DNA from: Bacilli bacterium
GTDB taxonomy: Bacteria; Bacillota_I; Bacilli_A; RF39; UBA660
Assembly (NCBI GenBank): GCA_017435485.1
Contig: JAFSEY010000001.1
Coordinates: forward strand, 17,197 to 81,196
Length of the DNA stretch: 64,000 nucleotides
Direction: 5' to 3'
The notes beneath the pieces were generated by a model, which did not search any database, had not been told where the DNA came from, and saw only the letters and a program-made list of their open reading frames with translations. Shown piece after piece: positions 1-64,000 of the stretch. Numbering within the stretch: position 1 is the first letter of the stretch; every line of letters begins with the position of its first letter. A program made the translations under genes and the position numbers.

Positions 1-987
1 TTTAATTTTAAAATAGATCCATCTAGCCAAAAAGGATTTGCAGAATATGAAATACATAATGAAGCAACCGTCCCAAACGGCATTGAAGTTGCCACTAGAA
101 GGCCTATTCATAATACGAAGGAGGATATTGCTAAATTTTGCGGTTTATGCGAATCCATGAAAGATATGGGATATTATTATAGTGAAGTTAGTCAAAACGC
201 TAGTGGACAAATTAATTTAGGGCTTGATTACTTAGATACTAAGGAAGCAATTTTAAATTTTTATGAAATATACAGTAATTGTGAAGAATTATTATATTAC
301 ATTAGCAATGAAGAAGGACAGCTTTTCAGACAAGATGTTTATGCTAATAGTCGAATAAAACCTATTTCAGAAATAATCGGAAAACGTATTTTAGATGAAG
401 AATTATCAAGAGATGAGGCTATTAAGTTATTTAATAATCGTTATGACTCTAATGATAGCGCAGTTGATGGATTACAATACAAAAAGAATTCAGTTTGTCT
501 TAGAGGAACAAATAGCAAAGATTATCGATTAGAATTTAGAATACCTAATGGTGGATGCAATTATAGAACATGGATTGATAATATTAGACTATTTGGCAAA
601 ATGATGGAAGTAGCAAAAAGACTTGCTGATATGATGAAAAAGGATTACCTATCTAGCGAAGAAGAGAATTTATTAAACCTAAAAATAAAACTGCAAGATA
701 ATAGTCTATCTTTGGAAGAAAAATTAGTGACAATTATGAATTTATTATTTAAAGATAATAATATAAAACAAATTTATTATAATAGATATAAAAGTACAAT
801 AAAAAGAATTAGAATGGATAATTCTAAGAAATATCTAAATAGTTATAACAATCCAGAACCAAATTTTGATGAAGTTGAGTTTATTGATCAATATCACTCA
901 AGATTTGACCCTGATTATAGCGGAGAAGGAATTGTCATAGAGTATGATCCTGAATATGGCATCATAAAACATAACAACAAAAAATAG
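1..987 (+). CDS. Putative amidoligase (COOH-NH2 ligase type 2)-like protein, 5'-partial
   Basis: Frame 1 is open from base 1 (FNFKIDPSSQKGF...EATVPNGIEVAT...) into the 157..987 ORF. Motifs ATVPNGIEV, NASGQINLG and RLEFRIPNG resemble the D/E-S-G-E, CG-H and EFR motifs of Amidoligase_2. Confidence 0.55.
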   Translation, partial: FNFKIDPSSQKGFAEYEIHNEATVPNGIEVATRRPIHNTKEDIAKFCGLCESMKDMGYYYSEVSQNASGQINLGLDYLDTKEAILNFYEIYSNCEELLYYISNEEGQLFRQDVYANSRIKPISEIIGKRILDEELSRDEAIKLFNNRYDSNDSAVDGLQYKKNSVCLRGTNSKDYRLEFRIPNGGCNYRTWIDNIRLFGKMMEVAKRLADMMKKDYLSSEEENLLNLKIKLQDNSLSLEEKLVTIMNLLFKDNNIKQIYYNRYKSTIKRIRMDNSKKYLNSYNNPEPNFDEVEFIDQYHSRFDPDYSGEGIVIEYDPEYGIIKHNNKK

Positions 988-1002
988 ACATTATGAAATG
1001 AT

Positions 1003-1045
1003 AAAAAAATGTAGACATATAAAAAGATATATTCTACGTTTTTTT
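1003..1045. terminator. Probable bidirectional intrinsic terminator
   Basis: A7-TGTAGA...TCTACG-T tract between convergent genes. Confidence 0.5.
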
Positions 1046-1050
1046 GTTAA

Positions 1051-1163
1051 AATAAAAACTTGATATTTCAATACCAAGCTTATCTTAACGAACACATTAG
1101 TTCGAATCATTCTATGGCACGATCTTAAAGGCAACTCCCAATTTTTTGTTTTTACACCTTTCC
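1051..1163. repeat. Junction J1: terminator + CGAAC/GTTCG inverted repeat + TGGCAC core (1115-1120) + conserved right arm
   Basis: Left part 1051-1120 matches 7507-7579; right part 1115-1162 matches 7166-7213. Confidence 0.75.
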
Positions 1164-1297
1164 GTTATATTTGTAAATAGAGGTATATAAATTTTATCTT
1201 CTTCACTAACTAATACAACAATATGATTATCATAAAATGGCAATAAGAATTCTACATCATTTAATAAAGATAATAATTTTAATTTTTTATCTTCCAT
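1112..1297 (-). CDS. Small hypothetical protein (MEDKK..., ~61 aa) ending at the J1 core
   Basis: SD GAAAGGA before ATG 1297; stop directly follows GTG CCA. Confidence 0.35.
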   Translation of the reverse strand: MEDKKLKLLSLLNDVEFLLPFYDNHIVVLVSEEDKIYIPLFTNITERCKNKKLGVAFKIVP

Positions 1298-1601
1298 TAT
1301 TTTATTTCCTTTCTTCAAAACTTAACTTCTCATCATTAAATACTAAATCAACAAATCTATGTGATACAACTTTATTTTTAACAACATCTATTTTTAAATT
1401 GCTGCCATCATTATATAACAACAATACCTTACTATAATGATACTAATTTACCTGTTTTATTTAATTTTATTTTCTTTTTTCTCATAAATAATACACCGAC
1501 TGGCATTATATAACAGAGAGTAAAGCAGAGCAATTTAAAATAATAAAGAAAGAAGTCAATATAAACTAATCAAGTAAAAGCAGACAATTTATAAAAAATA
1601 T

Positions 1602-1626
1602 AAAAAAGAGCCCACATAAAGGGCTC
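1602..1626 (-). terminator. Intrinsic terminator of the DUF2207 operon
   Basis: GAGCCC/GGGCTC hairpin with A-tract on the plus strand. Confidence 0.65.
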
Positions 1627-1652
1627 ATTATATTTAATTTAGGAATAAGTGA

Positions 1653-4124
1653 CTACCAAGAGCCACCTCCACCTCCACCAGAACCACCGCCTGATGAACC
1701 TCCACCTGATGATCCACCTCCACCACTAGAACTACTAGATGGGCTAGATGACATAGCACTTGTTGCTGATGACATAGTTGAATTTATAAAACTTCCAAAC
1801 GATGCAGTATTAAATGATGAATATCCATCATACCAATTTGGTGCTTGTAATGAAATTGTTTCAAACTTTTTAATCCATTTATCAGATACACCTAATACAT
1901 AAGTGAAAGGTAATATGTCATAAAAGTATGTTGGATTTTCCATTACCATAGCTTCTAATTTTTGTTTTTCTGCTGTTTCTAGGAAATTTTTAAATCCTTT
2001 TATTTTTCCTAACATTTCATTTCCATATTTAGTTCTTTTTGGCATCGCCTTAAATAATAAGATCATTGTTAAAATACATCCTAATCCAATTATATAAGCA
2101 ATTAAATAAATAGGTTCTGCTAATAATAATGGTAAAACCATGAATGCCCATGGTATACCACCAAATCCTAGTCCCCATATTAGACCAAATATCTTAACGG
2201 GAATAGGTGTTTTTCCAAATAACATTCCAAATAATACTGAAAAACCAATACCAGGGAAAATTATAGCAAAAGGTAACATTGCAATTCCACCATCTGATTC
2301 TATTACAGGTTTAATTGTAATTAATAAGAATGTTGCAATTATCATAACTATTACTAAAGCACCTTTTTTAAGAGATGATTTTTCAAATATTTTCTCTTTG
2401 TTTTTTTTGTTATTTATATTTGTTATTATTCTTCCCAAAGTTATATAAAAATTATCATATAAATCCATTGCAGTTACTTCTGTTATAGCACCAGTTGAAG
2501 ATGTTTCAGGAACTGACTGTGGATTTTTCATATAGTCAATCATATTTGAAAAACTTACTAATGATGATTTTGATGAAAATAATCCTTTTAAGAATAATGC
2601 CTCGTTTGGATTATTTCCGTCATATTCTCTTTGTTTAACAATTTTAAATCCTTTTGAAGTTGAGAATAAAGATTTTTCTTCAGTTTCAACAATTTTAATA
2701 TATCCTCTATTTGCAAGATAAATTAATAATGAAATTACATCTTTGTTTTCTACTTTTCCTTTATATAAAAATCCTACTTCAGCACTATTAAAACCTTGTG
2801 GTGGATAGAATTCTACAGTTTCAACAACTTGCTCATCTTTTCCAAATTTATTCCATAATAAGTATGTAATGAATACAAATAATAAAGGTAATACAATTGC
2901 TAGAATGCTCAATAAATCAATATTAAAACTAGCTCCTACAAAATATCCTTCAGGTAATTCTAGTCTAACAGTTAATGCCTCACCTGAACCAAGTGTACCA
3001 TTATATTTTCCACTTATAATATTACCATCAACATTATATGTAATTTTTAATGAATCGGTAGAACCAATAACTCCACTAGAAAAACCAAGTTTTGATGAGT
3101 CAAATTCTTTTGGCATTGTAATGGTAAATGTTATATTACTAATACTAGTATCCCATTCATCACCAATCAAATTAAAATATAACTCATCATATTCTTTTCC
3201 TGTATCTCTTCCTAAATTATAAAGATAACTAATTTCATAATTTTTTTGACCTGTTAAAGTATAGTTAGCATCACCAATTTTAATTACTTTATATCCACTT
3301 TCTGTTGATAAAGAATAATTATCACTAACTTCTATATCACTTATTTTAGCACGATTTTTTGATGTTGTACCATCAAGTCTTGTCACTTCATTTCTCAATG
3401 GTATTTTTCTAAATATTCCATGTTTTTCAACATTAAAATATGCACCAATTTTTTCAGTTATATTTAAAGTGTTGTTTTCATTAACAATTATATTTATATC
3501 ATAATTATTTAGAGTGTACTCTGAATTGCTATTATAGATTGTTGAATTATTATTTGTTAAATCTTCTTTAGAATCTTCATTATATATGTTTTGATTATTA
3601 TCTATTAAATTCTCATTCGAATCTTCAATATATACATTTTGATTATCATTATAATGATTTTCATCTTCATTAGAAATAGGAATATTTGCAGAAATTAATA
3701 TTTTATAATACATTATGTCATCAATAGAATTATTGCTAATAAAATTTGATTCATCAACACCGCAATAAAATGCAACTGCTGAATAACCCTTTCCTAAAAG
3801 ACTATCTTCTGAATCACAAATTGCTATTACTTCTTTATTTGAATCAAAAAATAATGTTTTTGTATAAATTGTGTCATTAAGATAATTAGGATTACTAAAA
3901 CTTCCAGAAATATATACTCTTTCAGAACCATTATAATTTTGACTTCCTACAAAAAAATTTAAAGACGCATCTACATTTTTTAATTTAATCAAATGAGATG
4001 TTTTATTATATTCATAATAATCACTGTTAATATCTAAAGCCTTAATTTTTGATGGGAAACCAAGAAATAAAGATATACATATAAATAACAGAACAAAACT
4101 AAATTTATTTATATATTTTTTCAT
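1653..4124 (-). CDS. DUF2207 family membrane protein
   Basis: ELYFNLIGDEWD motif, several TM segments, LPFTYVLG and a Gly/Ser-rich tail ending GGGGGGSW; adjacent to lemA. Confidence 0.85.
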   Translation of the reverse strand: MKKYINKFSFVLLFICISLFLGFPSKIKALDINSDYYEYNKTSHLIKLKNVDASLNFFVGSQNYNGSERVYISGSFSNPNYLNDTIYTKTLFFDSNKEVIAICDSEDSLLGKGYSAVAFYCGVDESNFISNNSIDDIMYYKILISANIPISNEDENHYNDNQNVYIEDSNENLIDNNQNIYNEDSKEDLTNNNSTIYNSNSEYTLNNYDINIIVNENNTLNITEKIGAYFNVEKHGIFRKIPLRNEVTRLDGTTSKNRAKISDIEVSDNYSLSTESGYKVIKIGDANYTLTGQKNYEISYLYNLGRDTGKEYDELYFNLIGDEWDTSISNITFTITMPKEFDSSKLGFSSGVIGSTDSLKITYNVDGNIISGKYNGTLGSGEALTVRLELPEGYFVGASFNIDLLSILAIVLPLLFVFITYLLWNKFGKDEQVVETVEFYPPQGFNSAEVGFLYKGKVENKDVISLLIYLANRGYIKIVETEEKSLFSTSKGFKIVKQREYDGNNPNEALFLKGLFSSKSSLVSFSNMIDYMKNPQSVPETSSTGAITEVTAMDLYDNFYITLGRIITNINNKKNKEKIFEKSSLKKGALVIVMIIATFLLITIKPVIESDGGIAMLPFAIIFPGIGFSVLFGMLFGKTPIPVKIFGLIWGLGFGGIPWAFMVLPLLLAEPIYLIAYIIGLGCILTMILLFKAMPKRTKYGNEMLGKIKGFKNFLETAEKQKLEAMVMENPTYFYDILPFTYVLGVSDKWIKKFETISLQAPNWYDGYSSFNTASFGSFINSTMSSATSAMSSSPSSSSSGGGGSSGGGSSGGGSGGGGGGSW

Positions 4125-4140
4125 TAGTCCTCCTTGTATA

Positions 4141-4689
4141 TTATAATTTTACTTGTACATTTTCTCTCTCAGATTCACTTGCTTCAAACATTTTTTGTTC
4201 TTTAAAACCTAACATTCCAGCAACAATATTACTTGGAAACATTTGAACTTTATCATTAAAAATTCTAACTGCACCATTGTAGTATTTTCTAGAGTTAGCA
4301 ATATCATCTTCAACCTTTGTTAATTGTTGACTTAAATCCTTAAAGTTTTCATTAGCTTTAAGGTCAGGGTATGCCTCAGCAATAGCCATTAATTTGTTAA
4401 TTCCTTGAGATAATTTATTATTTACATCAACTTTTTCATTAGCTGACATATTGTCATAAGTGCTATTTCTCAATTCAATAATTTCTTTTAATGTTGATTT
4501 TTCATGTTTAGCATATCCTTTTACAGTTTCAACAATATTAGGTATTAAATCCCATCTTTTCTTTAAATAAACATCCATTGTTGAAAATGCTTCTTTAACT
4601 GTATTATTCAATTTTACAAAACTATTATAAGTTATTCCAAAGTATATTAGAATTAAAACTATAATAGCTATAATTATATAAATCCACAT
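4141..4689 (-). CDS. lemA: LemA family protein
   Basis: N-terminal TM, KRWDLIPNIVETVKGYAKHE, AEAYPDLKANENF, SRKYYN, FPSNIVA. Confidence 0.92.
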   Translation of the reverse strand: MWIYIIIAIIVLILIYFGITYNSFVKLNNTVKEAFSTMDVYLKKRWDLIPNIVETVKGYAKHEKSTLKEIIELRNSTYDNMSANEKVDVNNKLSQGINKLMAIAEAYPDLKANENFKDLSQQLTKVEDDIANSRKYYNGAVRIFNDKVQMFPSNIVAGMLGFKEQKMFEASESERENVQVKL

Positions 4690-4701
4690 ATTTTAACCTC
4701 C

Positions 4702-5409
4702 TTACATATTTGTATTTATATTATTATTTTGATTATTTATATCAACACTTGAATTTGGTTGATTAATATTATTCATTTGTGATTGTCCAACATTATTCAT
4801 TGTTTGTGCAACTTGCTGATTATAAGTATTTGATTGTGGCTGATTAATATTATTCATCTGTTGTGCAACTTGTGGATTAATATTATTCATTTGTGGTTGA
4901 ACATCAATATTGCTATATAATCCATTTGTTTGTTCAACTGTTTGGTCTTCAATCATTTTTTGTGTTTTTCCTTTTTTGATACTAGAAATTACAGCAATTA
5001 CACCTACCAAAGTGAATAAAGCACCAAATATAGGTAAAATAATGTTGGTACTATCCGATGTCCAAATAGCATCTTGTGGATTATTTGGATTATATTTTAC
5101 TGAAACTTCTGTTCCAATACTTTTTGGCATATTTGAATATGAATTTGAAACCTTTTGATAAGTTTGTCCATTAACTACATACTCAACAACAATAGCTTGC
5201 AATCCCTCGTCATTATATTTATAATCAACAACCTTTGAAGTAGTCTCAACAAAATTTTCATTCTTTTCATTATAAGTTTTAATAGATGAAACTGCAAAAC
5301 ACAATAGTGCAATACCAACAATAACGAAAATCAATCCGAATAAAACTCCTTGCCATGGTTTCATTGGTTTAGCTTGAACCGTCCTACCTGTTGAAAAATT
5401 TATATGCAT
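4702..5409 (-). CDS. DUF3592-like membrane protein with Gln/Asn-rich repeat tail
   Basis: TM, beta domain (V-Y-V-G...V-V-YNPNNP), TM, then repeated MNNINQP units. Confidence 0.6.
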   Translation of the reverse strand: MHINFSTGRTVQAKPMKPWQGVLFGLIFVIVGIALLCFAVSSIKTYNEKNENFVETTSKVVDYKYNDEGLQAIVVEYVVNGQTYQKVSNSYSNMPKSIGTEVSVKYNPNNPQDAIWTSDSTNIILPIFGALFTLVGVIAVISSIKKGKTQKMIEDQTVEQTNGLYSNIDVQPQMNNINPQVAQQMNNINQPQSNTYNQQVAQTMNNVGQSQMNNINQPNSSVDINNQNNNINTNM

Positions 5410-5548
5410 ATGACACCTCCTTTTTTTTTGAAAATAAGGATACTATCTTACATCTAATGAAATAATATTAAAAGGTTAAAGTTGCATCCTATCATATTTA
5501 ATTATAACATACATTTTTCCAAATCTAGTCAGTAATGGCCAAAATTAT

Positions 5549-6037
5549 TTATTTTTTCTTGAAGTTTTTCACAAGAATAAAAATACCTGCAATCCAAAAG
5601 ATAAATGAAAAGAAAAACATTGAACTTCCACCATTAGACCAATCTTTAATAGCCGAATAGTCAAACACTATTAAAAAACCAAACCAAAAGATCAAAAAAC
5701 CGAAAATATAAAGTTTATTAGTGAAGTTATCTGCTTTTATAAGTTTTTTATGAGTTTTTTCAATCTCAACTGCATTAGAGAAATTACCATCTTCTACATC
5801 TTTAACAGCTTTCATCATATTAATTCCTTGAAATAAAAGTGAAAGCCCTTTAATCAATACAGCAATTCCACAAATTAAAAATGGAATGATAACCACTCTT
5901 GTAAATGTATCAGCGCCTTTAATAAAAACCAAAAAACAAAAACCTGAAAATACTAATCCACCAATAATTGTTCCGATTGAACTAAATAATGTTATAAATG
6001 CTTCTGTTTTGACATCGTTAATTTGATTATTATTCAT
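5549..6037 (-). CDS. Hypothetical 4-TM membrane protein
   Basis: GGAGG SD before ATG 6037 (MNNNQI); hydrophobic segments. Confidence 0.7.
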   Translation of the reverse strand: MNNNQINDVKTEAFITLFSSIGTIIGGLVFSGFCFLVFIKGADTFTRVVIIPFLICGIAVLIKGLSLLFQGINMMKAVKDVEDGNFSNAVEIEKTHKKLIKADNFTNKLYIFGFLIFWFGFLIVFDYSAIKDWSNGGSSMFFFSFIFWIAGIFILVKNFKKK

Positions 6038-6139
6038 TTTAAACCTCCTTATTATTACAATAACCATTATAACACGTATAATGTTAAACATAAAGATTTC
6101 AAACATCAAATTTTGATTTCTTTATGTTTTTTGTTATTA

Positions 6140-6320
6140 TAACAAACATCGGTAAAGACGGATTATAACAGGCACTTCGAGTGCGTTCTTATGAATGTCT
6201 GCCATATGATTATTTATTAATTCGGTTGTAGATAATGGAACGAAAGAGTTCGGATGATTAAGCGTGTAGGAATATAGGTAATTCAATGTGATGTTAACCG
6301 AAATATTTATGAAAGGAGAA
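6140..6320 (+). ncRNA. Candidate IS110 bridge-RNA-like structured non-coding end
   Basis: ~180-nt GC-richer leader of the IS110 remnant with two large stem-loops: AGAC 6156/GTCT 6197 enclosing a GCAC-TTCGA-GTGC hairpin, and TTCGGTT 6221/AACCGAA 6296 enclosing GAAC-GAAAGA-GTTC. Confidence 0.4.
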
Positions 6321-6324
6321 ATTA

Positions 6325-6610
6325 ATGAAACATATTTTAAGTTTTGATATTGCTAAAAGAAAAAGTGTGTATTGTTTTATTGATGAATTAAGAAATACAA
6401 TTATTGATGCCACATTAATTGAACATATAATAAAAATGAATTTGATAAATTATATAATTTAATTAAAGACTATTCAAATTTAATTGTATTAATGGAATCT
6501 ACTTCTATTTATCATTTGCCAGTTGAAAATTATTTTAGGTCTAAAGGTATAGATACTGTTGTTATTAATCCTAAACTTGTTAAACAATTTAAAGATACCT
6601 TAAATAAATT
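6325..6610 (+). pseudogene. IS110-family transposase, N-terminal DEDD fragment (frameshifted, truncated)
   Basis: SD AAGGAG, then MKHILSFDIAK...; after a frameshift, LMESTSIYHLPVENYF...VINPKLVKQF. Breaks off near 6610, where it abuts the start of a minus-strand gene (AGGAGG-ATG ATT AGA). Confidence 0.8.
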
Positions 6611-6808
6611 TTTTCTAATCATACACATCCTCCTTCTGTAAAATAAAAAGAGTCAAAATAGGCAGAATAATTCCGTATCATTGACTCTTATAAAATAATT
6701 TTTGTAAAAAAGTAATTTTAGACATGAAGTATCCATCCTTTCAGAAAAAGACGATACTGCTATCTTTATCTAATATAATTTTACTTTTTATTCTTTGTTA
6801 AGTCAATA

Positions 6809-7084
6809 TTACGACAATTTTTTAAGATAATCTTCTAAATCTTTTAGCAAAACTTTATTATTTAAGTTATTTATATAGACTTCATTAGAATAATTAAAGA
6901 ATAGAATTAAAATATCTTTTAAAATGGCTTTATTAGGCTCTATATAATACAAATTCGTTCTATCTAGGCTAATTATATTCTCACATTCAAAAGTGGGCTT
7001 AAATCCACAAAATTTGCATATAAAGTCTATTCTTTGTTTCAGTTTGTCATCAATATTAACTTTCTTTTTCTTAAAATTTAGCAT
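6809..7084 (-). CDS. Hypothetical protein, paralogue of 9306..9500, adjacent to junction J2
   Basis: KLKQRIDFICKF...TNLYYIEPN...KDI aligns with ELKRKVEMVCKF...TNIAMVKPH...KDI. Confidence 0.65.
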   Translation of the reverse strand: MLNFKKKKVNIDDKLKQRIDFICKFCGFKPTFECENIISLDRTNLYYIEPNKAILKDILILFFNYSNEVYINNLNNKVLLKDLEDYLKKLS

Positions 7085-7087
7085 ATA

Positions 7088-7213
7088 AAAAATCCAACCT
7101 TTCTAAAGATTGGATTCCTTTATATTAAAGTTCGATTTTTTTAAAAGTTCGAACAGAAATGCAAATGGCACGATTTTAAAGACAATTCCCAATTTCTTGT
7201 TTTTACACCTTTC
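7088..7213. repeat. Junction J2 (terminator, GTTCGAAC, TGGCAC core 7166-7171, right arm shared with J1)
   Basis: TGGCACGATTTTAAAGACAATTCCCAATTTCTTGTTTTTACACCTTTC versus J1 TGGCACGATCTTAAAGGCAACTCCCAATTTTTTGTTTTTACACCTTTC. Confidence 0.75.
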
Positions 7214-7220
7214 TTATTTA

Positions 7221-7487
7221 TTATTTATGTAATCTTTTACTAAATCCTTTATCATAGGATTCTATATTTTCTTTTTCCATTATTAATTTACCAATTCTTG
7301 ATTCACAAAATTGTAGAAAAGATAAATATTTTTGTTTTTCATAATCTAATGAGTCTTTTATATATATCGGTGTCTTTTTTCCAACAATAGGCATATGGCT
7401 GGCTTCATTTTTCTGTCTCATTTTATTAATTAAAGCTTCTGCACCAATACGAGCTTCCTTACTGATTGCTACTTTTGCTTCGTTCAT
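7221..7487 (-). CDS. Hypothetical protein (88 aa), sole gene of the J2-J3 mini-cassette
   Basis: GGAGG SD, ATG; basic C-terminus. Confidence 0.65.
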   Translation of the reverse strand: MNEAKVAISKEARIGAEALINKMRQKNEASHMPIVGKKTPIYIKDSLDYEKQKYLSFLQFCESRIGKLIMEKENIESYDKGFSKRLHK

Positions 7488-7506
7488 TTAAAACCCTCCC
7501 TAAACT

Positions 7507-7585
7507 AATAAAAACTTGATACTTTCGTACCAAGTTTCATATTAACGAACACATTGATTCGACTAAATCACAATGGCACCCTTAT
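7507..7585. repeat. Junction J3 (terminator, CGAA/TTCG repeat, TGGCAC core 7574-7579)
   Basis: AATAAAAACTTGAT...TACCAAG...TTAACGAACACATT..TTCGA...ATGGCAC shared with J1. Confidence 0.75.
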
Positions 7586-7757
7586 GGTGAAAGTATAACA
7601 AACACTAGATGCAAATTTGTAGATAATAATAACTACTAACTGATATAAGTATATCACATATTTTTACAAAAATAACAAATATTTTATAAAAAAAGTAGGT
7701 TTAATAATAAAATACGATAAAAAAATGTTATAATATATATATATTGGAGGTTTTATT

Positions 7758-8072
7758 ATGTGTGAAGAAGAATATGTTTTAGTATCAATTAATGAAGAAA
7801 ATAAATATGTATTTGTAGAAAAACAAACTTTTGCCCTAAAAAGTAAGGAAGCAATGAATGCCCATGCTAACTTTAATAATTTAAAAAGCAAGTTTGCTAT
7901 GGAACAACCATTATACGGTTATAGCATGGTAGAAGTTAAAAGAACAAAAAATGATAATCAATCTTTAAATGGTTCGAATTATGATTTTGTAGGTATGGTA
8001 GAATTTGATATTCGCGAAGTAAATCCAGCAGATATAAATGTAATACCTAATAAATTTGGAGGAAAAATGTAA
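7758..8072 (+). CDS. Hypothetical protein
   Basis: GGAGG SD; TAATG coupling to the next ORF. Confidence 0.7.
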   Translation: MCEEEYVLVSINEENKYVFVEKQTFALKSKEAMNAHANFNNLKSKFAMEQPLYGYSMVEVKRTKNDNQSLNGSNYDFVGMVEFDIREVNPADINVIPNKFGGKM

Positions 8073-9091
8073 TGGACATTAACCAACTAAAAATAATTTT
8101 GGAAGAAACACAACAAAAATACCCACCACATTATCCAACTAAAACACATGGAATTACTGATGAGGTTCCTATTTTACTAAATAATTTAAAAAAAGTGGTA
8201 GATTATATTGGATTTTCAAATGCTAATATAGCTGTTAAAAATATTGTAGGTAAAACAATTAATGAATTTTTGATAAGTTCACGTCATGGATTAAATAAAA
8301 ATAATTGTGATTTTGAAATAGAAAATAAAGACATCGAAAATGGTAAAAAAATAACAATTAGTTACAGCGATAAATCATTAGAGTTAGAATATCTAAACAA
8401 TGGTGTCATAACAATTACAAACAATTCAGATTGTCCATTTTTAGCATATGGAGAAGATTACTCTAATGCTATTATTTCATATGATAGTAATAAACCAAAT
8501 AATTTATTTTTAAATCAAATATTTCAAAATAAATCTACTTGTCAATCAATTATGACTTTTAACGAAGTGGGAATTGAAATAAATAAAGAATTTAAAATTA
8601 TTCCAAGAACAAGAACATTTCAAGCAACAACTCAATGTATAACAGGTTCAATTACAAGAAAAGATGATTTTTACACTGCAAGTATTAAATTAAATGTAAT
8701 AGGAAGAGATTTTGGTAATATAATATCTGAAGAAGATATTAATATGATAAGTTCTATTCCAGAAATTACTGTTCCAATTAGTTATATGGGAGCATTAAAA
8801 AATGATTTAAATTTACTTTATGTAGTTTGTGCTGATGACAGAAATAGTTTAAGGACTGGTGCAATAGAAAGTCTAATTGGAAATTATATTTATAGCGAAG
8901 AAGATAGTTATTCTTTTGCTGAACATTATGAAGAAAGTAAAAAAGTTATAGAATATAGTAATTTTCTTGAATTCAAATATAATTCGTTTAATACTGGAGC
9001 GCCTATGATTCATGCACCATATTCATTTGAAATATTAGAAAATATAAAAGGATATGTACATAAACAAGAAAATAGACCACATATAAAATAA
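8072..9091 (+). CDS. Hypothetical protein (339 aa)
   Basis: Long ORF coupled to the upstream gene; no motif recognised. Confidence 0.75.
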   Translation: MDINQLKIILEETQQKYPPHYPTKTHGITDEVPILLNNLKKVVDYIGFSNANIAVKNIVGKTINEFLISSRHGLNKNNCDFEIENKDIENGKKITISYSDKSLELEYLNNGVITITNNSDCPFLAYGEDYSNAIISYDSNKPNNLFLNQIFQNKSTCQSIMTFNEVGIEINKEFKIIPRTRTFQATTQCITGSITRKDDFYTASIKLNVIGRDFGNIISEEDINMISSIPEITVPISYMGALKNDLNLLYVVCADDRNSLRTGAIESLIGNYIYSEEDSYSFAEHYEESKKVIEYSNFLEFKYNSFNTGAPMIHAPYSFEILENIKGYVHKQENRPHIK

Positions 9092-9270
9092 AAGCCGTGG
9101 CACGTTTTGCTCGCTTGCGAGTGAAAGTGGCGATAGGCTTTTTCTTTTATTTTCATTACGAAGTTTTGAAAATGAAAACATAATTTTGCTTGGCTTTAGG
9201 TAAAGAAAGTTATGCTTATTTAGGGTTTCAAAAGGGATTTGCCCTTTGCACACCGTTATTGGCTTTGCCA
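9092..9270. other. Structured non-coding segment, oriT-like candidate
   Basis: AAGCC...GGCTT enclosing CTCGC-TT-GCGAG; AAAGGGATTTGCCCTTTG resembles ICE 24914-24938; also a TGGCAC at 9098. Confidence 0.3.
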
Positions 9271-9305
9271 TTAGCGTAGTGTGTTACTCTTTTGGATTCA
9301 AAAAA

Positions 9306-9500
9306 TCAAAATATAAGAAAATCAATATCTTTAATTCTAACTATGTGTGGTTTAACCATAGCAATATTTGTATTTTTAATACTTTTGATACTTCCATTTA
9401 TAATCGTATAATCTACATAAGCAAACTTACAAACCATTTCTACCTTTCTTTTTAATTCTTCACTTATTACAAGTTCTTTAGTTTCTATTGTCATACTCAA
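9306..9500 (-). pseudogene. Probably truncated paralogue of 6809..7084, adjacent to junction J4
   Basis: 64 aa versus 91 aa; similarity runs up to the stop; SD AGGAAAGTGA before TTG. Confidence 0.5.
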
Positions 9501-9523
9501 TCACTTTCCTTTCTTAAATAACA

Positions 9524-9617
9524 AAAAAACTAACTATTTCTAGTTAGCATTTATTACTTAAACTCGAAAAGTTCGAGTTTCCTATCAATCTGGCACGGAA
9601 ATCGAACGGGTTTCCAA
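9524..9617. repeat. Junction J4 (terminator, AAACTCGAA/TTCGAGTTT repeat, TGGCAC core 9591-9596, TCGAAC)
   Basis: Same architecture as J1-J3. Confidence 0.6.
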
Positions 9618-9620
9618 ATT

Positions 9621-10214
9621 TTATCCAACTTGATTCAACCAATCCCTAATATTCATACATAACCTTTCAATATCATATGTACCCAATTCTCCACTGTGCA
9701 TAATCACATTTCTTGATCTATCTATAGTTGTAAATATTTGTTTTACCCATTCGATAGAAATAATAAAATCTTCGAACGATTCCAAATTATTATACATGAT
9801 GTTAGATAAATCCGTAATTTCTGTATAATTTATCAAGGACTCTCCTCTTTGATTATGCCACTTAATTTTATCTTCTTCGGCCTTTCGACTTTCAGCTTTT
9901 TTTCTTATTTTGTCAGACACACTATGCTCCCACCAATTTTCTCCATACTTTTCTTGCAAAATCTTCGTTACAAAATCCCTTGCACTATTTTCAAAAGAAG
10001 CTATTGCAACATAAACACTTGCCATCATTTTGGCTCTTTCAACTATATTTTGATCCATTCTATCTAGTGGGAGTTTTTTTAATGTTTCACCATTTAACAA
10101 CAAGTCAACTGTAGACGCATTACTTTTTTGTGCATTTGATACGTTTTTATCATCCAAAGATAATTTTGTTAAATTTCCTCTATAAACAAATGAATATAAA
10201 TCCATAATAATCAC
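9621..10214 (-). CDS. Swt1-like HEPN domain protein (putative RNase)
   Basis: AIASFENSARDFV...YGENWW, YTEITDLSNIM and RNVIMH (R-x4-H) motifs. Confidence 0.8.
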   Translation of the reverse strand: MIIMDLYSFVYRGNLTKLSLDDKNVSNAQKSNASTVDLLLNGETLKKLPLDRMDQNIVERAKMMASVYVAIASFENSARDFVTKILQEKYGENWWEHSVSDKIRKKAESRKAEEDKIKWHNQRGESLINYTEITDLSNIMYNNLESFEDFIISIEWVKQIFTTIDRSRNVIMHSGELGTYDIERLCMNIRDWLNQVG

Positions 10215-10847
10215 CTAATAAAGATTTTTTTTAATACTTTTAAAAATTGCATCATAAACCATATCATCCCTTGTTTCTGGTAAATGAATATGAATATCAT
10301 AATGTAAAGATGGCCCCATCTGAGCAACATTTAGTTGAAGATTATCCCTATTTATTTCTTCTTTTTGTGTATCGTTTTTTTCAATTGGTTCACCTACAGA
10401 TTGCATTGTATTTTCCAGCGGAATAGAAAAATCAGCTAAATCACATAAAGCTTTAAAAGTCATAGCCATTAAAGATAATACTTTGTCAGTTTTTTGTCCC
10501 TGAGTGAGTGTTTTAAATTTGTTTTTAACCTCACTAACATCTAACTTATTTGCAGATTTGTTAATATTAAATAGATCACTATATGCTTCCTTAATACCAT
10601 CGGCTAACACCTTTTTATATTTTGTTTGATCTAAAAATTCATAATATCTTTGTGTTGGTGCTCCATTATCATCTAACAATCCTAATGATTTAAATACACC
10701 TACAAACAGTCTATCATTTGAACTAGTAAAACCCAAGTCATTTAAAAACTTATAAGTGAATCTCTCTGGAGCCTGTGCTCCTAAAACTGAATTAATCAAA
10801 CTTTCTAAATTTTTAGTCGTAACTAAGTACGAAGTACATAATGCCAT
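10215..10847 (-). CDS. DUF5343 domain protein
   Basis: AQAPERFTYKFLNDLGF.SSNDR...LGLLD.NG.PT and C-terminal LHYDIHIHLP pattern. Confidence 0.75.
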   Translation of the reverse strand: MALCTSYLVTTKNLESLINSVLGAQAPERFTYKFLNDLGFTSSNDRLFVGVFKSLGLLDDNGAPTQRYYEFLDQTKYKKVLADGIKEAYSDLFNINKSANKLDVSEVKNKFKTLTQGQKTDKVLSLMAMTFKALCDLADFSIPLENTMQSVGEPIEKNDTQKEEINRDNLQLNVAQMGPSLHYDIHIHLPETRDDMVYDAIFKSIKKNLY

Positions 10848-10990
10848 AATATTTCCTCCTTTTAAATCAAAAATAGTTATTTTTTATAATATCACTATTT
10901 TAAACAATATGGAAGTTTTTATTATCAAACCCGTAATATTTATACTACAATGCATTAATATTACACTCCAAGCATCTTCAAAATATAAAT

Positions 10991-11025
10991 AAAAAAAGCA
11001 CTGTTTCTAATATAGAAACCGTGCT
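10991..11025 (-). terminator. Terminator downstream of the tRNA-Trp 3' end
   Basis: AGCAC-TGTTTCT...AGAAAC-CGTGCT hairpin with A7 on the plus strand. Confidence 0.7.
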
Positions 11026-11064
11026 AATGTATGTTACTCCATAATTTTGGAGTTTGTTTACTTC

Positions 11065-11108
11065 TGGCAGGGGCGGAGAGAATCGAACTCCCAACAGTGG
11101 TTTTGGAG
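11065..11108 (-). pseudogene. 3' half of host tRNA-Trp(CCA); ICE left junction
   Basis: Minus strand CTCCAAAACCACTGTTGGGAGTTCGATTCTCTCCGCCCCTGCCA: anticodon loop, T-arm, acceptor 3' strand and CCA, with no D-arm. Confidence 0.9.
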
Positions 11109-11213
11109 TAATTGATAAGTCAACTCCAAACACTTCAAAACCCCATAAATCCTAGTAAAACGACTTACAACAAATTACGAAATAAATCGGTTTACTAGGG
11201 TTTATTAGATTGA

Positions 11214-11234
11214 TTTGCCACCAAAAGTGCCACC
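11214..11234. promoter_or_regulatory. Putative integrase arm-type site (left end)
   Basis: TTTGCCACCAAAAGTGCCACC; near-copy at 46552-46572. Confidence 0.65.
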
Positions 11235-11373
11235 AGATGACTACTAAAACGACAACTATGGTCTTTTGGACTATATTACAATCTAATACCCATAACTTGA
11301 TACAAATTTAAACTCCAAACATTTTTGTTTTTTACAAAATATATTATATCACTTTTTATAATTATTTGGAATA

Positions 11374-12999
11374 CTATACCATTATTTTTTCTTGATAAAG
11401 CTCAATATCATCTATTGGCTTTAAATCAAAATAAGCACCATTAGATGCCGAAATAATGGTATCAATAAAAGCATCTAATTGTTCCTTATTTAATGATTCT
11501 ATAAAACTAGCTATATCTTTTAACTTTGGATCTAATTCAAATAAATAATTTCTTGCAACACTAACTGCTTTTGGTAAAGATAATGTATCAATAGGTTCAC
11601 CCATTAATTGATCTAGAGCAGAATAAATCTTATCCATATCAGTTAAGTTAATACCTGTTATGATTGAATATACACTTAAAAGATTATCCTTTATATCTTT
11701 TTCTTTATTTGTTATAAATTTAGCATATTCAGATTTATTCTCACTAATAGATAATGTAAGCTCTAAATAATCAGTTATCTTTTCATCTTGCACCATACTA
11801 CTATGAGTATATATCTTTAAAGTAGTAGCAGGTTCCGAATGACCTAATCTACGAGCAACATCTTGTAGTGGAACTCCAATAGACAATAAATAAGTAGCAT
11901 GGCTATGTCTTATATCATGTATAGTAATTTTTCTTAATTTATTTTGAGAAACAAACTTATTCCATTCTTTAGTAAGATAATTTGGATCCCAAACTTTTTC
12001 AGCATCTAAAGTTTTAAATATATAATCTTCATCAGTAGGATTGAATCCATTTTTTATTTGTTCTTCTTTATACTTCATTAACAAATCATAACAATCCATA
12101 ATGACACTAATATCTCTTTTACTTTTATCAGTTTTAAGTTTTTTACATACAAGACCATTGCTTAACTTTTCTATAATATCTTCTTCATTTATATTTTCAT
12201 CAGTTACACGAATAATCTCTCTTCTAACTGCAAGATGAAACTTTTTCTTTACTTCTCTTATACCTTTAACAAATACAGGTTTAGATATAATTTTTAAATC
12301 TTTCCATTTAAGACCAATTAATTCACCTCTACGAAGTCCTGTATTAAACAACAAATAAATAGCACAACGAAATCTCAAATTACATGGCTCTAATAAATCA
12401 AAAGTAGTAAGCATTTCTTCATAACCATAATATTCTCGTTCTTGACTATTATATGTTGGTGCATCAAGAACATAGTCTGCAGGATTTGAAAGAATCCATT
12501 TTTTCTTTTTAGCATAGTTATACATTGATTTAATTAATTTATGAACATGAGTAATATATGTTTCAGTAAGTGGCTCACCAGTTTTTGGATTAATACTTTT
12601 TCTCATTTTAGCATATAAGTTTTCTAAATCTGATTCTTCAATATTTCTTATTTTATTATCCCCAAGCTCTGGTAGTATCCAATTATTTAATAAATTCTTA
12701 TATCCCTGAATAGTAGTTGGGGATCTTTTTTTGTATTTAGTATCATTAAGATAAAATTCAGCAAGTTGAGTTAATGTATAGCCACTATTTTGTTCTTTAA
12801 GACCTTCATCTTTTTTCTTCTTTTGAAGTTCTTTAATTTCATCTCTACGAGCAATAGCATCATCTTCAGTACCATATATTCTTTCTACAATTCTATCACG
12901 AGTCCCATCATCACGAAAGCCATTACTGACTTCGATTCTATAAACACCATCGGCTTCCTTATAAATATTTTTTAAACGATTATCTTTAATTTTTCCTAT
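11374..12999 (-). CDS. int: Tyrosine integrase (ICEBs1/Tn916-like), probable ATA start, ~541 aa
   Basis: TGLRRGELIGLKW, HDIRHSHAT, LGHS..TTLKIY. Frame is open 131 codons upstream of the track start, encoding an arm-binding-like domain (GVYRIEVSNGF...); SD AGGTGG 7 nt before ATA 12999. Confidence 0.92.
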   Translation of the reverse strand: MGKIKDNRLKNIYKEADGVYRIEVSNGFRDDGTRDRIVERIYGTEDDAIARRDEIKELQKKKKDEGLKEQNSGYTLTQLAEFYLNDTKYKKRSPTTIQGYKNLLNNWILPELGDNKIRNIEESDLENLYAKMRKSINPKTGEPLTETYITHVHKLIKSMYNYAKKKKWILSNPADYVLDAPTYNSQEREYYGYEEMLTTFDLLEPCNLRFRCAIYLLFNTGLRRGELIGLKWKDLKIISKPVFVKGIREVKKKFHLAVRREIIRVTDENINEEDIIEKLSNGLVCKKLKTDKSKRDISVIMDCYDLLMKYKEEQIKNGFNPTDEDYIFKTLDAEKVWDPNYLTKEWNKFVSQNKLRKITIHDIRHSHATYLLSIGVPLQDVARRLGHSEPATTLKIYTHSSMVQDEKITDYLELTLSISENKSEYAKFITNKEKDIKDNLLSVYSIITGINLTDMDKIYSALDQLMGEPIDTLSLPKAVSVARNYLFELDPKLKDIASFIESLNKEQLDAFIDTIISASNGAYFDLKPIDDIELYQEKIMV

Positions 13000-13010
13000 A
13001 CTAACACCAC

Positions 13011-13319
13011 CTAAACAAATTTAGTTCTAGTATTATTACTTTTAGGAGTTATATTTTTAATTTCACTAGAATTATTATTTTTTAATTCGTTAATATATTT
13101 TTCAATATCTTTTGAATCATAAAAATTTAATTTTCCTCTTTTAATAACAGGTATTAATCCTCGCTTAACTGCATCATTTAAACCATAAGATGTAAGTATA
13201 GGATATAATTCTATAACTTCTTTTGCTTTTAATAAACGATTGCTTTCACTAGAATTAATACAATTTTGATTTTGATATTTCTTTATAATTGTTCCAATTT
13301 CAATTAACATATCACCCAA
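13011..13319 (-). CDS. xis: Excisionase-like winged HTH protein
   Basis: LLKAKEV..LYP...GLIPVIKRGKLNFY...DIEKYI; directly upstream of int. Confidence 0.7.
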   Translation of the reverse strand: MGDMLIEIGTIIKKYQNQNCINSSESNRLLKAKEVIELYPILTSYGLNDAVKRGLIPVIKRGKLNFYDSKDIEKYINELKNNNSSEIKNITPKSNNTRTKFV

Positions 13320-13362
13320 ATTATTATTCAGTATACATTCCTCTTATAATCATCACTCCTTA

Positions 13363-14103
13363 TTAAATATTAATTTTAGAAAGATTATATTCTTTAATTT
13401 TTTCTAGATATTCATCAGGCATATTTTGAAATAAATAATCCTCAAAATATTCAATCCAATTGTCTTTAAAAGAATAGTAATCTTTATCAAATGTTTCTAA
13501 TGAATTCCATCTTGTATTCATGTCCTCAGCATACCAATCATCATATTTATCAAGTTTATTTATGGCATCCTTAACATTTGAAAATGCATCTAATATTCCT
13601 AAAAATCTATCTTTTTTAGAATAATCACTTTTAGTTAAGAATTCTTGTAAATCTTCTAAATCTTCACTATAACCATTACAATCCCATTGCATTAAACCAC
13701 CATTTTCAACTTGATAATTAAAGTTACCAAACTTAACTGCAAGTTTTTCATAATCTGATAATTTAGATAAAAACTCATCTCTAGACATAGAATTGTTTTT
13801 CCATATATCATAAGATTGATCCATAATGAAAGACCAAAGACTATCAATATCTTTTAACACATCTTTTTTAACAACATCTTTTATAATTTTCTTTTTATCT
13901 TTTAAATAATCAGTCATAGAAAGAGAATCATTGTCGGCTATAAACTCATTAACCAACATTATATCCTCATTAGTAAATTCTAAATCATAATCGCTATCCA
14001 TTAAATCAGCACAAAACTTTGTTAATATTTTTGCATCAATGTTGGTAGATGTTTTATGTAGAAAGTAAACAACATTTTTTATATATTCTTTTTTATTATC
14101 TAT
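13363..14103 (-). CDS. DMP19/DUF4375-like acidic protein (possible DNA mimic)
   Basis: FNYQVENGGLMQW..NGY motif; highly acidic; GGAGG + 8 nt + ATA 14103 in frame. Confidence 0.6.
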   Translation of the reverse strand: MDNKKEYIKNVVYFLHKTSTNIDAKILTKFCADLMDSDYDLEFTNEDIMLVNEFIADNDSLSMTDYLKDKKKIIKDVVKKDVLKDIDSLWSFIMDQSYDIWKNNSMSRDEFLSKLSDYEKLAVKFGNFNYQVENGGLMQWDCNGYSEDLEDLQEFLTKSDYSKKDRFLGILDAFSNVKDAINKLDKYDDWYAEDMNTRWNSLETFDKDYYSFKDNWIEYFEDYLFQNMPDEYLEKIKEYNLSKINI

Positions 14104-14106
14104 AAA

Positions 14107-14262
14107 TTATTCCTCCTCAAAAAATTTATCCCATTGTTTTTTATCAAAATATCTACGATGGTATAAAATATATTCTTTATTAGCTTTATTAGGGAATACC
14201 ACTACATAGCGATATCCCCAAAATTTAATCCATTTCCATTTTAACTTTGACATATTTCTCAT
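14107..14262 (-). CDS. Small hypothetical protein (51 aa, MRNMSKLKWKW...)
   Basis: ATG overlaps the upstream stop; the end overlaps the next SD; not in the ORF track. Confidence 0.45.
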   Translation of the reverse strand: MRNMSKLKWKWIKFWGYRYVVVFPNKANKEYILYHRRYFDKKQWDKFFEEE

Positions 14263-15299
14263 ATACTAACTGATTCCTTATTTTCAGCATATAATCCAAA
14301 TTCACGATCATAAAACTTTTCAAAATTATTTATGATTCTTTTACTATAATTAACAATAGTATTTAATGAATCATCAATTTCTTTAAAGTCTTTTTCTTTA
14401 CTCCAAGCATACAAATAAGAAAGTGAATAATCACTTGGATTCATATCTAAATATTTAGATACAACATATGCAATTGACTCGGCTTCAGTTTCATATTGAT
14501 TACGATGCTCTTGGTAATCACGATGATTATTTTCAAGATGCTTATGTGCAAGTGCATGAGCATATTCATGAATTAATACTTTCATTTGCATTAAACTACC
14601 TAAACCTTTTCTAACAACAATAGTATGATTAGAGTGGTCACAATATCCTTTAGTGCCTCCCTCTAATTCTTTGAATTCAACTTTAAATCCGTCATTATAA
14701 ATAGTTTTAATAAAACAATCCATTATATCTTCGGCTTTTCTATCATTAATGACAGGGTTAAGTTCTGCATCAATAATATCCATAGGAATAGTAGTATCTT
14801 TTACATCAAATACATTTCCTAAACTAAATCCTGATAATTTTTGTTTATAGAATGTGATAGTGTCATCGTTTTTATCTTTATATTTTTTCTTTTCATCATC
14901 AGTTAATAAGAAGTATGGTTTATACTCATACTTCTCATCACCAATTTTAATTTTTGCTAAATTATAAAAATTAGGAATAAATATTTTTATTCCCTTACTA
15001 TCTTTATTTAACATATAACCCATATCTTTAATTGTTTTAAAAGCTGTCACATATTCAGCATCAGGTTTTTGCACCCATATTAACATTTGGTTATTAAATG
15101 AATAATTATTAAAGTTAATTATATTATCTAAAAACTTTTTGATATCAGATTCATCTTTGAATTTTAGAACTGCCTCTTTTTTTAAATCATACAAAATCTC
15201 TTTTAATTCACTTTCTATATTATCTTTTTCTTTTTCATCTTTGGCTTTGCAAAATTCAAAACCAAGTTCATTAATCTTTTTTAATTTTTCTTCAATTAT
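14259..15299 (-). CDS. ardC: ArdC-like ssDNA-binding protein with metallopeptidase-like domain
   Basis: FNNYSFNNQMLIWVQKPDA...GIKIFIP; HEYAH...ETEAESIAYVV; GGAGG + 8 nt + ATA 15299. Confidence 0.75.
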   Translation of the reverse strand: MIEEKLKKINELGFEFCKAKDEKEKDNIESELKEILYDLKKEAVLKFKDESDIKKFLDNIINFNNYSFNNQMLIWVQKPDAEYVTAFKTIKDMGYMLNKDSKGIKIFIPNFYNLAKIKIGDEKYEYKPYFLLTDDEKKKYKDKNDDTITFYKQKLSGFSLGNVFDVKDTTIPMDIIDAELNPVINDRKAEDIMDCFIKTIYNDGFKVEFKELEGGTKGYCDHSNHTIVVRKGLGSLMQMKVLIHEYAHALAHKHLENNHRDYQEHRNQYETEAESIAYVVSKYLDMNPSDYSLSYLYAWSKEKDFKEIDDSLNTIVNYSKRIINNFEKFYDREFGLYAENKESVSI

Positions 15300-15311
15300 A
15301 AATTATCCCTC

Positions 15312-15866
15312 CTAAATTCTAACATTATATAATTCATAAAAAGAATATGAATTATAATTTATATTACCCAATTTATCCATATCATTTGATATAGGTACAT
15401 CAAAAGAGCCAAAAGACCTATCAACGATATCATAAGCCAAATCTATCTTTTCATAATAGCCATCTTTATTTAATCTTGATAAAAGTATTTTATTTTCATA
15501 ATCAACACTATAATAAATATCAAACTCCCAATCATCAATATTAACCATATCATTTATATCTCTAACTACTTGATATATTAATTTTTCTATTGAATTATAA
15601 TCATTATTAGTTATAGCTTTAAATTTTTGTCTATTAACAAATAACTTAAAATCATCATCATAACTTTCCCAAAAACTACTTTTTGCTAAATAATTTTCAG
15701 CATAATTTCTTGCCACTTCAATTTCTTCATCAGTAAGGTCACTAACATTTTCATGCAATACGAAAGCATAATGATTTAATAAATCAATAGTCATACGATC
15801 AGTTCTATCCATAAAATATGTTTCAGAAACCAATTTTCTTATTTCATCATTTGTAAATTTTTCTAT
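15312..15866 (-). CDS. Hypothetical ICE protein
   Basis: GGAGG + 6 nt + ATA 15866 in frame with the track ORF. Confidence 0.7.
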   Translation of the reverse strand: MEKFTNDEIRKLVSETYFMDRTDRMTIDLLNHYAFVLHENVSDLTDEEIEVARNYAENYLAKSSFWESYDDDFKLFVNRQKFKAITNNDYNSIEKLIYQVVRDINDMVNIDDWEFDIYYSVDYENKILLSRLNKDGYYEKIDLAYDIVDRSFGSFDVPISNDMDKLGNINYNSYSFYELYNVRI

Positions 15867-15877
15867 AAAATTCCTCC

Positions 15878-16591
15878 TTATATTTTTATATCAATAATTT
15901 TTTCAGTTTTTAAATTATAAATTTTGTTAAAATCTACAATTAATTCTTTTTCGTTTCTTTCATCAAAATAGGCAATAATATCATCTTTCTTAATAGTAGC
16001 TTGTAATACATATCCATTATTATCAAATCTTTTTGCAAACCATAAAGCTGATTGATAATCATCAGTCCAAGACAAAGCTTTAGAATTATTTCTTTTATGA
16101 GTACCACGATAGATAGTTATTTCATCTGGTAGAGTTTTTAATTTTAATAATTCTGATTTAGTCATAATTGATTTTTTATCTGTATTCTTAAACATATCTA
16201 ATGATTCATCAACTGAAACATTTTTATCTGCATTAGGAAATTCGGTTAAATACCAAATCTCCTTTAAGCAGTTATTATAAGTTTTTTTAGAAATATAATC
16301 TTTATTAATTTTAAAAAATAATAATTGATATGGTCTATTAACCATCGGTAGTATATCTTCAAAAGATTTAGCCTCATTAATGTATTTTGTTTTTTGTTCA
16401 ATTAATTCAAAGTATTTATCTTTATCCTCAAAAATATCTATAAATCCTAATGAGCCATCTTTATTTTTAAATGGTGCAGGATTTTGTGCGATGAATGGAT
16501 GATAAATTATAAAAGGAAATTCTTTATTTGCAACAGGTTTAAAGTTAAGCATTATTCTTGCATTGTCTTTAATAATTTCTAAATTATCTAT
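15878..16591 (-). CDS. Hypothetical protein with ADP-ribosyltransferase-like R-S-E motifs
   Basis: TIYRG, ALSWT, RNEKELIV in the canonical order; GGAGG + 8 nt + ATA 16591. Confidence 0.5.
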   Translation of the reverse strand: MDNLEIIKDNARIMLNFKPVANKEFPFIIYHPFIAQNPAPFKNKDGSLGFIDIFEDKDKYFELIEQKTKYINEAKSFEDILPMVNRPYQLLFFKINKDYISKKTYNNCLKEIWYLTEFPNADKNVSVDESLDMFKNTDKKSIMTKSELLKLKTLPDEITIYRGTHKRNNSKALSWTDDYQSALWFAKRFDNNGYVLQATIKKDDIIAYFDERNEKELIVDFNKIYNLKTEKIIDIKI

Positions 16592-16603
16592 AAATTATTC
16601 CTC

Positions 16604-17296
16604 CTAAATCTTAATATCATTATGATTCATTTCTATATCATAAACTAATTCTTCATTAATAAATTTATTTAATTTTTCTTGCATATCTAACATTAGAGTT
16701 ACTTCGTTTTCTAAATTAGGTTTAGTTTCTTCAAAAGTTAAATGGTCTATATTCCCATAACCATGTTTATTATATCTATAACCAATTTTTCCATTTAAGA
16801 TAATCATGTCACAACTATATTGTTCATCTTCATCAAAAAAAGATGCTAATTCGTAATAATCCTCATAATCAAGATCACTAGCATCCAATTCAATTCTTCT
16901 TAAATCTTCCATACTTTTATAGGTATCAAATTTAAAATGTCTTTCATAATTTAAATCATCTTTAAATAAATACTTTATTTGTTTATAAACATGGTCAACT
17001 GCAGAATCATAATCATCACATTTAAAATATTTAGCCTTAGAGTATGCCTCGTCATCAAACATATTATTTGAATTAATGTTTTTATCATTACCAAGCACCA
17101 CCATAATATTATCACTATTTCTACATTCACAAGCCCAAACAATAAAGTCTTTATCATCTTTATGAATGGTTAAAACTAATCCTTGTTCACGATTATTATT
17201 AAACAATTCATAGTAACCATTTAATCTATTATTTCCAAGTTTATTTTCTAATGTTTCAAAAAACTTTTCACTAACCTGAATACTTCTTAATTTTAT
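16604..17296 (-). CDS. Hypothetical ICE protein
   Basis: Frame open to ATA 17296; start uncertain. Confidence 0.65.
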   Translation of the reverse strand: MKLRSIQVSEKFFETLENKLGNNRLNGYYELFNNNREQGLVLTIHKDDKDFIVWACECRNSDNIMVVLGNDKNINSNNMFDDEAYSKAKYFKCDDYDSAVDHVYKQIKYLFKDDLNYERHFKFDTYKSMEDLRRIELDASDLDYEDYYELASFFDEDEQYSCDMIILNGKIGYRYNKHGYGNIDHLTFEETKPNLENEVTLMLDMQEKLNKFINEELVYDIEMNHNDIKI

Positions 17297-17301
17297 AAAA
17301 C

Positions 17302-17553
17302 TTATATTTTAACCTCCATATCTATATTATCTTTTGGCTTTTCAATTATTTCAAAAGCGTCCTCACTTTCGATAAGAGCGAGAGTACGACCATCATCCCA
17401 AGTCATTTGAATTTGACCTGCATCATCAACATAGTCAACAGTCCCTAGTGTACCACAGGCAACACCATAATCATCAGCCATATGGTGCAATCTGATTCTT
17501 GTCCCTGTAGGGTATTTATTTTTTATTCTTTCAACTTGCTTTTCATTTAACAT
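17302..17553 (-). CDS. DUF4314 domain protein
   Basis: YPTGTRIRL..M.D...GTLGTVDYVDDAGQI..TWDDGRTLALI. Confidence 0.85.
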   Translation of the reverse strand: MLNEKQVERIKNKYPTGTRIRLHHMADDYGVACGTLGTVDYVDDAGQIQMTWDDGRTLALIESEDAFEIIEKPKDNIDMEVKI

Positions 17554-17565
17554 TTAATTCCTCCT

Positions 17566-19344
17566 TTATTCTAGTTCAACTTTATTCATATTATTAATTG
17601 TTTTATTTTTTCTAAATTCATCCAAATTAAAACACTCGATTTGATATTCTCTCGGAGTGTTTGGTAGATTAACAATTTTATATTTAATTGGGTATTTTGA
17701 AATAGGAACAATAGTAGCTTTAATAGGATGCATTCTTGTTCCCATAAATATTGCCTCACCAAATTGAAATCTCATCAATTCATCAGGCATCATTAACTCT
17801 CTACCCATAAGAGATTTATCATTTGAAATATTATAATCTAATTGTTCCAATCGGCTAGATGTAGAAACTCTTTCACTTGAAATTGTATATTTTCCCAAGC
17901 GAGATGAAATCTCACGAGCAGTCTCATTATCAGCTGTTAATAAGTATATCCAATTAGTACAATTCGACTTGATAGTTCCTGCTTGTTCTTTATAAGTTTC
18001 TTTTAATTGGTCAAAATCCTGTAATACTAAATAGAATCTTATATTTCTAGAACGAGCAACTTGTATTTTATGACTCATATTCATTGGTGGCATAGAACTA
18101 AATTCATCACAAACAAAATTAACTCTAATAGGCATCTTACCACTAGGAAGTGATTGAGCAGTATTAACTAGAGCTTGATAACATTGGTCAACAAAGAGTG
18201 TTGCAAGTTCATGTCTTGATTCTTTCTCATCAGGTATAATTAAAAATACTGCAGTTTTTTCCATACCAATACTATCTAATTCAAAATCAGTTCTACTTGT
18301 AAGATTTGCAATACCTGTATCACTAAATATTTTAATGACAGTTGCAAGTACAGAGAATAATGTTGCTCTTGTTTCACCTTTAGCAAAACTACCTGTAGCA
18401 TATGACATTTTGGCAAGATTACCAAAAGTTTTTTGTTGAAAATATAAATCCAACGAATTAAACCTATCAATTGTTTTAGCTCCATGTTCTACTAGCATAT
18501 TATAAATAGAAAATAAGTGAACTTGTTCTTCTTTAGGTGCATCCTCAATAATTGCATAACATAAAGCAGTTAAAACTGCATTAGCAGACTTTTCCCAATA
18601 CATATCTTTACTAGAAAGATTTTTTGTTAAAGATTTAGAAAAGTTTTCAATTAAGTCACCTGCAAGATCAATATTACCATCTTTATAATATTTATATGGC
18701 AAATGTAATGGATTCCATCCATCAGATGAAAGAGCATCTCTCAAGTTAATAACTTTAATTTTATATCCCTGTTTTTTAAGAAAATCAGAAGTATGAGAAT
18801 AAAGTTCACCCTTAACATCATTAACCACCATTGATTCACCTGCATAACCTAAATTAAAAATTAAAGGCATTATTTCACAAATAGTTTTACCACTACCTGT
18901 GGATCCGATGATTAATGTATGATCAAATGAATCAGAATAATAATATTTACCATCCATCATAGTGACAGGTATACCACCACTCTTTAGGGGAGAGCCAATA
19001 TCCCAAACCTTAAATTGTTTTTTGATTTCTTTTTTTGTAGCCCAACGAGAACTACCATATTCAAAACTACCATCTTCTTCAGGCATCTTTTTTAATTTTT
19101 GTAATTTTAATTTTAATTCTTTATCATACTTAAGAACAAACAACATTATTAATGATGCCATAAGAATAGTACCAAATAGTAGACTAATATCTTTTAATTG
19201 AAATAATGAGTGAATAATATTAATATCCCAAGATAGTTTAATATTATTTTTTATGATAGTAGTTAAGTTATAACAAACATTACAAGATAAAATAAATGCA
19301 CATATAGAAATAATTATATAATTAATTGTTTTCTTAATTAACAT
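17566..19344 (-). CDS. virD4: VirD4/TraG-like type IV coupling protein
   Basis: N-terminal TMs, YGSSRWA, GSTGSGKT Walker A, DVKGEL, DEFSSM, ARSRNI. Confidence 0.92.
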   Translation of the reverse strand: MLIKKTINYIIISICAFILSCNVCYNLTTIIKNNIKLSWDINIIHSLFQLKDISLLFGTILMASLIMLFVLKYDKELKLKLQKLKKMPEEDGSFEYGSSRWATKKEIKKQFKVWDIGSPLKSGGIPVTMMDGKYYYSDSFDHTLIIGSTGSGKTICEIMPLIFNLGYAGESMVVNDVKGELYSHTSDFLKKQGYKIKVINLRDALSSDGWNPLHLPYKYYKDGNIDLAGDLIENFSKSLTKNLSSKDMYWEKSANAVLTALCYAIIEDAPKEEQVHLFSIYNMLVEHGAKTIDRFNSLDLYFQQKTFGNLAKMSYATGSFAKGETRATLFSVLATVIKIFSDTGIANLTSRTDFELDSIGMEKTAVFLIIPDEKESRHELATLFVDQCYQALVNTAQSLPSGKMPIRVNFVCDEFSSMPPMNMSHKIQVARSRNIRFYLVLQDFDQLKETYKEQAGTIKSNCTNWIYLLTADNETAREISSRLGKYTISSERVSTSSRLEQLDYNISNDKSLMGRELMMPDELMRFQFGEAIFMGTRMHPIKATIVPISKYPIKYKIVNLPNTPREYQIECFNLDEFRKNKTINNMNKVELE

Positions 19345-19385
19345 CCCTCCAAACAAAAAGATTATCTTTTTATTGATAATCTTAC

Positions 19386-20477
19386 TTATTTATTAAATTT
19401 ATTTTTAAATTTTTTTATTAAATAATAAATTCCATATCCTATACCACCTAACATTGCAAAGGCAAGTATAGTAGAAATTGTATCTTCTGCTTTAGTATAT
19501 TTATGAATGACAATTTCATAATTTTGTTCAGTACCATCTTCGGCAGTTACTTTTATATTTAATGTATTATCACCAGTTTTTAGTTTATCAATTTCATCCA
19601 TTTCAACTTTTGCTTTTTCATTACTCAAAGTATAATCAACTGAAATACTAGTAGCAGATGAACTCACATAGACTGTCGCTTTATAATTACTAAATACAAC
19701 TTCTTCTTCATCAATTTTTACTTTAATTCCTGTATCAGAACTTAATATTATTTTTCTTTCAACATTAATTTTATAATTTTTTGTGCTACCATCTTCAGCT
19801 TTAACTTCTATAACAATTTCATTATTTCCTACTGATAGGTTAGAATTATTTTTTATTTCATATGTTGCTTTACTATTATTAGTTTCAACTTTAATATCTA
19901 ATTTTTTGTCAGTAGTTGAATAGCTCATATTTTCTTCAATTTTGATATTTTCCTCATTAATAATAATAGCTTTTAAAGTATTATCATTACTTTTTGTTTC
20001 TTCAGGTTTTGTTGTAGTTTGATTATTATTTGATGAATTGTTGCTAGAACTATTATTAGATGAACTACTGCTTGATGAATTGTTGCTAGAATTATTATTA
20101 GATGAGCTACCACTTGATGAATTGTTGCTAGAACTATTATTAGATGAGCTACCACTTGATGAATTGTTGCTAGAACTATCATTAGATGAACCACCACTTG
20201 ATGAATTGTCATTAGAATTATTGTTAGATGAACTATTACCTGATGAATTGTTATTAGAACTACATGGATCACTATAAATAGGATCTCCTGTCGCATAATA
20301 TTTTCCATCTTTTTCTTCTGCTACATGCCAATGATTATCACTACTATGTTGTCCATAAGTAATACCATTACAAGTTTTTATTGAAGCTTTTCTTAATTGT
20401 CCACTACTTGCATTTACCTCAATATTTCCAATTAAAAATATAGTTAATAATAAAATTACATATAAACTTTTCTTCAT
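19386..20477 (-). CDS. Membrane-anchored surface protein: His-rich N-domain, Ser/Asn linker, two cadherin-like beta-sandwich repeats
   Basis: Signal peptide, GQHSSDNHWH, repeated I.V.AEDG...Y.I, C-terminal TM. Confidence 0.7.
   Translation of the reverse strand: MKKSLYVILLLTIFLIGNIEVNASSGQLRKASIKTCNGITYGQHSSDNHWHVAEEKDGKYYATGDPIYSDPCSSNNNSSGNSSSNNNSNDNSSSGGSSNDSSSNNSSSGSSSNNSSSNNSSSGSSSNNNSSNNSSSSSSSNNSSSNNSSNNNQTTTKPEETKSNDNTLKAIIINEENIKIEENMSYSTTDKKLDIKVETNNSKATYEIKNNSNLSVGNNEIVIEVKAEDGSTKNYKINVERKIILSSDTGIKVKIDEEEVVFSNYKATVYVSSSATSISVDYTLSNEKAKVEMDEIDKLKTGDNTLNIKVTAEDGTEQNYEIVIHKYTKAEDTISTILAFAMLGGIGYGIYYLIKKFKNKFNK
20032..20261. repeat. 42-bp coding tandem repeat (~5.5 copies)
   Basis: GATGAATTGTTGCTAGAACTATTATTAGATGAGCTACCACTT-like units at 20032, 20074, 20116, 20158, 20200, 20242; encodes the Ser/Asn linker. 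Confidence 0.9.
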
Positions 20478-20486
20478 AAATACCAC

Positions 20487-20684
20487 CTAATCTTCAAACA
20501 CATTATTCATTAAATCTTGAATATGTTTTCTTCTTTCTTCCGTTTCTTTTTTGTCAATTTCTATTTTTATAACATCTCCCTCATTAGCATTAGGGATTAA
20601 TACTTTAGGTATATTAACGAATTGACCAATTGCAACTTCTACAACTGCATATTCGCCCTCGAATCTATCAATTATAACTTTCAT
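20487..20684 (-). CDS. DUF3006 protein
   Basis: MKVIIDRFEGEYAVVE...IP..LIP.A.EGDVI. Confidence 0.9.
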   Translation of the reverse strand: MKVIIDRFEGEYAVVEVAIGQFVNIPKVLIPNANEGDVIKIEIDKKETEERRKHIQDLMNNVFED

Positions 20685-20699
20685 ACTTACTCCTTACTT

Positions 20700-22052
20700 T
20701 TATCTTGACGAATTAATATTCAATGAATTTCCGTCCGTAGAAACAATAATTGTTCCATTTAAGTCTGTTCTATATATTTTAGCACCAGTATTAGACCATC
20801 GATCTAGAGTTATTTGATACGGATGATCATACTGATTGTTTGCTCCAACCATTATTATTACATATTTTGGATTTACTTTATTAACAAATGATTGTCCTGA
20901 TGAAGTGTCACTACCATGATGTCCTATTTTAATTACATCAGCAGACACATCAGAAGTAATATCATTTTCACTTTGTGTTTCAGCATCACCCATAAATAAG
21001 AACTTTCTATTACCATAAGTTATCTTTATTACTGCTGAATAATTATTTAAATCACTATAATCTCTATTCGGTGCAATAATGTTGATATTTAAGTTTCCAT
21101 TATTAATTATATTAACACCTGATTTTGCAGTAATAACTTTTAAACCCTTTTGAGAAATAGTATTTAACAAATTTTCATATGTTTTACTCGTCGAAACTGC
21201 TTTAGGCATATAGATATTTCCTATATTAAAACTATTTATAATATGTTCCATACCACCTATATGATCAGCATGGGGATGCGTTCCAACCAAATAATCAATT
21301 TGGGAATATCCAAGACTTGATATATAATTAGAAATCAATGTCCCTTTGGATGAGATTCCAGCATCAATTAACATTGTTTGTTGATTAGGTAATTCAATAA
21401 ATATTGAATCTCCTTGACCGACATCAATATAATGAACTTTCATTAAACTACTTTGAATCGAAGTATTATCATTATTATTTATAACTTCATTATTATTATC
21501 ATTTGGTTTTGAATTATCATTATTATTATTATCTTTGTTATCAGTAGATTCTTCTTGTTCTTGTTTTTTATCATCAGTTATATTTTCCAAATCTTCCTTT
21601 AACTCATCTTCAGTAAGTGTTGATTTTTCTTCTTCAGGTATAAAATCTGGATCATGTTCTTTATAAATTATTTCAGTTTGTGTGTAATCGTTATATCTTT
21701 CCCAATAATCATTAGAGTGAAGTAAAGAAACTAATTCGCTACTAGACATAACCACAAAAAAGATAATTATAAAACCAATTATATCAGACCATATTTTTTT
21801 CTTATTTAAAATTGGTATTTTATCTTTAATTTTAAAATCTGAAATAAATAACATTGGAATAAAAAATGATAAAGCTGTCAAAATATTTGATGTTTTAAAA
21901 ATAAATAAATCATAAATATCGGCTTGTACTTTTGGTACTTCACTAGCATATGAAATGATTACAATAAAACATAAAAAATAATATAAACAAGCAAGTATCT
22001 TCTTCCATGATTTATTCGTTCGAAACCCCACTAGTTTTTTAATATTTTTCAT
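20700..22052 (-). CDS. Membrane-anchored ComEC-type metallo-beta-lactamase-fold hydrolase (putative nuclease)
   Basis: IDVGQGDS, THPHADHIGG, GHHGS, YRTDLNGTI; three N-terminal TMs. Confidence 0.85.
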   Translation of the reverse strand: MKNIKKLVGFRTNKSWKKILACLYYFLCFIVIISYASEVPKVQADIYDLFIFKTSNILTALSFFIPMLFISDFKIKDKIPILNKKKIWSDIIGFIIIFFVVMSSSELVSLLHSNDYWERYNDYTQTEIIYKEHDPDFIPEEEKSTLTEDELKEDLENITDDKKQEQEESTDNKDNNNNDNSKPNDNNNEVINNNDNTSIQSSLMKVHYIDVGQGDSIFIELPNQQTMLIDAGISSKGTLISNYISSLGYSQIDYLVGTHPHADHIGGMEHIINSFNIGNIYMPKAVSTSKTYENLLNTISQKGLKVITAKSGVNIINNGNLNINIIAPNRDYSDLNNYSAVIKITYGNRKFLFMGDAETQSENDITSDVSADVIKIGHHGSDTSSGQSFVNKVNPKYVIIMVGANNQYDHPYQITLDRWSNTGAKIYRTDLNGTIIVSTDGNSLNINSSR

Positions 22053-22119
22053 AATATACATCCAATCAATAACTTTAAGTGTAGTTATCAATATAATTAT
22101 ATCACAATGTTGTAGGTTT

Positions 22120-22722
22120 TCATAGACCTATATCAAGATTATCTTTATTTTTTAATTGTTTTAATGAACAAGTATTATTTAATAATTCTTCTAGAAATAA
22201 ACCACCATTATACAATGTATTCATTTCAAAATTACTATTATTGTATGAATATGACATTTTTTCGAACGAATTAAGGTCAAGTTTGCGATCTTCATATTCA
22301 TTAAGTCTATCATTATTATTTAACATATTAATTAAAGAATCATTAACTAAAAAAGCCATATATGTTTTAGCTTTCTTTATTTCATCTTTATTAAACTGAT
22401 AGATAGTGGGATACTCATCAATATCCTTATTATATTGTTTTACAAACACACAATTATCTTTTGTGGCATTAACTGACTGAATAATTAAATCTTGTTTTAT
22501 ATCCAAATCATAATTTGCTTTAACAAAATTTTTTAATGAAAACATATTCATATCTAAATTAGAATCTAATAATTCTTTATCAATATCTAAATTACAATTA
22601 GCAAGAGCATAATCATATATATAATTTAATGTTTTAGTTTTAGCATCCATAGAATATTTGCCAACTAACATATCACTTTCAAAAGTATTGTTATCAACTC
22701 TTGTTATATCAACAACTTGCAT
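22120..22722 (-). CDS. Hypothetical ICE protein
   Basis: ORF coupled to the relaxase stop. Confidence 0.7.
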   Translation of the reverse strand: MQVVDITRVDNNTFESDMLVGKYSMDAKTKTLNYIYDYALANCNLDIDKELLDSNLDMNMFSLKNFVKANYDLDIKQDLIIQSVNATKDNCVFVKQYNKDIDEYPTIYQFNKDEIKKAKTYMAFLVNDSLINMLNNNDRLNEYEDRKLDLNSFEKMSYSYNNSNFEMNTLYNGGLFLEELLNNTCSLKQLKNKDNLDIGL

Positions 22723-24155
22723 TATCTATATTCCTCCAATTCATATTGCATTTCAGCAATGATTTGTTTTTCTTCTGCCTCTAACTCATACATCAAATGG
22801 TTTATAGCTTGATTAATAAATCTTTTATAATTAAGTTCTTTATAAAAATATTTATTTCTGAATTTATTATATCTATCATAATCATATCCTAATTTTTTTA
22901 ATGCATTGTAATATTCAGTAGAACTCATTTCATAATCAAGAGTAGAACACGAGCCAATAAGTGCATCTGCATCAAAATTATATTTAGAATTTTTTAACCA
23001 TCTTTGAAAAACTTTTTTTGTTTCATTATAGTTAAGACCTGCAACCATACATAACTTGTATAAATCTTTAGCAATTTTAATTTTAGTTTCATCTTTAGCA
23101 TAGTCACTACGACTTTTAAACTTTAACTCTTTAATATGTTTAGATAAAAAAGATTTTTCACGAGCCATCAAGTCCATAGCTTGATATTTTTTATAATTAG
23201 ATAAAATTTCATTACCAATTTTTGTATATAAACGATTAAGCTGATCGTTATAATATTTTTTACTTTTATTATCTTTAGTCATACCATAAAGAGAAGTTAA
23301 TTCTTTTTGATGTTCCTCTAATAACCTTAAATAATTAGCATAATTATATTTGACCGAATCATGACTTAATATAAAGTGTATAATATTATCTAATTCTTCT
23401 TTATAAGGTTTCATATTTTTTGAATTATATTGAAGTCTGCCTGTTTTTGGTAGGTTATCATAAAAAGAAAGTAATTGTTGATTCAATGTCTTTCTAAACT
23501 TATCACTATATAATTTTTGACCTTTAACTTTTGTTAATTCTTTTAATGATATACCACCTGTGATATTTGAAAATTCTTTGTCCCTTAATTCATAAAATTT
23601 TGTATTATCAATTAAATAATTACCAATATTACTTTTCATATTTTGAATAGCAAATTGTGGTATAAAACCTTTTGTAGCAGTTTTATTTTTTTCTATCAAA
23701 CTAATATGTAAGTGTGGGTTATCAGTATTACGATGCAAACTTGCATACCAAATAGAGTTATCTAACTTGAGTCCCATATCTACGATTAATGATGGCATTA
23801 TATGTTTAGTTAAATCATAATAATCAGCTTTAGTTATTAAACCATTTTTTATAGCAAAGTCAGGTGGGAAAGAGATGACCAAGTTCCAAACAAAACCTGT
23901 GTCATCTATTTTAGGTAGATCTTGTTTAGGATTTATATCACCATCTTGTCCCCAAACAAATGACTCGCATTTTTCATAAAGAAAAGAATCTTTATCAGCT
24001 AGAGCAAAATATTCATTCATTATGTTTTTATCATCTAAACTAGTGGCATCTGCTTTTTCTTTTTTAGAAACATAATCAACCCATTTTGAAATATGTTTAC
24101 TAGCAGTAAGAGAATGCTTATACCTAGTACGAATGATAATATTACTTTTACTCAT
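22722..24155 (-). CDS. Relaxase, MobL (MobP2)-like
   Basis: WVDYVSK (catalytic Tyr region), VWNLVISF, HUH motif SLHRNTDNPHLHI. Confidence 0.85.
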   Translation of the reverse strand: MSKSNIIIRTRYKHSLTASKHISKWVDYVSKKEKADATSLDDKNIMNEYFALADKDSFLYEKCESFVWGQDGDINPKQDLPKIDDTGFVWNLVISFPPDFAIKNGLITKADYYDLTKHIMPSLIVDMGLKLDNSIWYASLHRNTDNPHLHISLIEKNKTATKGFIPQFAIQNMKSNIGNYLIDNTKFYELRDKEFSNITGGISLKELTKVKGQKLYSDKFRKTLNQQLLSFYDNLPKTGRLQYNSKNMKPYKEELDNIIHFILSHDSVKYNYANYLRLLEEHQKELTSLYGMTKDNKSKKYYNDQLNRLYTKIGNEILSNYKKYQAMDLMAREKSFLSKHIKELKFKSRSDYAKDETKIKIAKDLYKLCMVAGLNYNETKKVFQRWLKNSKYNFDADALIGSCSTLDYEMSSTEYYNALKKLGYDYDRYNKFRNKYFYKELNYKRFINQAINHLMYELEAEEKQIIAEMQYELEEYR

Positions 24156-24570
24156 CTTCTAATTCTTTCTTTTTAGATGACATAGTTCTAATATCTTTAA
24201 TAATTAAATCTTGAGCCACATCAGTAATAGGATGATTTAAGAATGATACATTTAATTCATCTTTAGTTTGTGGAACTTTTAAATGTTGCATAAAGATATC
24301 TTGCTGTTTTAATAACCATCTAGTATTGAATTCAATTCTATTTAAAATTACTTATAAATGTTTTTGAAATGGCTCATAACTTCTTTTAAAAGATGTATCA
24401 AATAAATTTAAAAATTGTCCCTGACTATCATTAAGTTTATCAACTTGCATCTTATCCATAATAGCACTATACACATATTCAGATGTGTTCATTTTTAATT
24501 TATCTGCAACCACACTTATTTCTTTTTTTTCGTCTTCGGTTACTCGAATTGTTATTCTATCTGATTTCAT
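24148..24570 (-). pseudogene. MobC-like RHH relaxosome accessory gene with internal stop
   Basis: RITIRVTEDEK...MNTSEYV RHH motif; TAA at 24352-24354, then the same frame stays open 67 codons to a stop overlapping the relaxase ATG. Confidence 0.7.
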
Positions 24571-24755
24571 TTTTTATCACTTTTATTATCATCAACACTT
24601 ACAACAAGATTAATATTTTCAATTATAAATTCCTTAATTTTTTTATCAAAGAATTCTTGTTGTGTCATATTCATTTTATTTAATATGATTTTTAATACTT
24701 CACTTAATTTAGAATCAATTCTAGCTTTAATAAAAATATCATTATTATTATTTAT
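24567..24755 (-). CDS. Small RHH-like protein (62 aa), ATA start
   Basis: GGAGG + 9 nt + ATA; IFIKARIDSKLSEVLK..MNMTQQEFF; stop overlaps the next ATG (ATGA); not in the ORF track. Confidence 0.6.
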   Translation of the reverse strand: MNNNNDIFIKARIDSKLSEVLKIILNKMNMTQQEFFDKKIKEFIIENINLVVSVDDNKSDKK

Positions 24756-24829
24756 AAAATTTCACCTCCAAAAAAGGACACTAAAAATGTCCCAATAACT
24801 TTAAAACTTAATTTAATTTTTTAATACAA

Positions 24830-25060
24830 AAAAGCCACAAATCGTGTATGTGTTTTTAGCAGGATAACTGTGGCTGACAAACAACTACCCAGTGGGTAGT
24901 TTAGCCCAAAAATAAAGGGATTGTGAGAAATCCCTTTGTCATACATAAACCAATATGTCATACATTTGGACTAACATATTTTTAACTATTTCATATAGTA
25001 AATAGCCAAAAGTCTAACAAGTGTTATAACAAATGTTAAAACAATCGTTATAACAAAATA
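24830..25060. other. Candidate oriT region
   Basis: Upstream of the RHH-mobC-relaxase operon. IRs AACTACCC/GGGTAGTT (24883-24901), AAAGGGATT/AATCCCTTT (24914-24937) and AGCCACA/TGTGGCT; direct repeat TGTCATACAT (24937, 24956). Confidence 0.55.
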
Positions 25061-25142
25061 ACCAAAAAAGCCACATTCGTGAGTCCTTAATTTTTAATAA
25101 ATATAAAATATATAAACTCATAATGTGGACTTTTAAACAATT

Positions 25143-25364
25143 TTAGACAGGATAGAAATGATCATAAATTCCAAATCCTGTCATAAAAGGAACAAACAAT
25201 GTAGTTACTAATGCTTCAAACCAAGCAGGTGCATACATTGGCATATAGCCATTAATTGTTTCAGAGAAACCTATATCAGTATGTATATAAAACAAAAAAA
25301 CTAATATAGCGAAAACAATAAATGTAGGCACTACAATAGCAACGACTTCAAAAAACTTTTTCAA
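25143..25364 (-). CDS. Small 2-TM membrane protein
   Basis: SD AGGTGGTGA, TTG start, two hydrophobic helices. Confidence 0.6.
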   Translation of the reverse strand: MKKFFEVVAIVVPTFIVFAILVFLFYIHTDIGFSETINGYMPMYAPAWFEALVTTLFVPFMTGFGIYDHFYPV

Positions 25365-25409
25365 AAACTCACCACCTAACTTATAAATTGTTAGCGAACT
25401 GCTAATACT

Positions 25410-25452
25410 ATTATAGGTCTTTGTGTCATCTTATGTCAAGCAGACCTATAAT
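25410..25452. promoter_or_regulatory. Divergent promoter region with TTATAGGTCT/AGACCTATAA inverted repeat
   Basis: Minus-strand TTGACA (25434-39)-N18-TATAAT (25410-15); plus-strand TATAAT at 25447; the IR arms overlap both -10 boxes. Confidence 0.55.
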
Positions 25453-25483
25453 GTAAAATTATATATGAAAGGAAAGATCGGTA

Positions 25484-25735
25484 ATGAGTAAAAGTTCAAA
25501 AGGCATTTATAAAATACCTTGCCAAAAAGGTTATTACTTATTTAAATTAGAATCACTTCTTGCTACGATCGATAAAACTAAATATACTATAGCAAAAGAA
25601 TTGCCAACTGAATATAAGGTTATTAACAGATATGCTCATGGCGATTTAGAAAGATTTGATGCGAAAGTAATAGCAAGAATATGTGACCACTGCAATTGTA
25701 AAATGAGTGATATCATAGAGTATTATCCTAATTAA
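25484..25735 (+). CDS. Cro/C1-type (XRE, YozG-like) HTH regulator
   Basis: HTH plus ARIC..CNC..SDIIEY tail; only plus-strand gene in the ICE core. Confidence 0.8.
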   Translation: MSKSSKGIYKIPCQKGYYLFKLESLLATIDKTKYTIAKELPTEYKVINRYAHGDLERFDAKVIARICDHCNCKMSDIIEYYPN

Positions 25736-25752
25736 AATTTAGGGTAGTTTTT

Positions 25753-26313
25753 TTATTTCATTACTACAATCGGATCCATTAAATCTTCTTGTTTAAAACT
25801 TATTTTATTTTTAGAAATCATAAAGTGTAGATGAATACCTGTCGACCTACCTGTAGAGCCGATAGTTCCAATTTTATCTTTAGCTTTAACTTTATCCCCA
25901 ACATTAACTACAATAGAATCATCAGCCATATGTCCATACATAGTATATAATACTAAACCACCATAGTCATGTTCTATATAAACATAATTACCTAAACCTG
26001 ATTCACTATAACCAACTTCATATACAACACCATCAGCACTAGCAACAATAGAAGTTCCTGCAGGTGCTGATAAATCAATGCCACTATGAAAAGATATTTT
26101 ATTTAAATCAATTGGATCAATTCTAGTACCATAATTTGATGTTATGGTATATTTTATTTCTTCTTCAAATGGTGTAGTGAAAAAGGCAGTAGCAACTCCT
26201 TCTTCGCTACCACCTGAACTACTACAACATAATAAAACTATGAATAAAAAAAAGAATGGTAAACAAGCACATCCAATTTTCCATCCATATTTTTGTAAAA
26301 AATAATATTCCAA
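25753..26313 (-). CDS. M23 family peptidase (conjugative cell-wall hydrolase)
   Basis: HSGIDL, YGHM, GSTGRSTGIHLHF. Confidence 0.9.
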   Translation of the reverse strand: MEYYFLQKYGWKIGCACLPFFFLFIVLLCCSSSGGSEEGVATAFFTTPFEEEIKYTITSNYGTRIDPIDLNKISFHSGIDLSAPAGTSIVASADGVVYEVGYSESGLGNYVYIEHDYGGLVLYTMYGHMADDSIVVNVGDKVKAKDKIGTIGSTGRSTGIHLHFMISKNKISFKQEDLMDPIVVMK

Positions 26314-28638
26314 CTATTTGCCACCTGCAGAGCCAAAGAGTTCTTTTTCTTCCTCTCTCAAGTGGACTTGAATAGGAAGTCTAGTATCTTGACTAATAAT
26401 GAATAATCCCTGACCTTTAGATGCAGTAGTTAAAAATTGTTTTTCTGATTCACTTAAGTTCATTAATTTTTGAACTGCAGTTATTTCTTTTTGTCCCTGT
26501 GCCATAACCATTATATAAGCACTATTATCAATAATAACTTGTCCATAACGAGAAATATCATCAGCCACAAAATCTATCAGGTTTTGCGAAATTATACATA
26601 ATGAGCCATTTCTCTTACGGATTAATTTTGATGCTTTCTTTAGAAAATCGATACCCTGATGATTATTTGGATCAATGATTAAATGTGCCTCATCACAAAG
26701 TAAAATTACTTGTTCTGATTTGTTTCTACATATCTCATTCCAACACCAAGTCAGTATGTTAAAGAACTGACTTTTTAAAATGCTTTCATCTGAATCAATT
26801 AAACTATTTATATCTAATACAATAAAATCTGAATCTTTATCTACATTAATACTAGAATGCCCATTTAATATTTTAGCATCAGTAGTAGTGGCTCTTTTCA
26901 TTAAAGAGCAAATCTTATCAAGTGACTCGATAACATTTCGTGGCTCTTTATTTGATTTAGCTTCTTTTAAATTATGACATAACTTTTTATATAAGTCATC
27001 CATAATCGGATAGTCAGTAGGTTTTAATTTTGAAATGTCAGTAGTAAAGTCGATTCCTTTATCTTTATAAACTTCAATTAAAGCATCTTCAATTTTAGTT
27101 AATTCATAAGCACTAACATCTTGTAGATAATACTTTATAAATGTTCTAAAAGTTTGAAAATGTTTATTTAAATCATTACTAGATAACTTTTTATCATCAT
27201 CAGAATCATCAGCAGTTTTACGAACTTCTAATGGATTTATAATTCCTGCAAGACCTGTTCCTGCATCAATCCAAGAGCCACCAACTGACTCACACATTTC
27301 TTTTAATTCTCGTTCAGGATCAATAGCAATTATTTTTGTTCCTCTTGCCCAATTACCACGAACTATTTTCTTAATAAGGGTAGACTTGCCACTTCCACTC
27401 TTACCAATAATGACTGCATTAGAATTATTTCTTTTATTAGTTCGTTTCCATAAATCAAAGAAAACTAAACTACCAAGACCATCATTACCAAGAATGATAG
27501 AGTCACCATCATCTTGTAAATTTTGAAAGATGAATGGGAAAGTGGATGCAGTAGTAAGCATAGGTACATCAATACCAAATTGCTTTTCAAAATCAGTATA
27601 CATTGTAGGCAAACACATTTTTAAACTTCGTTCTTGCTCAAACATTAAATTAGTGCCATATAGACCATAAGATGTAAGAGTGTTTTTCAGTTCTTTTCTT
27701 GCTTTTTCCATTTCTTCTTGTGTTTCACCATATACTAAAAAGCAGACCGTCAATTTAGTAAACTTTTCATGTTCACGATCAATACGATTTACTAACTCTG
27801 TATAATCTTCCATTTGATTATGCAATAGTATTTGATCGTTATAGTCATTAACATTAATCATACGAGATTTAGTATCAGACATACTTTTCTTTAATGTTCT
27901 AGAAATCTCTGATGTATCCATAGGACTAATAGTCATAACCATACGAGTATTATTAACATTAGCAACAGCTCCGAGCCATCCAACATTAACATAAGATGGA
28001 TATGTTATCAAAGTTACTATACTCATATAAGTATCACCGAGAATTAGGTCTTTTTCGCCGATTTTAAGCCCATTTGGTGCGATTTTCTCTTTAAATGACC
28101 TAGTAATACCTGTGGCATCTTTCTTAAAGGAATCAAGCGAAACAACAGGATTTAAAATAATATAAAGTAAATCTCGCCATTCCTCACTAGAAATAATATT
28201 ACTAGAAAGTCCCATAGCTGATAAATCAACTATTAAATCATTTAATTTTTGTTTTAATAGAGTTTCATTTTCAGAACTTTCCTCAACGATTATATAAAAC
28301 TCACGATTAACAACTTGTCGTTTGTTATTTAAAGTATTTATATAATCTAAATCTTCTTCCAAGATTTTAATTTTTGATTTATTAGTTTCTTGTTTTATTT
28401 TAGTATTTAAAATATTTATATTATCATCTAATAATATAGGTTTATCTATACTAAATATTTTGATAGGATAGTCGATAGAATTTAAAACTTTCTTTAGCTC
28501 CATAACTTTTAATTTTTGTTCTTCATCAAATAATAAACAAAGATTAATAGAGCCAACTTTTATTCCACCAACAATACGATTATTATCCAAATAGACATAA
28601 TTATTCCATACATCCTGAAAAGGAATAAAATCTAACAT
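26314..28638 (-). CDS. virB4: VirB4-like conjugation ATPase
   Basis: GKSGSGKS Walker A, IDPERE, DEAH Walker B, RKRNGS. Confidence 0.92.
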   Translation of the reverse strand: MLDFIPFQDVWNNYVYLDNNRIVGGIKVGSINLCLLFDEEQKLKVMELKKVLNSIDYPIKIFSIDKPILLDDNINILNTKIKQETNKSKIKILEEDLDYINTLNNKRQVVNREFYIIVEESSENETLLKQKLNDLIVDLSAMGLSSNIISSEEWRDLLYIILNPVVSLDSFKKDATGITRSFKEKIAPNGLKIGEKDLILGDTYMSIVTLITYPSYVNVGWLGAVANVNNTRMVMTISPMDTSEISRTLKKSMSDTKSRMINVNDYNDQILLHNQMEDYTELVNRIDREHEKFTKLTVCFLVYGETQEEMEKARKELKNTLTSYGLYGTNLMFEQERSLKMCLPTMYTDFEKQFGIDVPMLTTASTFPFIFQNLQDDGDSIILGNDGLGSLVFFDLWKRTNKRNNSNAVIIGKSGSGKSTLIKKIVRGNWARGTKIIAIDPERELKEMCESVGGSWIDAGTGLAGIINPLEVRKTADDSDDDKKLSSNDLNKHFQTFRTFIKYYLQDVSAYELTKIEDALIEVYKDKGIDFTTDISKLKPTDYPIMDDLYKKLCHNLKEAKSNKEPRNVIESLDKICSLMKRATTTDAKILNGHSSINVDKDSDFIVLDINSLIDSDESILKSQFFNILTWCWNEICRNKSEQVILLCDEAHLIIDPNNHQGIDFLKKASKLIRKRNGSLCIISQNLIDFVADDISRYGQVIIDNSAYIMVMAQGQKEITAVQKLMNLSESEKQFLTTASKGQGLFIISQDTRLPIQVHLREEEKELFGSAGGK

Positions 28639-28675
28639 TGTTTTAGGAACTTTTTTTACTTTTTGTTTTTTCTCT

Positions 28676-28936
28676 TTAGTCGTTAAATGTCCCTCCTAAT
28701 AATGAAATAATTTTATCCACATCTCTTGTTGATAAATCTTTTTTGTTTTCTAAATTGTTTATATCGTTATAGGCAATAGCAAAATTAATTAAATGTCTAA
28801 CATATTCTGACATTGTAATTTTTTGTTTATAAGCAATTTTTCTTAATTTTTCTTTTGTTTTTTTGTTGATACATAATTCTATACTAGTATCATATAATTT
28901 TAATCTTTTATTATTTATACACATCCGTCCTTTCAC
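28676..28936 (-). CDS. Small RHH-like protein
   Basis: IELCINKKTKEKLRKIA....TMSEYVRHLI. Confidence 0.5.
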   Translation of the reverse strand: MKGRMCINNKRLKLYDTSIELCINKKTKEKLRKIAYKQKITMSEYVRHLINFAIAYNDINNLENKKDLSTRDVDKIISLLGGTFND

Positions 28937-29267
28937 TCAAATGTTTTTTAACACCATAGGAATCAAACTCTCTTAATTTTCCCATATTTAATTTAGCAAT
29001 AGGAACTTCAATATAGTTATAAAATCCCATACCTGTTATTTCTCTAATAATTCTACTTTTTTTAAGTACATGAATAAATCCATTTTTTAAAATAAATGGA
29101 TCTAAAAAAACCTTACCATCATCTAGGTAGGCATCTTCTAAATTTAAAGTTATATCATGACTTTCATTTTTACTTTCATATTTAAGTCTAATTCTACCAT
29201 TATGGTATGTATAAACTCCAATATTATATTGTTTACCATTAAATTTAACTTTTTTTCTTATAATCAT
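28911..29267 (-). CDS. DUF4313-like protein
   Basis: ITLNL..VFLD...LNMGKLREFD..G; resembles 29912..30310. Confidence 0.45.
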   Translation of the reverse strand: MIIRKKVKFNGKQYNIGVYTYHNGRIRLKYESKNESHDITLNLEDAYLDDGKVFLDPFILKNGFIHVLKKSRIIREITGMGFYNYIEVPIAKLNMGKLREFDSYGVKKHLSERTDVYK

Positions 29268-29273
29268 ACCTCC

Positions 29274-29894
29274 TTATATTTTAATATTTTTTTCAACACA
29301 AACTTCATTAATTTGTTTTGAATAGCTGTCAGTAATAAAATGTTTTAATTCTATATCAGACATTAAAGTTGCATTATCATTAATTGATTTAATATTCTTT
29401 TTACAAATAGAAGAAATTTTATTCCATTCAGGATCTGAATTAAAATCTTTTTTATCCCATCTAATTCCAATGTTCCATTGCATATATTCATGTGGATTTA
29501 AAATATTTAATTCACTATCAGTAAAGCAATATTTAATTTCCCCTGAACTTTGGTCACAATCAACAAACAATTTTCCATCATTATTTTCTTGTTCTAAAAA
29601 CATATGTTGATTCATATCATCTTTATTATAAAAATATGAGTCTTTAAAATCCTCTAATATGTTATAACTCAATTGAATATCTTTCATATCATAATTAACA
29701 TCAAAAGTTCTACTGATTTTTTCTATTAAATCATCACGAAAAGAATATTCGATATTTCTTTTTATATATTCGATTCCATATCTTGCTCGAGAAATCATTC
29801 TTTCGCCATAGTTCCAAGAATAATATTTAGCAAGTAAATGAGTATTATTATTTTTATCTTTAAGTCTAATATATATTTGACTTCGTTGACCTAT
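29274..29894 (-). CDS. Hypothetical ICE protein, probable ATA start
   Basis: Frame open to ATA 29894 after AAAGGA. Confidence 0.65.
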   Translation of the reverse strand: MGQRSQIYIRLKDKNNNTHLLAKYYSWNYGERMISRARYGIEYIKRNIEYSFRDDLIEKISRTFDVNYDMKDIQLSYNILEDFKDSYFYNKDDMNQHMFLEQENNDGKLFVDCDQSSGEIKYCFTDSELNILNPHEYMQWNIGIRWDKKDFNSDPEWNKISSICKKNIKSINDNATLMSDIELKHFITDSYSKQINEVCVEKNIKI

Positions 29895-29911
29895 AATATC
29901 ACAATCCTTTC

Positions 29912-30310
29912 TTATATTTTAGGAATATAATGTGGCTCATAATTAAATGATTTATAATAATTATCTAAACCAACAGGATCATATTCCTTTAATTTTTTCA
30001 TATCAAATGATACAAAGTCATATGTACCATAATTGTATTTTTCTTCACAAATAACTTCTTTAATAATTCCTGCATCTAATAATGCTTTTTCTAATCCACA
30101 GGATTTTGCTATATCTGAAATATGAGCTTCATCTTTATTCAAAGGGAATGTATTTGATAAATTTATAGTTAAATCACAATACAACTCATCTTCAGTTTCA
30201 CAAAGTATAGCAAGTCGATTATTATTTGCATATTGTGTGATAGTTAAAAACAAATTATTATTTTTAAATTTAAATGTTTTTCTATCTAGTTTTATTTCTT
30301 TTTTACTCAA
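29912..30310 (-). CDS. DUF4313-like protein
   Basis: YANNNRLAI...DLTINL...FD..KLKEYDPVG; GGAGG before TTG 30310. Confidence 0.6.
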   Translation of the reverse strand: MSKKEIKLDRKTFKFKNNNLFLTITQYANNNRLAILCETEDELYCDLTINLSNTFPLNKDEAHISDIAKSCGLEKALLDAGIIKEVICEEKYNYGTYDFVSFDMKKLKEYDPVGLDNYYKSFNYEPHYIPKI

Positions 30311-30437
30311 TATTTTCCTCCTCATTTAATAACTTTTCTTCTATACGAGAACACTCGCTTGATATAACACAAGCAGAGTATAAAAAAAGCAATAATAATA
30401 TAATAATTACTACTGCTAATATAGTTAATAATTTCAT
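30303..30437 (-). CDS. Small single-TM protein (44 aa)
   Basis: GGAGG + ATG, MKLLTILAVVIIIIIAFLYSAC...; not in the ORF track. Confidence 0.5.
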   Translation of the reverse strand: MKLLTILAVVIIILLLLFLYSACVISSECSRIEEKLLNEEENIE

Positions 30438-30490
30438 TCAAAACCTCCAAATAAAAAGACTAGTTTTTCACTAGTCAGTATAATTATAAT

Positions 30491-30895
30491 TTAGAAATTA
30501 TATTTTTCTAATATTTCTCCTTCTTCATCATAAATTATAGATTCTACATTAGCCATATATAAAACTTGAAACTCTGGATTATCTAATGTATAACCAGCAT
30601 CTAATGCCCAATCAAATTCATCAATGACTGCTTGTTTTACTTTCATATTTTGACTATCATCTATTAATTGACAATTAATTCTTATCCATTTTTCATCATC
30701 ATATGCAACTATACAAACATTATTATTTTTTTCTATTTGCTTAGATACATTTTTATGTTTGTTAGTAATTACATATATCTTATCATCAACCATAATAGGA
30801 TCACCAAATGGTCTACAACTTGGCTTACCTTCGTTAATTGTAGATACATAATTTACTTGTGTATTTTCTTTTAAAAATTTATAAGTTTCATTCAT
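30491..30895 (-). CDS. Pyridoxamine 5'-phosphate oxidase-like FMN-binding protein
   Basis: STINEGKPSCRPF, ITNKHKNVSKQIEKNNNV, WIRI. Confidence 0.8.
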   Translation of the reverse strand: MNETYKFLKENTQVNYVSTINEGKPSCRPFGDPIMVDDKIYVITNKHKNVSKQIEKNNNVCIVAYDDEKWIRINCQLIDDSQNMKVKQAVIDEFDWALDAGYTLDNPEFQVLYMANVESIIYDEEGEILEKYNF

Positions 30896-30974
30896 ACTAT
30901 TTCCTCCATTAATCTTTAAACACTTATATTATAGCATAATATAAAAGAAAATTATTATCTAAATAAAGAATACA

Positions 30975-31000
30975 ATAAAAAAAGCAGTCTAATACTGCTC
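30975..31000 (-). terminator. Intrinsic terminator of the anti-csp RNA
   Basis: AGCAGT-CTAAT-ACTGCT hairpin; U7 tract on the minus strand. Confidence 0.8.
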
Positions 31001-31195
31001 GACAACTTTTTTTATTACTACATACTTCTTTACTATATTACTAGAAAGAGATGTGCATGTTCTGACTTGGAAAAGTCAAGTGGTTCAATAATACACAATG
31101 GTGTCCAAAGGTTATGGTTCAAAAACACCATTGGCGACATCTTCAAATGAAGATATCTTTGTTCATTATTCAGCTGTCAGTATCGCTACTGACAA
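30975..31195 (-). ncRNA. Candidate structured sRNA antisense to cold-shock-protein (csp) mRNA
   Basis: Plus strand reads SD-ATG...GKVKWFNN / KGYG / NEDIFVHYSA in broken frames, separated by hairpin-forming inserts; sigmaA promoter and terminator lie on the minus strand. Confidence 0.7.
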
Positions 31196-31199
31196 TATA

Positions 31200-31228
31200 A
31201 ATATAACATAATTCGACAAAGTTTGCAA
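31200..31228 (-). promoter_or_regulatory. SigmaA promoter of the anti-csp RNA
   Basis: TTGCAA (31223-28)-N17-TATATT (31200-05) with extended TG. Confidence 0.7.
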
Positions 31229-31240
31229 TACTTTATAGGT

Positions 31241-31513
31241 CTATTTAGACCTATATTTTTTCTGACTTCTTTTATATACTAAAAACTTCCTAAAAATTAT
31301 CAATGCCGTACTTCCATTAGGCAATGGAAGTAATAATAAAAAGACAATTAAAGGGAATAAAAAGAATAGAAATATTTTTATTTTATAATCAGTTACTAAT
31401 GATTGTAATAAGAAACCAATACCACAAGCAATCCCCATAGCAATGATTTCTAAAATACCAAATCCTTTAAAAATCTCTCTTTTAGTTTTTATGTTTTTGG
31501 GAATAAGATACAT
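31241..31513 (-). CDS. PrgI/VirB3-like membrane protein
   Basis: MYLIPKNIKTKREIFKGFG..E, two TMs; position in the T4SS operon. Confidence 0.6.
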   Translation of the reverse strand: MYLIPKNIKTKREIFKGFGILEIIAMGIACGIGFLLQSLVTDYKIKIFLFFLFPLIVFLLLLPLPNGSTALIIFRKFLVYKRSQKKYRSK

Positions 31514-31514
31514 A

Positions 31515-32879
31515 TTAATACCACTTCCTATCATAAATGTTTTCAGAGCCACTTTGACTCATATATTGATTTCTTATAGGATTATATTTCATACTATAAG
31601 GTTGTTTAAAAGGATTTGAGTTACTATATTTCATAACATTAGTATCAGATTTTTGACCTCTATTTTCTTTTAAGAAGTCTCCAACTTGTTGATATGCTTT
31701 TCTAGGATTATGATTATTAATACTTTCTTTAACAACACTTTGTTGTTCAGGGGTTAATCGATTTCCTTTATTTAACATATTTGAAATATTATTTATACCT
31801 CCTTTAGCTAGATTACCACCACCACTTACAATATTAGCTCCTTTAGATAATGCCCAAGATGTTCCTGCACTTGCAAGACTGACACCCTGTGATACTCCTG
31901 ATCCCAAAGCCATTAAACTTTGCATATCACCAAAAGCTGTCATTATACCTGACTGCTGATTTAATAAAGAACTAACAATTGTTGGAGTAGAAATGATAAA
32001 TAATAATGCTCCAATTACTAAAAAGATACCTGTTAAATTACCATTATCAGTAAAAGCAGAGCCAAATAGATTTAATAGTAAACCTATACATACAAATTGA
32101 ACTACGGTTATTAAAAATACTCCCATTGATGACTTGCACCAAATTTCAAATGATTTTGATCCGTCATTAGTAAGACCTGTGCAACAAAATGGTGCGAGTA
32201 TTTTATATAAAGCAATTTCCATGACTCGTTTAGCCATCTGAATGGCAACAAAGAATAATAGAAAAATAGTTACAATAGATAATACTATGAGCATAAAGAA
32301 ATTTAGAGAATAAACATAACAATCCCCAAATCCAATAAAGCCACCACTAGTTTCATTAATATCTATAGTTTTCCAATTAGATGTAAGATAATCAATTTTA
32401 TCAGATTCCATCTCATTTTCATAAACCATAGCTCTAATAATTGCTTTAGAAATAGTTCCCTCTGAATCAGCATCTTCATTCATCCCTGAAACCTCGATTA
32501 CTGCATCAGTTAATTCAGTAGATATATTATGACCAAACTGAAAAAGTGGAGTTACTAAAAACATCATTACTATTGCTAGAACGATGCCTTTATAAATTGA
32601 AAGTGGACTAGATCTATCATCGCCTTTGACTATATATTTCATTACTAATTCAATAACAACTTTTAATATGAGCCAACTACAAGCAACAATTACAGCTCCA
32701 CCAAATATTTTATTAACATATTCATTATCAAAAAAACGATATCTCCATATTTTATCAATGACATCAAAGAATCCATCTAAAAGCCAAAGAACACCTTTTG
32801 CAATGTTCCACATAACCGTACGATAGATATCAGAGAAAAATCCTTGTTCAACAGGTGTGATATCTAAAATTTGTATAAT
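31515..32879 (-). CDS. VirB6/TrbL-like polytopic membrane protein
   Basis: Multiple TMs, KRVMEIALYKILAP, Gly/Ala-rich tail; GGAGG then in-frame ATT/ATA at 32879/32876. Confidence 0.75.
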   Translation of the reverse strand: MIQILDITPVEQGFFSDIYRTVMWNIAKGVLWLLDGFFDVIDKIWRYRFFDNEYVNKIFGGAVIVACSWLILKVVIELVMKYIVKGDDRSSPLSIYKGIVLAIVMMFLVTPLFQFGHNISTELTDAVIEVSGMNEDADSEGTISKAIIRAMVYENEMESDKIDYLTSNWKTIDINETSGGFIGFGDCYVYSLNFFMLIVLSIVTIFLLFFVAIQMAKRVMEIALYKILAPFCCTGLTNDGSKSFEIWCKSSMGVFLITVVQFVCIGLLLNLFGSAFTDNGNLTGIFLVIGALLFIISTPTIVSSLLNQQSGIMTAFGDMQSLMALGSGVSQGVSLASAGTSWALSKGANIVSGGGNLAKGGINNISNMLNKGNRLTPEQQSVVKESINNHNPRKAYQQVGDFLKENRGQKSDTNVMKYSNSNPFKQPYSMKYNPIRNQYMSQSGSENIYDRKWY

Positions 32880-32893
32880 CTAAATTACACCTC

Positions 32894-33526
32894 CTAATAA
32901 TTTGTTTTATCAATAAGTTTTGATACTATAACAATTTGTTTATTTTTATCAGTTTGACTACAAGTAGTCAACACTAATGTTGATTCACTATTTTTATCAA
33001 TAGATATATCACCATCTTTAGTTTCTTCATAATATTTTTGAACTTGATAAATATATTTAATATTTTCATAGTAAATATAAATTTGATCGTTTTCTTTTAA
33101 CTTATATAAATTTCTAAAAAAAGCAACACGACCACTACCTGAATGACCTGCGATTACTAATAATCCACCATTAACATTAGGCATAGCAGAATTTTCTAAT
33201 ACTTGAATATTTTTATTAACATTATTATTTTTATCTTTGATATCTAGAAAACCTCTTTTAAAATTTATCTTTGGTATTTCTAATACACCAACATAATTAT
33301 AAGTTTCAGGTTGCTTAACTTCTTCTTTTACTTCTTCGGTTGTTTCTTCAATAACAGGAGTATCCTCAACAACAGGATTATTTATGAATTCTTCTGCTTG
33401 TTTTTCTTCAGCACGATTTATATAAAAATTATAAATGTTATAGAATAGGAAAATACTAGTAGCACCAATAATTAGAAAAGAGCCAATTATTGAAAATCGG
33501 CTCTTATTTTTTTCTTTTTTTATCAT
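32894..33526 (-). CDS. Sortase
   Basis: GVLEIPKI, IAGHSG, LVLTTC, downstream of its likely substrate. Confidence 0.9.
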   Translation of the reverse strand: MIKKEKNKSRFSIIGSFLIIGATSIFLFYNIYNFYINRAEEKQAEEFINNPVVEDTPVIEETTEEVKEEVKQPETYNYVGVLEIPKINFKRGFLDIKDKNNNVNKNIQVLENSAMPNVNGGLLVIAGHSGSGRVAFFRNLYKLKENDQIYIYYENIKYIYQVQKYYEETKDGDISIDKNSESTLVLTTCSQTDKNKQIVIVSKLIDKTNY

Positions 33527-36248
33527 AAATAATAAATCCTAATCCTGCAAGTATACTAACGATAGTAATAGCAGTTACAACTTTAGAATCAGCAACACTT
33601 GTATTAGGTACTTCAACTATAATTTTTTCATTAGATAATGTATCCTTTATAATAGTTCCGTCCTCAAGTATTTCAAAATAATGTGGCTCATTATTAAGGA
33701 TGTACCCCTCTGGTGCCTGTGATTCAAAATATTTGTATTTTCCATACTTCAAACCTTTAATATAAATTTTTCCGAATTCATCAGTATAATCACTAAATAC
33801 AAGTTCTTCATTCTCATCATAAATTTCAATTAAAGCTCCTGCAATAACTTCACCTGTAGCAATATCGACTTTTGTTAATTCAAAGTCACCTGTAATTTTT
33901 ACATTAGTTAAAGTATCTTTTACTATTTCACCATTTTCTAAAATTTCAAAATAGTGAGCATCAGTATTAAGAACATAAGATTCAGGTGCCTCGATTTCTA
34001 AAAATTTATATTTTCCAAAGCCAAGATCTTTAACATGGATTTTTCCGAACTCATCAGTATAGTCACTAAATACAAGTTCTTCGTTTTCATTATAAATCTC
34101 GATAAGAGCTCCTGCAATAACTTCACCTGTAGAGAAATCAGTTTTTGTTAGTTCAAAATCACTTTTAATCAAATGATTTTTTAATGTGAATTCAATTGAT
34201 ACAATGTCTGTATATTGATCCTTATATTCAATAGAGAAACAATATGGAGTAACATCAATAACATGATTCATTACACTTGAAGTTTCAACTAGGCAATAAT
34301 TTCCTAGATACAAATCGGTTACTTTATATTTTCCATTAATTGTTTTGAATGATTTTATTAAATCTTTATCTTTATAAATTAATGTTCCATCTTGAGAGTA
34401 GATATCACCATCAGCATATAAATCATAAGAAACACCATCAAGTAATATTTTCTCATAACTAAATGTTCCATTTTCAACAACCATTTTTTCGCCAAGTTTA
34501 GTGATTTCAAATTCACCCTTAACTTGTTTATTTTCAAACTGAACTTCAAGCATTACACCAAATTCATCATCATAGATAAAATTACTATTTTCAGTAATAG
34601 AAAATTTTAATGGTGTTGGATTCCAAACATATCCATTAATAGTTTGTTCCTCAAGTTCTTCAATTTGATAATTTCCTGATTCTAGTACATATGGAGTAGT
34701 AAACATACCATCACTAGTTTCAAAAACACAAATTGTTGATTGAGTAGGATATGTAATATTTTGACAAACATATTCGTTTGTATCTAAATTTTTAATTTTA
34801 AACTTAATACCATCTCTTACTAATACTTTTTTTGATTCGCTATCAACTTTAACTACTTTAACTTTAGCAGTTACTTCAGCATTAGAAATTATTTTTGTAG
34901 TTAATTCCTCTGAATTTTCATTGATAACAATTTCAAAATCCTCAACTTTTTCAAAGTTAGGTGTACTAGTAGCTTGATGGACAATGTAAGTACCATAAGG
35001 CAATGTCACTTTTAAGTGACCTTTAGAATTAGTAGTAGCACTTTCATATAATTCCATATTAGATTTTAAGTAGAATTCAAAAGTTACATTTGGCTCTGCT
35101 TTTAAAATAGCAGTAGTACCATCTGCCTCAACTTTATATAATTCAAAATCTTTTTCTATTATTTGTTCATAAACTTTTATAGTAGGATTTAAATCATTGG
35201 CAGTAATTTCAAAATAATATTTAGTAGGATCAAGAGTATATCCCAAACTATTTTTTTCTTCTAATAAATAGAATCTGCCTAGCTTTGGTAGATAATCACT
35301 TTTACCAAGCGAATTCTCACCAATAACTACTTGTCCAACTCTAAAATCAGATTCATCATATACTCCATAGACAGCACCTTTTAACTGACCATCGCCTCTA
35401 GGAACAGGAAGTAAAGTTTTTGAATCTACTTTTTCAACATTTATAGTTCCACCATAAACATTTAATTTAACAATTGTTAAAATAGGATCATTAGCTCCGA
35501 ATAATCCCATTTTTTGAGATTTGCCATCTATTCCAACAAATATAGTAGTGGTACTTGTTTTATATGATTTTCTTGTCAATGAAACTGTGATTTCACCAAC
35601 TGCATTAGGTATTACTGATAAAGTATTACCATTAATAACACTTGTTGCATTATCACTTCTATAAACTTCAAATTCAGATAATATACCACTTGTATCAGTA
35701 AAAGTAACAGCTTGATTAATAACTGCAGTTTTTACTTCACTATGAAATGATGGTTTTTGATAATGAGCATTAACTAATCTCATTATTTCATTTTTTTCTT
35801 TATTTAAGTTAATATAGTCACCATATCCATATTGTTCAGTCCAAAACTCTAATATTTGTCCACCTGTAGTTTCCCAAATAAGAGCTTGAGTTGCCATACG
35901 ATACCTCATTGTATTGTGACCAGGATATTCAAAACCATAGTAACCAATTAATTGTATTTTTTGATTTATTTCATCAGAGTAAGGGGAATTAATAAATCCC
36001 TCTGCTCCAATATAGTTATGGGTAGTTATATCAACACCAGGTTCGATACAATAGACTGTCTTTCCATCCATGTCATAAGTATTGTATTGAGCTGACATAT
36101 AACTTTGTCCTCCACCTCTACGAGTATAATAAGTATCATCGATAGGTGTTTGAACTAATGTAGATGCATGAACATCAGTAAATCCCATTACTAACAAAGT
36201 AAAAACACCAAATATAATTTTTGGTATTAATTTTTGTTTATCTTTCAT
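33504..36248 (-). CDS. Cell-wall-anchored adhesin: Cys-Gln thioester domain + SpaA-like repeats
   Basis: VYCIEPG and TQALIWE; repeated ELTK.D..TGEVIAGA...E..APE.Y.L; sorting signal VPNTS + TM + KKRKK. Confidence 0.85.
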   Translation of the reverse strand: MKDKQKLIPKIIFGVFTLLVMGFTDVHASTLVQTPIDDTYYTRRGGGQSYMSAQYNTYDMDGKTVYCIEPGVDITTHNYIGAEGFINSPYSDEINQKIQLIGYYGFEYPGHNTMRYRMATQALIWETTGGQILEFWTEQYGYGDYINLNKEKNEIMRLVNAHYQKPSFHSEVKTAVINQAVTFTDTSGILSEFEVYRSDNATSVINGNTLSVIPNAVGEITVSLTRKSYKTSTTTIFVGIDGKSQKMGLFGANDPILTIVKLNVYGGTINVEKVDSKTLLPVPRGDGQLKGAVYGVYDESDFRVGQVVIGENSLGKSDYLPKLGRFYLLEEKNSLGYTLDPTKYYFEITANDLNPTIKVYEQIIEKDFELYKVEADGTTAILKAEPNVTFEFYLKSNMELYESATTNSKGHLKVTLPYGTYIVHQATSTPNFEKVEDFEIVINENSEELTTKIISNAEVTAKVKVVKVDSESKKVLVRDGIKFKIKNLDTNEYVCQNITYPTQSTICVFETSDGMFTTPYVLESGNYQIEELEEQTINGYVWNPTPLKFSITENSNFIYDDEFGVMLEVQFENKQVKGEFEITKLGEKMVVENGTFSYEKILLDGVSYDLYADGDIYSQDGTLIYKDKDLIKSFKTINGKYKVTDLYLGNYCLVETSSVMNHVIDVTPYCFSIEYKDQYTDIVSIEFTLKNHLIKSDFELTKTDFSTGEVIAGALIEIYNENEELVFSDYTDEFGKIHVKDLGFGKYKFLEIEAPESYVLNTDAHYFEILENGEIVKDTLTNVKITGDFELTKVDIATGEVIAGALIEIYDENEELVFSDYTDEFGKIYIKGLKYGKYKYFESQAPEGYILNNEPHYFEILEDGTIIKDTLSNEKIIVEVPNTSVADSKVVTAITIVSILAGLGFIIYDKKRKK

Positions 36249-36283
36249 TTTTTCCTCCTTTATTTTTGTATAAAAAAAGCAAT

Positions 36284-36937
36284 CTAATCGATTGCATCTA
36301 AATATTTTGTAGTTCCATCCCAATAATGAACTATCATTCTATAACCAACTAATCGTCCTTTATATGCATAACTAATACAAGATATAACTTTAAAATTTTC
36401 ATCTTCCATATATTCCAAAGTCACATCAAACGATGCATCATAACATTCTTTATCAGTTTTATATTTAATTAAACTTTGTAATCTTTCAAATTCTTGATCT
36501 TCTAGTGAATCAGAAGTTTCTTCTTTTTCTTCCGTAGAATCATTAGAATTGTCAGTAGTTTCATCAACAATAATTTTATCATCACTTTGATTATTATCAA
36601 TAGGTGGAACTTCCTCTTTATTATTACTACTAACATCTTCTTTAATAACTACATCATTTTTATTAGTAGTTTGGTTAGTAGTTTCTTGTTTTTCTGATGT
36701 TGTTTTTTCATCTTCATTATCAACATCATGAATAATTTGTTTTTCTTCATCTTGTGTTTCTAAAATTACATCTTTATCAGATGAAGTATTAATAGAATCA
36801 TTAACAACATTTTCTTTGTTAATAACATCAGTAGTAGGAATATCATTTTTGTTATCCTTAAATACATAAAATATAAAAATACTACAAACTATTAAAATGA
36901 TAAACACAAGAATGAAAGGTAATATCTTTTTCTTCAT
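36284..36937 (-). CDS. Membrane-anchored hypothetical protein with acidic linker
   Basis: N-terminal TM; GGAGG SD. Confidence 0.65.
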   Translation of the reverse strand: MKKKILPFILVFIILIVCSIFIFYVFKDNKNDIPTTDVINKENVVNDSINTSSDKDVILETQDEEKQIIHDVDNEDEKTTSEKQETTNQTTNKNDVVIKEDVSSNNKEEVPPIDNNQSDDKIIVDETTDNSNDSTEEKEETSDSLEDQEFERLQSLIKYKTDKECYDASFDVTLEYMEDENFKVISCISYAYKGRLVGYRMIVHYWDGTTKYLDAID

Positions 36938-36989
36938 AGACATCCCTCCAGTTGTCTGCATTGTACACTATAAATTTAAAAAATGCAAA

Positions 36990-37280
36990 TTAGACATCTA
37001 AATATTGTTTTAAATAATCTAAATCATTAATTAAATTAGATAGATTACATCTTAATTCAACTTTCTTTTTATTTTTATATAATTTGTCTTCCAAATATTT
37101 TATTATGGTTTCTACAAAACAAATATCATTTATATTTTCTTTTAAATAAGTTCTTATATCTTCTTTGTTCCAAAATTCATAATCAAAATAGTGAAAGTAT
37201 TCTAACATATCGTAAATACGATTTATTAAATTTCTACTTCTAACATAGTAGTACCAATTTTTCTTTCTTTTCTTTTTCAC
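36990..37280 (-). CDS. Hypothetical protein
   Basis: GTG start overlapping the upstream stop. Confidence 0.6.
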   Translation of the reverse strand: MKKKRKKNWYYYVRSRNLINRIYDMLEYFHYFDYEFWNKEDIRTYLKENINDICFVETIIKYLEDKLYKNKKKVELRCNLSNLINDLDYLKQYLDV

Positions 37281-37687
37281 TTAAAGCTTAATTCCTCACT
37301 TTCAATAATTAATTCGTCTTTTAGTTCTTCGAGATCAGTATCATCATAATTTACTGCATCATATAAAGTAAGTGAGTCATTAATTACATATGAGTAAATG
37401 GCATCATAAACATATTCTTCTTTATCAATATCTAACTTATTAATTAAAATATGATTAATCAATAAATGTAATCGATATAATAAGTCTTGAACTTTCATAT
37501 AAAAATATTCTAAATCATTCCCATATGTTGATTTATAATTTCTTTTAAATTTATCAAATAATATTTTATTTAAATTACTTTCTAAAATAATACTTTTAAT
37601 CATATCAACATTAGGGATAGGAATGTTTTCAATTTTTCCCTCATCTAGAATATCATTTATATTATTATTAAATACTTCTATGTTCAT
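37277..37687 (-). CDS. Hypothetical protein
   Basis: Coupled to the upstream gene. Confidence 0.6.
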   Translation of the reverse strand: MNIEVFNNNINDILDEGKIENIPIPNVDMIKSIILESNLNKILFDKFKRNYKSTYGNDLEYFYMKVQDLLYRLHLLINHILINKLDIDKEEYVYDAIYSYVINDSLTLYDAVNYDDTDLEELKDELIIESEELSFK

Positions 37688-37926
37688 TATTTAAAATATC
37701 CTAATATCCAAGATACAAATTGAGTAGTGATAAGAGCAGATACACCTGCAATTATTGTTGTTCTTATTTTTCTATCATAACTTGCTTTTTGATTATCATC
37801 GCTAGATGCCATCTTCAAAGCATAATCTTTGGCAACAAAAAAAGCTGTTCCTCCAATGACGAACAACCTTAAGTATCCCATAGCATCATTTATTAATCTT
37901 AATACATCTTGTAAAATATCTTCCAA
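37687..37926 (-). CDS. VirB2/TrbC-like pilin
   Basis: 79 aa, two hydrophobic helices separated by a charged loop, at the head of the T4SS operon. Confidence 0.55.
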   Translation of the reverse strand: MEDILQDVLRLINDAMGYLRLFVIGGTAFFVAKDYALKMASSDDNQKASYDRKIRTTIIAGVSALITTQFVSWILGYFK

Positions 37927-38103
37927 TTAATTCCAAACCTCCAAAATTAATTTATTTTCGATAGAATTTGTGCTATAATTGGTTATACCGAGTGAAATTA
38001 GTGAATTCGAACTTACTAAATAACTTTTTTCTCGGTTTTTATTTTGCAATTTTTTATTTTTTTCATAATCTATAATCATTCCTCCTTAATATTTTATTTA
38101 CTC

Positions 38104-38901
38104 TCAATTGTATTCTAATAATATTTTTAATTGAATGCCATTTTCAAGTCTCTTTTTAATAACTTCACAATACTTGTCAGTAATTTCTATACCAATCCAT
38201 CTGCGACCTAACACTTCGCATCCAAGTAAAGTAGAGCCACTTCCACTCGTAAAATCCAAAACCAATTCACCACTTTTAGTATAAGTAGAGATTAAATATT
38301 CCATTAAATTAACAGGTTTTTGTGTTGGATGATATAATCTCGATTCTCTAGGAAATTGAATAACATTTCTAGGGAAGTTACCGAACTCCTGTAGGTGTTC
38401 TTTTTTTTCTTTATTTTTCTTCTCTGATAAATAATCAATAGCAGAGCGAGAAACTTTAAGATTAACTGAAATAATTCCCTGTGGATAATAACACATATGA
38501 TTATGTGCTTGATGGACTGTGCCACCTTTAGAAAATACCATTACATCTTCATAACAACGAAGTGGTTGATAATTAGCATTTTGAAATCCTGTGACTTGAG
38601 TTTTTACCCATTTCCAATCATAACGATATAGTTTTTCATTACTCATCCTTAAATTACTAGAAAATGGCTCATTTCCAAATAACACAATAGCACCATCATC
38701 TTTAATAAGTTTTAATAACTTATCCCACATTTTATCAAAAGGAATTATTTGATCCCAAGAATAACCTGTGACTGCATAGGGTGGATCCGTTATGATAGCA
38801 TCAACTTTGATGCCTTGCTCAATTAGATAATCCATGACATCTAAACAATCACCTTTATACAATGTCCCATTATTTGTTGAATAGTATGGACTACAAGATA
38901 T
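38104..38901 (-). CDS. Orphan N6-adenine/N4-cytosine DNA methyltransferase (beta class)
   Basis: DPPY, HPTQKP, LDFTSGSGS order; GGAGG + 9 nt + ATA 38901. Confidence 0.9.
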   Translation of the reverse strand: MSCSPYYSTNNGTLYKGDCLDVMDYLIEQGIKVDAIITDPPYAVTGYSWDQIIPFDKMWDKLLKLIKDDGAIVLFGNEPFSSNLRMSNEKLYRYDWKWVKTQVTGFQNANYQPLRCYEDVMVFSKGGTVHQAHNHMCYYPQGIISVNLKVSRSAIDYLSEKKNKEKKEHLQEFGNFPRNVIQFPRESRLYHPTQKPVNLMEYLISTYTKSGELVLDFTSGSGSTLLGCEVLGRRWIGIEITDKYCEVIKKRLENGIQLKILLEYN

Positions 38902-38966
38902 ATTGAATCACCTCCAAACTTTTTATATTTAGTTTTTTGATAACGAGTGAGCTATAAACTCGTAAT

Positions 38967-39419
38967 TCAAAAATAATCAACAAATCTTTCAAATCCTAAT
39001 TTTAAGCAAAATCTTACAATTGCACTTTTTCTGATAGAGTTAATCTTTTGATCATAAGTTACTAACTCATCACATAAATCAAGATTTGTCTTATTTTCTA
39101 GAAATGTAGCAACAAAAACTTTTCTTTCAATTTCATTTAAACAATTAAAAGCATTTTTATATTTAAGCAGTAATTGTTCTTTTTTATCTTCAGTATCATA
39201 TTTCTTAATGATAAAAGATTCGACTTTTGAATTAGTAGGTTTTTTATTACCACCAACTCTAACTTCATAATTAGCAGTATATTTAATGTAATACTCATCT
39301 TTATCAATGATATGTTGAAAATTATCAACAATACTTAAGAAAGCAACAATCATTTTTTTGAATTTCTTAACATCAAATTGTTTAATTATGTAATTAGATA
39401 AAAATTGATTCTTATGCAT
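38967..39419 (-). CDS. ArpU/RinA-like transcriptional regulator
   Basis: FNCLNEIERKVF...FLE...LCDEL....INSIRKSAIVRF sigma-region-4-like tail. Confidence 0.55.
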   Translation of the reverse strand: MHKNQFLSNYIIKQFDVKKFKKMIVAFLSIVDNFQHIIDKDEYYIKYTANYEVRVGGNKKPTNSKVESFIIKKYDTEDKKEQLLLKYKNAFNCLNEIERKVFVATFLENKTNLDLCDELVTYDQKINSIRKSAIVRFCLKLGFERFVDYF

Positions 39420-39460
39420 AGATTCCTCCTTTCATATATACAAAAAGAGAGCGAAAACCA

Positions 39461-39577
39461 TTAGTAATTGATTTTTTGCTCTCTTGATATATCAGAAATT
39501 AAATTAAAAGGGTTGATGAAAGACACATTAAATCTTTCAAGAACAATATCGATAAAAATGTCAACGACAATTCTCAT
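39461..39577 (-). CDS. Putative 38-aa leader peptide overlapping a terminator
   Basis: SD AGGTGG, MRIVVDIFIDIVLERFNVSF...; the 3' end lies within the GAGAGC/GCTCTC hairpin at 39442-39485. Confidence 0.35.
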   Translation of the reverse strand: MRIVVDIFIDIVLERFNVSFINPFNLISDISREQKINY

Positions 39578-39881
39578 ACAAACCACCTCTGAATAAAATT
39601 TGTTTGTGACATATAATAACATCAAACAAATAAAAAAATAACTCCATATTTAAGGACTTAATTGTGGAGTGGATGTATGTCATAGTAGCAATACCTTTGT
39701 CTCTTTCCATACAACTATCACTACTATATCAAATATACCACTTGACAAATCAAAAGGCAAGATGAAAAAAAATCGAAAAAAAATAATAAAAATTATATAC
39801 TAAAAAATAAATAAAAAATCGAAAAAAAATACAAAAAATGAATACAAAATAGTATTCAAGCACCAACCAAACCCTTATAAA

Positions 39882-40136
39882 TTAAGCTTTAACTTTAGGA
39901 ACATAAGAAATTATGTCACTAGAATCACACTCTAGTACAAAGCAAAATTTTGCAACAACATCTGAATCATAACGAGTAATAGTATTATCATAATATTTTT
40001 TTATTACTTCAAATTTTAAACCAGTTAATCTACACAATTGATAAATTGAAACATTCTTTTTCTTCATTACTGCTTTTAAATTAGATTCTATTTTTCCATA
40101 ATCCGTATTCCACAATATTATTTTATCAGTTATCAA
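39882..40136 (-). CDS. Cro/C1-type HTH regulator, paralogue of 25484..25735
   Basis: VSIYQLCRLTGL...RYD..VVAKFC..LEC..SDIISY. Confidence 0.8.
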   Translation of the reverse strand: MITDKIILWNTDYGKIESNLKAVMKKKNVSIYQLCRLTGLKFEVIKKYYDNTITRYDSDVVAKFCFVLECDSSDIISYVPKVKA

Positions 40137-40311
40137 AATATAAGACTCCTTTCCTTTAACAAAAAAAAGAAAGGTAGCATTATAAAAAACATAATACTAC
40201 CTTAAAATTAAATTGTTAAATTCGTTGCATATATACTACTTGCAATCCATATATAATTTTATCACAAAATCAATAAAATGTGTTACGGAAATCCGTTGAT
40301 ATTATAAATTA

Positions 40312-40761
40312 TTAATTAAGTTTTAAAGACATTATAAGATCATCAAACTTAAATCCCATCTTTTTATATATACTAATTGCTTTATCATTGTCTGTTGATA
40401 AACTTAATTCACAAAGATTTTTTTCTTTTGCAAAGGAAATTACTTGTTTTAATAATTTTGTTTGAATTCCTTTACATCTGTATTTTTTATCAGTGTATAC
40501 ATTACATATAAATCCTTGTAATCCATTATCATTGCATTGAGGTAAATATTCTATAATTTGAATACCACAAGTAGCAATAATAATATTATTACTTTCTTCT
40601 ATAAATATAAATAAATCTTTATTTAAATGCTTATTTAAATATTCAATTGTGGTGTTTAACAAATTATATTTATCTTCATATTCATCATCCCAATCATCTT
40701 TTTGTTGTTGAATTCTCAATTTACTTAATTGTTCAATATCTTTTTCACTTGATAAACGCAT
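40312..40761 (-). CDS. GNAT acetyltransferase
   Basis: CNVYT..KYRCKGI..KLL; A.SIYKKMGF. Confidence 0.85.
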   Translation of the reverse strand: MRLSSEKDIEQLSKLRIQQQKDDWDDEYEDKYNLLNTTIEYLNKHLNKDLFIFIEESNNIIIATCGIQIIEYLPQCNDNGLQGFICNVYTDKKYRCKGIQTKLLKQVISFAKEKNLCELSLSTDNDKAISIYKKMGFKFDDLIMSLKLN

Positions 40762-40790
40762 AACAACCTCCATATTTTAAGGAAATATTA

Positions 40791-41354
40791 TTAATTATAC
40801 CATTCCACAATATCTTCTAATTTTTTTCTTGGTCTCGCTGTAGGAAATTGATTTGGATAACCTAAAGATACTGCACAATTTAATTCAAGTTCATTGTGAT
40901 TTAATAGTTTTGCTATATCTTCTGCCACATAGACTGTATCTCTTATCCATAGTGTACCTAATCCAAGTTCAGTCGCTCTTAAACACATATTTTCAACACA
41001 AGCTCCGATAGATAAATTATCTCCAACAATCCAATTATCATTTTTTTCTCTAAATATTAATATTAGTATTGGAGCTTCTTTGATTACATTTGCAGTAGGA
41101 TTAACACTACTATTAAATCCTATTTTTTTCTTTTCTTCAGATAAATTTCTTTTATAAGTATCCTCAATCATCATATCAGCAATTTTATTTTTAACATCAT
41201 CTTTAACAATTACAAAAAACCAAGGTTGTTTGTTTTTTGCTGATGGTGCTAATCTTCCACAATTAAGTATGTCCTCAATTAACCCCTTATTAACATCTTC
41301 TTGTTTAAATGCTCTAATACTTCTTCTTTCTTTTATAGCTTGTAATGTTTCCAT
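40791..41354 (-). CDS. Nitroreductase family protein
   Basis: RRSIRAF, APSAKNKQPWFF, LGLGTLW, RPRK. Confidence 0.9.
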   Translation of the reverse strand: METLQAIKERRSIRAFKQEDVNKGLIEDILNCGRLAPSAKNKQPWFFVIVKDDVKNKIADMMIEDTYKRNLSEEKKKIGFNSSVNPTANVIKEAPILILIFREKNDNWIVGDNLSIGACVENMCLRATELGLGTLWIRDTVYVAEDIAKLLNHNELELNCAVSLGYPNQFPTARPRKKLEDIVEWYN

Positions 41355-41366
41355 ATTAACTCCTTT

Positions 41367-41900
41367 TTAATTATTTATATTATATTCTCTTAAAGCATAA
41401 CTATATGAATCTTCATATCCAGTTTTTATCAATTTAAAACCATAATTTTCATATATATTATTAAGTCTTTCGTTATTCTTTAAACAATCAAGTCTTAATT
41501 TACTCTTATTGTTATTAATAGCAATATTTTTACAAATTTTAATAATAATATTACCAACATTTTTATAATTTACTTTAGTAACCAATTTATAAATGTAATA
41601 TGCATCGGTTAAATCGTCTCGCCAATATTTGCTATTTGTTGATAATTCAAATCCACCAATTATCTTATCATTTTCCTTAATAATAAAGAAATATCCATTT
41701 TCAATAACATCCATAAATTCTTCTTTCGGATGATGTTCTAAATATTTAGACCATTGTTTAATACCTTTTTCTTTAAACCAATTTGTTCTTTCTTTGTACA
41801 AATCTAATAATTTATCTAAATCATTAATGTTACTTTTCGAAAAAGAATAATTTAAACCATTTAATTCTTCTTTTAACTCTTTATTTAATTCATAATTCAT
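41367..41900 (-). CDS. GNAT acetyltransferase
   Basis: LRLDC...NERL..IYENYGF. Confidence 0.8.
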   Translation of the reverse strand: MNYELNKELKEELNGLNYSFSKSNINDLDKLLDLYKERTNWFKEKGIKQWSKYLEHHPKEEFMDVIENGYFFIIKENDKIIGGFELSTNSKYWRDDLTDAYYIYKLVTKVNYKNVGNIIIKICKNIAINNNKSKLRLDCLKNNERLNNIYENYGFKLIKTGYEDSYSYALREYNINN

Positions 41901-41918
41901 ATTTAAAATTCCTAACTT

Positions 41919-42344
41919 TTATTTTAATTTCTTTTTTAAAAAATAATCAATTGTATTAGGTGGGCAATCTTCTATTTGAGCAAAAACTTTATAACCATTT
42001 TTTTCATAAAAGTTTCTTGCTTGAAAATCCCATGTTTCCATTCTAACACCTGTCAAATTTTCTTTATATGCCAAATTTTCTATTTCTTTTATTAATTTAG
42101 TACCTATATTTTGATGTCTATATTCTTCATCAACATATAACAAGTCTAAAAAATACCAATTATATTTTATACACCCAATAGCACCACCAATTAATTTATC
42201 ATTATTAAAAACCAAAAAGTTCATTTCTTTGTCATCAGAGCGATTATTTCTAAACCATTCACATTTACTATCATTAAATTTTATTAATCTATCCAAAATT
42301 TCATCAGCAAATTTCTGTTCATTATTATTTTTAATACTTATCAT
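41919..42344 (-). CDS. GNAT acetyltransferase
   Basis: LYVDEEYRHQNIGTKLI; FQARNFYEKNGY. Confidence 0.88.
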   Translation of the reverse strand: MISIKNNNEQKFADEILDRLIKFNDSKCEWFRNNRSDDKEMNFLVFNNDKLIGGAIGCIKYNWYFLDLLYVDEEYRHQNIGTKLIKEIENLAYKENLTGVRMETWDFQARNFYEKNGYKVFAQIEDCPPNTIDYFLKKKLK

Positions 42345-42365
42345 AATTTAATCTACCTTTCAAAA

Positions 42366-44069
42366 TTATTTTTGTAGTATTTGATAATACTTATTATTTT
42401 CAATTAATTCTTTATGTTTTCCTTTACCAACTAATTTCCCATGATCAATAACTAATATTTCATCAGCAATTTTCATCAATTGTGGCTTATGTGTAATCAT
42501 TATAACAGTGTGATCTTTCTTTAAATCTTTTAATACTTTAACAACTTGTTTAGCAGTATTCGGATCTAACGATGCTGTTACTTCGTCAAATAGTAATATT
42601 TCTGATTTAGATAATAAAGTTCTTGCAAGTGCAATTAGTTGTTTTTGTCCGCCTGATATATCGGTAGCATCTTCTTTTAAGATAGTATTATATCCATTAG
42701 GTAGTGACATTATAAAGTCATGAATTCCAACTCGTTTACAAGCTTCTATTTGTTTCTCTTTATTAGAATCAACTAGACTCAAATTTTCTCTAATACTCAT
42801 ATTAAATATAAAAGGTTTTTGTGTTGATATTGAAACATTAGATGAATATACATCTTTTGAATAATCATAAATGCTTGTTCCATCAATATAAATATTTCCC
42901 TTATCTAATTTATAAAGTCTTAATAATAATCTAAATATTGTAGATTTACCACTACCACTTTTACCGACAATAGCAGTTAAAGAATTACTTTCAATATCAA
43001 AACTTACATTATCTAAAATTAAATTATTTTCATAAGTGAATGATACATTATCAAAAGAAACATTTCCAAATATGTCATCAGTAATATTTTTTCCAAACTC
43101 TAACATATTCTTGTTATCATAATACATAACATTATATAGTCTATCAATTCTAACACTACTATTACAAATCTTATTTATTCTTTCAAAGAAAGAAGTGTTT
43201 TCGTTTTCAATTCTATCAATATAACCAATTACTAAAACTAACATTCCAACTGACATATTACCTTTAGCAATACCTAATATAACAATTATATAAGCAATAA
43301 CTTTTGCTACCATAATAAGAATAGGCAAAACAACTTTACTTCTATCCCAGTATATTCTTTTTAAAAAATATTGTTTTGTCCATGCTTTTTTATTTATTTC
43401 TAAATATTCATTTAATTTACTATGCATATCAAAAGATTTTATTTCTTTAGTGCCATCTAATGTTTGTGCAAACATTTCAACAATTTTGTCTTGTTGTTTT
43501 CTTTGTCCCATTAAATAGTAATCTTTTTTCTTTTGACATTCACTTAATAAATAAAGATATAACAAATTAAATACTAATACAATTATTCCAATATAAATAT
43601 TATTGAATAATAAAATACCAAGTGCTATTAACAAACTAATGAAGTGAGTTATAGCATCCATCATTCTATCAGCAAACATACAAACATCCCAAATGTCATT
43701 CGATGTAGTATTTACTAAATATGATTTAGTTAATTTTTTAGTAAAGTTTTCATCATAAGTAGCAACTTTATCTACAACATTTTCTTGTAATTTTGTATAA
43801 ACATAGTTAGTATTATCACGATAGGCGATATAATTCCAATGATATACTAGATTATAAATCAGATAATTTATACCAAGATATAATAAATTTATGAATGCCT
43901 CCTTATATAGTCCCTGAGTCGCAAAGTCAACTATTTTAGATGTGAATATCGGAAAACCTAAAACAGTAAAACTTCTTAAAAAAGCAGAGAAAAATAGAGC
44001 AAGTAATAATCTTTTATTATTAGCATTTAGTTTGAAATATTTTTTACATATTTTATAATACCTAATCAT
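42366..44069 (-). CDS. ABC exporter, fused TMD-NBD subunit
   Basis: GKSGSGKS, ISGGQKQ, DEVT. Confidence 0.9.
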   Translation of the reverse strand: MIRYYKICKKYFKLNANNKRLLLALFFSAFLRSFTVLGFPIFTSKIVDFATQGLYKEAFINLLYLGINYLIYNLVYHWNYIAYRDNTNYVYTKLQENVVDKVATYDENFTKKLTKSYLVNTTSNDIWDVCMFADRMMDAITHFISLLIALGILLFNNIYIGIIVLVFNLLYLYLLSECQKKKDYYLMGQRKQQDKIVEMFAQTLDGTKEIKSFDMHSKLNEYLEINKKAWTKQYFLKRIYWDRSKVVLPILIMVAKVIAYIIVILGIAKGNMSVGMLVLVIGYIDRIENENTSFFERINKICNSSVRIDRLYNVMYYDNKNMLEFGKNITDDIFGNVSFDNVSFTYENNLILDNVSFDIESNSLTAIVGKSGSGKSTIFRLLLRLYKLDKGNIYIDGTSIYDYSKDVYSSNVSISTQKPFIFNMSIRENLSLVDSNKEKQIEACKRVGIHDFIMSLPNGYNTILKEDATDISGGQKQLIALARTLLSKSEILLFDEVTASLDPNTAKQVVKVLKDLKKDHTVIMITHKPQLMKIADEILVIDHGKLVGKGKHKELIENNKYYQILQK

Positions 44070-45807
44070 TATTAAACACTCCTAACTTACTTGCACTTTT
44101 TCTAGCTTGTAGCCATCTATAATGTTCGTTGGTTTCCAATAATTCTTTATGTTTGCCATCACCAACAATTTTTCCCTCATGCAAAACAATTATTCTATCT
44201 GATTTTTTCATTAATTCAGGTTTGTGTGTAATCATTAAAATTGTATGATCTTTCTTTAAGTCTTTTAAAACTGAATTAATATGAGATGCAGTGTCAGGAT
44301 CTAGAGATGAAGTTATTTCATCAAATAATAATATTTCTGATTTAGAAAGTAAAGTTCTTGCTAAACTTATTAATTGTTTTTGTCCTCCCGAAATATTATT
44401 TGCATTTTCTCTTAATATAGTATTATAACCCTGTGGCAAAGATACAATAAAATCATGTATTCCAACTCGCTTACAAGCTTCGATTTGATGTTCTATATTC
44501 GGATCAACAAAATCTAAATTCTTTCTAATACTCATATTAAATATAAAAGGTTTTTGATTAACAACACTTACATTTGATTTATATATATCTTTAGAATACT
44601 CAAAAATATCTACACCATCTATTAAAATTTTTCCTTCGCTTGGTTTGTATAATCTTAATAACATATTAAATATAGACGTTTTTCCAGTACCACTTTGTCC
44701 AACTATTGTTGTTATTGAATTTGATTCGATTTTTAAGTTAATCCCTTTTATAATTTCCTTTGAATTATATCCAAATCTTACATTATCAAATTCTATAATT
44801 CCGTTAATATTATCATTATAAATGTTTCCATAAGTTATATCATTATTTACTTTATAATTTAAAATGCTATTAACTCTTTCAACTGATACATTAACTTCTC
44901 TGATAGAAGTAGTAGCATCAATTAATCTATCTAGATATGTAATTGTAGTTTCAAAATATCCAATTACCAAAACCAAAACATCAATAGTTATTTTTCCATT
45001 CATCATTAACAATAATAAAATTACATATAAAGCAATATTGAATCCATGAGTCATAAATCTTATGTCATTATCTCTTAATGTTAAATATTTTCTTTTTTCA
45101 ATGTATGCTTTAGCATATTTATTTTTAATTTCATTAAGTTTAGATTTTAATTTGGGTAGCATATCAAATGTTTTAATTTCTTGAAGTCCTGATAGTATTT
45201 GAGAAAATAAACTGCTATATCTATCTACTTGATGTTTTTGTTTCTTTAGATATATTGAACTTTTTCTATCAGCATAATTTCTAATACCAATATATAAAAG
45301 AGCAAATACTAAAAATATTAGTGCAACATAAACATTATATAAAGCGACTATAACACAAACAACTATAACTTGTATTATAGTAGTTAATAATTCTGATATT
45401 TGATCACACATATCACCAATATCAATTACATCAGAATTTATAGAATTTATTAGTTTACCTTTGCTTATGTGGTTAGTGAATCTATCATCAATTGTTACCA
45501 GTTTATTTAAAAGTCTAGTTTGTAAACTACCATAACAATAATTCATATTTTTTCCATATAATTTAATATTTATATAATAGAATAACTTATATAATGAATA
45601 AGAAATAACTAGTATACCCAAACTGATATAAGTCATTTTCAAATCGTTAGCTGTAGCATATTTTATTATCCAAGATGCAAATAATGTATTTAGCAAAAGA
45701 AAACCTTTATAACCAAGAGCAGTAATAACCATACCTAGAAAATAACTAATTTTTGTTTGTGATAATTTTAAGTAGTCTTTAACAAATTTATAGTATTCCT
45801 TTATCAT
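44062..45807 (-). CDS. ABC exporter, fused TMD-NBD subunit (heterodimer partner)
   Basis: GQSGTGKT, ISGGQKQ, DEIT. Confidence 0.9.
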   Translation of the reverse strand: MIKEYYKFVKDYLKLSQTKISYFLGMVITALGYKGFLLLNTLFASWIIKYATANDLKMTYISLGILVISYSLYKLFYYINIKLYGKNMNYCYGSLQTRLLNKLVTIDDRFTNHISKGKLINSINSDVIDIGDMCDQISELLTTIIQVIVVCVIVALYNVYVALIFLVFALLYIGIRNYADRKSSIYLKKQKHQVDRYSSLFSQILSGLQEIKTFDMLPKLKSKLNEIKNKYAKAYIEKRKYLTLRDNDIRFMTHGFNIALYVILLLLMMNGKITIDVLVLVIGYFETTITYLDRLIDATTSIREVNVSVERVNSILNYKVNNDITYGNIYNDNINGIIEFDNVRFGYNSKEIIKGINLKIESNSITTIVGQSGTGKTSIFNMLLRLYKPSEGKILIDGVDIFEYSKDIYKSNVSVVNQKPFIFNMSIRKNLDFVDPNIEHQIEACKRVGIHDFIVSLPQGYNTILRENANNISGGQKQLISLARTLLSKSEILLFDEITSSLDPDTASHINSVLKDLKKDHTILMITHKPELMKKSDRIIVLHEGKIVGDGKHKELLETNEHYRWLQARKSASKLGVFNND

Positions 45808-46283
45808 AGGTTCACCTTACAACTATACATATTATCTATTTGTTTAAAACCAAAAGACTTATACATTTTTATTGCTATTTCATTTTTACTACTTAATTTA
45901 AAACTTGTTATTCCCATTTTTTTAGCATAGTTAAAACATTCATTAAATACTTTTTTTTGAAATCCTTTACCTCTATGTTCTTCTTTTGTAAATACATTAC
46001 ATATATACCCATAAAAACCATTTGAATTATTATAAGTAGGGAAATGTTCATCTAAATAAAAACCACAATTGGCAACTAATTCATCATCAATAAACAATCC
46101 AAACATAAACAAAGTTTTATCCAAATGATTCTCAATATAAGTTTTTGTTTTTTCTCTTAATTTTGATTCATCTAAAATAATTTCATTATCATTAATATAT
46201 TTCAAGTCATAATTTTGAATTGCAATTCTTAACGAAACCATTTGATCTAAATCAGTTAAATTTAATTTTCTTATAACTTCCAT
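45804..46283 (-). CDS. GNAT acetyltransferase
   Basis: CNVFT..EHRGKGF; start ATG 46283 after GAGGAG. Confidence 0.85.
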   Translation of the reverse strand: MEVIRKLNLTDLDQMVSLRIAIQNYDLKYINDNEIILDESKLREKTKTYIENHLDKTLFMFGLFIDDELVANCGFYLDEHFPTYNNSNGFYGYICNVFTKEEHRGKGFQKKVFNECFNYAKKMGITSFKLSSKNEIAIKMYKSFGFKQIDNMYSCKVNL

Positions 46284-46327
46284 AAAAACTCCTCTCAATA
46301 CCTTAGCACTCATTATAATTATAACAT

Positions 46328-46367
46328 AAAAAAACGATTTACTCTCATAAACAAAGAGAAAATCGTT
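46328..46367 (-). terminator. Terminator downstream of the ICE-borne tRNA-Trp
   Basis: AACGATTT...AAATCGTT hairpin with A7 on the plus strand. Confidence 0.65.
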
Positions 46368-46376
46368 AAAATTCTC

Positions 46377-46450
46377 TGGCAGGGGCATCAGGATTTGAAC
46401 CCGAATAGATGGTTTTGGAGACCACTATGTTACCATTACATCATGCCCCT
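46377..46450 (-). tRNA. trnW: tRNA-Trp(CCA), intact, inside the ICE
   Basis: 74 nt AGGGGCATGATGTAATGGTAACATAGTGGTCTCCAAAACCATCTATTCGGGTTCAAATCCTGATGCCCCTGCCA folds into a full cloverleaf with encoded CCA. Confidence 0.95.
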
Positions 46451-46474
46451 AGAAAGCTCTTTTAGAGCAAACTT

Positions 46475-46484
46475 ATTATAACAC
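46475..46484 (-). promoter_or_regulatory. Extended -10 promoter for the ICE-borne tRNA
   Basis: TG-T-TATAAT 25 nt upstream of the tRNA. Confidence 0.5.
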
Positions 46485-46551
46485 ATTTATTGTGTTTTTT
46501 AACATTTTTTAACTTGTTTTAGTTCGTTTTATATTGAACTATTTTTTTAAC

Positions 46552-46572
46552 TTTGCCACCAAAGGTGACCAC
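46552..46572. promoter_or_regulatory. Putative integrase arm-type site (right end)
   Basis: TTTGCCACCAAAGGTGACCAC; near-copy of 11214-11234. Confidence 0.65.
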
Positions 46573-46647
46573 ACTTTGAAAGAGTAGTTTTAACAAAGTC
46601 AATGTTTATAAGGGTTAAATTGGCATTTAATCTCTCAATAACAAGAG

Positions 46648-46685
46648 TTTTGGAGACCATTATTATACCATTTAACTACGCCCCT
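46648..46685 (-). pseudogene. 5' half of host tRNA-Trp(CCA); ICE right junction
   Basis: Minus strand AGGGGCGTAGTTAAATGGTATAATAATGGTCTCCAAAA: acceptor 5' strand, D-arm and anticodon loop, then non-tRNA sequence. Confidence 0.9.
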
Positions 46686-46764
46686 AAACAATTTGTAAGA
46701 ATATTGTAACATAAAACATTACAAAAAACTAGCTTTTTTCATAAAATAATGTAGGTGATAAAAT

Positions 46765-47187
46765 ATGATAGTTAATTATACAACTTCAGAATTAGATCAA
46801 TTAGCAAGAATAATGCGTGCAGAAGCTCTAGCTGAAGGTGATTTAGGAATGCTTATGGTTGGAAATGTTGTCGTAAATAGAGTTTTAGCGGATTGCTTAA
46901 CTTTTAAAAACATTAGAAGTGTCTATGACGCCATTTATCAACCAAATCAGTTTGTTGGAACCTCCAGTTCGCTATATCAAGCAAAAGCAACAACTGCTGA
47001 AAAAAACTTAGCCCAGCGTGTATTAAAAGGAGAATACTACCACCCTGCCACAAATGCATTATGGTTTTATGCTCCTTCTAAAAACACTAATTGCAAACAA
47101 GTTTGGTATGAACAAGATTTAGCAGGCAAATATAAAAACCATTGTTTTTATAATCCTGACCCTGGCATTTGCAAACAACTTCATTAA
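46765..47187 (+). CDS. cwlJ: CwlJ/SleB-family cell wall hydrolase
   Basis: LARIMRAEA..EG..GML.VGNV..NR..ADC..F...IYQP..F...W..Q......K.HCFY.P...C matches the CwlJ layout. Confidence 0.75.
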   Translation: MIVNYTTSELDQLARIMRAEALAEGDLGMLMVGNVVVNRVLADCLTFKNIRSVYDAIYQPNQFVGTSSSLYQAKATTAEKNLAQRVLKGEYYHPATNALWFYAPSKNTNCKQVWYEQDLAGKYKNHCFYNPDPGICKQLH

Positions 47188-47194
47188 AAACCTG

Positions 47195-48754
47195 TTAAGG
47201 TTTTTCTTTTTTTAATGACCTACTTAAATCTTGGTTGTTTGTATAACAATATCTTGGCAAGAAAGCTTCAGAATTAAAAAACATATCAAATTTATCCAAC
47301 GTCATTTTTAAAGTTCTTTTTCTGTTTTTATAAATATCAGCTAACTCAATTATAATTTCTCCGCTTTTAACAGAAAAATTTACATTAACATTTCCGTGAG
47401 CAAGAGCATTTCTAATGCTATCTAAAACCACAAATTTAATAGCAGAATCATAATCTAATCCCTTTTTATTAATAACTTTCTTAATAGATTCTCTTAAATC
47501 AATTAGCGTCATATCTTCATCATCTATTAAAGTATTAAAATAAATATTATCATCAAATTCCAAATTAATTTTTTCATAATCTATATTACTAAAAGTTTTA
47601 TTTTGTACTCTATAAATAACCAAATATGCTTTTAAAATGGAAAGTGATGCCATCATTCCTAAATTATAAGATTTATCGTAAACAAAATCTTCCACATTTG
47701 GTATAAAATTTTTATCACCAATTTTTAATACTAATTTAAATAAATGAACTAGATTAGAACTAATCTGTCTTTTGTTTTCATATACTATCTCTAGATAATA
47801 TCTTATAATCTTTGATTGTTGAAAAAAATCCAAATTATAAAAATCGAAGCCATATCTTCTCTCAATATCCAGCACAATTATATGGATTATTTCGTTTGAA
47901 AGCTTAAAAAAATTAACATCTTCAAGTTTTACATCATCGTCCATTTTCTTAGTAAAAACCTCTTGCAAATAACTATAAATATTGGAGTTCTCAAGGCAAT
48001 TATTTATTAAACTCGTACCAAAGAAATTATTTCCATCGTAATTATTTACCTTAGAATTAACATCCCACACAAGAAATCTTCTCATAAAATTTATTAGTTT
48101 ATCTTGATTATCCATAGGCACAAATTCTTCAATATTTGAAATTGTTTCTACCATATAAATATAAGTTTTTTCTGACAACCCCATTGAAGGAACATTGCTA
48201 AAATATGACAATATAAATTGATAAAAATTAAAATTCAAAATAATTGCTTCGTAATTGGATTTAATTTTTAAATGAGTTAACGCAACTAAGTTTGAGCCAT
48301 TATCATCTAACGTAAAATTGCTATGTAACAAACTATTTCTCACTTGACGAAAAATAGTTTTATCATTATTATTTTCATCAAAATTTTTTATAATGCTTAA
48401 CCAAGAGCCAAACATACTTGGTTGTCTATTCATACTTTTAAAATAATTAACAGCTTTTCGGTCTGCACTAGACATAAGAACTTTTGATAAATCAGCAACA
48501 ACAGATTCATTATATGAATCAACAATACCTGCCTTATCAATACTTTCTTTATTAATACCTAAAATTGCTACCAGAATTATTAATAACAAAGCATTTTTTT
48601 GTTCAAATAATCTTTTCTCTGCAATAGAACTATCAACTTTTTGATTTTCCCAAAATAGTTCCGTCCCTTTGGTATCAACGCCACTTTTATAAACTACCAA
48701 TAATTCTTCTAATAAATTAAATGCTCTTCTATAAAATTTTTCTTCTGCAGTCAT
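47195..48754 (-). CDS. Hypothetical protein with two HEPN-like R-x4-H motifs
   Basis: RQVRNSLLHSNF and SIRNALAHGN. Confidence 0.6.
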   Translation of the reverse strand: MTAEEKFYRRAFNLLEELLVVYKSGVDTKGTELFWENQKVDSSIAEKRLFEQKNALLLIILVAILGINKESIDKAGIVDSYNESVVADLSKVLMSSADRKAVNYFKSMNRQPSMFGSWLSIIKNFDENNNDKTIFRQVRNSLLHSNFTLDDNGSNLVALTHLKIKSNYEAIILNFNFYQFILSYFSNVPSMGLSEKTYIYMVETISNIEEFVPMDNQDKLINFMRRFLVWDVNSKVNNYDGNNFFGTSLINNCLENSNIYSYLQEVFTKKMDDDVKLEDVNFFKLSNEIIHIIVLDIERRYGFDFYNLDFFQQSKIIRYYLEIVYENKRQISSNLVHLFKLVLKIGDKNFIPNVEDFVYDKSYNLGMMASLSILKAYLVIYRVQNKTFSNIDYEKINLEFDDNIYFNTLIDDEDMTLIDLRESIKKVINKKGLDYDSAIKFVVLDSIRNALAHGNVNVNFSVKSGEIIIELADIYKNRKRTLKMTLDKFDMFFNSEAFLPRYCYTNNQDLSRSLKKEKP

Positions 48755-48829
48755 GATTATCCCCTAATTTCATATTTAATTATGTTATCTTAAATTTTAT
48801 ACTTTTGTCAACAAAAAAACCCATAAGGG

Positions 48830-50056
48830 TTAGTTTTTAGGAACTAGTAGTCTTTGTCCAATACTTAGTACACTTGTTGATAAGTTATTAATATCTACAA
48901 GATTACTAACAGTTGTATCATACATTCTAGCTATACTATATAAAGTATCTCCACTTTTTACGGTATATGTTTCTAAATTAGATTCTTTTCCGGTTGGAAT
49001 TTTTAATACTTGACCTATTGATAATAGATTAGATGTAAGTCCATTAGCTTGCTTTAATTCGTTTACTGAAACACCATATAATTTACTAATAGCATATAAG
49101 TTATCGCCGCTTTTTACGATATATTGGTTTGTAGAATCATCTTGTTGAGGACTTTTAGAAATATATAAAACTTGACCTATTGATAAATTGTTTGAGGTTA
49201 AGTTATTAAGTTTTTTCAAGTTATCAACAGTAGTATTATAATTAGCTGCTATTTTATATAGAGTGTCGCCACTTTTTACTGTATAGGTTATATCTTCTCC
49301 TTCGGTAACATTTGTTTCTCCAGTTGGTAAATATAGAACTTGACCTATAGATAAGGAATTGGAAGTTAAATTATTTAATTCTTTTAATTCATTTACAGAA
49401 GTATTATACTTTTTAGCAAGATTCCATAAAGTATCTCCACTTTTAACTACATGCACTTTAGCATCAATACTTGGAACATAACTAACACCTAAGTATTGGG
49501 CAACGGCACTAACTACTGCCTCAGCATATTTTCGCCAATTATTTTTTAAATCTTCTGCATCAGAAGCATTATCTGCAAATCCATATTCAACTATGATACT
49601 CTCATTATTGGCGGTATCTCTTAAAATAAAGTAATAATCTTGAGCAGGATTACTTGGCAATCTTCTTTGATAATACTTACGGACAGTCTGACCAGCTTTT
49701 TCTAATTCAGAAGCTATCATTCTAGATAAAGTACTATTATTACGCAATGCATAAATTACTTCCGCACCTTCGCCGCCTCCTGCATTTATATGGTTAGAAA
49801 TTAATAATACATCATTTCCACTACCATAAAAACTTTTTGCTTTATTAACTCTTTGCGAAGGTGTTAACGTCTCATCTGTCGTTCTTGTCATACTAACATC
49901 CAATCCTAAATCCTTTAATCGATCATAAATATAGTCACTTATCAACAAATTATATTCCTTTTCAACAATTCCATTTCCACTGGTTCCTGGATCATTTCCA
50001 CCATGACCAGCATCAATTACTATTTTTTTAGGAGCTCTTTCATTCATGTTTATCAC
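48830..50056 (-). CDS. N-acetylmuramoyl-L-alanine amidase with 4 LysM domains
   Basis: IDAGHGG, SNHIN, IVEYGF; four Y.VKSGD.L..I repeats. Confidence 0.92.
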   Translation of the reverse strand: MINMNERAPKKIVIDAGHGGNDPGTSGNGIVEKEYNLLISDYIYDRLKDLGLDVSMTRTTDETLTPSQRVNKAKSFYGSGNDVLLISNHINAGGGEGAEVIYALRNNSTLSRMIASELEKAGQTVRKYYQRRLPSNPAQDYYFILRDTANNESIIVEYGFADNASDAEDLKNNWRKYAEAVVSAVAQYLGVSYVPSIDAKVHVVKSGDTLWNLAKKYNTSVNELKELNNLTSNSLSIGQVLYLPTGETNVTEGEDITYTVKSGDTLYKIAANYNTTVDNLKKLNNLTSNNLSIGQVLYISKSPQQDDSTNQYIVKSGDNLYAISKLYGVSVNELKQANGLTSNLLSIGQVLKIPTGKESNLETYTVKSGDTLYSIARMYDTTVSNLVDINNLSTSVLSIGQRLLVPKN

Positions 50057-50134
50057 CTAATATAAAATATGTATTATTTAGCTTTTGGTGAAAAAAGATA
50101 TCATTTATGTTATAATTTTTCTGGTGATAAAAAA

Positions 50135-51073
50135 ATGCCAGCAATTTATACTCATAACGTTTTTGCTAAAAACGTATATAATAGTTTAGATGAAAATATT
50201 CAAAAAAAATTTATAGATAAAATCAATATTTATGAAATTTTCTCCCAAAGCTTCGACTTCCTTTACTACTATAATTTTTTATCTTTAAAGCCAGGAAGAA
50301 AAATCAGAAAATTTGGAAGGTATTGTCATCGCAACAATACTCAAGATTATTTACTAAATATTATAAAATATATTAAAAAAAATAAATTATATAATAACAC
50401 CGATGTCTTAGCTTACTTATATGGTTCTATTAATCATTACACTTGCGATACCACCATGCATCCGTATGTTAATTATCTTTGTTCAATTGCCAAAGATAAA
50501 GTAGGTATGCATACGAAATTAGAATTTGAAATAGATGCTTACTACTACGAATTAGTTAACAATAAACCTTTCCATAAATATGACATTACCAAAGATTTAT
50601 TGAATAAAGTTAGATTTTCTCAAGAATTAAAAAAATGCTTAAATAACGTCTTTAAACAAACATATGATGTTGATAACTTAGGAGATATCTATGAAAAAAG
50701 CTACAACCAAAGTTCTACTATTTTTAAACTTGCTATGATTGATAAATATGGAATAAAAAAGTTTATATATAAAATATTAGACTTAATAACAGTTCGCTTT
50801 AATATTAAATGTTCTCATTGTTCCTTTTATATAAAAAATGTTGATAAGGCATTTTTAAACATGAATAACAAAGAATGGTATAATCCAAGCAATAAAAAAA
50901 TAAAATCTAATTTATCATGGAATGAATTATTTGATTCTGCCAAAGATAAAAGTATTAAGTTAATAACTTTATGTGATAAGTATTTTAACAATAAAATATC
51001 TTTAAAAAAATTAACCGCCCAAATTCCTAACATTTCTTATGTAAACGGCCTTATTATCAAACAAAAAAATTAG
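50135..51073 (+). CDS. Zinc-dependent phospholipase C family protein
   Basis: MPAIYTH, HYTCDTTMHPYV, HTKLEFEID. Confidence 0.75.
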   Translation: MPAIYTHNVFAKNVYNSLDENIQKKFIDKINIYEIFSQSFDFLYYYNFLSLKPGRKIRKFGRYCHRNNTQDYLLNIIKYIKKNKLYNNTDVLAYLYGSINHYTCDTTMHPYVNYLCSIAKDKVGMHTKLEFEIDAYYYELVNNKPFHKYDITKDLLNKVRFSQELKKCLNNVFKQTYDVDNLGDIYEKSYNQSSTIFKLAMIDKYGIKKFIYKILDLITVRFNIKCSHCSFYIKNVDKAFLNMNNKEWYNPSNKKIKSNLSWNELFDSAKDKSIKLITLCDKYFNNKISLKKLTAQIPNISYVNGLIIKQKN

Positions 51074-51098
51074 CTAATTTCATTAGCTAATTTTTAAT

Positions 51099-52229
51099 TT
51101 AATTTGTTTTTTTCGTTTCAAGCGCTACTGACAATACTTTCTCGACACCATTTCGATTAACTGTAACACTAATTGTATCTCCTACTGAATGACTATATAA
51201 TACATATCTAAAATATGCTAGCGAACTAATCTCAGTATCATCTACTTTAATGATAACATCGTCTTTTTGTAGACCACCTTTTTCAGCATCGCTGCCTTTT
51301 TCAACATCAGTTACTAACACGCCGCTTGTTACATTTAAAGCACTTAAAATATTATAATATTCTCTTGAATAATAAGCATCTGCTACATTAACCATATAAA
51401 TACCTAAATATGGTTGTGATATTTCTTCTCCATTAATTATCTTGTTAGCATAATCTAGCGCTGTTTCAATTGGAATAGCAAATCCCATTCCTTCAACGCC
51501 ACTACTCACTAATTTTAATGAAGTTACCCCAATCACTTCTCCATTAGCATTAGCTAAAGGACCACCACTGTTTCCTGAATTTATAGCGGCATCAGTTTGT
51601 AATACGCTCATTACCCAATCACTTGATTTGCTATTGCTTGTTGATACTTCTACTAATCTATCTTTACCAGAAACAATTCCTCTTGTAACAGTCCAAGAAT
51701 AAGCATTATCAAGCGGAGCCCCAACAGCGAAAGCCGTATCTCCAATCCTTGCATCTTTACTTTTTCCTAATTCTGCCACCGAAATTATTTCATCACTACT
51801 TACAGAAAGCACTGCAATATCTGCATATTTATCACTTCCAACAACAGTAACTTCAGTTTCATTTTGGTTAGTAAATGTTACTAAGATTTGATCGCCATCT
51901 TCAATAACATGATTATTTGTCAGGATATAAGCTTTATCTCCATCTTTTTTATAAACAAAACCTGTCCCAGAAGCTACCCCTTTACCATTTTTATAAGTAG
52001 ATACAACTACAACAGAATCATATACCTTTTCAACTGATTCAGCCAAACCAGTATCATTTATAGTAACATTCTTTTCTAATTTTGTTGTTTCTTTAATAAA
52101 TACTGTTGGATAAAGCTTTAAAACCGCATAAAAAGCTCCCGCACCAATAAAGAATGCTAATATAGCAATTACTATAGTATTTAATTTACTATTATCATTA
52201 TTATTCATTTGATAATTATTATAATCCAT
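51099..52229 (-). CDS. htrA: HtrA-like serine protease with PDZ domain
   Basis: TNNHV, DIAVL, TDAAINSGNSGGPL. Confidence 0.92.
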   Translation of the reverse strand: MDYNNYQMNNNDNSKLNTIVIAILAFFIGAGAFYAVLKLYPTVFIKETTKLEKNVTINDTGLAESVEKVYDSVVVVSTYKNGKGVASGTGFVYKKDGDKAYILTNNHVIEDGDQILVTFTNQNETEVTVVGSDKYADIAVLSVSSDEIISVAELGKSKDARIGDTAFAVGAPLDNAYSWTVTRGIVSGKDRLVEVSTSNSKSSDWVMSVLQTDAAINSGNSGGPLANANGEVIGVTSLKLVSSGVEGMGFAIPIETALDYANKIINGEEISQPYLGIYMVNVADAYYSREYYNILSALNVTSGVLVTDVEKGSDAEKGGLQKDDVIIKVDDTEISSLAYFRYVLYSHSVGDTISVTVNRNGVEKVLSVALETKKTN

Positions 52230-52231
52230 TT

Positions 52232-53170
52232 TTATAACCTCACTATATCTCTAAAATTTGATGGAAATCCCATAATATCCATAATCTTTTCTATGCTTAT
52301 TACTTCTAACTTACCACTTAAATAATCAAGTTCATAAGATATTTCATTAATTAATAAGGTAAAATCATCTTCACTTAATAAACTTTTTAAAATAATAATT
52401 ACTGAAAATATATCATTTTTTCCATAAACATATTCGCCATTTAATTTATCAATTCCCAATTGACTATGATATATCGTATCACTAATTTCTTTTTGAGTTC
52501 TATGTTCATAACATAAATCTTCATGTGCACACAAGTTACGATAATTAGCCAAGATTGGTAAATAATCAATTAAATCATTAACTTGAACATTTAATATATC
52601 AGCTATTTCACTTTGATCTGAGCTTTTTAATATTGTATATAACTCACTTACAATTCCAAAAGATAGCACTTTAACTCCTACCCATAAAGGAACAAAATTA
52701 TATTTATTTATATAATGTTCAGTAGCTGTATGTTGAAATCCATTAACTCTAATTTGTCTACTCATTTTTTTCAACAAATCATTTATTTGTTTTTTTCTTT
52801 TGCTATCTCTATTATAAATAGCTGGATTTAAATAGTCATTTTCAGTATATCCATGATTTTTACTAATAACATAAGAAATGATACTTTTTAAATTATTTTC
52901 TACAATTAAAACGTTCTTAAAAATAATATTTCTCAGCTGTCTATCAAAAGAAAACATCGCATATAATTCTCTAAACGTTGTTCCAGATAAAAAAGTTCGA
53001 TCCGCTTGTGACTTTAAAAAAGGATGACGATATCCACTAATAAAGAAATAATTCTCTCTTAATAAAATATGCTTTGTAAGTAATTCATCTTCAATTATTA
53101 ACCCTTTATTCTTAAGTATTTGGACCTGTTCTTCAAGAGTTTTAAAACTTTTTGATTTCATATGCTCCAC
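52232..53170 (-). CDS. Abi family (AbiD/F-like, HEPN) protein
   Basis: FKTLEEQV..L..KGL, NYFFISGY, FDRQLR, RNLCAH. Confidence 0.85.
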   Translation of the reverse strand: MEHMKSKSFKTLEEQVQILKNKGLIIEDELLTKHILLRENYFFISGYRHPFLKSQADRTFLSGTTFRELYAMFSFDRQLRNIIFKNVLIVENNLKSIISYVISKNHGYTENDYLNPAIYNRDSKRKKQINDLLKKMSRQIRVNGFQHTATEHYINKYNFVPLWVGVKVLSFGIVSELYTILKSSDQSEIADILNVQVNDLIDYLPILANYRNLCAHEDLCYEHRTQKEISDTIYHSQLGIDKLNGEYVYGKNDIFSVIIILKSLLSEDDFTLLINEISYELDYLSGKLEVISIEKIMDIMGFPSNFRDIVRL

Positions 53171-53261
53171 CTATTATACAATTATATCACAAAGTTCATT
53201 TAAATAATACTTAAATAATATGATTTTAATGCAAAATAAATGTGAAAAAAATGTGAATTTA

Positions 53262-53912
53262 TTAAATATCTAGATTAGCAATACTCTTAGCAATAGCTAC
53301 AGCAACTTGTTTTTGATATTCATCAGTTATAAGTTTAGCTCTTTCCGTAGCATTCGATAAAAAACCACACTCTAACAATACTCCTGGAATTGATAACTTT
53401 CGATACATATAAGTAGTAACTGGAATTATCTTGCTTTCTCTATCTCCTTTTAGATTTTTATTTAAATAATCTTGAATATTTTTAGCGTATTCCATATTAT
53501 CTTTTAAAGCAAATACTTGCGGCCCACTATATCTTGAATCTGTTAAATAATTAAGATGAATAGAAACATAGAAATCCGTCCCACTATTATTTATTAATTT
53601 AATTCGGTTATCAAAATCACTTTTCTTCCTAGCATATGCTGATGGCGAACTTAAATCATAATCTCCTTCTCTAGTCATAATTACATTAGCGCCAAGATTT
53701 TTTAACATTTCTTTTAAATATAAACTTATTTTTAAATTAATATCCTTTTCATAAATATCCTTATAAGTAGTTCCCGGATCTTTACCACCATGACCTGCAT
53801 CAATCGCAATTGTTTTTCCTTTTAAAGGAAGTTTAGCAGAAACTATATATTTTGAAGATACAAAAAAACATATAAAAAAACAAATAAGAATAAACATAAT
53901 ATACTTTTTCAT
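53262..53912 (-). CDS. N-acetylmuramoyl-L-alanine amidase (CwlD-like)
   Basis: IDAGHGGKDPG, VSIHLN, LLECGFLSN..E. Confidence 0.88.
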   Translation of the reverse strand: MKKYIMFILICFFICFFVSSKYIVSAKLPLKGKTIAIDAGHGGKDPGTTYKDIYEKDINLKISLYLKEMLKNLGANVIMTREGDYDLSSPSAYARKKSDFDNRIKLINNSGTDFYVSIHLNYLTDSRYSGPQVFALKDNMEYAKNIQDYLNKNLKGDRESKIIPVTTYMYRKLSIPGVLLECGFLSNATERAKLITDEYQKQVAVAIAKSIANLDI

Positions 53913-53985
53913 ATTAAAATATATGCTTAATCTTTCTATTTACAATAAAAAATGAACTAATAATTAGTTCAAATTCAAATACTTA

Positions 53986-54627
53986 TTATTTTTGGGAATC
54001 GCTAACTCTTTTTCTAACACTTACGTCCAAATCAGGATTTGTTATATATCCAAGCATTTGTTCCTTTGTTATTTCTTCAAATTTCCACATTCCGTATTTT
54101 ACTACATCTTTTGTTTTTTCATAATAACCAGTATGAAGTCTAAAACTTACTCCATTATTAATTTGATTTAAAATGATCTCATCAAAAGTCATAGAGGTAA
54201 AGTAAGAATCATCGGCCCATTTAATCAAATCTCTCTCTTCGTAGAAGAAAGGCCAAATTGGGCTATAAGTAATTACATGATTTGTTACATCAAAAACTCC
54301 AGGAATCCGACCAGATGGATCACTTAATTTCATTCCTCCATATCGCATTCCTCGCTCAATACAATCAGGCTTTAAATTGCATCCACCCATTCTCATAAAT
54401 GGACTGCTTATCTTACAATAATCATCTCTTAAACTTCTTAAAGAATCTTCATTATCAAAATCGTATTTAGCCAGCTCATCACTTGATATATATTCTAGAA
54501 AAAATCTTTCTGGATCTACATCATCTTTTCGAAATCCTAATATTTTTTCAAAAATATCTTCTCCATCTTTCAATTCTATCTGATTAAATCTAAAAAATTC
54601 ATCATTATAAACTTTTGCCATAACCAC
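53986..54627 (-). CDS. Hypothetical protein
   Basis: ORF with its own terminator; no motif recognised. Confidence 0.7.
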   Translation of the reverse strand: MVMAKVYNDEFFRFNQIELKDGEDIFEKILGFRKDDVDPERFFLEYISSDELAKYDFDNEDSLRSLRDDYCKISSPFMRMGGCNLKPDCIERGMRYGGMKLSDPSGRIPGVFDVTNHVITYSPIWPFFYEERDLIKWADDSYFTSMTFDEIILNQINNGVSFRLHTGYYEKTKDVVKYGMWKFEEITKEQMLGYITNPDLDVSVRKRVSDSQK

Positions 54628-54642
54628 ACCTTCAAATTTAAT

Positions 54643-55665
54643 TTATTTTCCTATATTGTTTCTTTTCCTAAATTTAAATATTAAACACAAGCCAATAATA
54701 ACTATAACTCCAATTCCAGCAACAAAGATGGTTATTTTCTCATTACCTTTTTTTACTATTGTTTGTTCAACTTGATTACTACTTTTTTCTATTTCAGGTT
54801 GCTCTTCTATTTTTTCTTTTCTTGCTACTTTTACAACATATTCTTTCGTAGTCCCATCTTCTGCCGTTACTACTAACTTTAACTCATTTGAACCGACATT
54901 TAATTCATAATCTCCAGTTCCTTTAATTTTTGCTTTTTTATGTTCTGTTGTTGCATTAATTGTTATTTGTTCAACTTCATTTTCCACTTCTAAAGTATAT
55001 TCAAATACTTCTTTATCAAAAGCAATTGTTCCTACACTAAGCTCAATATCAATCAAATTAGCATTGTTAGATTTCTTAACTTCCACTTTTATTTCTTCTT
55101 TTTTGGGCGCATCAGATGTATTTGTTGAATTTGACGATGTTGGCTTTTTAGGCACATTATCTAAATATATGTAACCAGTTATTTCATAATCACTAGGTGA
55201 TATTGTGTATTTACAAGCAATTCTTTTTGCATTTGCTCTACAAACCTTATCAGTTTCTTCACTAACACCATTGGCCATGCACTCCATATATTCCGGATCT
55301 TCTTCATCAATACATGGTCCAGTAGAATCCCAAACGTACATAATATTTCCTTCTAGCTTCTCAACATACCCAACATGTCCATAAGAAGTCCAATTACCCC
55401 ACACTACAATAGAATTAGCTTTAGGAGTTGTCCCAACACTATAGCCATCATTACTTGCATCACTATACCACTCTTTAGCATTACCCCAACCAGGTAATGT
55501 AACTCCCGCTTTTTCACTTGCCATTTTCCATGCATACCACGTACAATTGGTCCCATAAGGTCCACTTTGTTTATATGGGTTTGATGCCGCACTAACATTT
55601 TGAAGTCCCATAATAAACATTAAAATCACTATAAAACATAAACATTTTTTCATTCTAACAATCAC
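54643..55665 (-). CDS. CHAP domain surface protein with cadherin-like domain
   Basis: NCTWYA, WGNAKEW, YGHVGYVE; AEDGTTKEY; C-terminal TM. Confidence 0.85.
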   Translation of the reverse strand: MIVRMKKCLCFIVILMFIMGLQNVSAASNPYKQSGPYGTNCTWYAWKMASEKAGVTLPGWGNAKEWYSDASNDGYSVGTTPKANSIVVWGNWTSYGHVGYVEKLEGNIMYVWDSTGPCIDEEDPEYMECMANGVSEETDKVCRANAKRIACKYTISPSDYEITGYIYLDNVPKKPTSSNSTNTSDAPKKEEIKVEVKKSNNANLIDIELSVGTIAFDKEVFEYTLEVENEVEQITINATTEHKKAKIKGTGDYELNVGSNELKLVVTAEDGTTKEYVVKVARKEKIEEQPEIEKSSNQVEQTIVKKGNEKITIFVAGIGVIVIIGLCLIFKFRKRNNIGK

Positions 55666-55689
55666 ACTTTCTATATATTTAATCGCATA

Positions 55690-56145
55690 TTATTCAATAG
55701 TAAATTCTGCAGATATATAAAACCTATCAAAAGTACCATTCTCATTTTCTACATCAACACTTTTTATAATTCTATAATCTCCAGCAGATAATTCACCATA
55801 ACTGTTCTCCCAATTAAGTTTTATTTCTTTTGATTCCTTAGATTTTAATCCATAAACCGGTAAAATAAAATTTAATTCAACATTTATTTTATACCATTTC
55901 CCATCTTTTTTTATTTCAACTTCGTATGGTTCTCCATATTGAACTTCTACATTACTATCATTTTTTAAAATTAATGTCGCACCTTTTTTTGTTAATGTAT
56001 TTTCTTTAATAGATAGCAAAACACCTTTTTCAGCTATTTCAACATTAGATTCTTTACCAATATCAAATTCATTTTTTGTTCCACATCCCACTAATCCAAA
56101 AAACACAACACCCAAAACCAAAATAATTAATATTATTTTTCTCAT
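55690..56145 (-). CDS. Ig-like domain lipoprotein
   Basis: Lipobox LVGC; YGEPY..E...GKW; W...YGEL..G.YRIIK. Confidence 0.7.
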   Translation of the reverse strand: MRKIILIILVLGVVFFGLVGCGTKNEFDIGKESNVEIAEKGVLLSIKENTLTKKGATLILKNDSNVEVQYGEPYEVEIKKDGKWYKINVELNFILPVYGLKSKESKEIKLNWENSYGELSAGDYRIIKSVDVENENGTFDRFYISAEFTIE

Positions 56146-56300
56146 AAATTCACCTTATTATATAAATTACTTATCTATCATAATAATTATATCACTAATA
56201 TGACAAATAACAAAAATATAGTTATATTAAAATGCTGAAATACCTTTTTATGATAAAACAAGTTTTACATTATGGCTAAAAAATAGAATTACAAGCTAGT

Positions 56301-56355
56301 AAAAAAGCTCCTAAGTTAGAGCTTTTCATAACACCGAAAAAAGTAGTTTTTATTA
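56301..56355. repeat. Degenerate copy of the rpsI terminator/stop region
   Basis: AAAAAAGC...GAGCTTTTCA.AACA...AAGTAGTTTTTA resembles 58164-58219 and 59778-59832. Confidence 0.4.
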
Positions 56356-56403
56356 CTTAAAATATCTTATAGATATAACTATTTAAAATATTCTTTATCT
56401 TTT

Positions 56404-57942
56404 TTACTTCTTATCATTTTGACACATAAAAATCTGATCTTTTAAATTACTAATTTCTTCTTGATATTCCCACTCTTTTTGAACATACTCATCAATTTTC
56501 TGTTCTAATTCATATATTCTACTTTCATAAGAATTAATCACATTTTGGGTCTGTACTTCAACATCACTATAGTCTTTATAATTTTTCTTTAATATTTCAA
56601 TATTTTCCTTTGTAGTGTATATTTTAACACTTCGAAGCTCATTATTTATTGAAACAATCTTTTTATCATTAAAATTATTTATTACTTCTTTTGCTAATTT
56701 TATAGGATTATCACAACTGCCCCATAAATATATTGCTGAACCAGATAAATCAGAATAATCTATATTACAATATTTGTTTAGAGTATATTCGATTTTTAGA
56801 TTATGATTATTAGATTCAATATATTCTACTATCGGATATGACCCCAATATCAAATCATTTCTCATATCTAATTCAATATATTCCGTTTTTAAAATATCTT
56901 TATCTTTATCATTATCAACATATTCAAAGTTTAATGTACCAACTAAAACTAAACCACTACCAATTCCAAACATAATAAGTGATATAACAAAGGACCATAT
57001 CATTTTCTTTTTATCATTTTTTCTGTTAAATACAAAGTTTAATAATAGTAATATCAAGACTACATTTATGACTGCTAAAGCCAATATTGCTATTAATAAA
57101 CCTATAAAAAACACTCCCGTTTTAATTATTAAAAAAGAAATTACAAATGCAACAAACAAACATATTAAAGTCAGAAAAAGTCCTATTGAAAAACATAATG
57201 TAAAAAACTTAATAGCTCCTACTATTCCTTTAAATAGTCCATTTATAAACCTATATTCACTATGTTTCGGATCTCTTATAATAATTTTATCTTCGTTCTT
57301 CTTAAAAAATATTTTATTCTTTTTATCTATTTTTTCTTCTTGATATTCTTCATCTACTTTTTTTGCTTCAATAACATCTTTCTTTATTTTTTCATAATAA
57401 TCTAAATATCTTGTTTTAAATATATGTACTATTATTACAACTGAACTCATAACAGCAAATATGCCATATAGAAAATACAGTATTGAATGTAAAATAAAAT
57501 ACACTTTATCTGGTATAACTCCAAATATACCAGATAATAAATCTTGTCCTAGTATTCCTATAAGTAAACAAACAACAAATAATATTGTCCCAATAACAAA
57601 TTGTTCTAATAAACACTTACATTTGCTTTTAAAACTCATATTGCTAAACATATTTATAGTATTTGTAATAAATTTTAAAAAGTCATCTACATACTTATTT
57701 AAATTCTTTTTACTTTCTTCTTCACCTTTTACTTCTCTAATATCTTTATGTAACAAATCATCAATATTTAAATTAAACTTTTCACATAAAGTAATAATTT
57801 TATCCATCTCTGGATATGCAACTGCTGATTCCCATTTTGATATTGCCTGTCTTGAAACCCCAAGCTCATCAGCAAGTTGTTCTTGGGAAAGATTATTATC
57901 TTTTCTAATCTTTTTTAAATTTTCCGAAAACTTATTATTCAT
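56404..57942 (-). CDS. XRE HTH-containing membrane protein
   Basis: LSQEQLADELGVSRQAISKWE; several TMs; ATG 57942 after GGAGG. Confidence 0.85.
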   Translation of the reverse strand: MNNKFSENLKKIRKDNNLSQEQLADELGVSRQAISKWESAVAYPEMDKIITLCEKFNLNIDDLLHKDIREVKGEEESKKNLNKYVDDFLKFITNTINMFSNMSFKSKCKCLLEQFVIGTILFVVCLLIGILGQDLLSGIFGVIPDKVYFILHSILYFLYGIFAVMSSVVIIVHIFKTRYLDYYEKIKKDVIEAKKVDEEYQEEKIDKKNKIFFKKNEDKIIIRDPKHSEYRFINGLFKGIVGAIKFFTLCFSIGLFLTLICLFVAFVISFLIIKTGVFFIGLLIAILALAVINVVLILLLLNFVFNRKNDKKKMIWSFVISLIMFGIGSGLVLVGTLNFEYVDNDKDKDILKTEYIELDMRNDLILGSYPIVEYIESNNHNLKIEYTLNKYCNIDYSDLSGSAIYLWGSCDNPIKLAKEVINNFNDKKIVSINNELRSVKIYTTKENIEILKKNYKDYSDVEVQTQNVINSYESRIYELEQKIDEYVQKEWEYQEEISNLKDQIFMCQNDKK

Positions 57943-58163
57943 TTTCGTCCGCCTCCTTTTCACCCACATTTTATATTTTTCTACCGGTAGCAGGCCACCA
58001 CTTTTAGGTTGTTTTTTGTTGAAAGTTAGTTGCAAAATAAAATTTATTCATATTATATCATGAATTTCCAAAAAAATAGAACGATTGAACAACTAACTTC
58101 TATATTTATAATAGTTTGTTCTAAATAGTATATGTTACGAATTAAATTTAAAATTTATTATAA

Positions 58164-58300
58164 GCAAAAAAGCCCATGACTTTGAGCTTTTCAAAACATT
58201 AACGTTAGTAATTCTTAACTTTTTGTAAATTAGCTTTCTTTAATTTTGCGGATTTCCAACATTTTTGCATAATGAACGTATGATTCTGTAGTGTCGTCCG
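58164..58300. repeat. Copy of the rpsI 3' end/terminator plus ~85-bp cassette-end repeat
   Basis: 58164-58219 matches 59778-59832; 58215-58300 is collinear with 59149-59235. Confidence 0.7.
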
Positions 58301-58327
58301 CCAACGATAAGAGAAAGGCTATTTATA

Positions 58328-58996
58328 TTACTTTATAATTCCTCCAAAGAAATTGCATTCAAAAACTTTTTCATTTTGAAAATAAATTATCTCTTTACCA
58401 TTAAAATATTCAAAATTTCCATTTGTTTCGCAAATATAAGTATAATCTCCATCTTGAAATTTATTTTGGCCTCTGTATGGCATCTCAGCATTTACGGTAG
58501 ATAAAGCTTTTTTCAAAAAATTACTTGAGAATTTATCATCAATTTCTACACCATTATAATTCATTGCCCATATAGGCTCATCATCAATAAATACTGCTTC
58601 CTCCCCTATAAATTGTTCGCCACCTAAATATGTATCAATATATTTAAATTTTCCATCTTTGTATATTAAATCGTGTGATTTTGGTCTTGTAGACACCCCT
58701 TCTTCCGAAGCATTTCCAGCATAAGTATTCTTTTTTGCTAAAATTAAAAATTGTATAATTTCACTTACGTTGTATTCTTTTTCCACAACATTCATACAAT
58801 CATCATCTTTTAATAATCTGTCTAAAGATATATTAAATAGATTACTTAATTGAATTAAATTATTTATATCTGGATATGTTTCTCCATTTTCCCATTTTGC
58901 AACTGCCTGTCTTGAAACATTTAATTCTTCGGCTAGATTTTCTTGAGATAATTTTTTACATTTTCTTAATTCTTGAATTTTATTCTTTAATTCCAT
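58328..58996 (-). CDS. XRE HTH + DUF5680-like protein
   Basis: LSQENLAEEL.VSRQAVAKWE; AKKNTYAG, Y.DTYLGGE.F.GEE, W.MNY.G. Confidence 0.8.
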   Translation of the reverse strand: MELKNKIQELRKCKKLSQENLAEELNVSRQAVAKWENGETYPDINNLIQLSNLFNISLDRLLKDDDCMNVVEKEYNVSEIIQFLILAKKNTYAGNASEEGVSTRPKSHDLIYKDGKFKYIDTYLGGEQFIGEEAVFIDDEPIWAMNYNGVEIDDKFSSNFLKKALSTVNAEMPYRGQNKFQDGDYTYICETNGNFEYFNGKEIIYFQNEKVFECNFFGGIIK

Positions 58997-59148
58997 TATT
59001 ATCCTTCTTTCATTAATTTATTACATATATAATTTTAAATCTTTAACAATAATTTTCAATCAATTAAAACTATCATTTTTGACAACCAGCAGTTGCATAA
59101 ATTATTGTTGTTTAACTAATACATCTTTTATTTTAAAATAAAACTAAT

Positions 59149-59235
59149 TTAACCTTTTCAAACTTAGCGCAAATTATTTATGCCGATTTGCAAAGTTTTT
59201 GCATAATACAAGAAGATTCACTATGCGACTCTAGG
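59149..59235. repeat. Second copy of the cassette-end repeat
   Basis: TTAAC to TTTTTGCATAAT spacing is 47 nt in both copies. Confidence 0.65.
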
Positions 59236-59264
59236 AAATCTTAATATTTTCTTCCTATTATTAA

Positions 59265-59678
59265 TTATGAAACACATTTTATTAGTTTTTCTTTTTCATT
59301 TATATCTGTGAGAAAATAAATAGAATTATTATTTAGAATATCCTTTATTAATTTTTTATCATTTTTATTAAGCAGTTTATCCACAACATATTTTTGATCC
59401 AGCTGATTAGTCTGTGTACTGAAATCATTACAATAATCCAAAAATCCTAGCAATAGTTCAACATCACCTTTATCAACAAAGTAATCAATTATTTTATTTC
59501 TGTTGTAATCCGAATATATCGCCACTAAACTTGTGAGAGTATATGCCTCATCGTCAACAATTAATTTTGTAACTAGTTCATTAAATTCTTCTATAGTTAT
59601 TTTAATAATCAAAGTATGAAAAGGCCCTTCATTACACTGTCTTATAATATCTCTTTCTTTATTAGTATAATTGCTCAT
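59265..59678 (-). CDS. Hypothetical protein
   Basis: ORF between repeat copies. Confidence 0.65.
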   Translation of the reverse strand: MSNYTNKERDIIRQCNEGPFHTLIIKITIEEFNELVTKLIVDDEAYTLTSLVAIYSDYNRNKIIDYFVDKGDVELLLGFLDYCNDFSTQTNQLDQKYVVDKLLNKNDKKLIKDILNNNSIYFLTDINEKEKLIKCVS

Positions 59679-59777
59679 TTCTCATCAATGCCTTTCTTTT
59701 TATAATTTTATTATATCACAATTAATAATTTTGTAGTCTTTGACTTAAAAATATTCTTTTTTCTATATTTTACTGCA

Positions 59778-59806
59778 GCAAAAAAAGCCCATGAATGAGC
59801 TTTTTG
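59778..59806 (-). terminator. rplM-rpsI terminator
   Basis: AAAAGC..CA....GAGCTTTT hairpin. Confidence 0.65.
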
Positions 59807-59827
59807 AAACATTGAAATAAGTAATTC

Positions 59828-60244
59828 TTAACGTTTTGAGAATTGTGGAGCACGACGTGCTTTTTTAAGTCCGTATTTCTTTCTTTCTTTAATACGAGAA
59901 TCTCTAGTGATAAATCCACCAGCTTTTAAAATACGGCGATAAGAATCTTCTCTAGTTTGATCAGTATTTTCATCAAATTTTAATAATGCTCTAGTAATAC
60001 CTAATCTGATAGCTCCAGTTTGACCTGAGAATCCACCACCAGATACGTTTACTTCGATATCAAATCTATTTTCATTATCAGTTGCTACTAATGGTTGTTT
60101 TAAGTCTAAAACTAAAGTTGCATATGGCATATATTCATTAACATCTACACCATTAACAGTAATTTTACCAGTTCCTCCAACCATTTTAACTCTAGCTACA
60201 GAACGTTTTCTACGTCCTGTTGCAGTCCATACTTGTTTACTCAT
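59828..60244 (-). CDS. rpsI: 30S ribosomal protein S9
   Basis: [38 protein letters not shown]. Confidence 0.98.
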
Positions 60245-60255
60245 AACTTACCCTC

Positions 60256-60687
60256 CTAATCAACCTTTAAGATTTCTGGTTTTTGAGCTTCATGCTTATG
60301 ATTAGCATCTGCATAAACAAATAATTTTTTATACATTTTTGCTCCTAAAGCGTTATGAGGAAGCATTCCTTTGATAGCTCTTTCTACCATTTCTTCTGGA
60401 TATTTTTCAATCATAGTTTGAGCATTTCTTTCTCTTAATCCTCCAGGAAATCCACTATGATTGTAATACATCTTATCAGCCATTTTGTTTCCAGTTAATT
60501 TAACTTTGTTAGCATTGATTACGATTACATAATCACCACAATCAACATGAGGAGTATAAGTAACTTTATGTTTACCTCTTAATACTGTAGCAACTTTAGT
60601 TGCTAAACGTCCTAATGTTTTATTTTCTGCATCAACGATGTACCACTTACGTTCAACGTTTTCTTTTTTTTGCATAAATGATTTCAT
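60256..60687 (-). CDS. rplM: 50S ribosomal protein L13
   Basis: [33 protein letters not shown]; true start ATG 60687. Confidence 0.98.
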
Positions 60688-60826
60688 TATTTTAATTCCT
60701 TTCACCATTCTCCCCTTTAAACTTTCCCAGGGCTTAAAGCTTCGAATAAATAAAATGTACCATTCAAAATTATATGAGATTAACCCTAAAAAGTCAAACA
60801 AAAAAGCAAAAATATTACAATTTTTG

Positions 60827-62584
60827 CTAATTATTATACCAAATTCCTAAAATATCACAATTTGAACTCAATGGAGCAGGATTTGGCATTGCTATTTTTA
60901 TTAGTGTTGGTAACTTGAACGCAGTCCCAAATAAAACACAATTACCTGGTTGTAATGTTTTCATTTTTTGAATAGTTGCTTCCGTAATATCCGGAACGAC
61001 ATGAGAAATAAAATCCAAATCTACTGGATGAAGCATTTTAAACATCAAGAAATTTGAACATTGTGATAAAGTTGTTTCAGAAAGTTCTGATGGTCTTTGA
61101 GTAATTAATCCTAATAAAACACCATACTTTCTTCCTTCTTTAGCAATTCGATCAAATATATTATATCCAATTATATTAACATCGTTATCATTTTGAACAT
61201 AGCGATGAGCTTCTTCTAGAACAATATGGACAGGTACAGACGCCCTAATATCCATTCCTTTGCAAAAATCATACATCATTCTAGAATATATTTTAGCAAA
61301 CATTTTCGCCAAACGATCATCAATATAATTAATATTAATATTTAATATCTGACATTTCCTTTCGCCATCATATAATAATTGCTGCATGAATTCCATTTCC
61401 GTCATATACTCTTGACATTCAAAGAAAACTTTATCGCTACTATTTCTTAAAGTATCTAAATTAGTTTTTAAGTAATACATATCATTATATAAGGTTTCAT
61501 TTCGTAAAATCCCCTCATCAATTAAAGCAAATTCCAAAGCATACGCAATATCATCTAAAGTATAAGAATAAGATTTATCAGGAAGTTTTAAAACTATGTC
61601 TTCTTTTACTAGCTTTTTCAAGAATTCATTAATTAAATCAATAGCTCTAATTTTTCCGGTTTCATCAATTAACAAACATTGTTTTAATGGTCTAATATAC
61701 CCTACTTGAGAAATCAAAGATTCTAAATTAATTAGTCTAGTATTATATTTTGTTAAAACAGAAAAAAATTGATCTCTTATTTGAGCTGAAGGTCTACCAC
61801 TTGATAAAATTTCTAATAAAGCTTTAGCAATAACACTAGTTTTATATTCTAACACTTTTTCTTCTTCTTGAGCGAAGACATCTACAAACTTCATAGTTTT
61901 TTCTAAAATTGGCAACTGAGAAACATTTTTTACATTTAAAAGTAATGCTAAATCATCGATGCTAAGTAACCACACCGGAATCTTTACAAGATTTTGTGTT
62001 TGATTCTTATTGGTGGTTAACGATTTAAAAACAAAATTAGGATTATTTTGAATTAACGCATTAAATGCTGGCTCATATTCCCCAAAAGAATCTATAACCA
62101 CAAAACTTGCATTTTTAGGAAAAGCTTGCTTACGAAATAAATTTTGAATAATTGTGGCAAATCCACATGACTTTCCTGTACCACTACTACCAATAATAGC
62201 AAAATTATGGCTAAATAAAGGTTGAACCTTAGCACCAACTCGTACATCTGGATATACCAAGCTATTCCCTAAAAAAAGCTCACTAGCATCGTTTTCATTT
62301 TCCAAACCTATTATTTTGTTAATATAAGCTGGAGATATTAAATTAACTTGAGCTTTAAAAGATGGTTTATTTGATACACCATATACAAAATTATTATTAA
62401 CAAATTCTCCAACTAAATTTATATAAGCTTTTTTATCTTGTATTCCTACTACTTCTCCAACAAAGTTTTTTCCACCATCACTTAATAAAACAAATAAATT
62501 AATTAAATTTTGAGTTTCACTAATATTAACATTTAACATAACTTCAATTAAGCTATTATTTATTCCAATAATTTTTCCTAGCAT
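60827..62584 (-). CDS. HerA/DUF87-like FtsK-HerA ATPase
   Basis: [32 protein letters not shown]. Confidence 0.85.
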
Positions 62585-62643
62585 CACTAACACCCTTTAC
62601 TTAAGAATATAATATCACATTTTGTATCCAAACAACAAGACCT

Positions 62644-63366
62644 TTAATAAAATATTTTTTCTAAATACAAACCATTTGATGGAGCAGTTGACAATTGCCT
62701 AGTTACATTAGGCTTTTTTAACATTTTAGCAATTCCCTCTAAAGTCACCTTATTTTTATTATAGTCAAGCATAGCTCCAACTAAATTACGAACCATATAT
62801 TTATAAAAAGCTTTACCAACAAATATAATACTAAGTATTTCTTTTTCTTTTTTTATTTTAATGTCATAAATTACTGAAATAGTATTATTATGTTCTCCAC
62901 TAACAAAGTTTTTAAAATCATATTGACCAATAAACAATTTACTAACTTTCCTTAATTTCTTAATATCAATAGCAAATTTAGGTTGTAAATAATAATCTTC
63001 TTTTAAAGGAGATGCTTCTCCTAAATTGATTTTGTAAACATAAACTTTTTTCTTAACCGAAAATCTGGCATGAAAAGATTCATCTACATAATGACAAGAC
63101 TTAATTAGAATATAATCACTAACATATCTTTGAATTGCTTTTTTTAAACTATCTAACTTCATTTCGTAATCCACATCAAAATGAAAAGCTTGTTCTAAAG
63201 CATGCACTCCTTTATCAGTTCTTCCTGCTCCCTTAATCAAAATATCTTGTTTAAATACCTTTTTTAATGAATTTTCTATTTCTTTTTGAACAGTTAGTAA
63301 ATCATTTAGGCGTTGAAATCCGTAAAACTTACTACCATCATAAGCTATTTTAACTAAATATCTCAT
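62644..63366 (-). CDS. truA: tRNA pseudouridine(38-40) synthase
   Basis: YDGSKFYGFQ, AGRTDKGVHA, HARF, GL.LEKI.Y. Confidence 0.95.
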   Translation of the reverse strand: MRYLVKIAYDGSKFYGFQRLNDLLTVQKEIENSLKKVFKQDILIKGAGRTDKGVHALEQAFHFDVDYEMKLDSLKKAIQRYVSDYILIKSCHYVDESFHARFSVKKKVYVYKINLGEASPLKEDYYLQPKFAIDIKKLRKVSKLFIGQYDFKNFVSGEHNNTISVIYDIKIKKEKEILSIIFVGKAFYKYMVRNLVGAMLDYNKNKVTLEGIAKMLKKPNVTRQLSTAPSNGLYLEKIFY

Positions 63367-63959
63367 AATCTATACAATCCCTTTAATAATTCTGATACAT
63401 CAATATAATTGTCTAACTTTTTACCTGTTTTTTGACATTTTTTTACAAATGATATTATAGGAGGCATATCAATATATTTAAAAACATCTTCATTATAAAA
63501 ATCTTTATTAGTTAGCGTCTTAACTATTTCGTTGTTTTCTAAAATGATAATCTTATCCACTAAGTCTAACATAAATTCTAAATCATTTGTAAACACTAAT
63601 ACTTTTACTTTGTAATCATGAGCAAGCTTTCTAAGAATTCTCTTTAAATAAATTCTTTCTTTTTCATTTAACCCTTTTTCAAAATAATTTAAAATAACTT
63701 CTTTCCCTTTTAATAATTGGGTAGCTAAAACAATTAATTTTTCTTCTAAAGAAACTAAATCATTAACATGTTTTTCTAACACTTGTTCTTCTATTCCTAA
63801 CATTTTAAATACTTTTAGAATTTTTTCTTGAGAAGCTACCGCTAACAAATATTCTTTTAAAGTAACTTTTGGCAACTTATTTTCTTTATTATGGTTAGCA
63901 TTCAATAAAGTGATAATTTCTCCAAAAGATGCTAAATTTAAATAGTAATTTATTTCCAT
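63363..63959 (-). CDS. Degenerate ABC/ECF ATPase-like protein
   Basis: LVSLEEKLIVLA, FEKGLN, LVFTNDLEF..DLVDKIIIL resemble a diverged NBD C-terminus; upstream of truA. Confidence 0.5.
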   Translation of the reverse strand: MEINYYLNLASFGEIITLLNANHNKENKLPKVTLKEYLLAVASQEKILKVFKMLGIEEQVLEKHVNDLVSLEEKLIVLATQLLKGKEVILNYFEKGLNEKERIYLKRILRKLAHDYKVKVLVFTNDLEFMLDLVDKIIILENNEIVKTLTNKDFYNEDVFKYIDMPPIISFVKKCQKTGKKLDNYIDVSELLKGLYRL

Positions 63960-64000
63960 AATTCACCTACTAATTCATCATCACTATAACAAGTTTTATT

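Follow-up and report, generated by a model that had tools for sequence, protein, structure and literature searches.

Introduction

The islands stacked at ssrA in Dehalococcoides, whose enzyme is the large serine recombinase (LSR) DsiB (McMurdie et al. 2011, PMC3146451), form a tandem behind a tRNA-like gene whose 3' end is repeated at the boundary of each island; a CcrB-like LSR lies beside one att site, and several stacked islands lack an integration module and are read as cis-mobilizable (PMC3146451). The SCC and SCCmec elements of staphylococci dock serially at the 3' end of a conserved gene, rlmH (orfX), by means of Ccr recombinases, with short direct repeats between units; some units (pseudo-SCC) lack a recombinase and need one supplied in trans. 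[quoted passage not shown] Reviews assign the tRNA-end niche to tyrosine integrases, and one describes site-specific serine-recombinase IMEs as inserting inside genes, which they disrupt (PMC5704250). Integrons and CALINs stack one-gene, mostly promoter-less cassettes at one fixed place, and a conserved recombination site closes each cassette.

Here we describe an array behind the tRNA-Trp gene of a small gut-dwelling Bacilli bacterium, at 1045-11108 of the analysed stretch of 64,000 nucleotides (GCA_017435485.1 JAFSEY010000001.1:17197-81196; hereafter the window). It shares all the features listed above for Dehalococcoides, the LSR being that of its presumed family (PMC3146451), as well as the serial docking, short repeats and recombinase-less units of SCC, the tandem-forming concept of accretion (PMC5704250) and the cassette layout of integrons. 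It resembles the SCC and ssrA islands more than an integron. Dehalococcoides islands use the single target ssrA, whereas the LSR family connected with the array is found behind many tRNA species and tmRNA; they have a 20-bp repeat with crossover in the T-loop, whereas here identity spans at most 7 bp at the CCA end, and the neighbouring genes are orphans. Their integration module comprises six genes (DsiA, RecF, ParB, Mom and others) as against a 91-aa protein, an LSR and a 409-441-aa protein here, and they measure many kb, whereas units here go down to 400 bp with one gene. Unlike SCC, the target is a tRNA or tmRNA rather than the rlmH 3' end, and units are much smaller. With the NCBIfam CcrA/B/C equivalog models the LSR reaches 97-119 bits, far below their cut-offs of 700-900, and is therefore not a Ccr. 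The tRNA-end cases of accretion use tyrosine integrases (PMC5704250), unlike the LSR that is likely here. The features of a tyrosine-integrase tRNA island, an integrase gene at one end and a repeat of a longer tRNA 3' stretch (from the anticodon or T-loop onward), are found in the neighbouring 35-kb anticodon-loop element, not in the array. Integrons have IntI, attI and attC; the array has none of these, carries att arms of the double-stranded type at a tRNA end, and fits an unrelated enzyme family. No R''-L''/L'-R' symmetry of attC was seen in the junction units by inspection. The array, called integron-like in the preliminary description, is not an integron; an LSR is the enzyme that fits best.

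Results

The array and its anchor

The 10 kb behind tRNA-Trp are a stack of four to five separately inserted modules with joints at copies of the tRNA CCA end. The CCA end at 11067-11065 is the anchor, or attB-side half. TGCCA at 11065 had been taken as the last 5 nt of the tRNA; the CCA anchor stands, but the piece found there is only the displaced 3' part of the gene, which is intact and 97-100% identical in G001-G004. The integrase of the 35-kb element (gene at 11374-12606, 300 nt from the array) uses the tRNA anticodon loop with a 9-nt overlap, and the array site is, as originally held, distinct from it. From the anchor outward, the features are:

11065..11108, minus strand: displaced 3' part (positions 31-74) of native tRNA-Trp (100% match to tRNA 31-74)
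10985..11064, minus: cassette 1 left arm, hairpin ACUCCA..UGGAGU and terminator (fold -20.9 kcal/mol, z -4.68)
9597..10847, minus: cassette 1 cargo and beta-type right arm (Pfam; arm alignment)
10215-10847, minus: DUF5343 gene, cassette 1 (Pfam)
9621-10214, minus: Swt1-like HEPN gene, cassette 1 (Pfam)
9597-9621, minus: beta-type right arm of cassette 1, AAATTTGGAAACCCGTTCGATTTCC (aligns with the L069 beta block and the G011 right arm)
9591..9596, minus: J4 core GTGCCA(G) (motif search)
9515..9590, minus: module 2 left arm, GATTGATAGGAAACTCGAACTTTTCGAG hairpin and terminator (near-identical arms at other tRNA ends)
7580..9500, no strand assigned: module 2 body, three genes and right arm ending ...CACCATAAGG (tblastn, profile searches)
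9306-9500, minus: 64-aa gene of module 2, distant paralogue of the 91-aa partner gene (tblastn, 27-31% identity)
8072-9091, plus: 339-aa orphan gene of module 2 (no match in family searches)
7758-8072, plus: 104-aa orphan gene of module 2 (no match in family searches)
7574..7579, minus: J3 core GTGCCA(T) (motif search)
7172..7573, minus: cassette 3, 402 bp, one gene between two arms (ends are the two halves of a J1-type site)
7573-7505, minus: cassette 3 left arm A_L, then ribosome-binding site (arm comparison)
7221-7487, minus: 88-aa orphan gene of cassette 3
7213-7165, minus: 49-nt alpha block of cassette 3, core included
7166..7171, minus: J2 core GTGCCA(T) (motif search)
6606..7165, minus: module 4 head with arm, 91-aa gene and LSR gene start (95.4% identity to G284)
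7165-7085, minus: module 4 left arm B_L (arm directly after the tRNA-Trp 3' part in G284)
6809-7084, minus: conserved 91-aa partner gene (homologues in relatives)
6622-6606, minus: first 5 codons of the LSR gene (ATG 6622-6620), with its promoter region (homology ends near 6606)
6140..6620, plus: IS-like remnant, adjoining the point where the LSR gene is broken (G284 homology stops at 6606)
1163..6109, minus: rest of module 4, with a 186-aa gene, DUF3592, LemA, DUF2207 and a 61-aa ORF (Pfam)
1114..1162, minus: alpha block with the J1 core GTGCCAT inside it, P-arm of the att site (87-92% identity in 7 other genera, sharp boundaries)
1045..1113, minus: distal left-arm-type A_L, hairpin CGAAC..GUUCG and terminator (kept with the same neighbour gene in G001)

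The 49-nt alpha block is the right arm of both J1 and J2, and the 61-aa ORF of module 4 runs into it. The remainder of module 4 (1163..6109) may be cargo or a fused second module. A Pfam search with a 45-aa fragment of the IS-like remnant was negative.

Junction motif

The motif TGGCAC stands at 1115-1120, 7166-7171, 7574-7579 and 9591-9596 of the window. These positions, the shared layout and the module bounds (7172-7573 and others) agree exactly with the preliminary description. On the minus strand, GTGCCA is followed by TCGAAY after spacers of 9, 13, 11 and 14 nt, with a hairpin and terminator at each junction; the four junctions all form a small hairpin, a terminator hairpin and a U run, as does the trailer behind the displaced 3' half of the tRNA (z -3.4 to -4.7). 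The mosaic arms that had been noted are also real, with 86% identity on the right side of J1 and J2 (1114-1171 vs 7165-7222) and 81-84% on the left side of J1 and J3 (1051-1112 vs 7507-7569). The inverted symmetry of TCGAAC to the T-loop GTTCGA holds too, and is seen again at many other tRNAs.

Searching the window with GTGCCA-N5-20-TCGAAY gave four matches, all on the minus strand, where shuffles lead one to expect 0.00 (n=100); the narrower GTGCCA-N(9-14)-TCGAAY places all four within 1100-9596. The same four are the only matches in the whole 1,085,144-bp genome (G000), in which GTGCCA and TCGAAY occur singly 104 and 406 times. Being confined to the array locus, the pattern is not a general feature of terminators, a possibility that had been raised against the initial reading. 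An Rfam E-value scan of 1-13000 gave no match, and a known RNA family at the junctions was rejected. TGCCA is only the tRNA-Trp version of the junction. CCA alone is shared by every site of the family, and sister elements in this genome show GCTCCA or GCACCA at tRNA-Gly and tRNA-Leu.

Boundaries in related genomes

In relatives, gain and loss fall exactly at TGCCA, as expected from serial insertion at the tRNA-Trp CCA end, which had been proposed. G000 and G001, members of the same genus, share tRNA-Trp (100% identical) and the distal 553-aa gene (94% identical), which lies convergently after the distal A_L; between these two anchors G001 has one different module, ending in alpha block-GTGCCAT-A_L, and G000 has 10 kb. 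G002, G003 and G004 each diverge right after the tRNA-Trp CCA. Left and right arms recombine freely, always across (G/C)TGCCA(T/G), which is the tRNA-Trp 3' end. Thus A_L is found directly after tRNA-Trp (G135, G219, G231, L064), after the alpha block (window J1, G001, G284, G135, L064, L069) and after other right arms (window J3, G284), and B_L, which comes after the alpha block in the window, stands behind a 3' part of tRNA-Trp in G284. The J4 left arm is near-identical to the sequence directly after the CCA of tRNA-Gly (G007), tRNA-Cys (G003) and tRNA-Leu (G018), and to that directly behind tRNA-Arg (CCG) and tmRNA in G000. A hairpin arm ACTCCAA..TTGGAGT, similar to the cassette 1 left arm, follows TGCCAT in G033 and G001. 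Across tRNAs, the left-arm boundary falls immediately after CCA; right arms are heterogeneous. These comparisons show the junctions to be attachment-site junctions.

The alpha block is carried by about 20 species and lies 420-880 nt behind tRNA-Trp in at least ten of them, with a different intervening gene (NUDIX, HD, GNAT or no known family). The layout of cassette 3 recurs with other genes in G135, G231, G284 and L064; since its ends are both halves of a J1-type site, a circle would recreate J1. In other contigs of public assemblies, its 88-aa gene was found in the same context only. Cassette genes include the HEPN/DUF5343 pair and NUDIX, GNAT, HD and nucleotidyltransferase-like proteins. 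We rejected the idea that the "NTase cassettes" of G001 and G033 are a single travelling unit: arm identity is about 90%, but the cargo proteins have only a 35-aa stretch in common, which means shared arms with different cargo.

The likeness of left arms within one genome is sometimes above what a pure site-specific model predicts. The flanking left arms of L064 differ by one mismatch in 65 nt, and in G135 the first 36 nt are identical; such near-identity points to gene conversion or homologous exchange within arms.

Could the arms have arisen without any dedicated recombinase, by homologous recombination, duplication or gene conversion between conserved intergenic units (terminator plus ribosome-binding site) retained as signals for transcription or RNA processing, GTGCCA being an RNA motif that mimics the tRNA end? 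The left arms make good terminators, with ribosome-binding sites coming right after them, they are sometimes nearly identical within a genome, and the alpha block is about 90% conserved across genera, as such a process would have it. We nevertheless regard it as very unlikely: homology ends abruptly at CCA on either side, and does so in numerous combinations and at numerous tRNAs, the same arms adjoin LSR genes, the direct repeats that bound the elements do not exceed 7 bp, Rfam gave no matches, and the similarity of the alpha block to tRNA-Trp beyond TGCCAT is not significant (p 0.2-0.8).

Several other candidates were rejected. The alpha block is not a decayed tRNA-Trp copy (upstream of TGCCAT, alignment to four tRNA-Trp genes is no better than shuffled, p 0.21-0.84), nor a coding mini-ORF or gene C-terminus (the genes before it vary, and its TTG start is not kept, G001 having TTA). 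By inspection, IS200/IS605-type single-strand transposition (insertion 3' of TGCCAT) finds no similar subterminal hairpins at the ends, and the dif-like arms of an Xer/dif-type site (IMEX or pdif-like) are not seen either. A phage origin was dismissed because no viral contig matched the alpha-block pattern, and the G002 tyrosine recombinase was dismissed as the array's enzyme for want of a close orthologue in genomes with cassettes.

Link to large serine recombinases

The array had been described as free of integrase, with no recombinase encoded. No intact LSR gene lies within it, and for intact genes the statement stands, but the start and first 5 codons of an LSR gene (6622-6606) and its partner gene (6809-7084) are present. 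Nor is the array integrase-free in origin: module 1121-7165 is a decayed autonomous element with a truncated serine recombinase gene, and 7580-9590 starts with a paralogue of the partner gene. An element of G284 matches 7170-6606 of the window at 95.4% identity over 565 nt; there the arm matching B_L directly follows a 3' part of tRNA-Trp, and the element continues into a 642-aa Resolvase+Recombinase+Zn-ribbon protein, an LSR. Downstream of J2, the 91-aa gene opens such a "91-aa + LSR" element, whose LSR gene is cut off in the window after 5 codons, beside the IS remnant.

In G000, a paralogue of the 91-aa gene lies behind tRNA-Gly and is followed by a 612-aa LSR (C13); this element is complete, 6.4 kb long and bounded by 7-bp GCTCCAT repeats. 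Further paralogues lie behind two tRNA-Leu genes. A 91-aa homologue was found at 25 loci in 60 relatives, and at 18 of these a tRNA or tmRNA gene stands immediately upstream on the same strand. The distance is about 100 nt, and the genes in front are those of tRNA-Thr, Leu, Gly, Met, Cys and Trp and of tmRNA. An LSR gene (557 aa) is directly upstream of a right arm and GTGCCAT in G033, and the alpha block is directly behind a 541-aa LSR gene in L047. The homologous elements thus carry a Resolvase+Recombinase(+Zn-ribbon) gene beside an att end (G284, 642 aa; G033, 557 aa; L047, 541 aa; G000 C13, 612 aa) and show the very short attL/attR identity of LSR integrative elements (7-bp GCTCCAT, or (G/C)TGCCA(T/G) at tRNA-Trp). 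The 91-aa protein has no Pfam, PHROGs or NCBIfam matches (AlphaFold model, mean pLDDT 59.5), and the 409-441-aa partner is an orphan with no family matches. The enzyme that would have catalysed the joints is most likely an LSR.

At tRNA 3' ends the enzyme at work is usually a tyrosine integrase (PMC5704250), the integrase gene at 11374-12606 is close by, and G002 carries a tyrosine recombinase right behind tRNA-Trp, all of which would suit a tRNA island or integron-like array built by the 35-kb element integrase, an Xer-like or an IntI-like enzyme. This origin is highly unlikely, however. The neighbouring integrase targets the anticodon loop; G135 and G219 have cassettes, yet their tRNA-Trp is intact and no 35-kb-type element is present there; and no orthologue of the G002 enzyme exceeds 32% identity in genomes with cassettes. 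G000 encodes only two tyrosine recombinases, an Xer-like one on another contig and the anticodon-loop integrase. Neither dif-like nor attC-like symmetry was seen by inspection, and an identity segment of at most 7 bp is typical of serine, not of tRNA-targeting tyrosine integrases.

Discussion

We consider it likely that 1045-11108 arose by LSR-driven tandem accretion of site-specific integrative modules at the tRNA-Trp CCA end; as judged from sequence, decayed LSR elements and recombinase-less cassettes are its most likely constituents. Each module would enter as a circle whose attP consists of a right arm ending in ..TGCCA and then a left arm (9-14 nt, a TCGAAC-containing hairpin, a terminator and the ribosome-binding site of the first gene). 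The circle would recombine with the tRNA end, presumably within or next to CCA, and push earlier modules outward, leaving a (G/C)TGCCA(T/G) joint between each pair. Small elements of the LSR family, encoding the 91-aa protein, the LSR and the 409-441-aa protein, would dock in the same way behind many tRNA and tmRNA genes. The LSR probably reads the conserved GTTCGA of the tRNA T-loop and, in the element, its inverse TCGAAC, and the 91-aa protein may take part in recombination. As a rule, serine integrases do not target attL a second time; serial docking would therefore need the tRNA half-site plus a permissive second half, which we assume. Other findings also speak against this reading: no intact LSR gene lies in the array and none of the matching clade in the assembly, the 88-aa gene has a single context, some left arms are too alike for a pure site-specific model, and the right arms are heterogeneous.

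Modules 7172-7573 and 9597-11064 have both arm types without a recombinase and, like CIMEs, are att-flanked, in tandem and free of recombination genes. As recombinase-less cassettes, two att arms around cargo, they could move today only with an LSR in trans. No LSR of the G033/L047 clade, which goes with the 49-nt arm, was found in the 94%-complete G000 assembly (best match 40% identical, on C13), and the trans action assumed earlier is, for this locus, hypothetical. All modules might instead be deletion remnants of autonomous LSR elements that never moved as cassettes: module 4 is visibly a decayed element, module 2 retains only a diverged partner gene, and this decay route is described in the CIME literature (PMC5704250). 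Such an origin seems rather unlikely to us. Across genera, one and the same slot is occupied by at least ten unrelated single genes, each enclosed by the 49-nt arm and a left arm of about 65 nt, independent decay would seldom yield such uniform minimal units, and the near-identical flanking arms of L064 suggest recent events.

Beyond accretion itself, we tentatively suggest, as a possibility that falls short of probable, that RF39-like gut Bacilli hold an LSR-based, integron-like gene-capture platform, in which LSRs encoded elsewhere, on small tRNA-end elements, stack and exchange recombinase-less, mostly single-gene cassettes at the tRNA-Trp CCA end. The cassette attP would be about 120 bp long (the 49-nt alpha block, GTGCCAT and a 65-nt left arm with terminator and ribosome-binding site). 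If the LSR family recognises the universal T-loop...CCA geometry, it could dock at almost any tRNA or tmRNA gene.

Should the inferred role of the LSRs hold, serine recombinases can use tRNA 3' CCA ends generally and not one specific gene, and there would be a second, enzymatically unrelated route to integron-like gene stacking. The family would also supply natural pairs of LSR and att site whose short cores are defined by tRNAs, of possible interest as recombination tools. For the organisms themselves, it would mean that gut bacteria with tiny genomes gather accessory genes as minimal att-flanked cassettes behind tRNA-Trp.

The tRNA-Trp anchor

The single tRNA-Trp that ARAGORN calls (46377-46450) is not the native one, which is intact and 97-100% identical in four same-genus species and here lies in two separated halves:

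46647-46685: native tRNA-Trp, positions 1-39
11065-11108: native tRNA-Trp, positions 31-74 (displaced 3' part)

The halves are separated by a ~35-kb element with a tyrosine integrase at 11374-12606; the complete tRNA-Trp called by ARAGORN is the element's own and is 75% identical to the native gene. The element interrupts the native gene at the anticodon loop; the two halves overlap by 9 nt, and the gene is not restored. The same layout, an element end next to the tRNA-Trp 3' part, was seen in two relatives (G231 and G284). An element that brings its own tRNA-Trp recalls the phage phenomenon termed "tRNA-dependent lysogeny" (PMC10865867). The CCA of the displaced 3' part marks the start of the array, whose site is therefore distinct from the anticodon-loop site, as the preliminary description had held.

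Junctions of the array

The four TGGCAC positions reported previously are correct. They are GTGCCA cores on the minus strand, on which the right arm lies upstream and the left arm downstream of the core:

1115, minus strand: J1, right arm alpha block, left arm type A_L
7166, minus strand: J2, right arm alpha block, left arm type B_L
7574, minus strand: J3, left arm type A_L
9591, minus strand: J4, left arm almost the same as those that follow tRNA-Gly, Cys and Leu in other genera

The composite motif GTGCCA-N5-20-TCGAAY has four minus-strand matches in the window (C11:17197-81196 of the source genome), against 0.00 expected. The entire genome (14 contigs, 1,085,144 bp, 27% G+C) holds no match beyond these four, with genome-wide counts of 104 for GTGCCA and 406 for TCGAAY. 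Occurrence of the motif at ordinary terminators across the genome, named earlier as an outcome that would refute the cassette-array reading, is thereby excluded. Downstream of every junction there is a short hairpin followed by a terminator hairpin and a U run, and the trailer behind the tRNA fragment at 11065 has the same arrangement; folding z-scores for the junctions and the trailer range from -3.4 to -4.7. The proposed mosaic structure was borne out: J1 shares its right arm with J2 (1114-1171 and 7165-7222, 86% match) and its left arm with J3 (1051-1112 and 7507-7569, 81-84% match). The ends of segment 7172-7573 are the two halves of a J1-type site, and thus its circularisation would recreate J1. 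A 61-aa ORF at 1112-1297, which has no Pfam match, takes its last ~16 codons and stop from the alpha block; most likely it represents a truncated gene joined to the att arm and not a real product.

Reassortment of the arms

J1 and J2 share as their right arm a discrete 49-nt alpha block, GAAAGGTGTAAAAACAAGAAATTGGGAATTGCCTTTAAAATCGTGCCAT, which is 87-92% identical in seven other genomes, each from a different genus of the same family. Its 5' boundary comes immediately after stop codons, which belong to unrelated genes; GTGCCAT marks the 3' boundary. Scanning prokaryotes at one genome per species yielded ~20 true carriers, all of them gut MAGs labelled Bacilli, Mollicutes, "Clostridium sp. CAG:914" or Ca. 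Coprovivens. In at least ten carriers tRNA-Trp lies on the same strand as the block and 420-880 nt upstream of it, with one intervening gene that differs from carrier to carrier (NUDIX, HD, two different GNATs, several orphans).

The A_L arm follows the tRNA-Trp CCA directly in G135, G219, G231 and locus L064 and is also found downstream of the alpha block, resulting in the layout tRNA-TGCCAT-A_L-RBS-gene-alpha block-GTGCCAT-A_L-... B_L stands behind the alpha block in the window and behind the tRNA-Trp 3' part in G284. Right and left arms are joined in many pairings, always across (G/C)TGCCA(T/G). Reassortment of this kind is the hallmark of a site-specific crossover at the end of the tRNA.

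Behind LSR (large serine recombinase) genes, a conserved ACAGGGGGTTGACAAATATAA was seen upstream of the alpha block at three loci (L047, 5800-5882; L069, 1-80; L012 of G301, 930-960). It holds a perfect TTGACA, 17 nt before a TAAAAA within the block; this pair may act as a promoter directed outward, through the att site and into whatever DNA follows.

Gain and loss in relatives

The preliminary description proposed checking whether modules are gained or lost exactly at TGCCA, and comparison with four same-genus relatives (G001-G004) shows that they are, because G001 differs from the source genome between shared anchors and the other three diverge straight after the tRNA-Trp CCA. In G001 the anchors are an identical tRNA-Trp and a distal 553-aa gene (94% identical); they enclose 10 kb in the source genome and one module in G001, consisting of a different left arm, a 288-aa gene and the alpha block. 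The G001 left arm is interrupted by an IS3-type insertion, at which the assembly breaks. The preliminary description was correct about serial insertion at the CCA end and about the logic of the mosaic. The 88-aa gene of segment 7172-7573 (7221-7487) occurs in other assemblies in the same context only. Left arms are sometimes nearly identical to each other within single genomes, which suggests that gene conversion or homologous exchange acts as well.

At first look G011 had an empty site; it carries one cassette after all (L010, 900-1370, minus strand): tRNA-Trp, an A_L-like arm, a ~110-aa gene that is MazG-like by eye, and a beta-type right arm, AAATTTGAAAATCCCTTTTGATTCC-CTGCCAAT. In G002 (L083, C2, 330-1440) tRNA-Trp is immediately followed by a 314-aa tyrosine recombinase gene that stands between inverted copies of hairpin GTTCGTGAAAATGATTTGCTTTCACGAAC; none of the other genomes checked has a close orthologue of it.

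Link to large serine recombinases

The array had been described as integrase-free. This is not so by origin, because the start of an LSR gene survives at 6622, beside an IS-like remnant. The region 7170-6606, at the head of module 1121-7165 and with a 91-aa gene directly after B_L (6809-7084), is 95.4% identical to an element in G284. There the next gene encodes the LSR, a 642-aa Resolvase+Recombinase+Zn-ribbon protein; downstream of it come a 409-aa orphan and then a right arm that closes with GTGCCAT. In the window the homology ends 17 nt past the LSR start codon (ATG 6622-6620). The IS-like remnant (6140-6622, plus strand) abuts the break, which falls after five codons of the LSR gene; its 45-aa fragment has no Pfam match.

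Paralogues of the 91-aa gene are found in the source genome behind tRNA-Gly (TCC) and behind two tRNA-Leu genes, along with one decayed copy. Downstream of the tRNA-Gly copy stand the genes for an intact 612-aa LSR and for a 441-aa protein, all within a 6.4-kb element flanked by GCTCCAT repeats. The array holds a distant paralogue too, the 64-aa gene that follows J4. Across 60 relatives, homologues of the 91-aa gene occur at 25 loci; at 18 of these a tRNA or tmRNA gene on the same strand precedes the homologue by ~100 nt (Thr, Leu, Trp, Gly, Met, Cys, tmRNA). The junction alignment reveals a common architecture: T-arm, acceptor strand, CCA, 10-14 nt, a CTCGAAC..TCGAG hairpin, terminator, RBS and gene. 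The 91-aa protein belongs to no recognisable family and its structural model is of low confidence; perhaps, as a guess, it is a directionality factor or regulator.

The alpha block is also linked to LSR genes. At L047 a 541-aa LSR gene ends 44 nt before the block; its product is 50% identical to an LSR in G033, whose gene is itself directly upstream of a related right arm ending in GTGCCAT. The 94%-complete source assembly contains no cognate enzyme for the window's alpha-block cassettes, since its only intact LSR, on C13, is 40% identical to the linked clade.

Other tRNA ends and cargo

The same left-arm types stand behind six of the 32 tRNA/tmRNA genes called by ARAGORN in the source genome, in addition to the array at the split native tRNA-Trp. 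The element family thus occupies about one fifth of tRNA ends.

Occupied tRNA/tmRNA ends in the source genome
Positions, left arm directly after CCA: C2:23029, C3:22370, C13:105885, C13:99699, C12:10033, C14:566
Genes: tmRNA, Arg-CCG, Thr-CGT, Gly-TCC, Leu-CAA, Leu-TAG

Left arms at these ends read GATTGATAGGAAACTCGAAC... or ..ATCTGTTCGAACTATTCGAAC... The first cassette behind the tRNA-Trp end (9621-10847) carries DUF5343 and Swt1-like HEPN genes with no gap between them, a candidate toxin/defence pair as att-flanked cargo.

Proposed mechanism and relation to known systems

The following scheme builds on what the sequences show: junction anatomy, CCA boundaries, repeats of at most 7 bp, and LSR genes physically linked to arms of both types. 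From sequence, we infer that LSRs of this family would recombine attP (right arm..CCA, left arm) with a tRNA end. The T-loop GTTCGA lies 15 nt before the CCA and the element's TCGAAC 9-14 nt after it, making an inverted repeat centred near the discriminator/CCA position, which fits a site bound by a serine-integrase dimer. As the T-loop GTTCGA is universal, this arrangement would explain why many tRNAs are targets. Successive insertions would displace older modules outward, and loss of the LSR, visibly under way in module 1121-7165, would leave att-flanked cassettes. Excision of segment 7172-7573 would leave the empty joint ...CACCATAAGG-GTGCCAT-TTGCATTTCTGTTCGAAC.

Firmicutes are known to carry tandems of integrated elements, some members of which have decayed to att-flanked DNA (CIMEs, accretion). 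A review (PMC5704250) assigns sites at gene and tRNA ends to tyrosine integrases and places the insertions of site-specific serine-recombinase IMEs within genes. The Dehalococcoides ssrA islands (DsiB) are LSR-driven tandem islands at a tRNA-like gene, with 20-bp repeats, a T-loop crossover and a six-gene integration module that some islands lack (PMC3146451). Unlike these, the present family has its probable crossover at the CCA end. A further close analogue is the SCC composite island, yet the LSR of the array family scores far below the Ccr equivalog cut-offs. The family further differs from known systems in its range of targets (many tRNA species and tmRNA), its gene set and its single-gene units, down to 400-900 bp. 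A literature search of limited coverage found no published description of this LSR element family. The label "integron-like" needs correcting: the array is best filed among LSR-dependent tandem islands and cassettes.

Follow-up and report, generated by a model that had tools for sequence, protein, structure and literature searches.

The stretch of DNA analysed here, a window of 64,000 nucleotides from the genome of a Bacilli bacterium, contains a native tRNA-Trp(CCA) gene that is interrupted in its anticodon loop by an integrative and conjugative element (ICE) of 35,538 bp (window 11109-46646). All features given below lie on the minus strand, except the two core copies, for which no strand is assigned. 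The orphan 5′ part of the gene (nt 1-30) occupies positions 46656..46685, and the orphan 3′ part, running from the 3′ strand of the anticodon stem to the encoded CCA, positions 11065..11099. Between each part and the element stands one copy of a 9-bp core, GTTTTGGAG, at 11100-11108 (attR) and at 46647-46655 (attL); on the tRNA strand it reads CTCCAAAAC and covers the anticodon loop plus 2 nt of the stem. An earlier note on this DNA had given the core as TTTTGGAG, which is one base short. Joining 46685-46647 with 11099-11065 produces a 74-nt tRNA, AGGGGCG...CGCCCCTGCCA, with the pair G7-C66, just as that note had stated, whereas the whole tRNA inside the ICE has A7-T66.

The comparison with ICE-free relatives proposed in the note gave exactly the predicted fusion. 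G001, an ICE-free member of the same genus, has an uninterrupted tRNA-Trp gene, 5′ and 3′ parts unbroken, which is identical to the fusion, and the tRNA together with its right flank is 99% identical over 489 nt. The gene of the second ICE-free genome, G002, is 100% identical to the fusion and likewise matches the orphan 3′ part, while in many family members the identity is about 95%. ARAGORN found no whole tRNA at attL or attR, either at the window junctions or in relatives, in agreement with the claim that the ICE splits the host gene without restoring its 3′ half. Upstream of the 5′ half, the TG-extended -10-like sequence TGTTACAAT at 46711-46703 is probably the host promoter.

The segment between the att repeats encodes an integrase, a MobL relaxase, a coupling protein and VirB4, and on this basis the element was classed as an ICE. 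Pfam searches covering 40 ORFs, of which 37 belong to the element, gave no match to capsid, tail or terminase proteins, and it was not classed as a temperate phage. The gene content includes an ArdC-like anti-restriction protein with a metallopeptidase domain (14259..15194), a type IV coupling protein of the VirD4/TraG type (17566..19356; PF02534, 1.3e-59), a MobL-family relaxase (22722..24155; PF18555, 8e-30) and a block of mating-pore genes (25753..32813) comprising an M23 peptidase, a VirB4-like ATPase (26314-28638), a PrgI-like protein (31241-31552) and a TrbL/VirB6-like protein (31515-32813). Further on there are a sortase and a surface adhesin of 939 aa that has SpaA repeats and a thioester domain (32894..36323), a segment with a DNA methylase (38104-38862), an uncharacterised ORF and an HTH regulator (39882-40136; whole segment 38104..40136), and a cargo region (40312..46283) encoding four GNAT acetyltransferases, a nitroreductase and two ABC exporter genes. 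For the final GNAT gene the most likely start is the ATG at 46283, which follows the ribosome-binding site GAGAGGAG, and not 46388.

The tyrosine integrase of about 545 aa (11374..13008; PF00589, 3.6e-23) carries a DUF7736 C-terminal extension, and its catalytic residues R226, H364-x-x-R367, H390 and Y400 show little or no variation in alignment A1. Counted from the first ATG the protein would have only 410 aa; the conserved N-terminus extends upstream without ATG, GTG or TTG and, as it has no canonical start codon, the window copy is only putatively active. Directly upstream lies a small ORF of 102 aa (13011..13319) with no Pfam match. An ORF of 95-108 aa occupies the same place in relatives L013-L016 and L054-L063, and from this position the product is a possible excision factor. 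No close relatives of the integrase were found among 60 relative genomes, and homologues were then taken from the protein database and GTDB contigs.

Both arms of attP contain candidate integrase binding sequences. In the integrase-proximal arm (11109..11373) two TGCCACCA repeats, at 11216-11223 and 11228-11235, are candidate arm-type sites and are accompanied by an inverted core-like repeat, ACTCCAAA, at 11123-11130; the motif TGGTGGCAC-TTTTGGTGGCA of this arm is conserved in relatives L013 and L016. The tRNA-proximal arm of 196 bp (46451..46646) has TGCCACCA at 46555-46562 and a degenerate neighbouring copy. The arm motif TTGGTGGCA has 13 matches window-wide against 6.8 expected, an enrichment which is not significant, and it is regarded as a candidate arm-type site because of its position and its conservation in relatives. 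No likeness to the tRNA 3′ half was detected in the tRNA-proximal arm, that is in the sequence following the attL core. An attP without a tRNA 3′ segment departs from the classical restoring design; the halves produced by its integration are both dead and stand 35.5 kb from each other.

The only tRNA called by ARAGORN in the window is a complete tRNA-Trp(CCA) at 46377..46450, inside attL, which begins 196 nt from the core. It is 76% identical to the native gene, has A1-U72, G73 and an encoded CCA, and lies in the orientation of the split gene, downstream of the probable host promoter. It is also preceded by a promoter-like site of its own (46456..46502) composed of a -35-like TTAAAA (46502-46497), a spacing of 16 nt and a TG-extended TATAAT (TGTTATAAT at 46483-46475), followed by a leader hairpin, GCTCTAAAAGAGC, at 46468-46456; this site is conserved in the closer relatives L037-L042, L088 and L090. 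Downstream there is a terminator-like hairpin with U7 (46326..46367; -12.4 kcal/mol, z -3.2 by folding), which a strict terminator scan did not report because the hairpin is bulged. In several relatives, most clearly in L040 and L044, a hairpin with a run of T likewise stands behind the element tRNA. The intact, divergent tRNA-Trp with extended -10 and terminator that had been placed about 200 bp inside the end is thus borne out. In an alignment of 13 element tRNAs, pairing holds in 97.8% of the cloverleaf cells, and double compensatory changes occur in 15 of the 21 pairs; none of 500 shuffles matched the observed percentage paired, the number of compensatory pairs or the covariation score. 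Covariation as strong as this speaks for function of the element tRNAs.

The whole-assembly ARAGORN search gave 31 tRNAs, among which the ICE copy is the single tRNA-Trp; a single copy was the condition that the note had set for its addiction argument. The assembly is a draft of 14 contigs, 94% complete, in which tRNA-Asn and tRNA-Phe are missing, so a second tRNA-Trp could sit on a missing contig. Copy number in relatives was determined with the pattern CTCCAAA-N13-GTTCRANTC together with ARAGORN. With this combination the ICE-free draft genomes G001 and G002 have one intact tRNA-Trp gene each. Ten ICE-bearing draft genomes (G000 and nine others) also have one each, which is element-borne, and their remaining pattern matches are orphan 3′ halves only, one per genome and two in G073. 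Genetic code 4 was considered and rejected: 93 long ORFs end in TGA and reading through adds a median of 6 codons, so TGA is a stop and code 11 holds, the code given in the note.

The same arrangement recurs among relatives. In 19 of the 22 integrase loci compared (39-88% identity) an orphan 3′ half starting from CTCCAAA lies 245-435 bp, mostly 245-325 bp, past the integrase gene. The order of host 5′ half, arm of 150-290 bp and whole tRNA-Trp was found in at least 18 genomes (G061-63, 65-67, 70-74, G112, 122, 175, 249, 270, 293 and 299). Judged from sequence, these loci show split-and-replace to be the standard layout of a whole family of such elements. Ten metagenome contigs carry ICE DNA that is 98% identical and includes an integrase with 100% identity; similarity of the ICE copies ends at window position 11099, exactly at the core, and the copies adjoin two other host tRNA-Trp 3′-half sequences in three host flanks. 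Such 98%-identical copies are found in at least three other host backgrounds, hence in at least four altogether, which points to recent mobility and is indirect evidence for excision and conjugative transfer. In G299 the tRNA of the window ICE has itself been split by a second element, which brings a third tRNA-Trp. A metagenome pattern search inside the ICE tRNA returned two contigs, L087 and L088, in both of which the host 5′ half has decayed, while in G112 and L088 the integrase or the ICE body has been lost and the element tRNA kept. The exact attL/attP junction pattern had no match in metagenome DNA.

We consider it very probable, at roughly 85%, that the ICE integrase uses the anticodon loop of the sole tRNA-Trp gene and that the whole tRNA-Trp brought in replaces the gene which becomes split. 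Recombination by the integrase would take place between attP and the anticodon loop of the single tRNA-Trp(CCA) gene of the host, two sites that share only 9 bp. As the whole tRNA lies 196 bp from the core, integrase, attP and tRNA would form one compact module in the circular form. After integration the element tRNA would take over all UGG decoding, which would make the event survivable, and excision across the intact core would rebuild the native gene. Carrying a whole tRNA instead of a half would give no chimeric tRNAs with mismatched acceptor stems, and the near-universal Trp anticodon loop, if we may argue from sequence, would become usable for landing in many species. The orphan halves would decay with time, and the host would come to depend permanently on the element's tRNA.

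Three other readings can be rejected. If the attP had once contained a 3′ half that rebuilt the gene and later eroded, the whole tRNA being picked up afterwards in this strain only, a classical integration would have decayed into the present one; both evolutionary directions are conceivable according to Guerrero-Bustamante and Hatfull (mBio 2024, PMC10865867). We find this very unlikely: the arm adjoining the core has no trace of a 3′ half and recurs at 97.6% identity in G299, a genome from another host genus, where it follows that host's own, different 5′ half, and the arrangement is common to the whole integrase family and therefore ancestral to it, not a local decay. Equally improbable is a tRNA carried as ordinary cargo, whether it serves codon supply or acts as a decoy for anticodon nucleases, and matching the target by coincidence. 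Mobile elements do often carry tRNAs, and the anti-defence idea is discussed in PMC10865867, but in all members examined, with integrases only 39% identical, the isoacceptor and its orientation are the same and its distance from the core is 150-290 bp, and those genomes have no other tRNA-Trp. Least credible of all is a metagenome mis-assembly or binning error that joined the ICE to tRNA halves; the genome is indeed a draft in 14 contigs, yet one 116-kb contig carries both junctions and the same junction type is seen in more than 30 independent assemblies.

More weight is due to addiction by gene replacement, suggested in the earlier note, in which the element evolved to destroy an essential tRNA so that cells losing the element die, in the manner of a post-segregational killing module. 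The element tRNA is the only whole tRNA-Trp, and the relatives with a decayed 5′ half (L087, L088) or with an element tRNA that outlived the integrase or the ICE body (G112, L088) are in its favour. In the window, however, neither the two halves nor the 9-bp cores have any defect, so the gene should be restored by normal excision and loss of the element by that route should not kill. Near-identical copies in several hosts speak for easy movement and not for lock-in, the remnant loci are equally expected from a passive ratchet, and the demonstrated role of a phage-borne tRNA is survival of integration (PMC10865867). We therefore regard addiction as an unlikely reason for the design, and by this analogy making integration survivable appears the better-supported role of the tRNA. 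What stands of the earlier proposal is that dependence on the element tRNA seems to arise over time, as in L087, L088 and G112, and that the lineages with decayed halves (L087, L088) might show the addiction feature.

Building on survivable integration with replacement, we put forward a broader scheme only tentatively, at somewhat less than even odds: conjugative elements would drive serial horizontal replacement of the sole tRNA-Trp in these small-genome gut Bacilli, and the whole-gene design would be an adaptation widening host range. Each arriving element would kill the resident tRNA-Trp gene and install its own, which would become the landing pad for the next, as in G299; after decay of the halves or deletion of the ICE body, the host would be left with the element tRNA as its permanent gene (L088, G112). 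The integrase, freed from the need for a compatible 3′ half, would gain a wider range of hosts.

Split-and-replace integration is published so far only for some phages, and our literature searches found no report of ICE-borne replacement tRNAs. The closest precedent is tRNA-dependent lysogeny in actinobacteriophages (Fionnbharth K4, cluster L, Gaia, BrutonGaster, Mollymur), where a phage-borne tRNA was shown experimentally to make integration survivable; the Lj965 prophage of Lactobacillus johnsonii is cited in the same paper (PMC10865867). Those phages, like the ICE, have a tyrosine integrase with arm-type sites (candidate sites in the ICE), an attB in a single-copy tRNA gene with neither junction rebuilding the tRNA, a short common core (8-17 bp, against 9 bp here) and a cognate tRNA with its own promoter (promoter-like in the ICE). 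The ICE differs in being conjugative, with relaxase, coupling protein and type IV secretion genes and without a lysis-lysogeny decision, in its target (tRNA-Trp(CCA) instead of Lys-TTT, Ile2-CAT or Leu-CAA) and in its hosts, small-genome gut Bacilli instead of Actinobacteria. Throughout the ICE family the tRNA keeps a fixed place beside attP; the family is known here from sequence, the phages from experiment.

Classical elements, as Williams reportedly set out in 2002, cross over within the 7-nt anticodon loop, the stem serving as inverted binding sites, and their attP is said to hold the tRNA 3′ part and to rebuild the gene at the integrase-proximal junction. The window ICE shares with classical tRNA-targeting islands and ICEs the tyrosine integrase, the anticodon-loop crossover with the stem as inverted binding sites and the direct repeats at its ends; it differs in that the identity is limited to 9 bp, the gene remains in two parts and an orphan 3′ half adjoins the integrase. 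The skin element in sigK and the comK prophages also split a gene by integration, which is restored by precise excision. The cell can do without these genes as long as they are split, and the elements bring no substitute, whereas the target of the ICE is always essential and the replacement is brought along.

A mechanism described in 2024 for actinobacteriophages would hereby also apply to conjugative elements, those of uncultured gut Bacilli, and would gain a new target in the only tRNA that reads the single Trp codon. Its fixed place beside attP, across integrases only 39% identical, argues that the tRNA belongs to the integration module and is no chance passenger. Programs that recognise islands by a tRNA together with a 3′ fragment will overlook such elements or set their limits wrongly, and in annotation the element tRNA may pass for the gene of the host itself. 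The relatives are natural experiments in which a replacement tRNA was re-targeted, orphan halves decayed and a foreign tRNA was retained after loss of its element; taken together these would form a path by which an essential tRNA gene is replaced horizontally. Integration vectors of broad host range might also be made from compact int-attP-tRNA modules, as has been suggested for the phage modules in mycobacteria (PMC10865867).

ARAGORN called a single tRNA in the window, a tRNA-Trp(CCA) at 46377-46450 on the minus strand, located inside the ICE. Two pieces of another tRNA-Trp gene lie on the same strand, separated by 35.5 kb: the 5' part at 46685-46647 (minus; AGGGGCGTAGTTAAATGGTATAATAATGGTCTCCAAAAC) and the 3' part at 11108-11065 (minus; CTCCAAAACCACTGTTGGGAGTTCGATTCTCTCCGCCCCTGCCA). 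Common to both pieces is a 9-bp core, CTCCAAAAC (GTTTTGGAG on the plus strand; 11100-11108 and 46647-46655), which comprises the anticodon loop and two stem bases. Fusing the pieces via one core copy yields a tRNA of 74 nt whose 7-66 pair is G7-C66; in the internal tRNA, which is 76% identical to the fused gene, this pair is A7-T66. Inward of the core at 46647 the element sequence does not resemble a tRNA 3' half, and ARAGORN called no whole tRNA at either ICE junction.

The fused site was used as a query against 60 relatives. G001, an ICE-free member of the same genus, carries the uninterrupted gene together with the right flank (99% over 489 nt), and when read directly this gene is, over its 74 nt, identical to the predicted fusion. 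A second ICE-free relative, G002, has the tRNA at 100% to the fused site, and many family members matched the fused tRNA at about 95%. Among the same 60 relatives there was no close match to the internal tRNA, the best (82%) coming from another family. The presence of the fusion in relatives, together with the lack of a close match to the internal tRNA, indicates that the split gene is native and the internal copy foreign. Both the interruption of tRNA-Trp with a divergent copy inside, and the reconstituted gene expected in ICE-free relatives, had been proposed in the earlier note and are confirmed here. Directly adjoining the native tRNA on its 3' side is a defence-like pair coding for a DUF5343 protein and a Swt1-like HEPN protein (9621-10847, minus). 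This left flank is not beside the tRNA in G001, whose contig stops 150 bp past the tRNA, so this spot varies independently of the ICE.

The DNA between the cores (11109-46646, 35,538 bp) is an ICE, in which all ORFs of at least 100 aa are on the minus strand. These code for a tyrosine integrase (11374 to about 13008), an ArdC-like protein, a coupling protein (17566-19356), a MobL relaxase (22722-24155), an M23 peptidase, a VirB4-like ATPase (26314-28638), PrgI-like and TrbL-like proteins, a sortase with a 939-aa thioester-domain/SpaA-repeat surface protein (32894-36323), which is probably a mating adhesin, and a DNA methylase with an HTH regulator; the cargo consists of GNAT acetyltransferases, a nitroreductase and two ABC exporters. 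Among the ICE ORFs there was no sign of phage structural genes. As called mechanically, the ORF of the last GNAT gene (45804-46388, minus) overlaps the element tRNA and its terminator; the true start is likely the in-frame ATG at 46283, behind the ribosome binding site GAGAGGAG. In the integrase gene the codons for the conserved N-terminal 135 residues come before the first ATG; their frame is open but devoid of ATG, GTG and TTG (12607-13008, minus), and the same start-less frame is present in an 88%-identical relative (L016, 9680-10000). An RBS-like AGGTGGTG stands ahead of ATA and ATT codons in this region, so the start codon is likely non-canonical. The integrase also extends about 130 aa beyond the catalytic tyrosine, with a match to DUF7736 (11374-11800, minus), a C-terminal extension which is unusual among tyrosine integrases.

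The element tRNA has the attributes of a gene of its own, as far as pattern matches can assign a promoter and a terminator. A promoter-like signal (TTAAAA, 16 nt, then TGTTATAAT; 46502-46475, minus) is separated from it by a short leader hairpin, and on its 3' side there is a terminator-like hairpin (-12.4 kcal/mol, z -3.2) followed by U7. It retains A1-U72, G73 and an encoded CCA. Its orientation matches that of the split gene and it stands 196 nt past the cut-off 5' half, so transcription starting at the host promoter may also run on into the element tRNA.

The dependence of the host on this copy, suggested in the earlier note, hinged on tRNA-Trp being single-copy, and this held as far as the draft goes: in the whole assembly (1.085 Mb, 94% complete) ARAGORN found 31 tRNAs with one tRNA-Trp, that of the element. 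Asn and Phe tRNAs are missing, so the assembly is incomplete, and all genomes compared are drafts or MAGs. A pattern of the Trp anticodon loop and T arm matched one site each in the ICE-free G001 and G002, and two sites in the window's own genome, one being the orphan half and the other the element tRNA; the element tRNA-Trp is the sole intact match to this pattern in ten ICE-bearing genomes. TGA is a stop codon here (93 long ORFs end in TGA; read-through would gain a median of 6 codons), thus UGG is the only Trp codon and its decoding depends on the element tRNA. The 2.4-Mb genome G074 has additional tRNA-Trp genes beyond the element copy (L052, L053; G074:C3, C21), one adjoining a tRNA-Cys and one with an odd acceptor stem, hence a single copy is not universal among the hosts of this family.

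The integrase has about 70 homologues (38-88% identity, mostly around 530 aa), and the same arrangement recurs across this family; the loci examined come from GTDB genomes and from metagenome contigs of human, ruminant, chicken and rabbit guts. In 19 of 22 loci the integrase gene is followed, at a distance of 245-435 bp (mostly 245-325), by an orphan tRNA-Trp 3' half that begins at CTCCAAA, and ARAGORN called a tRNA at none of these 19. At the opposite ends a host 5' half ending in CTCCAAAAC is followed after 150-235 bp by a whole tRNA-Trp(CCA) (G061-63, G065-67, G070-74); in G068 the element tRNA is close to the contig end, beyond which the host 5' half would fall. Among 300 genomes searched from the window's own family, this layout was also present in G112, G122, G175, G249, G270, G293 and G299. 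Alignment of the attL junctions revealed arms specific to the element lineage behind differing host halves, and among closer relatives the TGGTGGCA repeat pair, the extended -10 and the leader hairpin are kept. For 13 distinct element tRNAs, 97.8% of cells fit the cloverleaf and 15 of 21 pairs bear compensatory double changes; in 500 shuffles neither the share of paired cells nor the count of compensatory pairs nor the covariation score ever came up to the observed value, and sliding the 3' partners by 1-3 columns lowered pairing to about 50%. Such covariation marks the element tRNAs as maintained and functional-looking. One locus, G070:C39, is rearranged (L029, L049, L050; 4.8-5.3 kb and 50.3 kb): the integrase is convergent with the adjoining element tRNA, and at a distance of 45 kb there is a second host-type 5' half, in inverted orientation and accompanied by a partial 3' part.

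The exact crossover can be read from ten metagenome contigs that encode a 100%-identical integrase, their DNA being 97.9-98.6% identical to the window. The similarity stops at window position 11099, i.e. the core plus one base, past which a different host 3' half, CGTTAATGTGGGTTCAACTCC..., follows in nine contigs and a variant of CGTTAATGTGGGTTCAACTCC in the tenth (L062); the host 3' halves have three different flanks. On the other side, G299 has the tRNA-proximal arm and the first half of the window ICE's tRNA (240/246 identical) behind another host 5' half. Near-identical ICE DNA beside differing host halves indicates that the same element entered several species, always at the same 9 bp.

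Alongside the observed anatomy, empty site, family recurrence, covariation and multi-host distribution, we propose a mechanism in which the integrase would exchange strands inside the anticodon loop, the element tRNA would be expressed and charged, rescuing cells with a broken sole Trp tRNA gene, and excision would rebuild the native gene. Host acceptor stems vary at pairs 6-67 and 7-66 (AGGGGCG, AGGGGTG, AGGGGTA, AGGGGAT), so a fixed 3' half would create mismatched chimeras in many hosts, and carrying a whole gene would sidestep this problem. The closest known system is tRNA-dependent lysogeny of phages, in which a tyrosine integrase uses an 8-17 bp core without tRNA reconstruction and the phage-borne cognate tRNA is needed for viable integration (PMC10865867). 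The published isotypes are Lys-TTT, Ile2-CAT and Leu-CAA, and that paper makes no mention of conjugative elements (PMC10865867). To judge from title and abstract, neither of the two papers that use the term together with 'conjugative' deals with such elements. The same logic would operate here in an ICE; unlike the phage system, it involves a conjugative element, a new target, tRNA-Trp, and a family-wide module.

As long as the ICE stays integrated, the host has only the element's Trp tRNA, and this part of the proposed host dependence stands. 'Addiction' as its immediate function is not supported because excision of the window ICE should be harmless, yet it may arise as a secondary outcome. 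In G299 the element tRNA has itself been cut at CTCCAAAAC by a second element, so the replacement tRNA is a usable attB. The nested insertion (L090 1440-2180; G299:C8, about 100.87-101.5 kb) retains the window ICE's arm and tRNA 5' half, the body of the first ICE being missing; the second element brings a third tRNA-Trp, and 47 kb away a family-type integrase adjoins the host 3' half. G112 has about 1.4 kb between two cores, with the element tRNA and one unrelated 193-aa ORF (L094 1470-2975; G112:C23), and no family integrase in its genome; this mini-remnant may be what is left of a decayed ICE, or else an element that can be mobilised in trans. In L087 (1-520) and L088 (330-760) the host 5' half has decayed and is followed by a related attL arm (82%). 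In L088 the ICE body is gone, the foreign tRNA is kept, and this element-type tRNA is followed directly by a homologue of the native downstream flank of the window tRNA, so that it appears to have permanently replaced the host gene. These cases (G299, G112, L087, L088), few contigs as they are, support a slow ratchet towards dependence.

Follow-up and report, generated by a model that had tools for sequence, protein, structure and literature searches.

Why do unrelated proteins of one conjugative element end in nearly the same residues? In the window, the whole 64,000-nt stretch of DNA analysed here, seven minus-strand ICE genes encode proteins with an [IV]-x-I C-terminus, and six of them are consecutive and lie directly downstream of the gene for the type IV coupling protein (T4CP) of the VirD4/TraG family (17566..19356, on the minus strand like every gene named below; PF02534 at 1e-59, PF12696 and PF10412), which itself has no tail. 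The run starts 12 nt downstream of the T4CP stop codon with an 83-aa DUF4314 protein (17302..17553; PF14192, E=2.7e-24; ending MEVKI) and continues with a 233-aa protein of family fam2 (16604..17305; NDIKI), whose ATA start overlaps the stop codon of the upstream gene. Three more genes with ATA starts follow, encoding a 237-aa protein (fam24; 15878..16591; IDIKI), a 184-aa protein (fam34; 15312..15866; YNVRI) and a 346-aa ArdC-N plus zincin/M78-like metallopeptidase protein (14259..15299; ESVSI). The run ends with a DMP19-like protein (13363..14103; SKINI) of 246 aa from an ATA at 14101-14103, with a match to PF14300 (E=3.5e-4) that is below the cut-off. The seventh gene (29274..29915; KNIKI) encodes 213 aa if translation starts at the ATA at 29913-29915, or 206 aa from the ATA at 29892-29894. 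Where a tail is cited by a single coordinate, this is the low (stop-codon) end of its minus-strand gene.

A preliminary description of this DNA had quoted ten C-termini, all of which are found in the sequence at the coordinates given for them, and had attributed (I/V)-x-I to eight proteins. Seven of the eight fit; the other, a DUF4313 protein (29912..30325; PF14190, 1.3e-10), ends YIPKI, which with proline at −3 lies outside the pattern. Two further ends match only a loose hydrophobic-x-hydrophobic pattern: LDIGL (22120), from a 200-aa protein (fam12; 22120..22722) encoded directly downstream of the relaxase gene, and EKIMV, from the tyrosine integrase (11374..12606). The integrase had been listed as a looser example of the tail, but it should not be counted as one: its end, which may be comparable to the C-terminus of lambda Int, is probably the intrinsic C-terminal strand of tyrosine recombinases and not an ICE tag.

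The tail is more strongly supported than the window alone could reveal. A comparison of C-termini in related ICEs with those of the host had been suggested as a check, and was run on 44 loci of related ICEs in gut Bacilli of the RF39 type. The tail occurs on 124 of their 642 non-redundant ORFs (19%), versus 0.9% in the equally AT-rich host genome (p=2e-44). For the ICE in the window, the figures are 7 of 38 ORFs versus 10 of 1074 ORFs elsewhere in the same genome (26-27% GC; Fisher p=5e-7). Only the last-residue register is enriched across the 44 loci, at 19.3% versus 0.6-2.3% at offsets −2 to −12. Isoleucine and lysine each make up ~10% of the residues in this genome, which would favour the chance appearance of such ends in AT-rich DNA, but the disparity between ICE loci and host contradicts that explanation. 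Common ancestry fares no better, since BLAST sorts the bearers of the 44 loci into 12 or more families that are unrelated to one another. These include ArdC-N plus metallopeptidase (ArdC-like), DMP19-like and DUF4314 proteins, which are of anti-defence type; Imm51-like proteins are also among the bearers. Chance and shared ancestry are thus refuted as explanations, with practically no probability left to them.

The tail is conserved across the whole ICE family. Strict tails are found in 35/44 members of the DUF4314 family (40/44 by the loose pattern), 21/43 of fam2 (36/43 loose), all six members of fam24, all three of fam34, 5/8 DMP19-like proteins (fam19) in related loci and 11/16 members of fam12, whose orthologues mostly end GGI-x-I; the ArdC-like family shows the loose pattern in 20/22. 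Strict tails are present in just 6/37 members of the DUF4313 family (fam3) and in 6/21 integrases (fam11; 11/21 loose). Its bearers are almost all soluble accessory proteins, mostly small, and the T4SS components that are membrane proteins or ATPases do not carry it. The absence from T4SS parts had been noted for this element and is borne out family by family, with no tail on T4CP (0/44), the MobL-family relaxase (0/29; in the window at 22722..24155, PF18555, 8e-30), NikA (0/29), the VirB4-like T4SS ATPase (0/25; 26314..28638), the M23 peptidase (0/27) or PrgI (0/12). The T4CP family has its own conserved end, K[IV][ED]L[EV], and VirB4 proteins end NAGGR/SAGGK. A TM-like segment occurs in 3/124 bearers versus 192/518 other ICE ORFs, and one polytopic membrane protein bears the tail.

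Position counts in the 124 tails give D/N at −4, I (113) or V (11) at −3, K/N/S/G/D/E at −2 and I at −1, with Arg rare. The consensus may be written [D/N/K/G]-[I>V]-x-I-COOH, with a hydrophilic residue as x. It describes a short linear motif anchored on the free C-terminus, which the unrelated families have either gained or retained. In the AF2 model of the DUF4314 protein, the domain (residues 1-72) has pLDDT >90 and residues 80-83 have pLDDT <50; the last 10 residues of the ArdC-N/metallopeptidase model are also <50. The tail is thereby predicted to end a disordered linker and to be exposed. Among ArdC-like orthologues, the ends VSI, ISI, MSI, LKI, LKM, ISM, INI and IAI follow a linker of variable length. 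ArdC-like and DUF4314 orthologues alike retain the tail behind linkers that differ in length and sequence, and close DUF4314 homologues do so despite changes in linker length.

The preliminary description had pointed to codon variation in the tails as a sign of selection on the protein. Both the variation and its interpretation hold up across the 44 loci, where codons drift, the residue class is kept and the excess over the host persists, against an origin from AT-rich composition. Within families, the Ile codons at −1 and −3 are roughly 50:50 ATA/ATT (of all Ile codons in the loci, 52% are ATT and 41% ATA), exceptions to Ile at these positions are Leu, Val, Met or Phe codons, all three stop codons occur after tails, and at least 20 different codons are used at −2. 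Taken together, codon drift, hydrophobic exceptions, the disordered and variable linker and the solubility of the bearers show that the tail is under selection as a peptide.

The tail is also specific to this lineage, a single family of MobL-relaxase/VirD4-type ICEs from RF39-like gut Bacilli. DUF4314 homologues in other Bacilli have no tail, and neither do those on viral contigs, AT-rich ones included; among distant DUF4314 representatives, 145/150 are without it. MOBV relaxases of small elements from the same host order have tail-like ends. These provide no independent support, since they all belong to one protein family and 2/6 controls from other low-GC Bacilli have such ends as well.

Most tails abut the SD and ATA start of the next gene, which raises a rival explanation at the nucleotide level: the tail could be a by-product of a stereotyped junction (A/T-rich stretch, stop codon, GGAGG, 6-9 nt, ATA) that is retained for translational coupling/re-initiation, or because cassettes are exchanged by recombination at it. 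In many tail genes the start codon is ATA and is preceded, at a distance of 6-9 nt, by a strong GGAGG adjoining or overlapping the stop codon of the gene before; because of these starts, five or six tail genes are longer than in an ATG/TTG-based ORF call. An SD starts within 3 nt of the stop codon at 72/124 tails (58%) versus 12% of other ICE ORFs, and the gene junctions are alike over ~37 nt. The tail codons of DUF4314 genes also contain the GGAGG and ATA start of the next gene, and in several loci (L009 included) fam12 is directly upstream of the T4CP gene, with tail codons that contain the SD and overlapping ATA start of T4CP. In Clostridial relatives, the end GGMxLG clearly stems from the SD and TTG start codon of a gene that overlaps it. 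On the other hand, for 54/131 tails (~40%) no SD lies as close as 3 nt to the stop codon, and ATGA overlaps, hairpins or long gaps follow instead. Host genes can be coupled just as tightly, with an SD at most 3 nt from the stop, but just 1/104 of these has the tail. Moreover, there is free variation at wobble positions and in the choice of stop codon, but the class of amino acid is retained, and the variety of codons at −2 is hard to reconcile with a nucleotide-level constraint. The motif also keeps its register relative to the C-terminus both in genes that have the SD inside the tail codons and in those that have it after the stop. These data largely refute the junction explanation, which we regard as very improbable, but with 58% of tails abutting an SD, some junction-level constraint is not fully separable from the peptide signal.

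Two further rivals accept the tail as a peptide but assign it a different reader. The tail could be a degron, a non-polar C-terminus recognised by host ClpXP, Lon, FtsH or a Lon-PDZ protein; accessory proteins of the anti-defence type would then not last long, and their action would be transient. ClpP, Lon and a PDZ-Lon protein are all encoded by the host, the modelled tail is an exposed, disordered, non-polar C-terminus of the kind seen in the ssrA tag and the non-polar degrons of ClpXP, Lon and FtsH, the weak ATA starts of the same genes would likewise hold protein levels low, and a tail on one membrane protein fits FtsH better than export. However, the tail does not resemble the host tmRNA tag DKAEYSFAPAFA, which ends ...FAPAFA, and there is no depletion of the motif among host proteins (0.9% observed versus ~1.1% expected from position-specific composition). 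The ICE proteins of the HTH-domain (XRE-like) fam7 (0/27) and of fam13 (0/16), which would be expected to be unstable, have no tail, and the tailless DUF4314 homologues on AT-rich viral contigs may also speak against a degron. We consider this function unlikely. It is also rather improbable that the tail docks its bearers on some common partner other than the secretion channel. Such a partner could be a host PDZ-like domain, or a hub, chaperone or relaxosome protein encoded by the ICE, and docking would serve to co-localise or assemble the proteins or to keep them inhibited until transfer. The ICE tail has, at its free C-terminus, the hydrophobic-x-hydrophobic-COOH form that is classic for class II PDZ-type ligands; PDZ ligands need a free carboxylate and bind by beta-strand addition, and DegS is activated by OMP Y-x-F-COOH. 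The tail also resembles other beta-strand-addition motifs, such as the sHSP I-x-I/V, which docks into a hydrophobic groove and shows an identical three-residue pattern close to a flexible C-terminus. The relaxase without a tail would be compatible with such a partner, and the conserved tail-poor ICE proteins fam3, fam9 and fam16 could include the receptor. Nevertheless, all five PDZ_2 matches are to host genes outside the ICE, probably ordinary envelope proteases, of types that are usually extracytoplasmic, and none is in the ICE; no PF00011 (Hsp20/alpha-crystallin) match was found in the 94%-complete genome, in a search whose control was positive in 12/14 genomes; and no candidate receptor stands out.

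The function that we tentatively prefer, at a little less than an even chance, is that the tail serves as a docking or export tag for the ICE's own T4CP/T4SS. A single common partner would bind the tail through a groove that takes up both Ile side chains together with the C-terminal carboxylate; we infer that the most likely partner is the T4CP of the ICE itself, at the entrance to the T4SS. By this tag, the set of tagged proteins would be docked at the channel and probably passed to the recipient along with the DNA. The position of the tagged genes, packed closely together in a single run behind the T4CP gene, would be in line with docking, and the weak ATA starts 6-9 nt behind a GGAGG at the previous stop suggest that synthesis of the tagged proteins in the donor is tied to translation of the T4CP operon. 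Conjugative T4SSs are known to transport many proteins via C-terminal or internal signals (PMC11288057, PMC8406263), and ArdC and the TraC primase are reported to move as proteins in conjugation (PMC5512222). It counts against a T4SS tag that the MobL relaxase, the one certain T4SS substrate of the ICE, never carries the tail, and the polytopic membrane protein that does carry it is difficult to reconcile with export.

A bolder and doubtful proposal is that Asp/Asn-Ile-x-Ile-COOH is a four-residue address label defining all proteins that this ICE family gives to T4CP and injects, with clients made solely by T4CP-coupled ATA re-initiation. Were this true, re-initiation at weak ATA starts would fix the client-to-channel stoichiometry, and the label would be a lineage-specific dialect of a general, hitherto undescribed tagging system of Firmicutes conjugative elements. 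The PTS1 (SKL-COOH) and KDEL signals of eukaryotes are likewise three- to four-residue tags at the very C-terminus that are common to unrelated cargo, but they are an analogy only, since organisms and machinery differ from those of the ICE.

A further point against a T4SS tag is that the C-terminal signals known from T4SSs exceed the four residues of the hydrophobic ICE tail in length and depend on charge. Vergunst et al. (2000, cited in PMC11288057) reportedly described a C-terminal transport signal of the Agrobacterium VirB/VirD4 substrates VirE2, VirE3, VirF and VirD2. This signal too is unstructured and common to unrelated proteins, which a conjugation-type T4SS and its coupling protein export. 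However, it is ~20-50 residues long, Arg-rich, positive and shared with the relaxase; the ICE motif occupies the last 4-5 residues, is hydrophobic-x-hydrophobic after Asp/Asn, predicted disordered and on soluble proteins, with no net positive Arg-rich consensus among the tails and none on the cognate relaxase. Establishment and anti-restriction proteins, including those of the ArdC type, travel with DNA in the F/pED208 “conjutome” and for RP4 TraC and pSa ArdC, with contributions from C-terminal signals (PMC8406263, PMC11288057, PMC5512222). These are Gram-negative plasmids without a defined consensus motif, unlike the ICE tail. For the Legionella Dot/Icm substrate RalF, Nagai et al. (2005, cited in PMC11288057) are said to have found a hydrophobic residue at −3. 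In Dot/Icm such a residue matters and many unrelated substrates carry the signal, as may hold for the ICE tail. Dot/Icm, however, belongs to a Gram-negative pathogen and is a type IVB effector system, whose signals, a Glu-rich E-block in the last ~20 residues among them, are loose and statistical, whereas the ICE tail is a crisp consensus in a Gram-positive-type conjugative element. In the ICE tails the E-block is absent, acidic residues are common at −4, −6 and −8, and the residue at −3 is hydrophobic in 124/124.

The element that carries these proteins is an integrative conjugative element (ICE) on the minus strand, at about 11.4-39 kb of the window (26-27% GC), in a 1.09 Mb genome assembled in 14 contigs and 94% complete. 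Its recognisable gene set includes a tyrosine integrase (11374-12606), a NikA-like protein (24352-24570), a MobL-family relaxase (22722-24155), the VirD4/TraG coupling protein (T4CP; 17566-19356) and a VirB4-like ATPase (26314-28638), together with genes for PrgI-like and TrbL-like proteins, an M23 peptidase, a sortase, a thioester/SpaA adhesin and a DNA methylase. A search for long direct repeats gave no convincing ICE ends or att sites. As the oriT was not located, leading and lagging regions of the element play no part in the argument. Just upstream of the T4CP gene, a gene for a cadherin-like-domain protein (19386-20486) contains a 42-nt (14-codon) repeat, present five times in tandem at 19988-20262, and a DUF3006 protein and a 463-aa metallo-beta-lactamase-fold protein are encoded at 20487-22091, between the relaxase and T4CP genes.

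All the C-termini that the preliminary description quoted as sharing an (I/V)-x-I tail were found in the window. Seven of them (SKINI, ESVSI, YNVRI, IDIKI, NDIKI, MEVKI and KNIKI) fit the strict pattern [IV]-x-I; YIPKI does not fit, and LDIGL and the EKIMV end of the integrase are only loosely similar. Six of the seven tail genes are consecutive, in a run that begins 12 nt past the T4CP stop codon. The strict tail ends 7 of the 38 ORFs of this ICE; in the rest of the host genome, where ORFs of 70 codons or more were counted, it ends 10 of 1074 (0.9%, near the composition-based expectation; Fisher p=5e-7). Scanning with the T4CP identified 44 related loci (68-87% identity) in metagenome-assembled genomes of RF39-type gut bacteria, which carry the labels Bacilli, Tenericutes or “Mycoplasma sp. 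CAG:472”; there, genes downstream of the T4CP recurrently end in KDIKI, KNINI, EDIGI, IDIDI, ENISI or similar. The enrichment over the host that had been proposed as a check on the motif was evident in these loci, with the strict tail on 124 of 642 non-redundant ORFs (19.3%; p=2e-44). Enrichment was confined to the register ending at the last residue; at offsets of -2 to -12 the frequency was 0.6-2.3%, as in the host. Among the 124 tails, position -5 is mostly K, E or N, position -4 mostly D (38), N (30), K (18), G (11) or S (10), position -3 is I (113) or V (11), position -2 is mostly K, N, S, G, D or E, and position -1 is I. A count of the nucleotide pattern alone, over all frames, returned 2055 matches, mostly random short-ORF ends, and was uninformative in such AT-rich DNA.

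BLAST clustering of all ORFs in the ICE loci into families split the element cleanly into proteins with and without the tail. The DUF4314 family has the strict tail in 35 of 44 members and a loose version (a hydrophobic-x-hydrophobic end) in 40 of 44; the loose tail is also found on 36 of 43 members of the family of the gene at 16604 and on 20 of 22 ArdC-like proteins. The family of the gene at 22120 carries the strict tail in 11 of 16 cases, mostly as GGI-x-I, and a DMP19-like family is also among the bearers, as are the families of the genes at 15312 (3/3) and 15878 (6/6). Families missing from the window are tailed too (10/10, 7/7, 6/6 and 9/14), one of them Imm51-like and one DUF7659. As the preliminary description had noted for this element, the T4SS machinery lacks the tail: it was found on none of 44 T4CPs, 29 relaxases, 29 NikA-like proteins, 27 M23 peptidases, 25 VirB4 proteins or 12 PrgI proteins. 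It was also absent from an HTH-domain (XRE-like) family (0/27) and from the family of a small protein encoded beside the integrase at 13011-13319 (0/16). The tail bearers are soluble; a TM-like segment occurs in 3 of the 124, versus 192 of 518 other ICE ORFs (p=6e-18). The only clear membrane bearer, a polytopic protein with about seven TM-like segments that ends in EDIGI, is encoded at positions 13782-14528 of one related locus (L012), and also in L013. Integrases fit the loose pattern in 11 of 21 cases. Since lambda Int has a similar end (...KIEIK), a strand packed on the neighbouring protomer, the integrase ends are probably intrinsic to these proteins and were left out of the tail count. 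The machinery has conserved ends of its own: K[IV][ED]L[EV] for the T4CP (17566-17580) and its orthologues (KIELE, KVELE, KVDLV), acidic ELDNE or ELEDE for NikA-like proteins, and NAGGR or SAGGK for VirB4. It is possible that these are interaction tails of the machinery itself.

Selection very probably acts on the peptide. The main rival, raised by the sequence behind the stop codons, is that the tail is a nucleotide by-product of a gene junction that holds the Shine-Dalgarno sequence (SD) of the downstream gene. In most tail genes GGAGG directly follows or overlaps the stop codon (TAG GAGG, TAA GGAGG), with an ATA start 6-9 nt further on, and an SD begins no more than 3 nt from the stop for 72 of the 124 tails, compared with 12% of the remaining ICE ORFs and 10% of ORFs in the host. 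However, no such SD is present at 54 of 131 tails (about 40%), which have ATGA-type overlaps, hairpins or long spacers instead, and among the 104 host genes that have an SD this close to the stop, only 1 has the tail. On the strength of these equally coupled host genes and the SD-less tails, a general downstream-SD constraint was rejected. The codon variation previously offered in favor of protein-level selection also holds within orthologous families, where positions -1 and -3 are split near-evenly between ATA and ATT (18 versus 17 at -1 of DUF4314). The exceptions at these positions (TTA, CTT, GTT, ATG, TTT) still encode hydrophobic residues; each of the three stop codons is used, and position -2 draws on more than 20 codons. 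Moreover, the SD lies within the tail codons in the DUF4314 and 22120 families and after the stop in the others, yet the C-terminal Ile-x-Ile register is identical. In alignments of the ArdC-like and DUF4314 proteins, the tail closes a linker that varies in both length and sequence. AlphaFold2 models the DUF4314 and ArdC-like folds with confidence (mean pLDDT of 91 and 86, respectively) and assigns a pLDDT below 50 to the last 4 and last 10 residues, as would be expected of a free, flexible tail.

The tail was not found on DUF4314 homologues or their neighbours in 12 other Bacilli genomes (31-42% GC). A homologue search with DUF4314 returned close relatives only, as did the same search for T4CP relatives (proteins at 72% identity or more); a HMMER search of representatives reached further, and only 5 of 150 distant DUF4314 proteins carried the tail, all from AT-rich sources. 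DUF4314 relatives on viral contigs lack it, and the surrounding loci, three of them at 29-32% GC, yielded one strict tail in about 430 ORFs; no ArdC-like relatives were found among viral contigs. Neither membership of the domain families nor AT-richness therefore accounts for the tail, which is a trait of this ICE lineage, or possibly of the host lineage. No account of such a C-terminal motif was found in the literature searched. Mob_Pre (MOBV) relaxases of small elements, present in 103 of 201 genomes of the RF39 order, mostly end in DDFE[LMI]SL, DISI, DFDI or DLEL, an acidic stretch followed by hydrophobic-x-hydrophobic, and about 22 of the 30 read are tail-like. These ends fit the expectation of hitch-hikers copying the tag, but they are suggestive only: they come from one protein family, and similar ends occur on 2 of 6 control relaxases taken from other low-GC Bacilli. 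MGGM or GGMx[LFI]G is a frequent C-terminus among distant DUF4314 proteins of higher GC, and their neighbours have M-x-M-like ends; GG[MILF] lies among the final 8 residues in 16 of 150 DUF4314 proteins, versus a 0.17% background, about 60-fold over internal windows. Such ends are seen on multidomain DUF4314 proteins and neighbours in Clostridia-type loci of 42-55% GC (L050:296 and 1636, L051:3822, L052:10732). In the three Clostridial loci read, the GG codons form an SD and the TTG start of the overlapping downstream gene lies within the tail, so this ending, which had resembled a broader form of the tag, is quite likely a junction effect and was not counted as support.

A conserved, exposed hydrophobic-x-hydrophobic carboxyl end common to unrelated proteins implies a single shared reader. 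The best available reading is that the tail is an address label for the T4CP/T4SS, as the preliminary description had proposed, although we give this slightly less than an even chance. It is ranked first because the tag is confined to the ICE and absent from its machinery and HTH-domain family, because the donor would express the tail genes as a compact continuation of the T4CP operon, and because the bearers are of types believed to work in the recipient (a DNA-mimic-like protein, ArdC-N plus metallopeptidase, and “polyvalent” protein modules); anti-restriction proteins would have no obvious use in the donor. Transfer of ArdC and of the TraC primase as proteins has been reported (PMC5512222), and the ranking also draws on the export of dozens of proteins by conjugative T4SSs via C-terminal or internal signals (PMC8406263, PMC11288057). 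Counting against an address label are its sequence, which is unlike known T4SS signals, and the absence of the tag from the ICE's own relaxase.

The main alternative is that the tail would act as a degron. The host encodes ClpP, Lon and a Lon-PDZ protein; however, the motif is not avoided by the host proteome, and the HTH-domain family and that of the small protein beside the integrase do without the tail. Likeness to the tag of the host tmRNA was looked for and none was seen; this gene lies outside the window (contig C2:22672-23029) and specifies DKAEYSFAPAFA, which we take to resemble the ...YAFA-type tags of Mollicutes. The genome has both ClpP and Lon despite this Mollicutes-like tag, with one in-frame TAA in the ClpP match. 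Docking to small heat-shock proteins was ruled out, there being no Hsp20 domain in this 94%-complete genome.

Conjugation machines carry proteins besides DNA. We know of no sequence rule for which proteins are carried by Gram-positive-type systems, and the transferred proteome therefore cannot be predicted from genomes. If the tail is an address label for the T4CP/T4SS, a crisp C-terminal motif that recurs in at least 40 elements, on a dozen unrelated families, would make the transferred set predictable, providing a way to list an ICE's candidate cargo from sequence alone. That cargo would include many function-unknown proteins, likely anti-defence or establishment factors. Were it a degron, or a docking tag for another hub, the tail would remain of interest as a new means of regulation common to ICE accessory proteins, in a group of gut bacteria that is uncultured and little studied.

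Linked to the tail are putative ATA start codons, which would be an unusual form of translational control for a mobile element. In six window genes, 14-40 open codons precede the first ATG or TTG; the open stretch starts right after GGAGG, and an in-frame ATA lies 6-9 nt downstream of that GGAGG. The putative ATA starts are at 14101-14103, 15297-15299, 15864-15866, 16589-16591, 17303-17305, and 29913-29915 or 29892-29894. Many accessory genes of the ICE, in the window as in the related loci, seem to start at ATA. A GGAGG with an ATA 4-10 nt downstream that begins an open frame of 70 codons or more accounts for 145 of 363 such sites in the ICE loci and for 20 of 248 in the whole host genome, where 5 of the 20 lie within this ICE. 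A cruder tally has ATA as the first start preceded by an SD in 41% of tail genes, compared with 19% of the remaining ICE ORFs and 8% of ORFs in the host. The homologous codon in ArdC-like orthologues is ATA, TTG or CTG, and the 45 residues gained from the ATA start of the ArdC-like protein form confident helices in an AlphaFold2 model and supply the otherwise missing start of the ArdC-N domain. Staphylococcus aureus has rare AUA or AUU starts preceded by extended SDs, which reach 10-30% of the efficiency of AUG (PMC13009471). Weak starts in a run directly behind stop codons suggest that translation of these genes is obligatorily coupled to that of the genes upstream. One 51-codon ORF (14107-14262), which shares an ATGA overlap with the stop of the ArdC-like gene, ends ...FFEEE without the Ile tail, and its final codons, GAG GAG GAA TAA, form the SD for the putative ATA start of the DMP19-like gene.

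Follow-up and report, generated by a model that had tools for sequence, protein, structure and literature searches.

A csp-Derived Segment Set Antisense in a Predicted Small-RNA Gene of an ICE

Small RNAs of prophages and genomic islands act on core mRNAs of their hosts, as DicF of the Qin prophage does by pairing with the host ftsZ mRNA. Plasmids and conjugative elements encode antisense RNAs whose loops start the pairing with the target, among them CopA/CopT, RNAI/RNAII, and Anti-Q of pCF10. Csp proteins are abundant RNA/ssDNA chaperones, and no anti-csp RNA on a mobile element was described in the literature searched. We analyzed a 64,000-nucleotide stretch of DNA (the window), in which a csp-derived segment was found among the genes of an integrative conjugative element (ICE). 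The host is a small AT-rich gut bacterium. An earlier note on this DNA had proposed that a captured, inverted csp fragment evolved into an RNA that silences the host csp gene. The csp origin, the inversion, the structure, the signals, and the target match stood up in our analysis, and the placement of an SD and a start codon did not. The uses that the note suggested for the RNA, to protect ssDNA transfer intermediates or to alter antitermination, are speculative. The best reading of the locus is a trans-acting anti-csp RNA, which we offer tentatively, at a little under an even chance. Like DicF, this would be a mobile-element noncoding RNA that has its own promoter, is terminated, and is complementary to the translation-initiation region of a distant core host gene.

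Homology of the fragment to csp genes

A DNA profile built from 15 csp genes of other genera of the host family was searched with nhmmer against the 1.08-Mb genome. It matched just two sites, the real csp gene (E = 8.8e-48) and a fragment at 31036 to 31177 on the plus strand of the window (E = 2.4e-14), which aligned over HMM positions 5 to 124 and is homologous to the family csp genes at their 5' end, between about -25 and codon 32. The fragment could be aligned to 16 family csp genes from the 5'UTR through codon 32. The csp insert has an ambiguous left boundary, which falls in the interval of about 31036 to 31047. In the host genome and 60 relatives, similarity to the fragment was found exclusively at real csp genes; near-perfect matches of 22 to 30 nt were present in genomes of many other genera, and all 15 loci checked were csp genes.

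The fragment consists of four blocks that are near-identical to csp and of intervening segments that could not be aligned to csp, with insertions of +11 and +9 nt relative to a csp gene. Block 1 (31033 to 31054, minus strand; alignment and nhmmer) is antisense to the csp 5'UTR and SD region (TATTACTAGAAAGAGATGTGCA), in which the SD core GAGGTG has become GAGATG, a change that keeps antisense pairing with the target through a G-U wobble. Block 2 (31069 to 31092, minus strand) is antisense to the codons GKVKWFNN and was identical to the host csp at 20/24 positions, with two further G-U-compatible positions. Block 3 (31107 to 31119, minus strand) is antisense to KGYG of RNP1 and was identical to the host csp at 11/13 positions. 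Block 4 (31143 to 31174, minus strand; alignment and nhmmer) is antisense to the codons (E)NEDIFVHYSA of RNP2; its core was identical at 23/26 positions, and its 6-nt 5' extension had no match to the host csp. The plus-strand pieces quoted in the earlier note were present where it had placed them: AGAAAGAG at 31043 to 31050, ATG at 31057 to 31059, TGA at 31063 to 31065, GGAAAAGTCAAGTGGTTCAATAAT at 31069 to 31092, AAAGGTTATGGT at 31107 to 31118, and AATGAAGAT...TCAGCT at 31146 to 31175. However, its assignment of an SD and ATG to 31043 to 31059 was misaligned: the counterpart of the csp start codon is the TGA at 31063 to 31065 and not the ATG at 31057, and that of the csp SD (GAGGTG) is GAGATG at 31048 to 31053 and not AGAAAGAG.

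Over the 66 nt of three blocks, the fragment agreed with the family csp consensus at 61 positions; real csp genes averaged 57.6/66. Its mean identity to the 16 csp genes was 56.3/66, and that of those genes among themselves was 54.2/66. Natural csp variation covered 65 of the 66 block positions, and the one base unseen in any of the 16 genes (C31077) pairs with G31064 in hairpin H1. Random uniform decay, which is expected of a neutral pseudogene and which, for homologues, the earlier note had named as evidence against its own reading, was not seen in the blocks; near-consensus blocks stand beside unalignable segments, a pattern that uniform decay could not yield. A very recent capture predicts the same absence of decay in the blocks. 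Block 4 matched the csp gene of genome G017 at 30/30 positions, and block 3 matched two family csp genes at 13/13. At 54/66 positions, the csp gene of the host itself ranked among the poorer matches, and its RNP2 block had two A-C mismatches.

The fragment thus shares with CspA-family genes (PF00313) the homology from the 5'UTR to codon 32 and the coding segments of RNP1 and RNP2. Unlike these genes, it has no intact ORF, SD core, or start codon (TGA at the start-codon position, GAGATG as the SD core, a frameshift, and no 3' half), and it faces away from the only good promoter. At the protein level, PF00313 scored 14.2 bits against a cutoff of 27 and covered profile positions 11 to 34 only; in a PF00313 scan of 400 family genomes, the matches listed were the top full-length ones. 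No credible ORF was found in the RNA region, which holds only two 37-aa ORFs (31033 to 31146, minus strand; 31098 to 31211, plus strand). A type I toxin-antitoxin locus was rejected, since both ORFs lack an SD and a hydrophobic stretch. A reading of TGA as Trp (code 4) was also rejected, since long ORFs are intact under table 11.

A plus-strand product, that is, a csp pseudogene or truncated csp-like mRNA that runs rightward and serves as junk or as a decoy for factors acting on csp mRNA, is very improbable. The KGYG and EDIFVHYSA blocks do lie in one frame within the 37-aa plus-strand ORF, which made weak contact with PF00313 (E = 0.04). Just beyond the fragment, a scan found a perfect palindrome of 9 to 10 bp (31234 to 31255, plus strand) that overlaps the prgI stop codon, is followed by T6 on the plus strand, and may act as a plus-strand terminator at which such a transcript would stop. 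Yet this T-run is the AAAAAA of Lys-Lys codons of prgI, the SD core and start codon of csp are destroyed, the frame is shifted, and the 37-aa ORF has no SD. There is no good promoter on this strand either, as the best candidate, TCGACA-16-CATACT, lacks the TG, and the structure statistics given below are weaker than on the minus strand. The palindrome, which the earlier note did not include, is not present in related ICEs.

Signals and structure of the predicted minus-strand RNA

A signal scan of the minus strand identified a sigma-A-type promoter at 31200 to 31228, with the -35 sequence TTGCAA, a 17-nt spacer, and the extended -10 sequence TGTTATATT followed by TATATTGT, which would give a start at about 31193. 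The scan and folding also identified an intrinsic terminator at 30975 to 31010, with a stem at 31000 to 30982 (GAGCAGT-ATTAG-ACTGCTT) and then U7, at the predicted 3' end. Both signals had been described in the earlier note, and the csp homology is inverted relative to them, as it had said. Sites of similar promoter quality occur 138 times in the genome, 64% of them within the 10.8% of noncoding sequence, and the promoter type occurs 37 times in 33/401 family genomes, including positions upstream of hrcA, recA, tRNA, and csp genes, compared with 1 occurrence for a reversed control. It is therefore predicted to be a strong promoter of a type typical of the family. Capture of the promoter from csp was rejected, since the shared TATATTTATATTGT belongs to this general type.

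The predicted RNA lies between two genes on the same strand. Upstream is a membrane protein gene of the T4SS in the prgI family (31241 to 31513, minus strand; PF12666), with homologues of 45 to 71% identity in related ICEs. Downstream is a PNPOx-like cargo gene of 134 aa (30491 to 30895, minus strand), which has its own TGCTATAAT promoter and its own terminator (30476 to 30458). Duplication of an att site was rejected as an origin, since the element is in the middle of T4SS genes. Jointly with the anti-csp reading, and with the same reserve, we suggest that the element is a stand-alone small-RNA gene of the ICE, encoding a noncoding minus-strand RNA of about 215 nt from about 31193 to about 30977.

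Four hairpins were found in this RNA (minus strand), and the segments that are not derived from csp are the source of their arms. The 5'-terminal hairpin H4 (31175 to 31194; 8 to 9 bp; -10.7 kcal/mol on the minus strand) has a GCGA loop on the RNA strand and is not csp derived. H3 (31134 to 31156; 8 to 9 bp; folding and sequence reading) has a csp-derived arm, GAAGATATC, and a second arm, GACATCTTC, that repeats the first in inverted orientation; one of the pairs between them is U-G on the minus strand. H2 (31096 to 31135) has a stem of 9 to 11 bp made from two non-csp insertions and a loop of 16 to 20 nt that displays block 3, with a loop P(unpaired) of 0.82. H1 (31063 to 31078; 6 bp; TGACTT/AAGTCA) spans the former csp start codon position, which is now TGA. 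One part of block 2 makes up the 3' arm of H1, and another part is single-stranded (P[unpaired] of 0.53 for the block), and the 5' half of block 4 is predicted to be single-stranded (mean of 0.45 for the block). The four stems named in the earlier note were all present, namely TGACTT/AAGTCA (31063-68/31073-78), AATGGTGT/ACACCATT (31098-105/31126-133), ATCTTCA/TGAAGAT, and TGTCAGTA/TACTGACA (31175-82/31187-94).

When the non-csp segments only were shuffled, the MFE of the minus strand was -42.4 kcal/mol, compared with -26.3 ± 3.6 kcal/mol for the shuffles, and 0/1,000 folded as well (z = -4.5), in agreement with the earlier claim that the inserted sequences are structured and not random. On the plus strand, the MFE was -40.4 kcal/mol, compared with -29.6 ± 3.7 kcal/mol (5/1,000; z = -3.0), and folding of the full RNA gave z values of -4.75 for the minus strand and -3.13 for the plus strand. 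The strand preference of the hairpins is slight. The complementary blocks had P(unpaired) values of 0.38 to 0.82, compared with 0.10 to 0.27 for the inserted segments. At least three separate structural changes occurred in the fragment, every one of which gave hairpin arms. Each arm could have arisen by a single template-switch mutation.

Several perfect inverted repeats in an ICE intergenic region could also function as DNA, with the hairpins of the transferred strand serving as a single-strand origin or as an ssDNA promoter from which the complementary strand is made or genes are expressed early in the recipient. The loop of H4 reads TAGCGA on the minus strand, which we take to resemble the CS-6 motif of ssoA origins. 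We nevertheless regard a DNA-level element as the most improbable of the explanations considered. The hairpins are short and separate, unlike the long imperfect hairpin of ssoA or Frpo; BLASTN against 72,556 plasmids and against phages gave no match to the element; and the csp homology and block pattern would be left unexplained. An ssoA-type single-strand origin in particular was rejected, on the short separate hairpins and the lack of a match among the 72,556 plasmids.

The RNA scaffold in related ICEs

Homologous promoters at the same position, just after the prgI stop, were present in related ICE loci (L052 and L056/L057), where they precede short hairpin-plus-terminator RNAs without csp content that likewise open with a hairpin directly after TATATTGT. 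A 3' segment of the RNA (31011 to 31047, minus strand; UAGUAAUAUAGUAAAGAAGUAUGUAGUA) is common to the small RNAs of related ICEs. It aligned to the RNA of L092 in 28/32 columns (31 window bases and one gap), with a score of 42, compared with a maximum of 31 in 500 shuffles, and together with the terminator it could be aligned to the RNA of L056 (p of about 0.004). The unnamed RNAs of these loci thus have several parts in common with the predicted RNA, namely a homologous promoter directly behind the upstream T4SS gene, a hairpin at the 5' end, a 3' segment rich in UAGUA, and an intrinsic terminator; they differ in being 85 to 160 nt long and free of csp sequence, and they are not in Rfam. Because the 3' part is homologous to them, the csp piece appears to lie antisense inside a preexisting small-RNA gene of the ICE. 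The RNAs of related ICEs had no notable complementarity elsewhere in their own genomes, and no csp-like sequence was found by tblastn or blastn in 29 related ICE loci identified through PrgI.

The element itself was seen in one ICE lineage only. An identical-protein look-up of a neighboring gene returned seven places, all in the same ICE with >99.88% identity, and copies this similar give no evidence of covariation or of long-term retention. The assemblies ERZ28018825, ERZ27256761, ERZ28653922, SRR12529054, and GCA_017434955.1 contain the ICE. Two SNPs were present in the copy L032, one of them within the anti-SD block. IUPAC patterns of the csp blocks that allowed for wider gaps were applied to 185,579 GTDB species genomes and 241 million JGI metagenome records, and these scans revealed no further csp mosaic; their five matches were all to csp genes, either ordinary or oddly assembled. 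Nor did a diverged homologue of the element turn up there, among plasmids and phages, in the relatives, or in the related ICE loci. In Rfam, nothing in the window reached the gathering threshold, and under permissive settings the region itself gave two chance-level matches (E = 5.7 and 8.2), in line with the earlier note, which had recognized no RNA family in it.

These results bear on the explanation that the locus is an incidental scar, in which csp was recently captured by illegitimate recombination into a preexisting small-RNA or leader gene of the ICE and has no selected role. The antisense transcription would then follow from the landing place, and the hairpins from template-switch (inverted-duplication) mutations. 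The confinement to a single nearly clonal lineage, with no other example in the genomes and metagenomes searched, agrees with such an origin, as do the SNP within the anti-SD block and the H3 arm GACATCTTC, which merely repeats the neighboring GAAGATATC in inverted form. The scaffold is also found without csp content in related ICEs, which suggests that it has a function of its own, and variable cargo is concentrated downstream of prgI. We consider a scar unlikely, although it deserves serious weight. At least three structural changes all giving hairpin arms, and 65/66 natural block positions with a sole exception that is base-paired, argue against it, as do inserted segments that no shuffle matched (0/1,000) and that leave the complementary blocks more exposed. 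Furthermore, even an unselected RNA of about 215 nt with such complementarity would be expected to pair with the abundant csp mRNA.

The gene order also fits a cis-acting leader or attenuator, in which the promoter-RNA-terminator unit controls read-through to the cargo and T4SS genes (the 134-aa gene through virB4). The csp-antisense part would be a sensor, and csp mRNA pairing or Csp binding would alter termination or RNA stability. The promoter, the structured RNA, and the terminator share one strand with the genes, and in L052 and L056 the homologous RNA and its one or two terminators are directly followed by the SD of the next gene. In addition, CspA-family proteins are reported to act as transcription antiterminators in E. 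coli. Such a leader is nonetheless improbable, because no pairing that competes with the terminator was found in the MFE or centroid structures, and the last csp block ends about 33 nt ahead of the terminator stem. The 134-aa gene is served by an extended -10 promoter of its own and is also present in L035 without the RNA element, and Rfam gave no match to a riboswitch or leader family.

Predicted target and comparison with known antisense RNAs

The host genome encodes one csp gene, at a site other than that of the RNA, and it encodes RNase III. As the earlier note had expected, this csp matched the segments, and it was the best predicted duplex partner among 1,460 ORF starts (-92.9 kcal/mol, compared with a mean of -39.9 ± 7.2 kcal/mol), ahead of a next-best partner at -72.2 kcal/mol. 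The complementarity extends over the csp translation-initiation region. Sequence analysis showed this complementarity, as it did the csp homology, the structure, and the signals; from these we infer transcription, pairing in vivo, any effect on Csp, and any benefit to the ICE.

The trans-acting anti-csp RNA would be made as follows. A host-type sigma-A promoter just downstream of prgI would yield a minus-strand RNA of about 215 nt, with a canonical intrinsic terminator at its 3' end. The presumed scaffold, which related ICEs also carry, consists of the promoter, the 5' hairpin, the UAGUA-rich 3' segment, and the terminator. A family-type csp piece of about 140 nt (5'UTR from about -25, SD, and codons 1 to 32) would have been set antisense into this scaffold and then remodeled, with the SD and start codon destroyed and three stretches replaced or expanded by sequence that forms H1 to H3. 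This remodeling would leave the four csp-complementary blocks comparatively exposed, namely anti-SD, anti-KWFNN, anti-KGYG in a large loop, and anti-EDIFVHYSA. The RNA may then act in trans on csp mRNA by pairing with it between the ribosome-binding site and codon 32, which would block translation initiation and present duplexes to RNase III, with less of the host's only cold-shock-domain protein as the outcome. Since the blocks agree with the family consensus, recipients of many genera could be affected in this way. Silencing of the sole csp might harm the host, which speaks against the anti-csp reading, as does the lack of a known benefit to the ICE.

If the anti-csp reading is true, a conjugative element carries a regulator of a core host gene that was made from a captured and remodeled part of the gene itself, and, to our knowledge and in the literature searched, it would be without precedent among mobile-element RNAs in targeting a cold-shock protein. 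Since Csp proteins are abundant chaperones and the host has only one, its control by the ICE would bear on how ICEs manipulate host physiology, and perhaps on what becomes of transferred ssDNA. The locus would also exemplify one way in which new small RNAs evolve, by placing a piece of a gene in an RNA scaffold that was already there, and blocks directed at the most conserved coding segments suggest that one RNA could work across many host genera. A broader proposal, which is speculative and rather unlikely, is that the ICEs of this family carry a modular small-RNA scaffold "programmable" by antisense capture of host genes, here with the 5' part of csp and refined by hairpins into a broad-host-range Csp silencer that acts while the ICE resides in a cell or is transferred. 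Should the RNA turn out to be without effect, the locus would be a curiosity, a recent capture of a gene fragment in an ICE small-RNA gene.

The csp-fragment RNA differs from DicF in several respects. DicF, an Hfq-dependent RNA of about 53 nt, is complementary to its target over a short, imperfect stretch and bears no visible sign of descent from ftsZ. In contrast, the predicted RNA is about 215 nt long, contains a recognizable target copy of about 140 nt in four blocks split by hairpins, belongs to a Gram-positive-type ICE, and has a function that is predicted. With CopA/CopT, RNAI/RNAII, and Anti-Q it shares stem-loops that display complementary sequence, here anti-KGYG in a loop of 16 to 20 nt on a conjugative element. 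However, those RNAs, encoded in cis or at the same locus, act on the element's own transcripts in the control of copy number or transfer, whereas the predicted target here is a chromosomal gene of the host.

Homology of the fragment to csp genes

The fragment is located in a 345-nt gap bounded on both sides by minus-strand genes, a prgI-family gene (31241-31513, minus strand) and a 134-aa PNPOx-like gene (30491-30895, minus strand). The surrounding region is an integrative conjugative element (ICE) of the Gram-positive type, which encodes a tyrosine integrase, a T4 coupling protein, a MobL relaxase, an M23 peptidase, a 774-aa VirB4-like ATPase, PrgI, TrbL_4, a sortase, a SpaA-type surface protein, and a DNA methylase. 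The host genome comprises 1.08 Mb in 14 contigs (27% GC) with an estimated completeness of 94%, and the window corresponds to C11:17197-81196. The sequences and stems quoted in an earlier note on this DNA were all found where it had placed them. A DNA profile of 15 csp genes from other genera of the host's family was searched against the host genome. Its top match was the true csp gene (C11:3313-3526, E = 8.8e-48), the second lay at the fragment (31036-31177, plus strand, E = 2.4e-14), and the next reached only E = 0.16. This result confirms that the csp resemblance described in the earlier note is true homology.

Alignment with 16 csp genes of the family showed that the fragment spans the csp 5' untranslated region (UTR) from about -25, the Shine-Dalgarno (SD) sequence, and codons 1 to 32. 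Four blocks aligned almost perfectly: the UTR and SD (31033-31054), GKVKWFNN (31069-31092), KGYG (31107-31119), and (E)NEDIFVHYSA (31143-31174). The stretches between them (31055-31068, 31093-31106, and 31120-31142) were not alignable to csp, with 11 and 9 nt extra. Two signals had been misplaced, since the csp SD GAGGTG aligned with GAGATG (31048-31053) and the csp start codon with TGA (31063-31065). Over the 66 nt of blocks 2 to 4, the fragment matched the family consensus at 61 positions, compared with an average of 57.6 for real csp genes, and its mean identity to the 16 genes was 56.3/66, compared with 54.2/66 among those genes themselves. C31077 was the only block base missing from all 16 genes; its partner in hairpin H1 is G31064. 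Because 65 of the 66 positions are "natural" and adjoin segments of chance-level identity, uniform pseudogene decay cannot, judged from this pattern, have been its source.

Copies of the element were near-identical and belonged to one ICE, present on at least seven metagenome contigs that were all >99.88% identical. No second csp mosaic turned up when 185,579 species genomes and 241 million metagenome records were scanned by pattern, and nothing similar to the element was present in plasmid and phage collections. The main alternative, a csp fragment captured recently and transcribed without selection for regulation, is favored by this restriction to a single ICE, and we consider it rather unlikely. 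In three independent assemblies, contigs of this ICE are interrupted within the element, at 31202, 31174, and 31116, likely because stretches identical to csp become entangled with the chromosomal csp in the assembly graph. Separately, in a metagenomic csp (SDBS01022982.1, locus L041:523-622, minus strand), WFN and KGYG are separated by an in-frame insertion of 42 nt, which contains a stop codon and is flanked on both sides by TCCAAGAA direct repeats. This feature has no relation to the ICE element; it may reflect a small insertion or an artifact of assembly.

Hairpins and transcription signals

The hairpin arms are supplied by the non-csp segments. When only these segments were shuffled, no minus-strand sequence among 1,000 reached the native folding energy (-42.4 versus -26.3 ± 3.6 kcal/mol), and 5 of 1,000 did so on the plus strand. 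The whole 226-nt region gave z = -4.75 for the minus strand and -3.13 for the plus strand. The hairpins are perfect inverted repeats and so fold on either strand, with only a slight advantage for the minus strand. The least probable reading is a single-strand origin or another hairpin element acting at the DNA level. Hairpin H3, at least, resembles a plain inverted duplication of adjoining csp sequence. In the predicted minus-strand ensemble, the csp-complementary blocks were more exposed (mean unpaired probability, 0.38 to 0.82), with the anti-KGYG loop the most exposed (0.82), and the inserted segments were paired (0.10 to 0.27).

Both minus-strand signals proposed earlier were recovered as predictions, namely, a promoter (TTGCAA-17-TGTTATATT, 31228-31200) and a canonical terminator (31000-30982 followed by U7). 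Promoter sites of the same quality are uncommon in the host genome, which contains only 138, 64% of them within the noncoding 10.8%. Among 401 family genomes, TTGMMAA-N15-18-TATANTTATATTGT gave 37 matches in 33 genomes, compared with 1 for the reversed control. Because this motif precedes hrcA, recA, tRNA, pilin/prepilin, XRE-type regulator, and csp genes, it is predicted to be a recurrent, family-typical strong promoter. In these promoters, TATATTGT is conserved 3' of the -10 box. A TTTGTCGA-like motif occurs 60 to 150 nt upstream of the start codon of most family csp genes; only 19 copies exist in the host genome, including one in the csp 5' region (C11:3577-3584) and one in the spacer of the ICE RNA promoter (31213-31220). 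Related ICE promoters carry the inverse CGACA at this spot. The motif may be a shared operator or may be a coincidence.

On the plus strand of the element, a promoter of comparable quality was not found. A perfect 10-bp palindrome (TATAGGTCTA..TAGACCTATA, 31234-31255) across the prgI stop codon is terminator-like on the plus strand only, its T-run consists of the prgI Lys-Lys codons, and it is not present in related ICEs. The missing promoter and the coding origin of the T-run argue against a plus-strand pseudogene or decoy, which is very improbable.

Small-RNA genes in related ICEs

In three related ICE loci whose PrgI is ~50% identical, L052 (1786-1900, minus strand), L056 (1776-1880, plus strand), and L057 (minus strand), a homologous promoter occupies the same position, 0 to 14 nt past the prgI stop. 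A 5' hairpin and a terminator come after it, so that the predicted RNA is ~85 to 100 nt long. These RNAs lacked csp sequence, showed no notable complementarity to other parts of their own genomes, and had no match in Rfam. In another ICE locus, L092 (1500-1700, plus strand), the same promoter follows a T4 coupling-protein gene, and the predicted ~160-nt RNA is rich in GUAGUA repeats; ~15 GUAGUA-like repeats lie within a long hairpin (z = -3.4), with no Rfam match. The genes share a layout of 5' hairpin, UAGUA/GUAGUA-rich segment, and intrinsic terminator, and they are predicted to encode previously undescribed small RNAs. Toward its 3' end (31016-31047), the window RNA matched the L092 RNA in 28 of 32 alignment columns (score of 42 versus a shuffle maximum of 31, n = 500), and its last ~57 nt, including the terminator, aligned with the L056 RNA (p ~0.004). 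This homology indicates that the csp piece is located antisense inside a putative preexisting ICE small-RNA gene.

The 134-aa gene downstream carries a TGCTATAAT promoter of its own. A cis-acting leader or attenuator is an unlikely reading of the element. An identical protein is encoded at L035:1-105, where the upstream context differs and the csp-antisense RNA is absent; thus, the gene seems to be a separate cargo module. The prgI-virB4 interval of related ICE loci (L043 to L059) is a hot spot with variable cargo downstream of prgI (DUF4313 genes, XRE regulators, lipoproteins, and orphans) and varying intergenic lengths.

Predicted pairing with host csp mRNA and known antisense systems

As the earlier note had anticipated, the host has a csp that matches the segments, its single cold-shock-domain gene. 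With G-U pairs counted, 15/19 positions of the UTR/SD block, 22/24 of block 2, 11/13 of block 3, and 24/26 of the block 4 core can pair with it, and the changed SD position can still do so as G-U. Among 1,460 open reading frame starts (-40 to +110), the csp region was by far the best predicted duplex partner (-92.9 kcal/mol; next best, -72.2; mean, -39.9 ± 7.2). Against csp genes of 16 genera, the blocks matched at 53 to 60 of 66 positions, with the host's own csp near the bottom (54), and several genera gave perfect runs of 26 to 30 nt.

The in silico support covers homology, remodeling, signals, and complementarity. We tentatively favor, at somewhat less than even confidence, a ~215-nt trans-acting antisense RNA whose pairing with csp mRNA would extend from the SD through codon 32. 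If it is expressed and pairs in vivo, as we infer, the ribosome-binding site would be occluded and the duplex would be cleaved by RNase III, which is encoded in the host genome, leading to less Csp synthesis; any benefit to the ICE is likewise presumed.

The window RNA belongs to no described RNA family. DicF, which acts against ftsZ, is the textbook example of a prophage or genomic-island small RNA that pairs with a core host mRNA. The window RNA would likewise pair with a core host mRNA, and it would work in a way similar to the loop-presenting antisense RNAs of plasmids. Its unusual features are its visible origin from the target gene, its block-and-hairpin architecture, its ICE small-RNA scaffold, and csp as the target.
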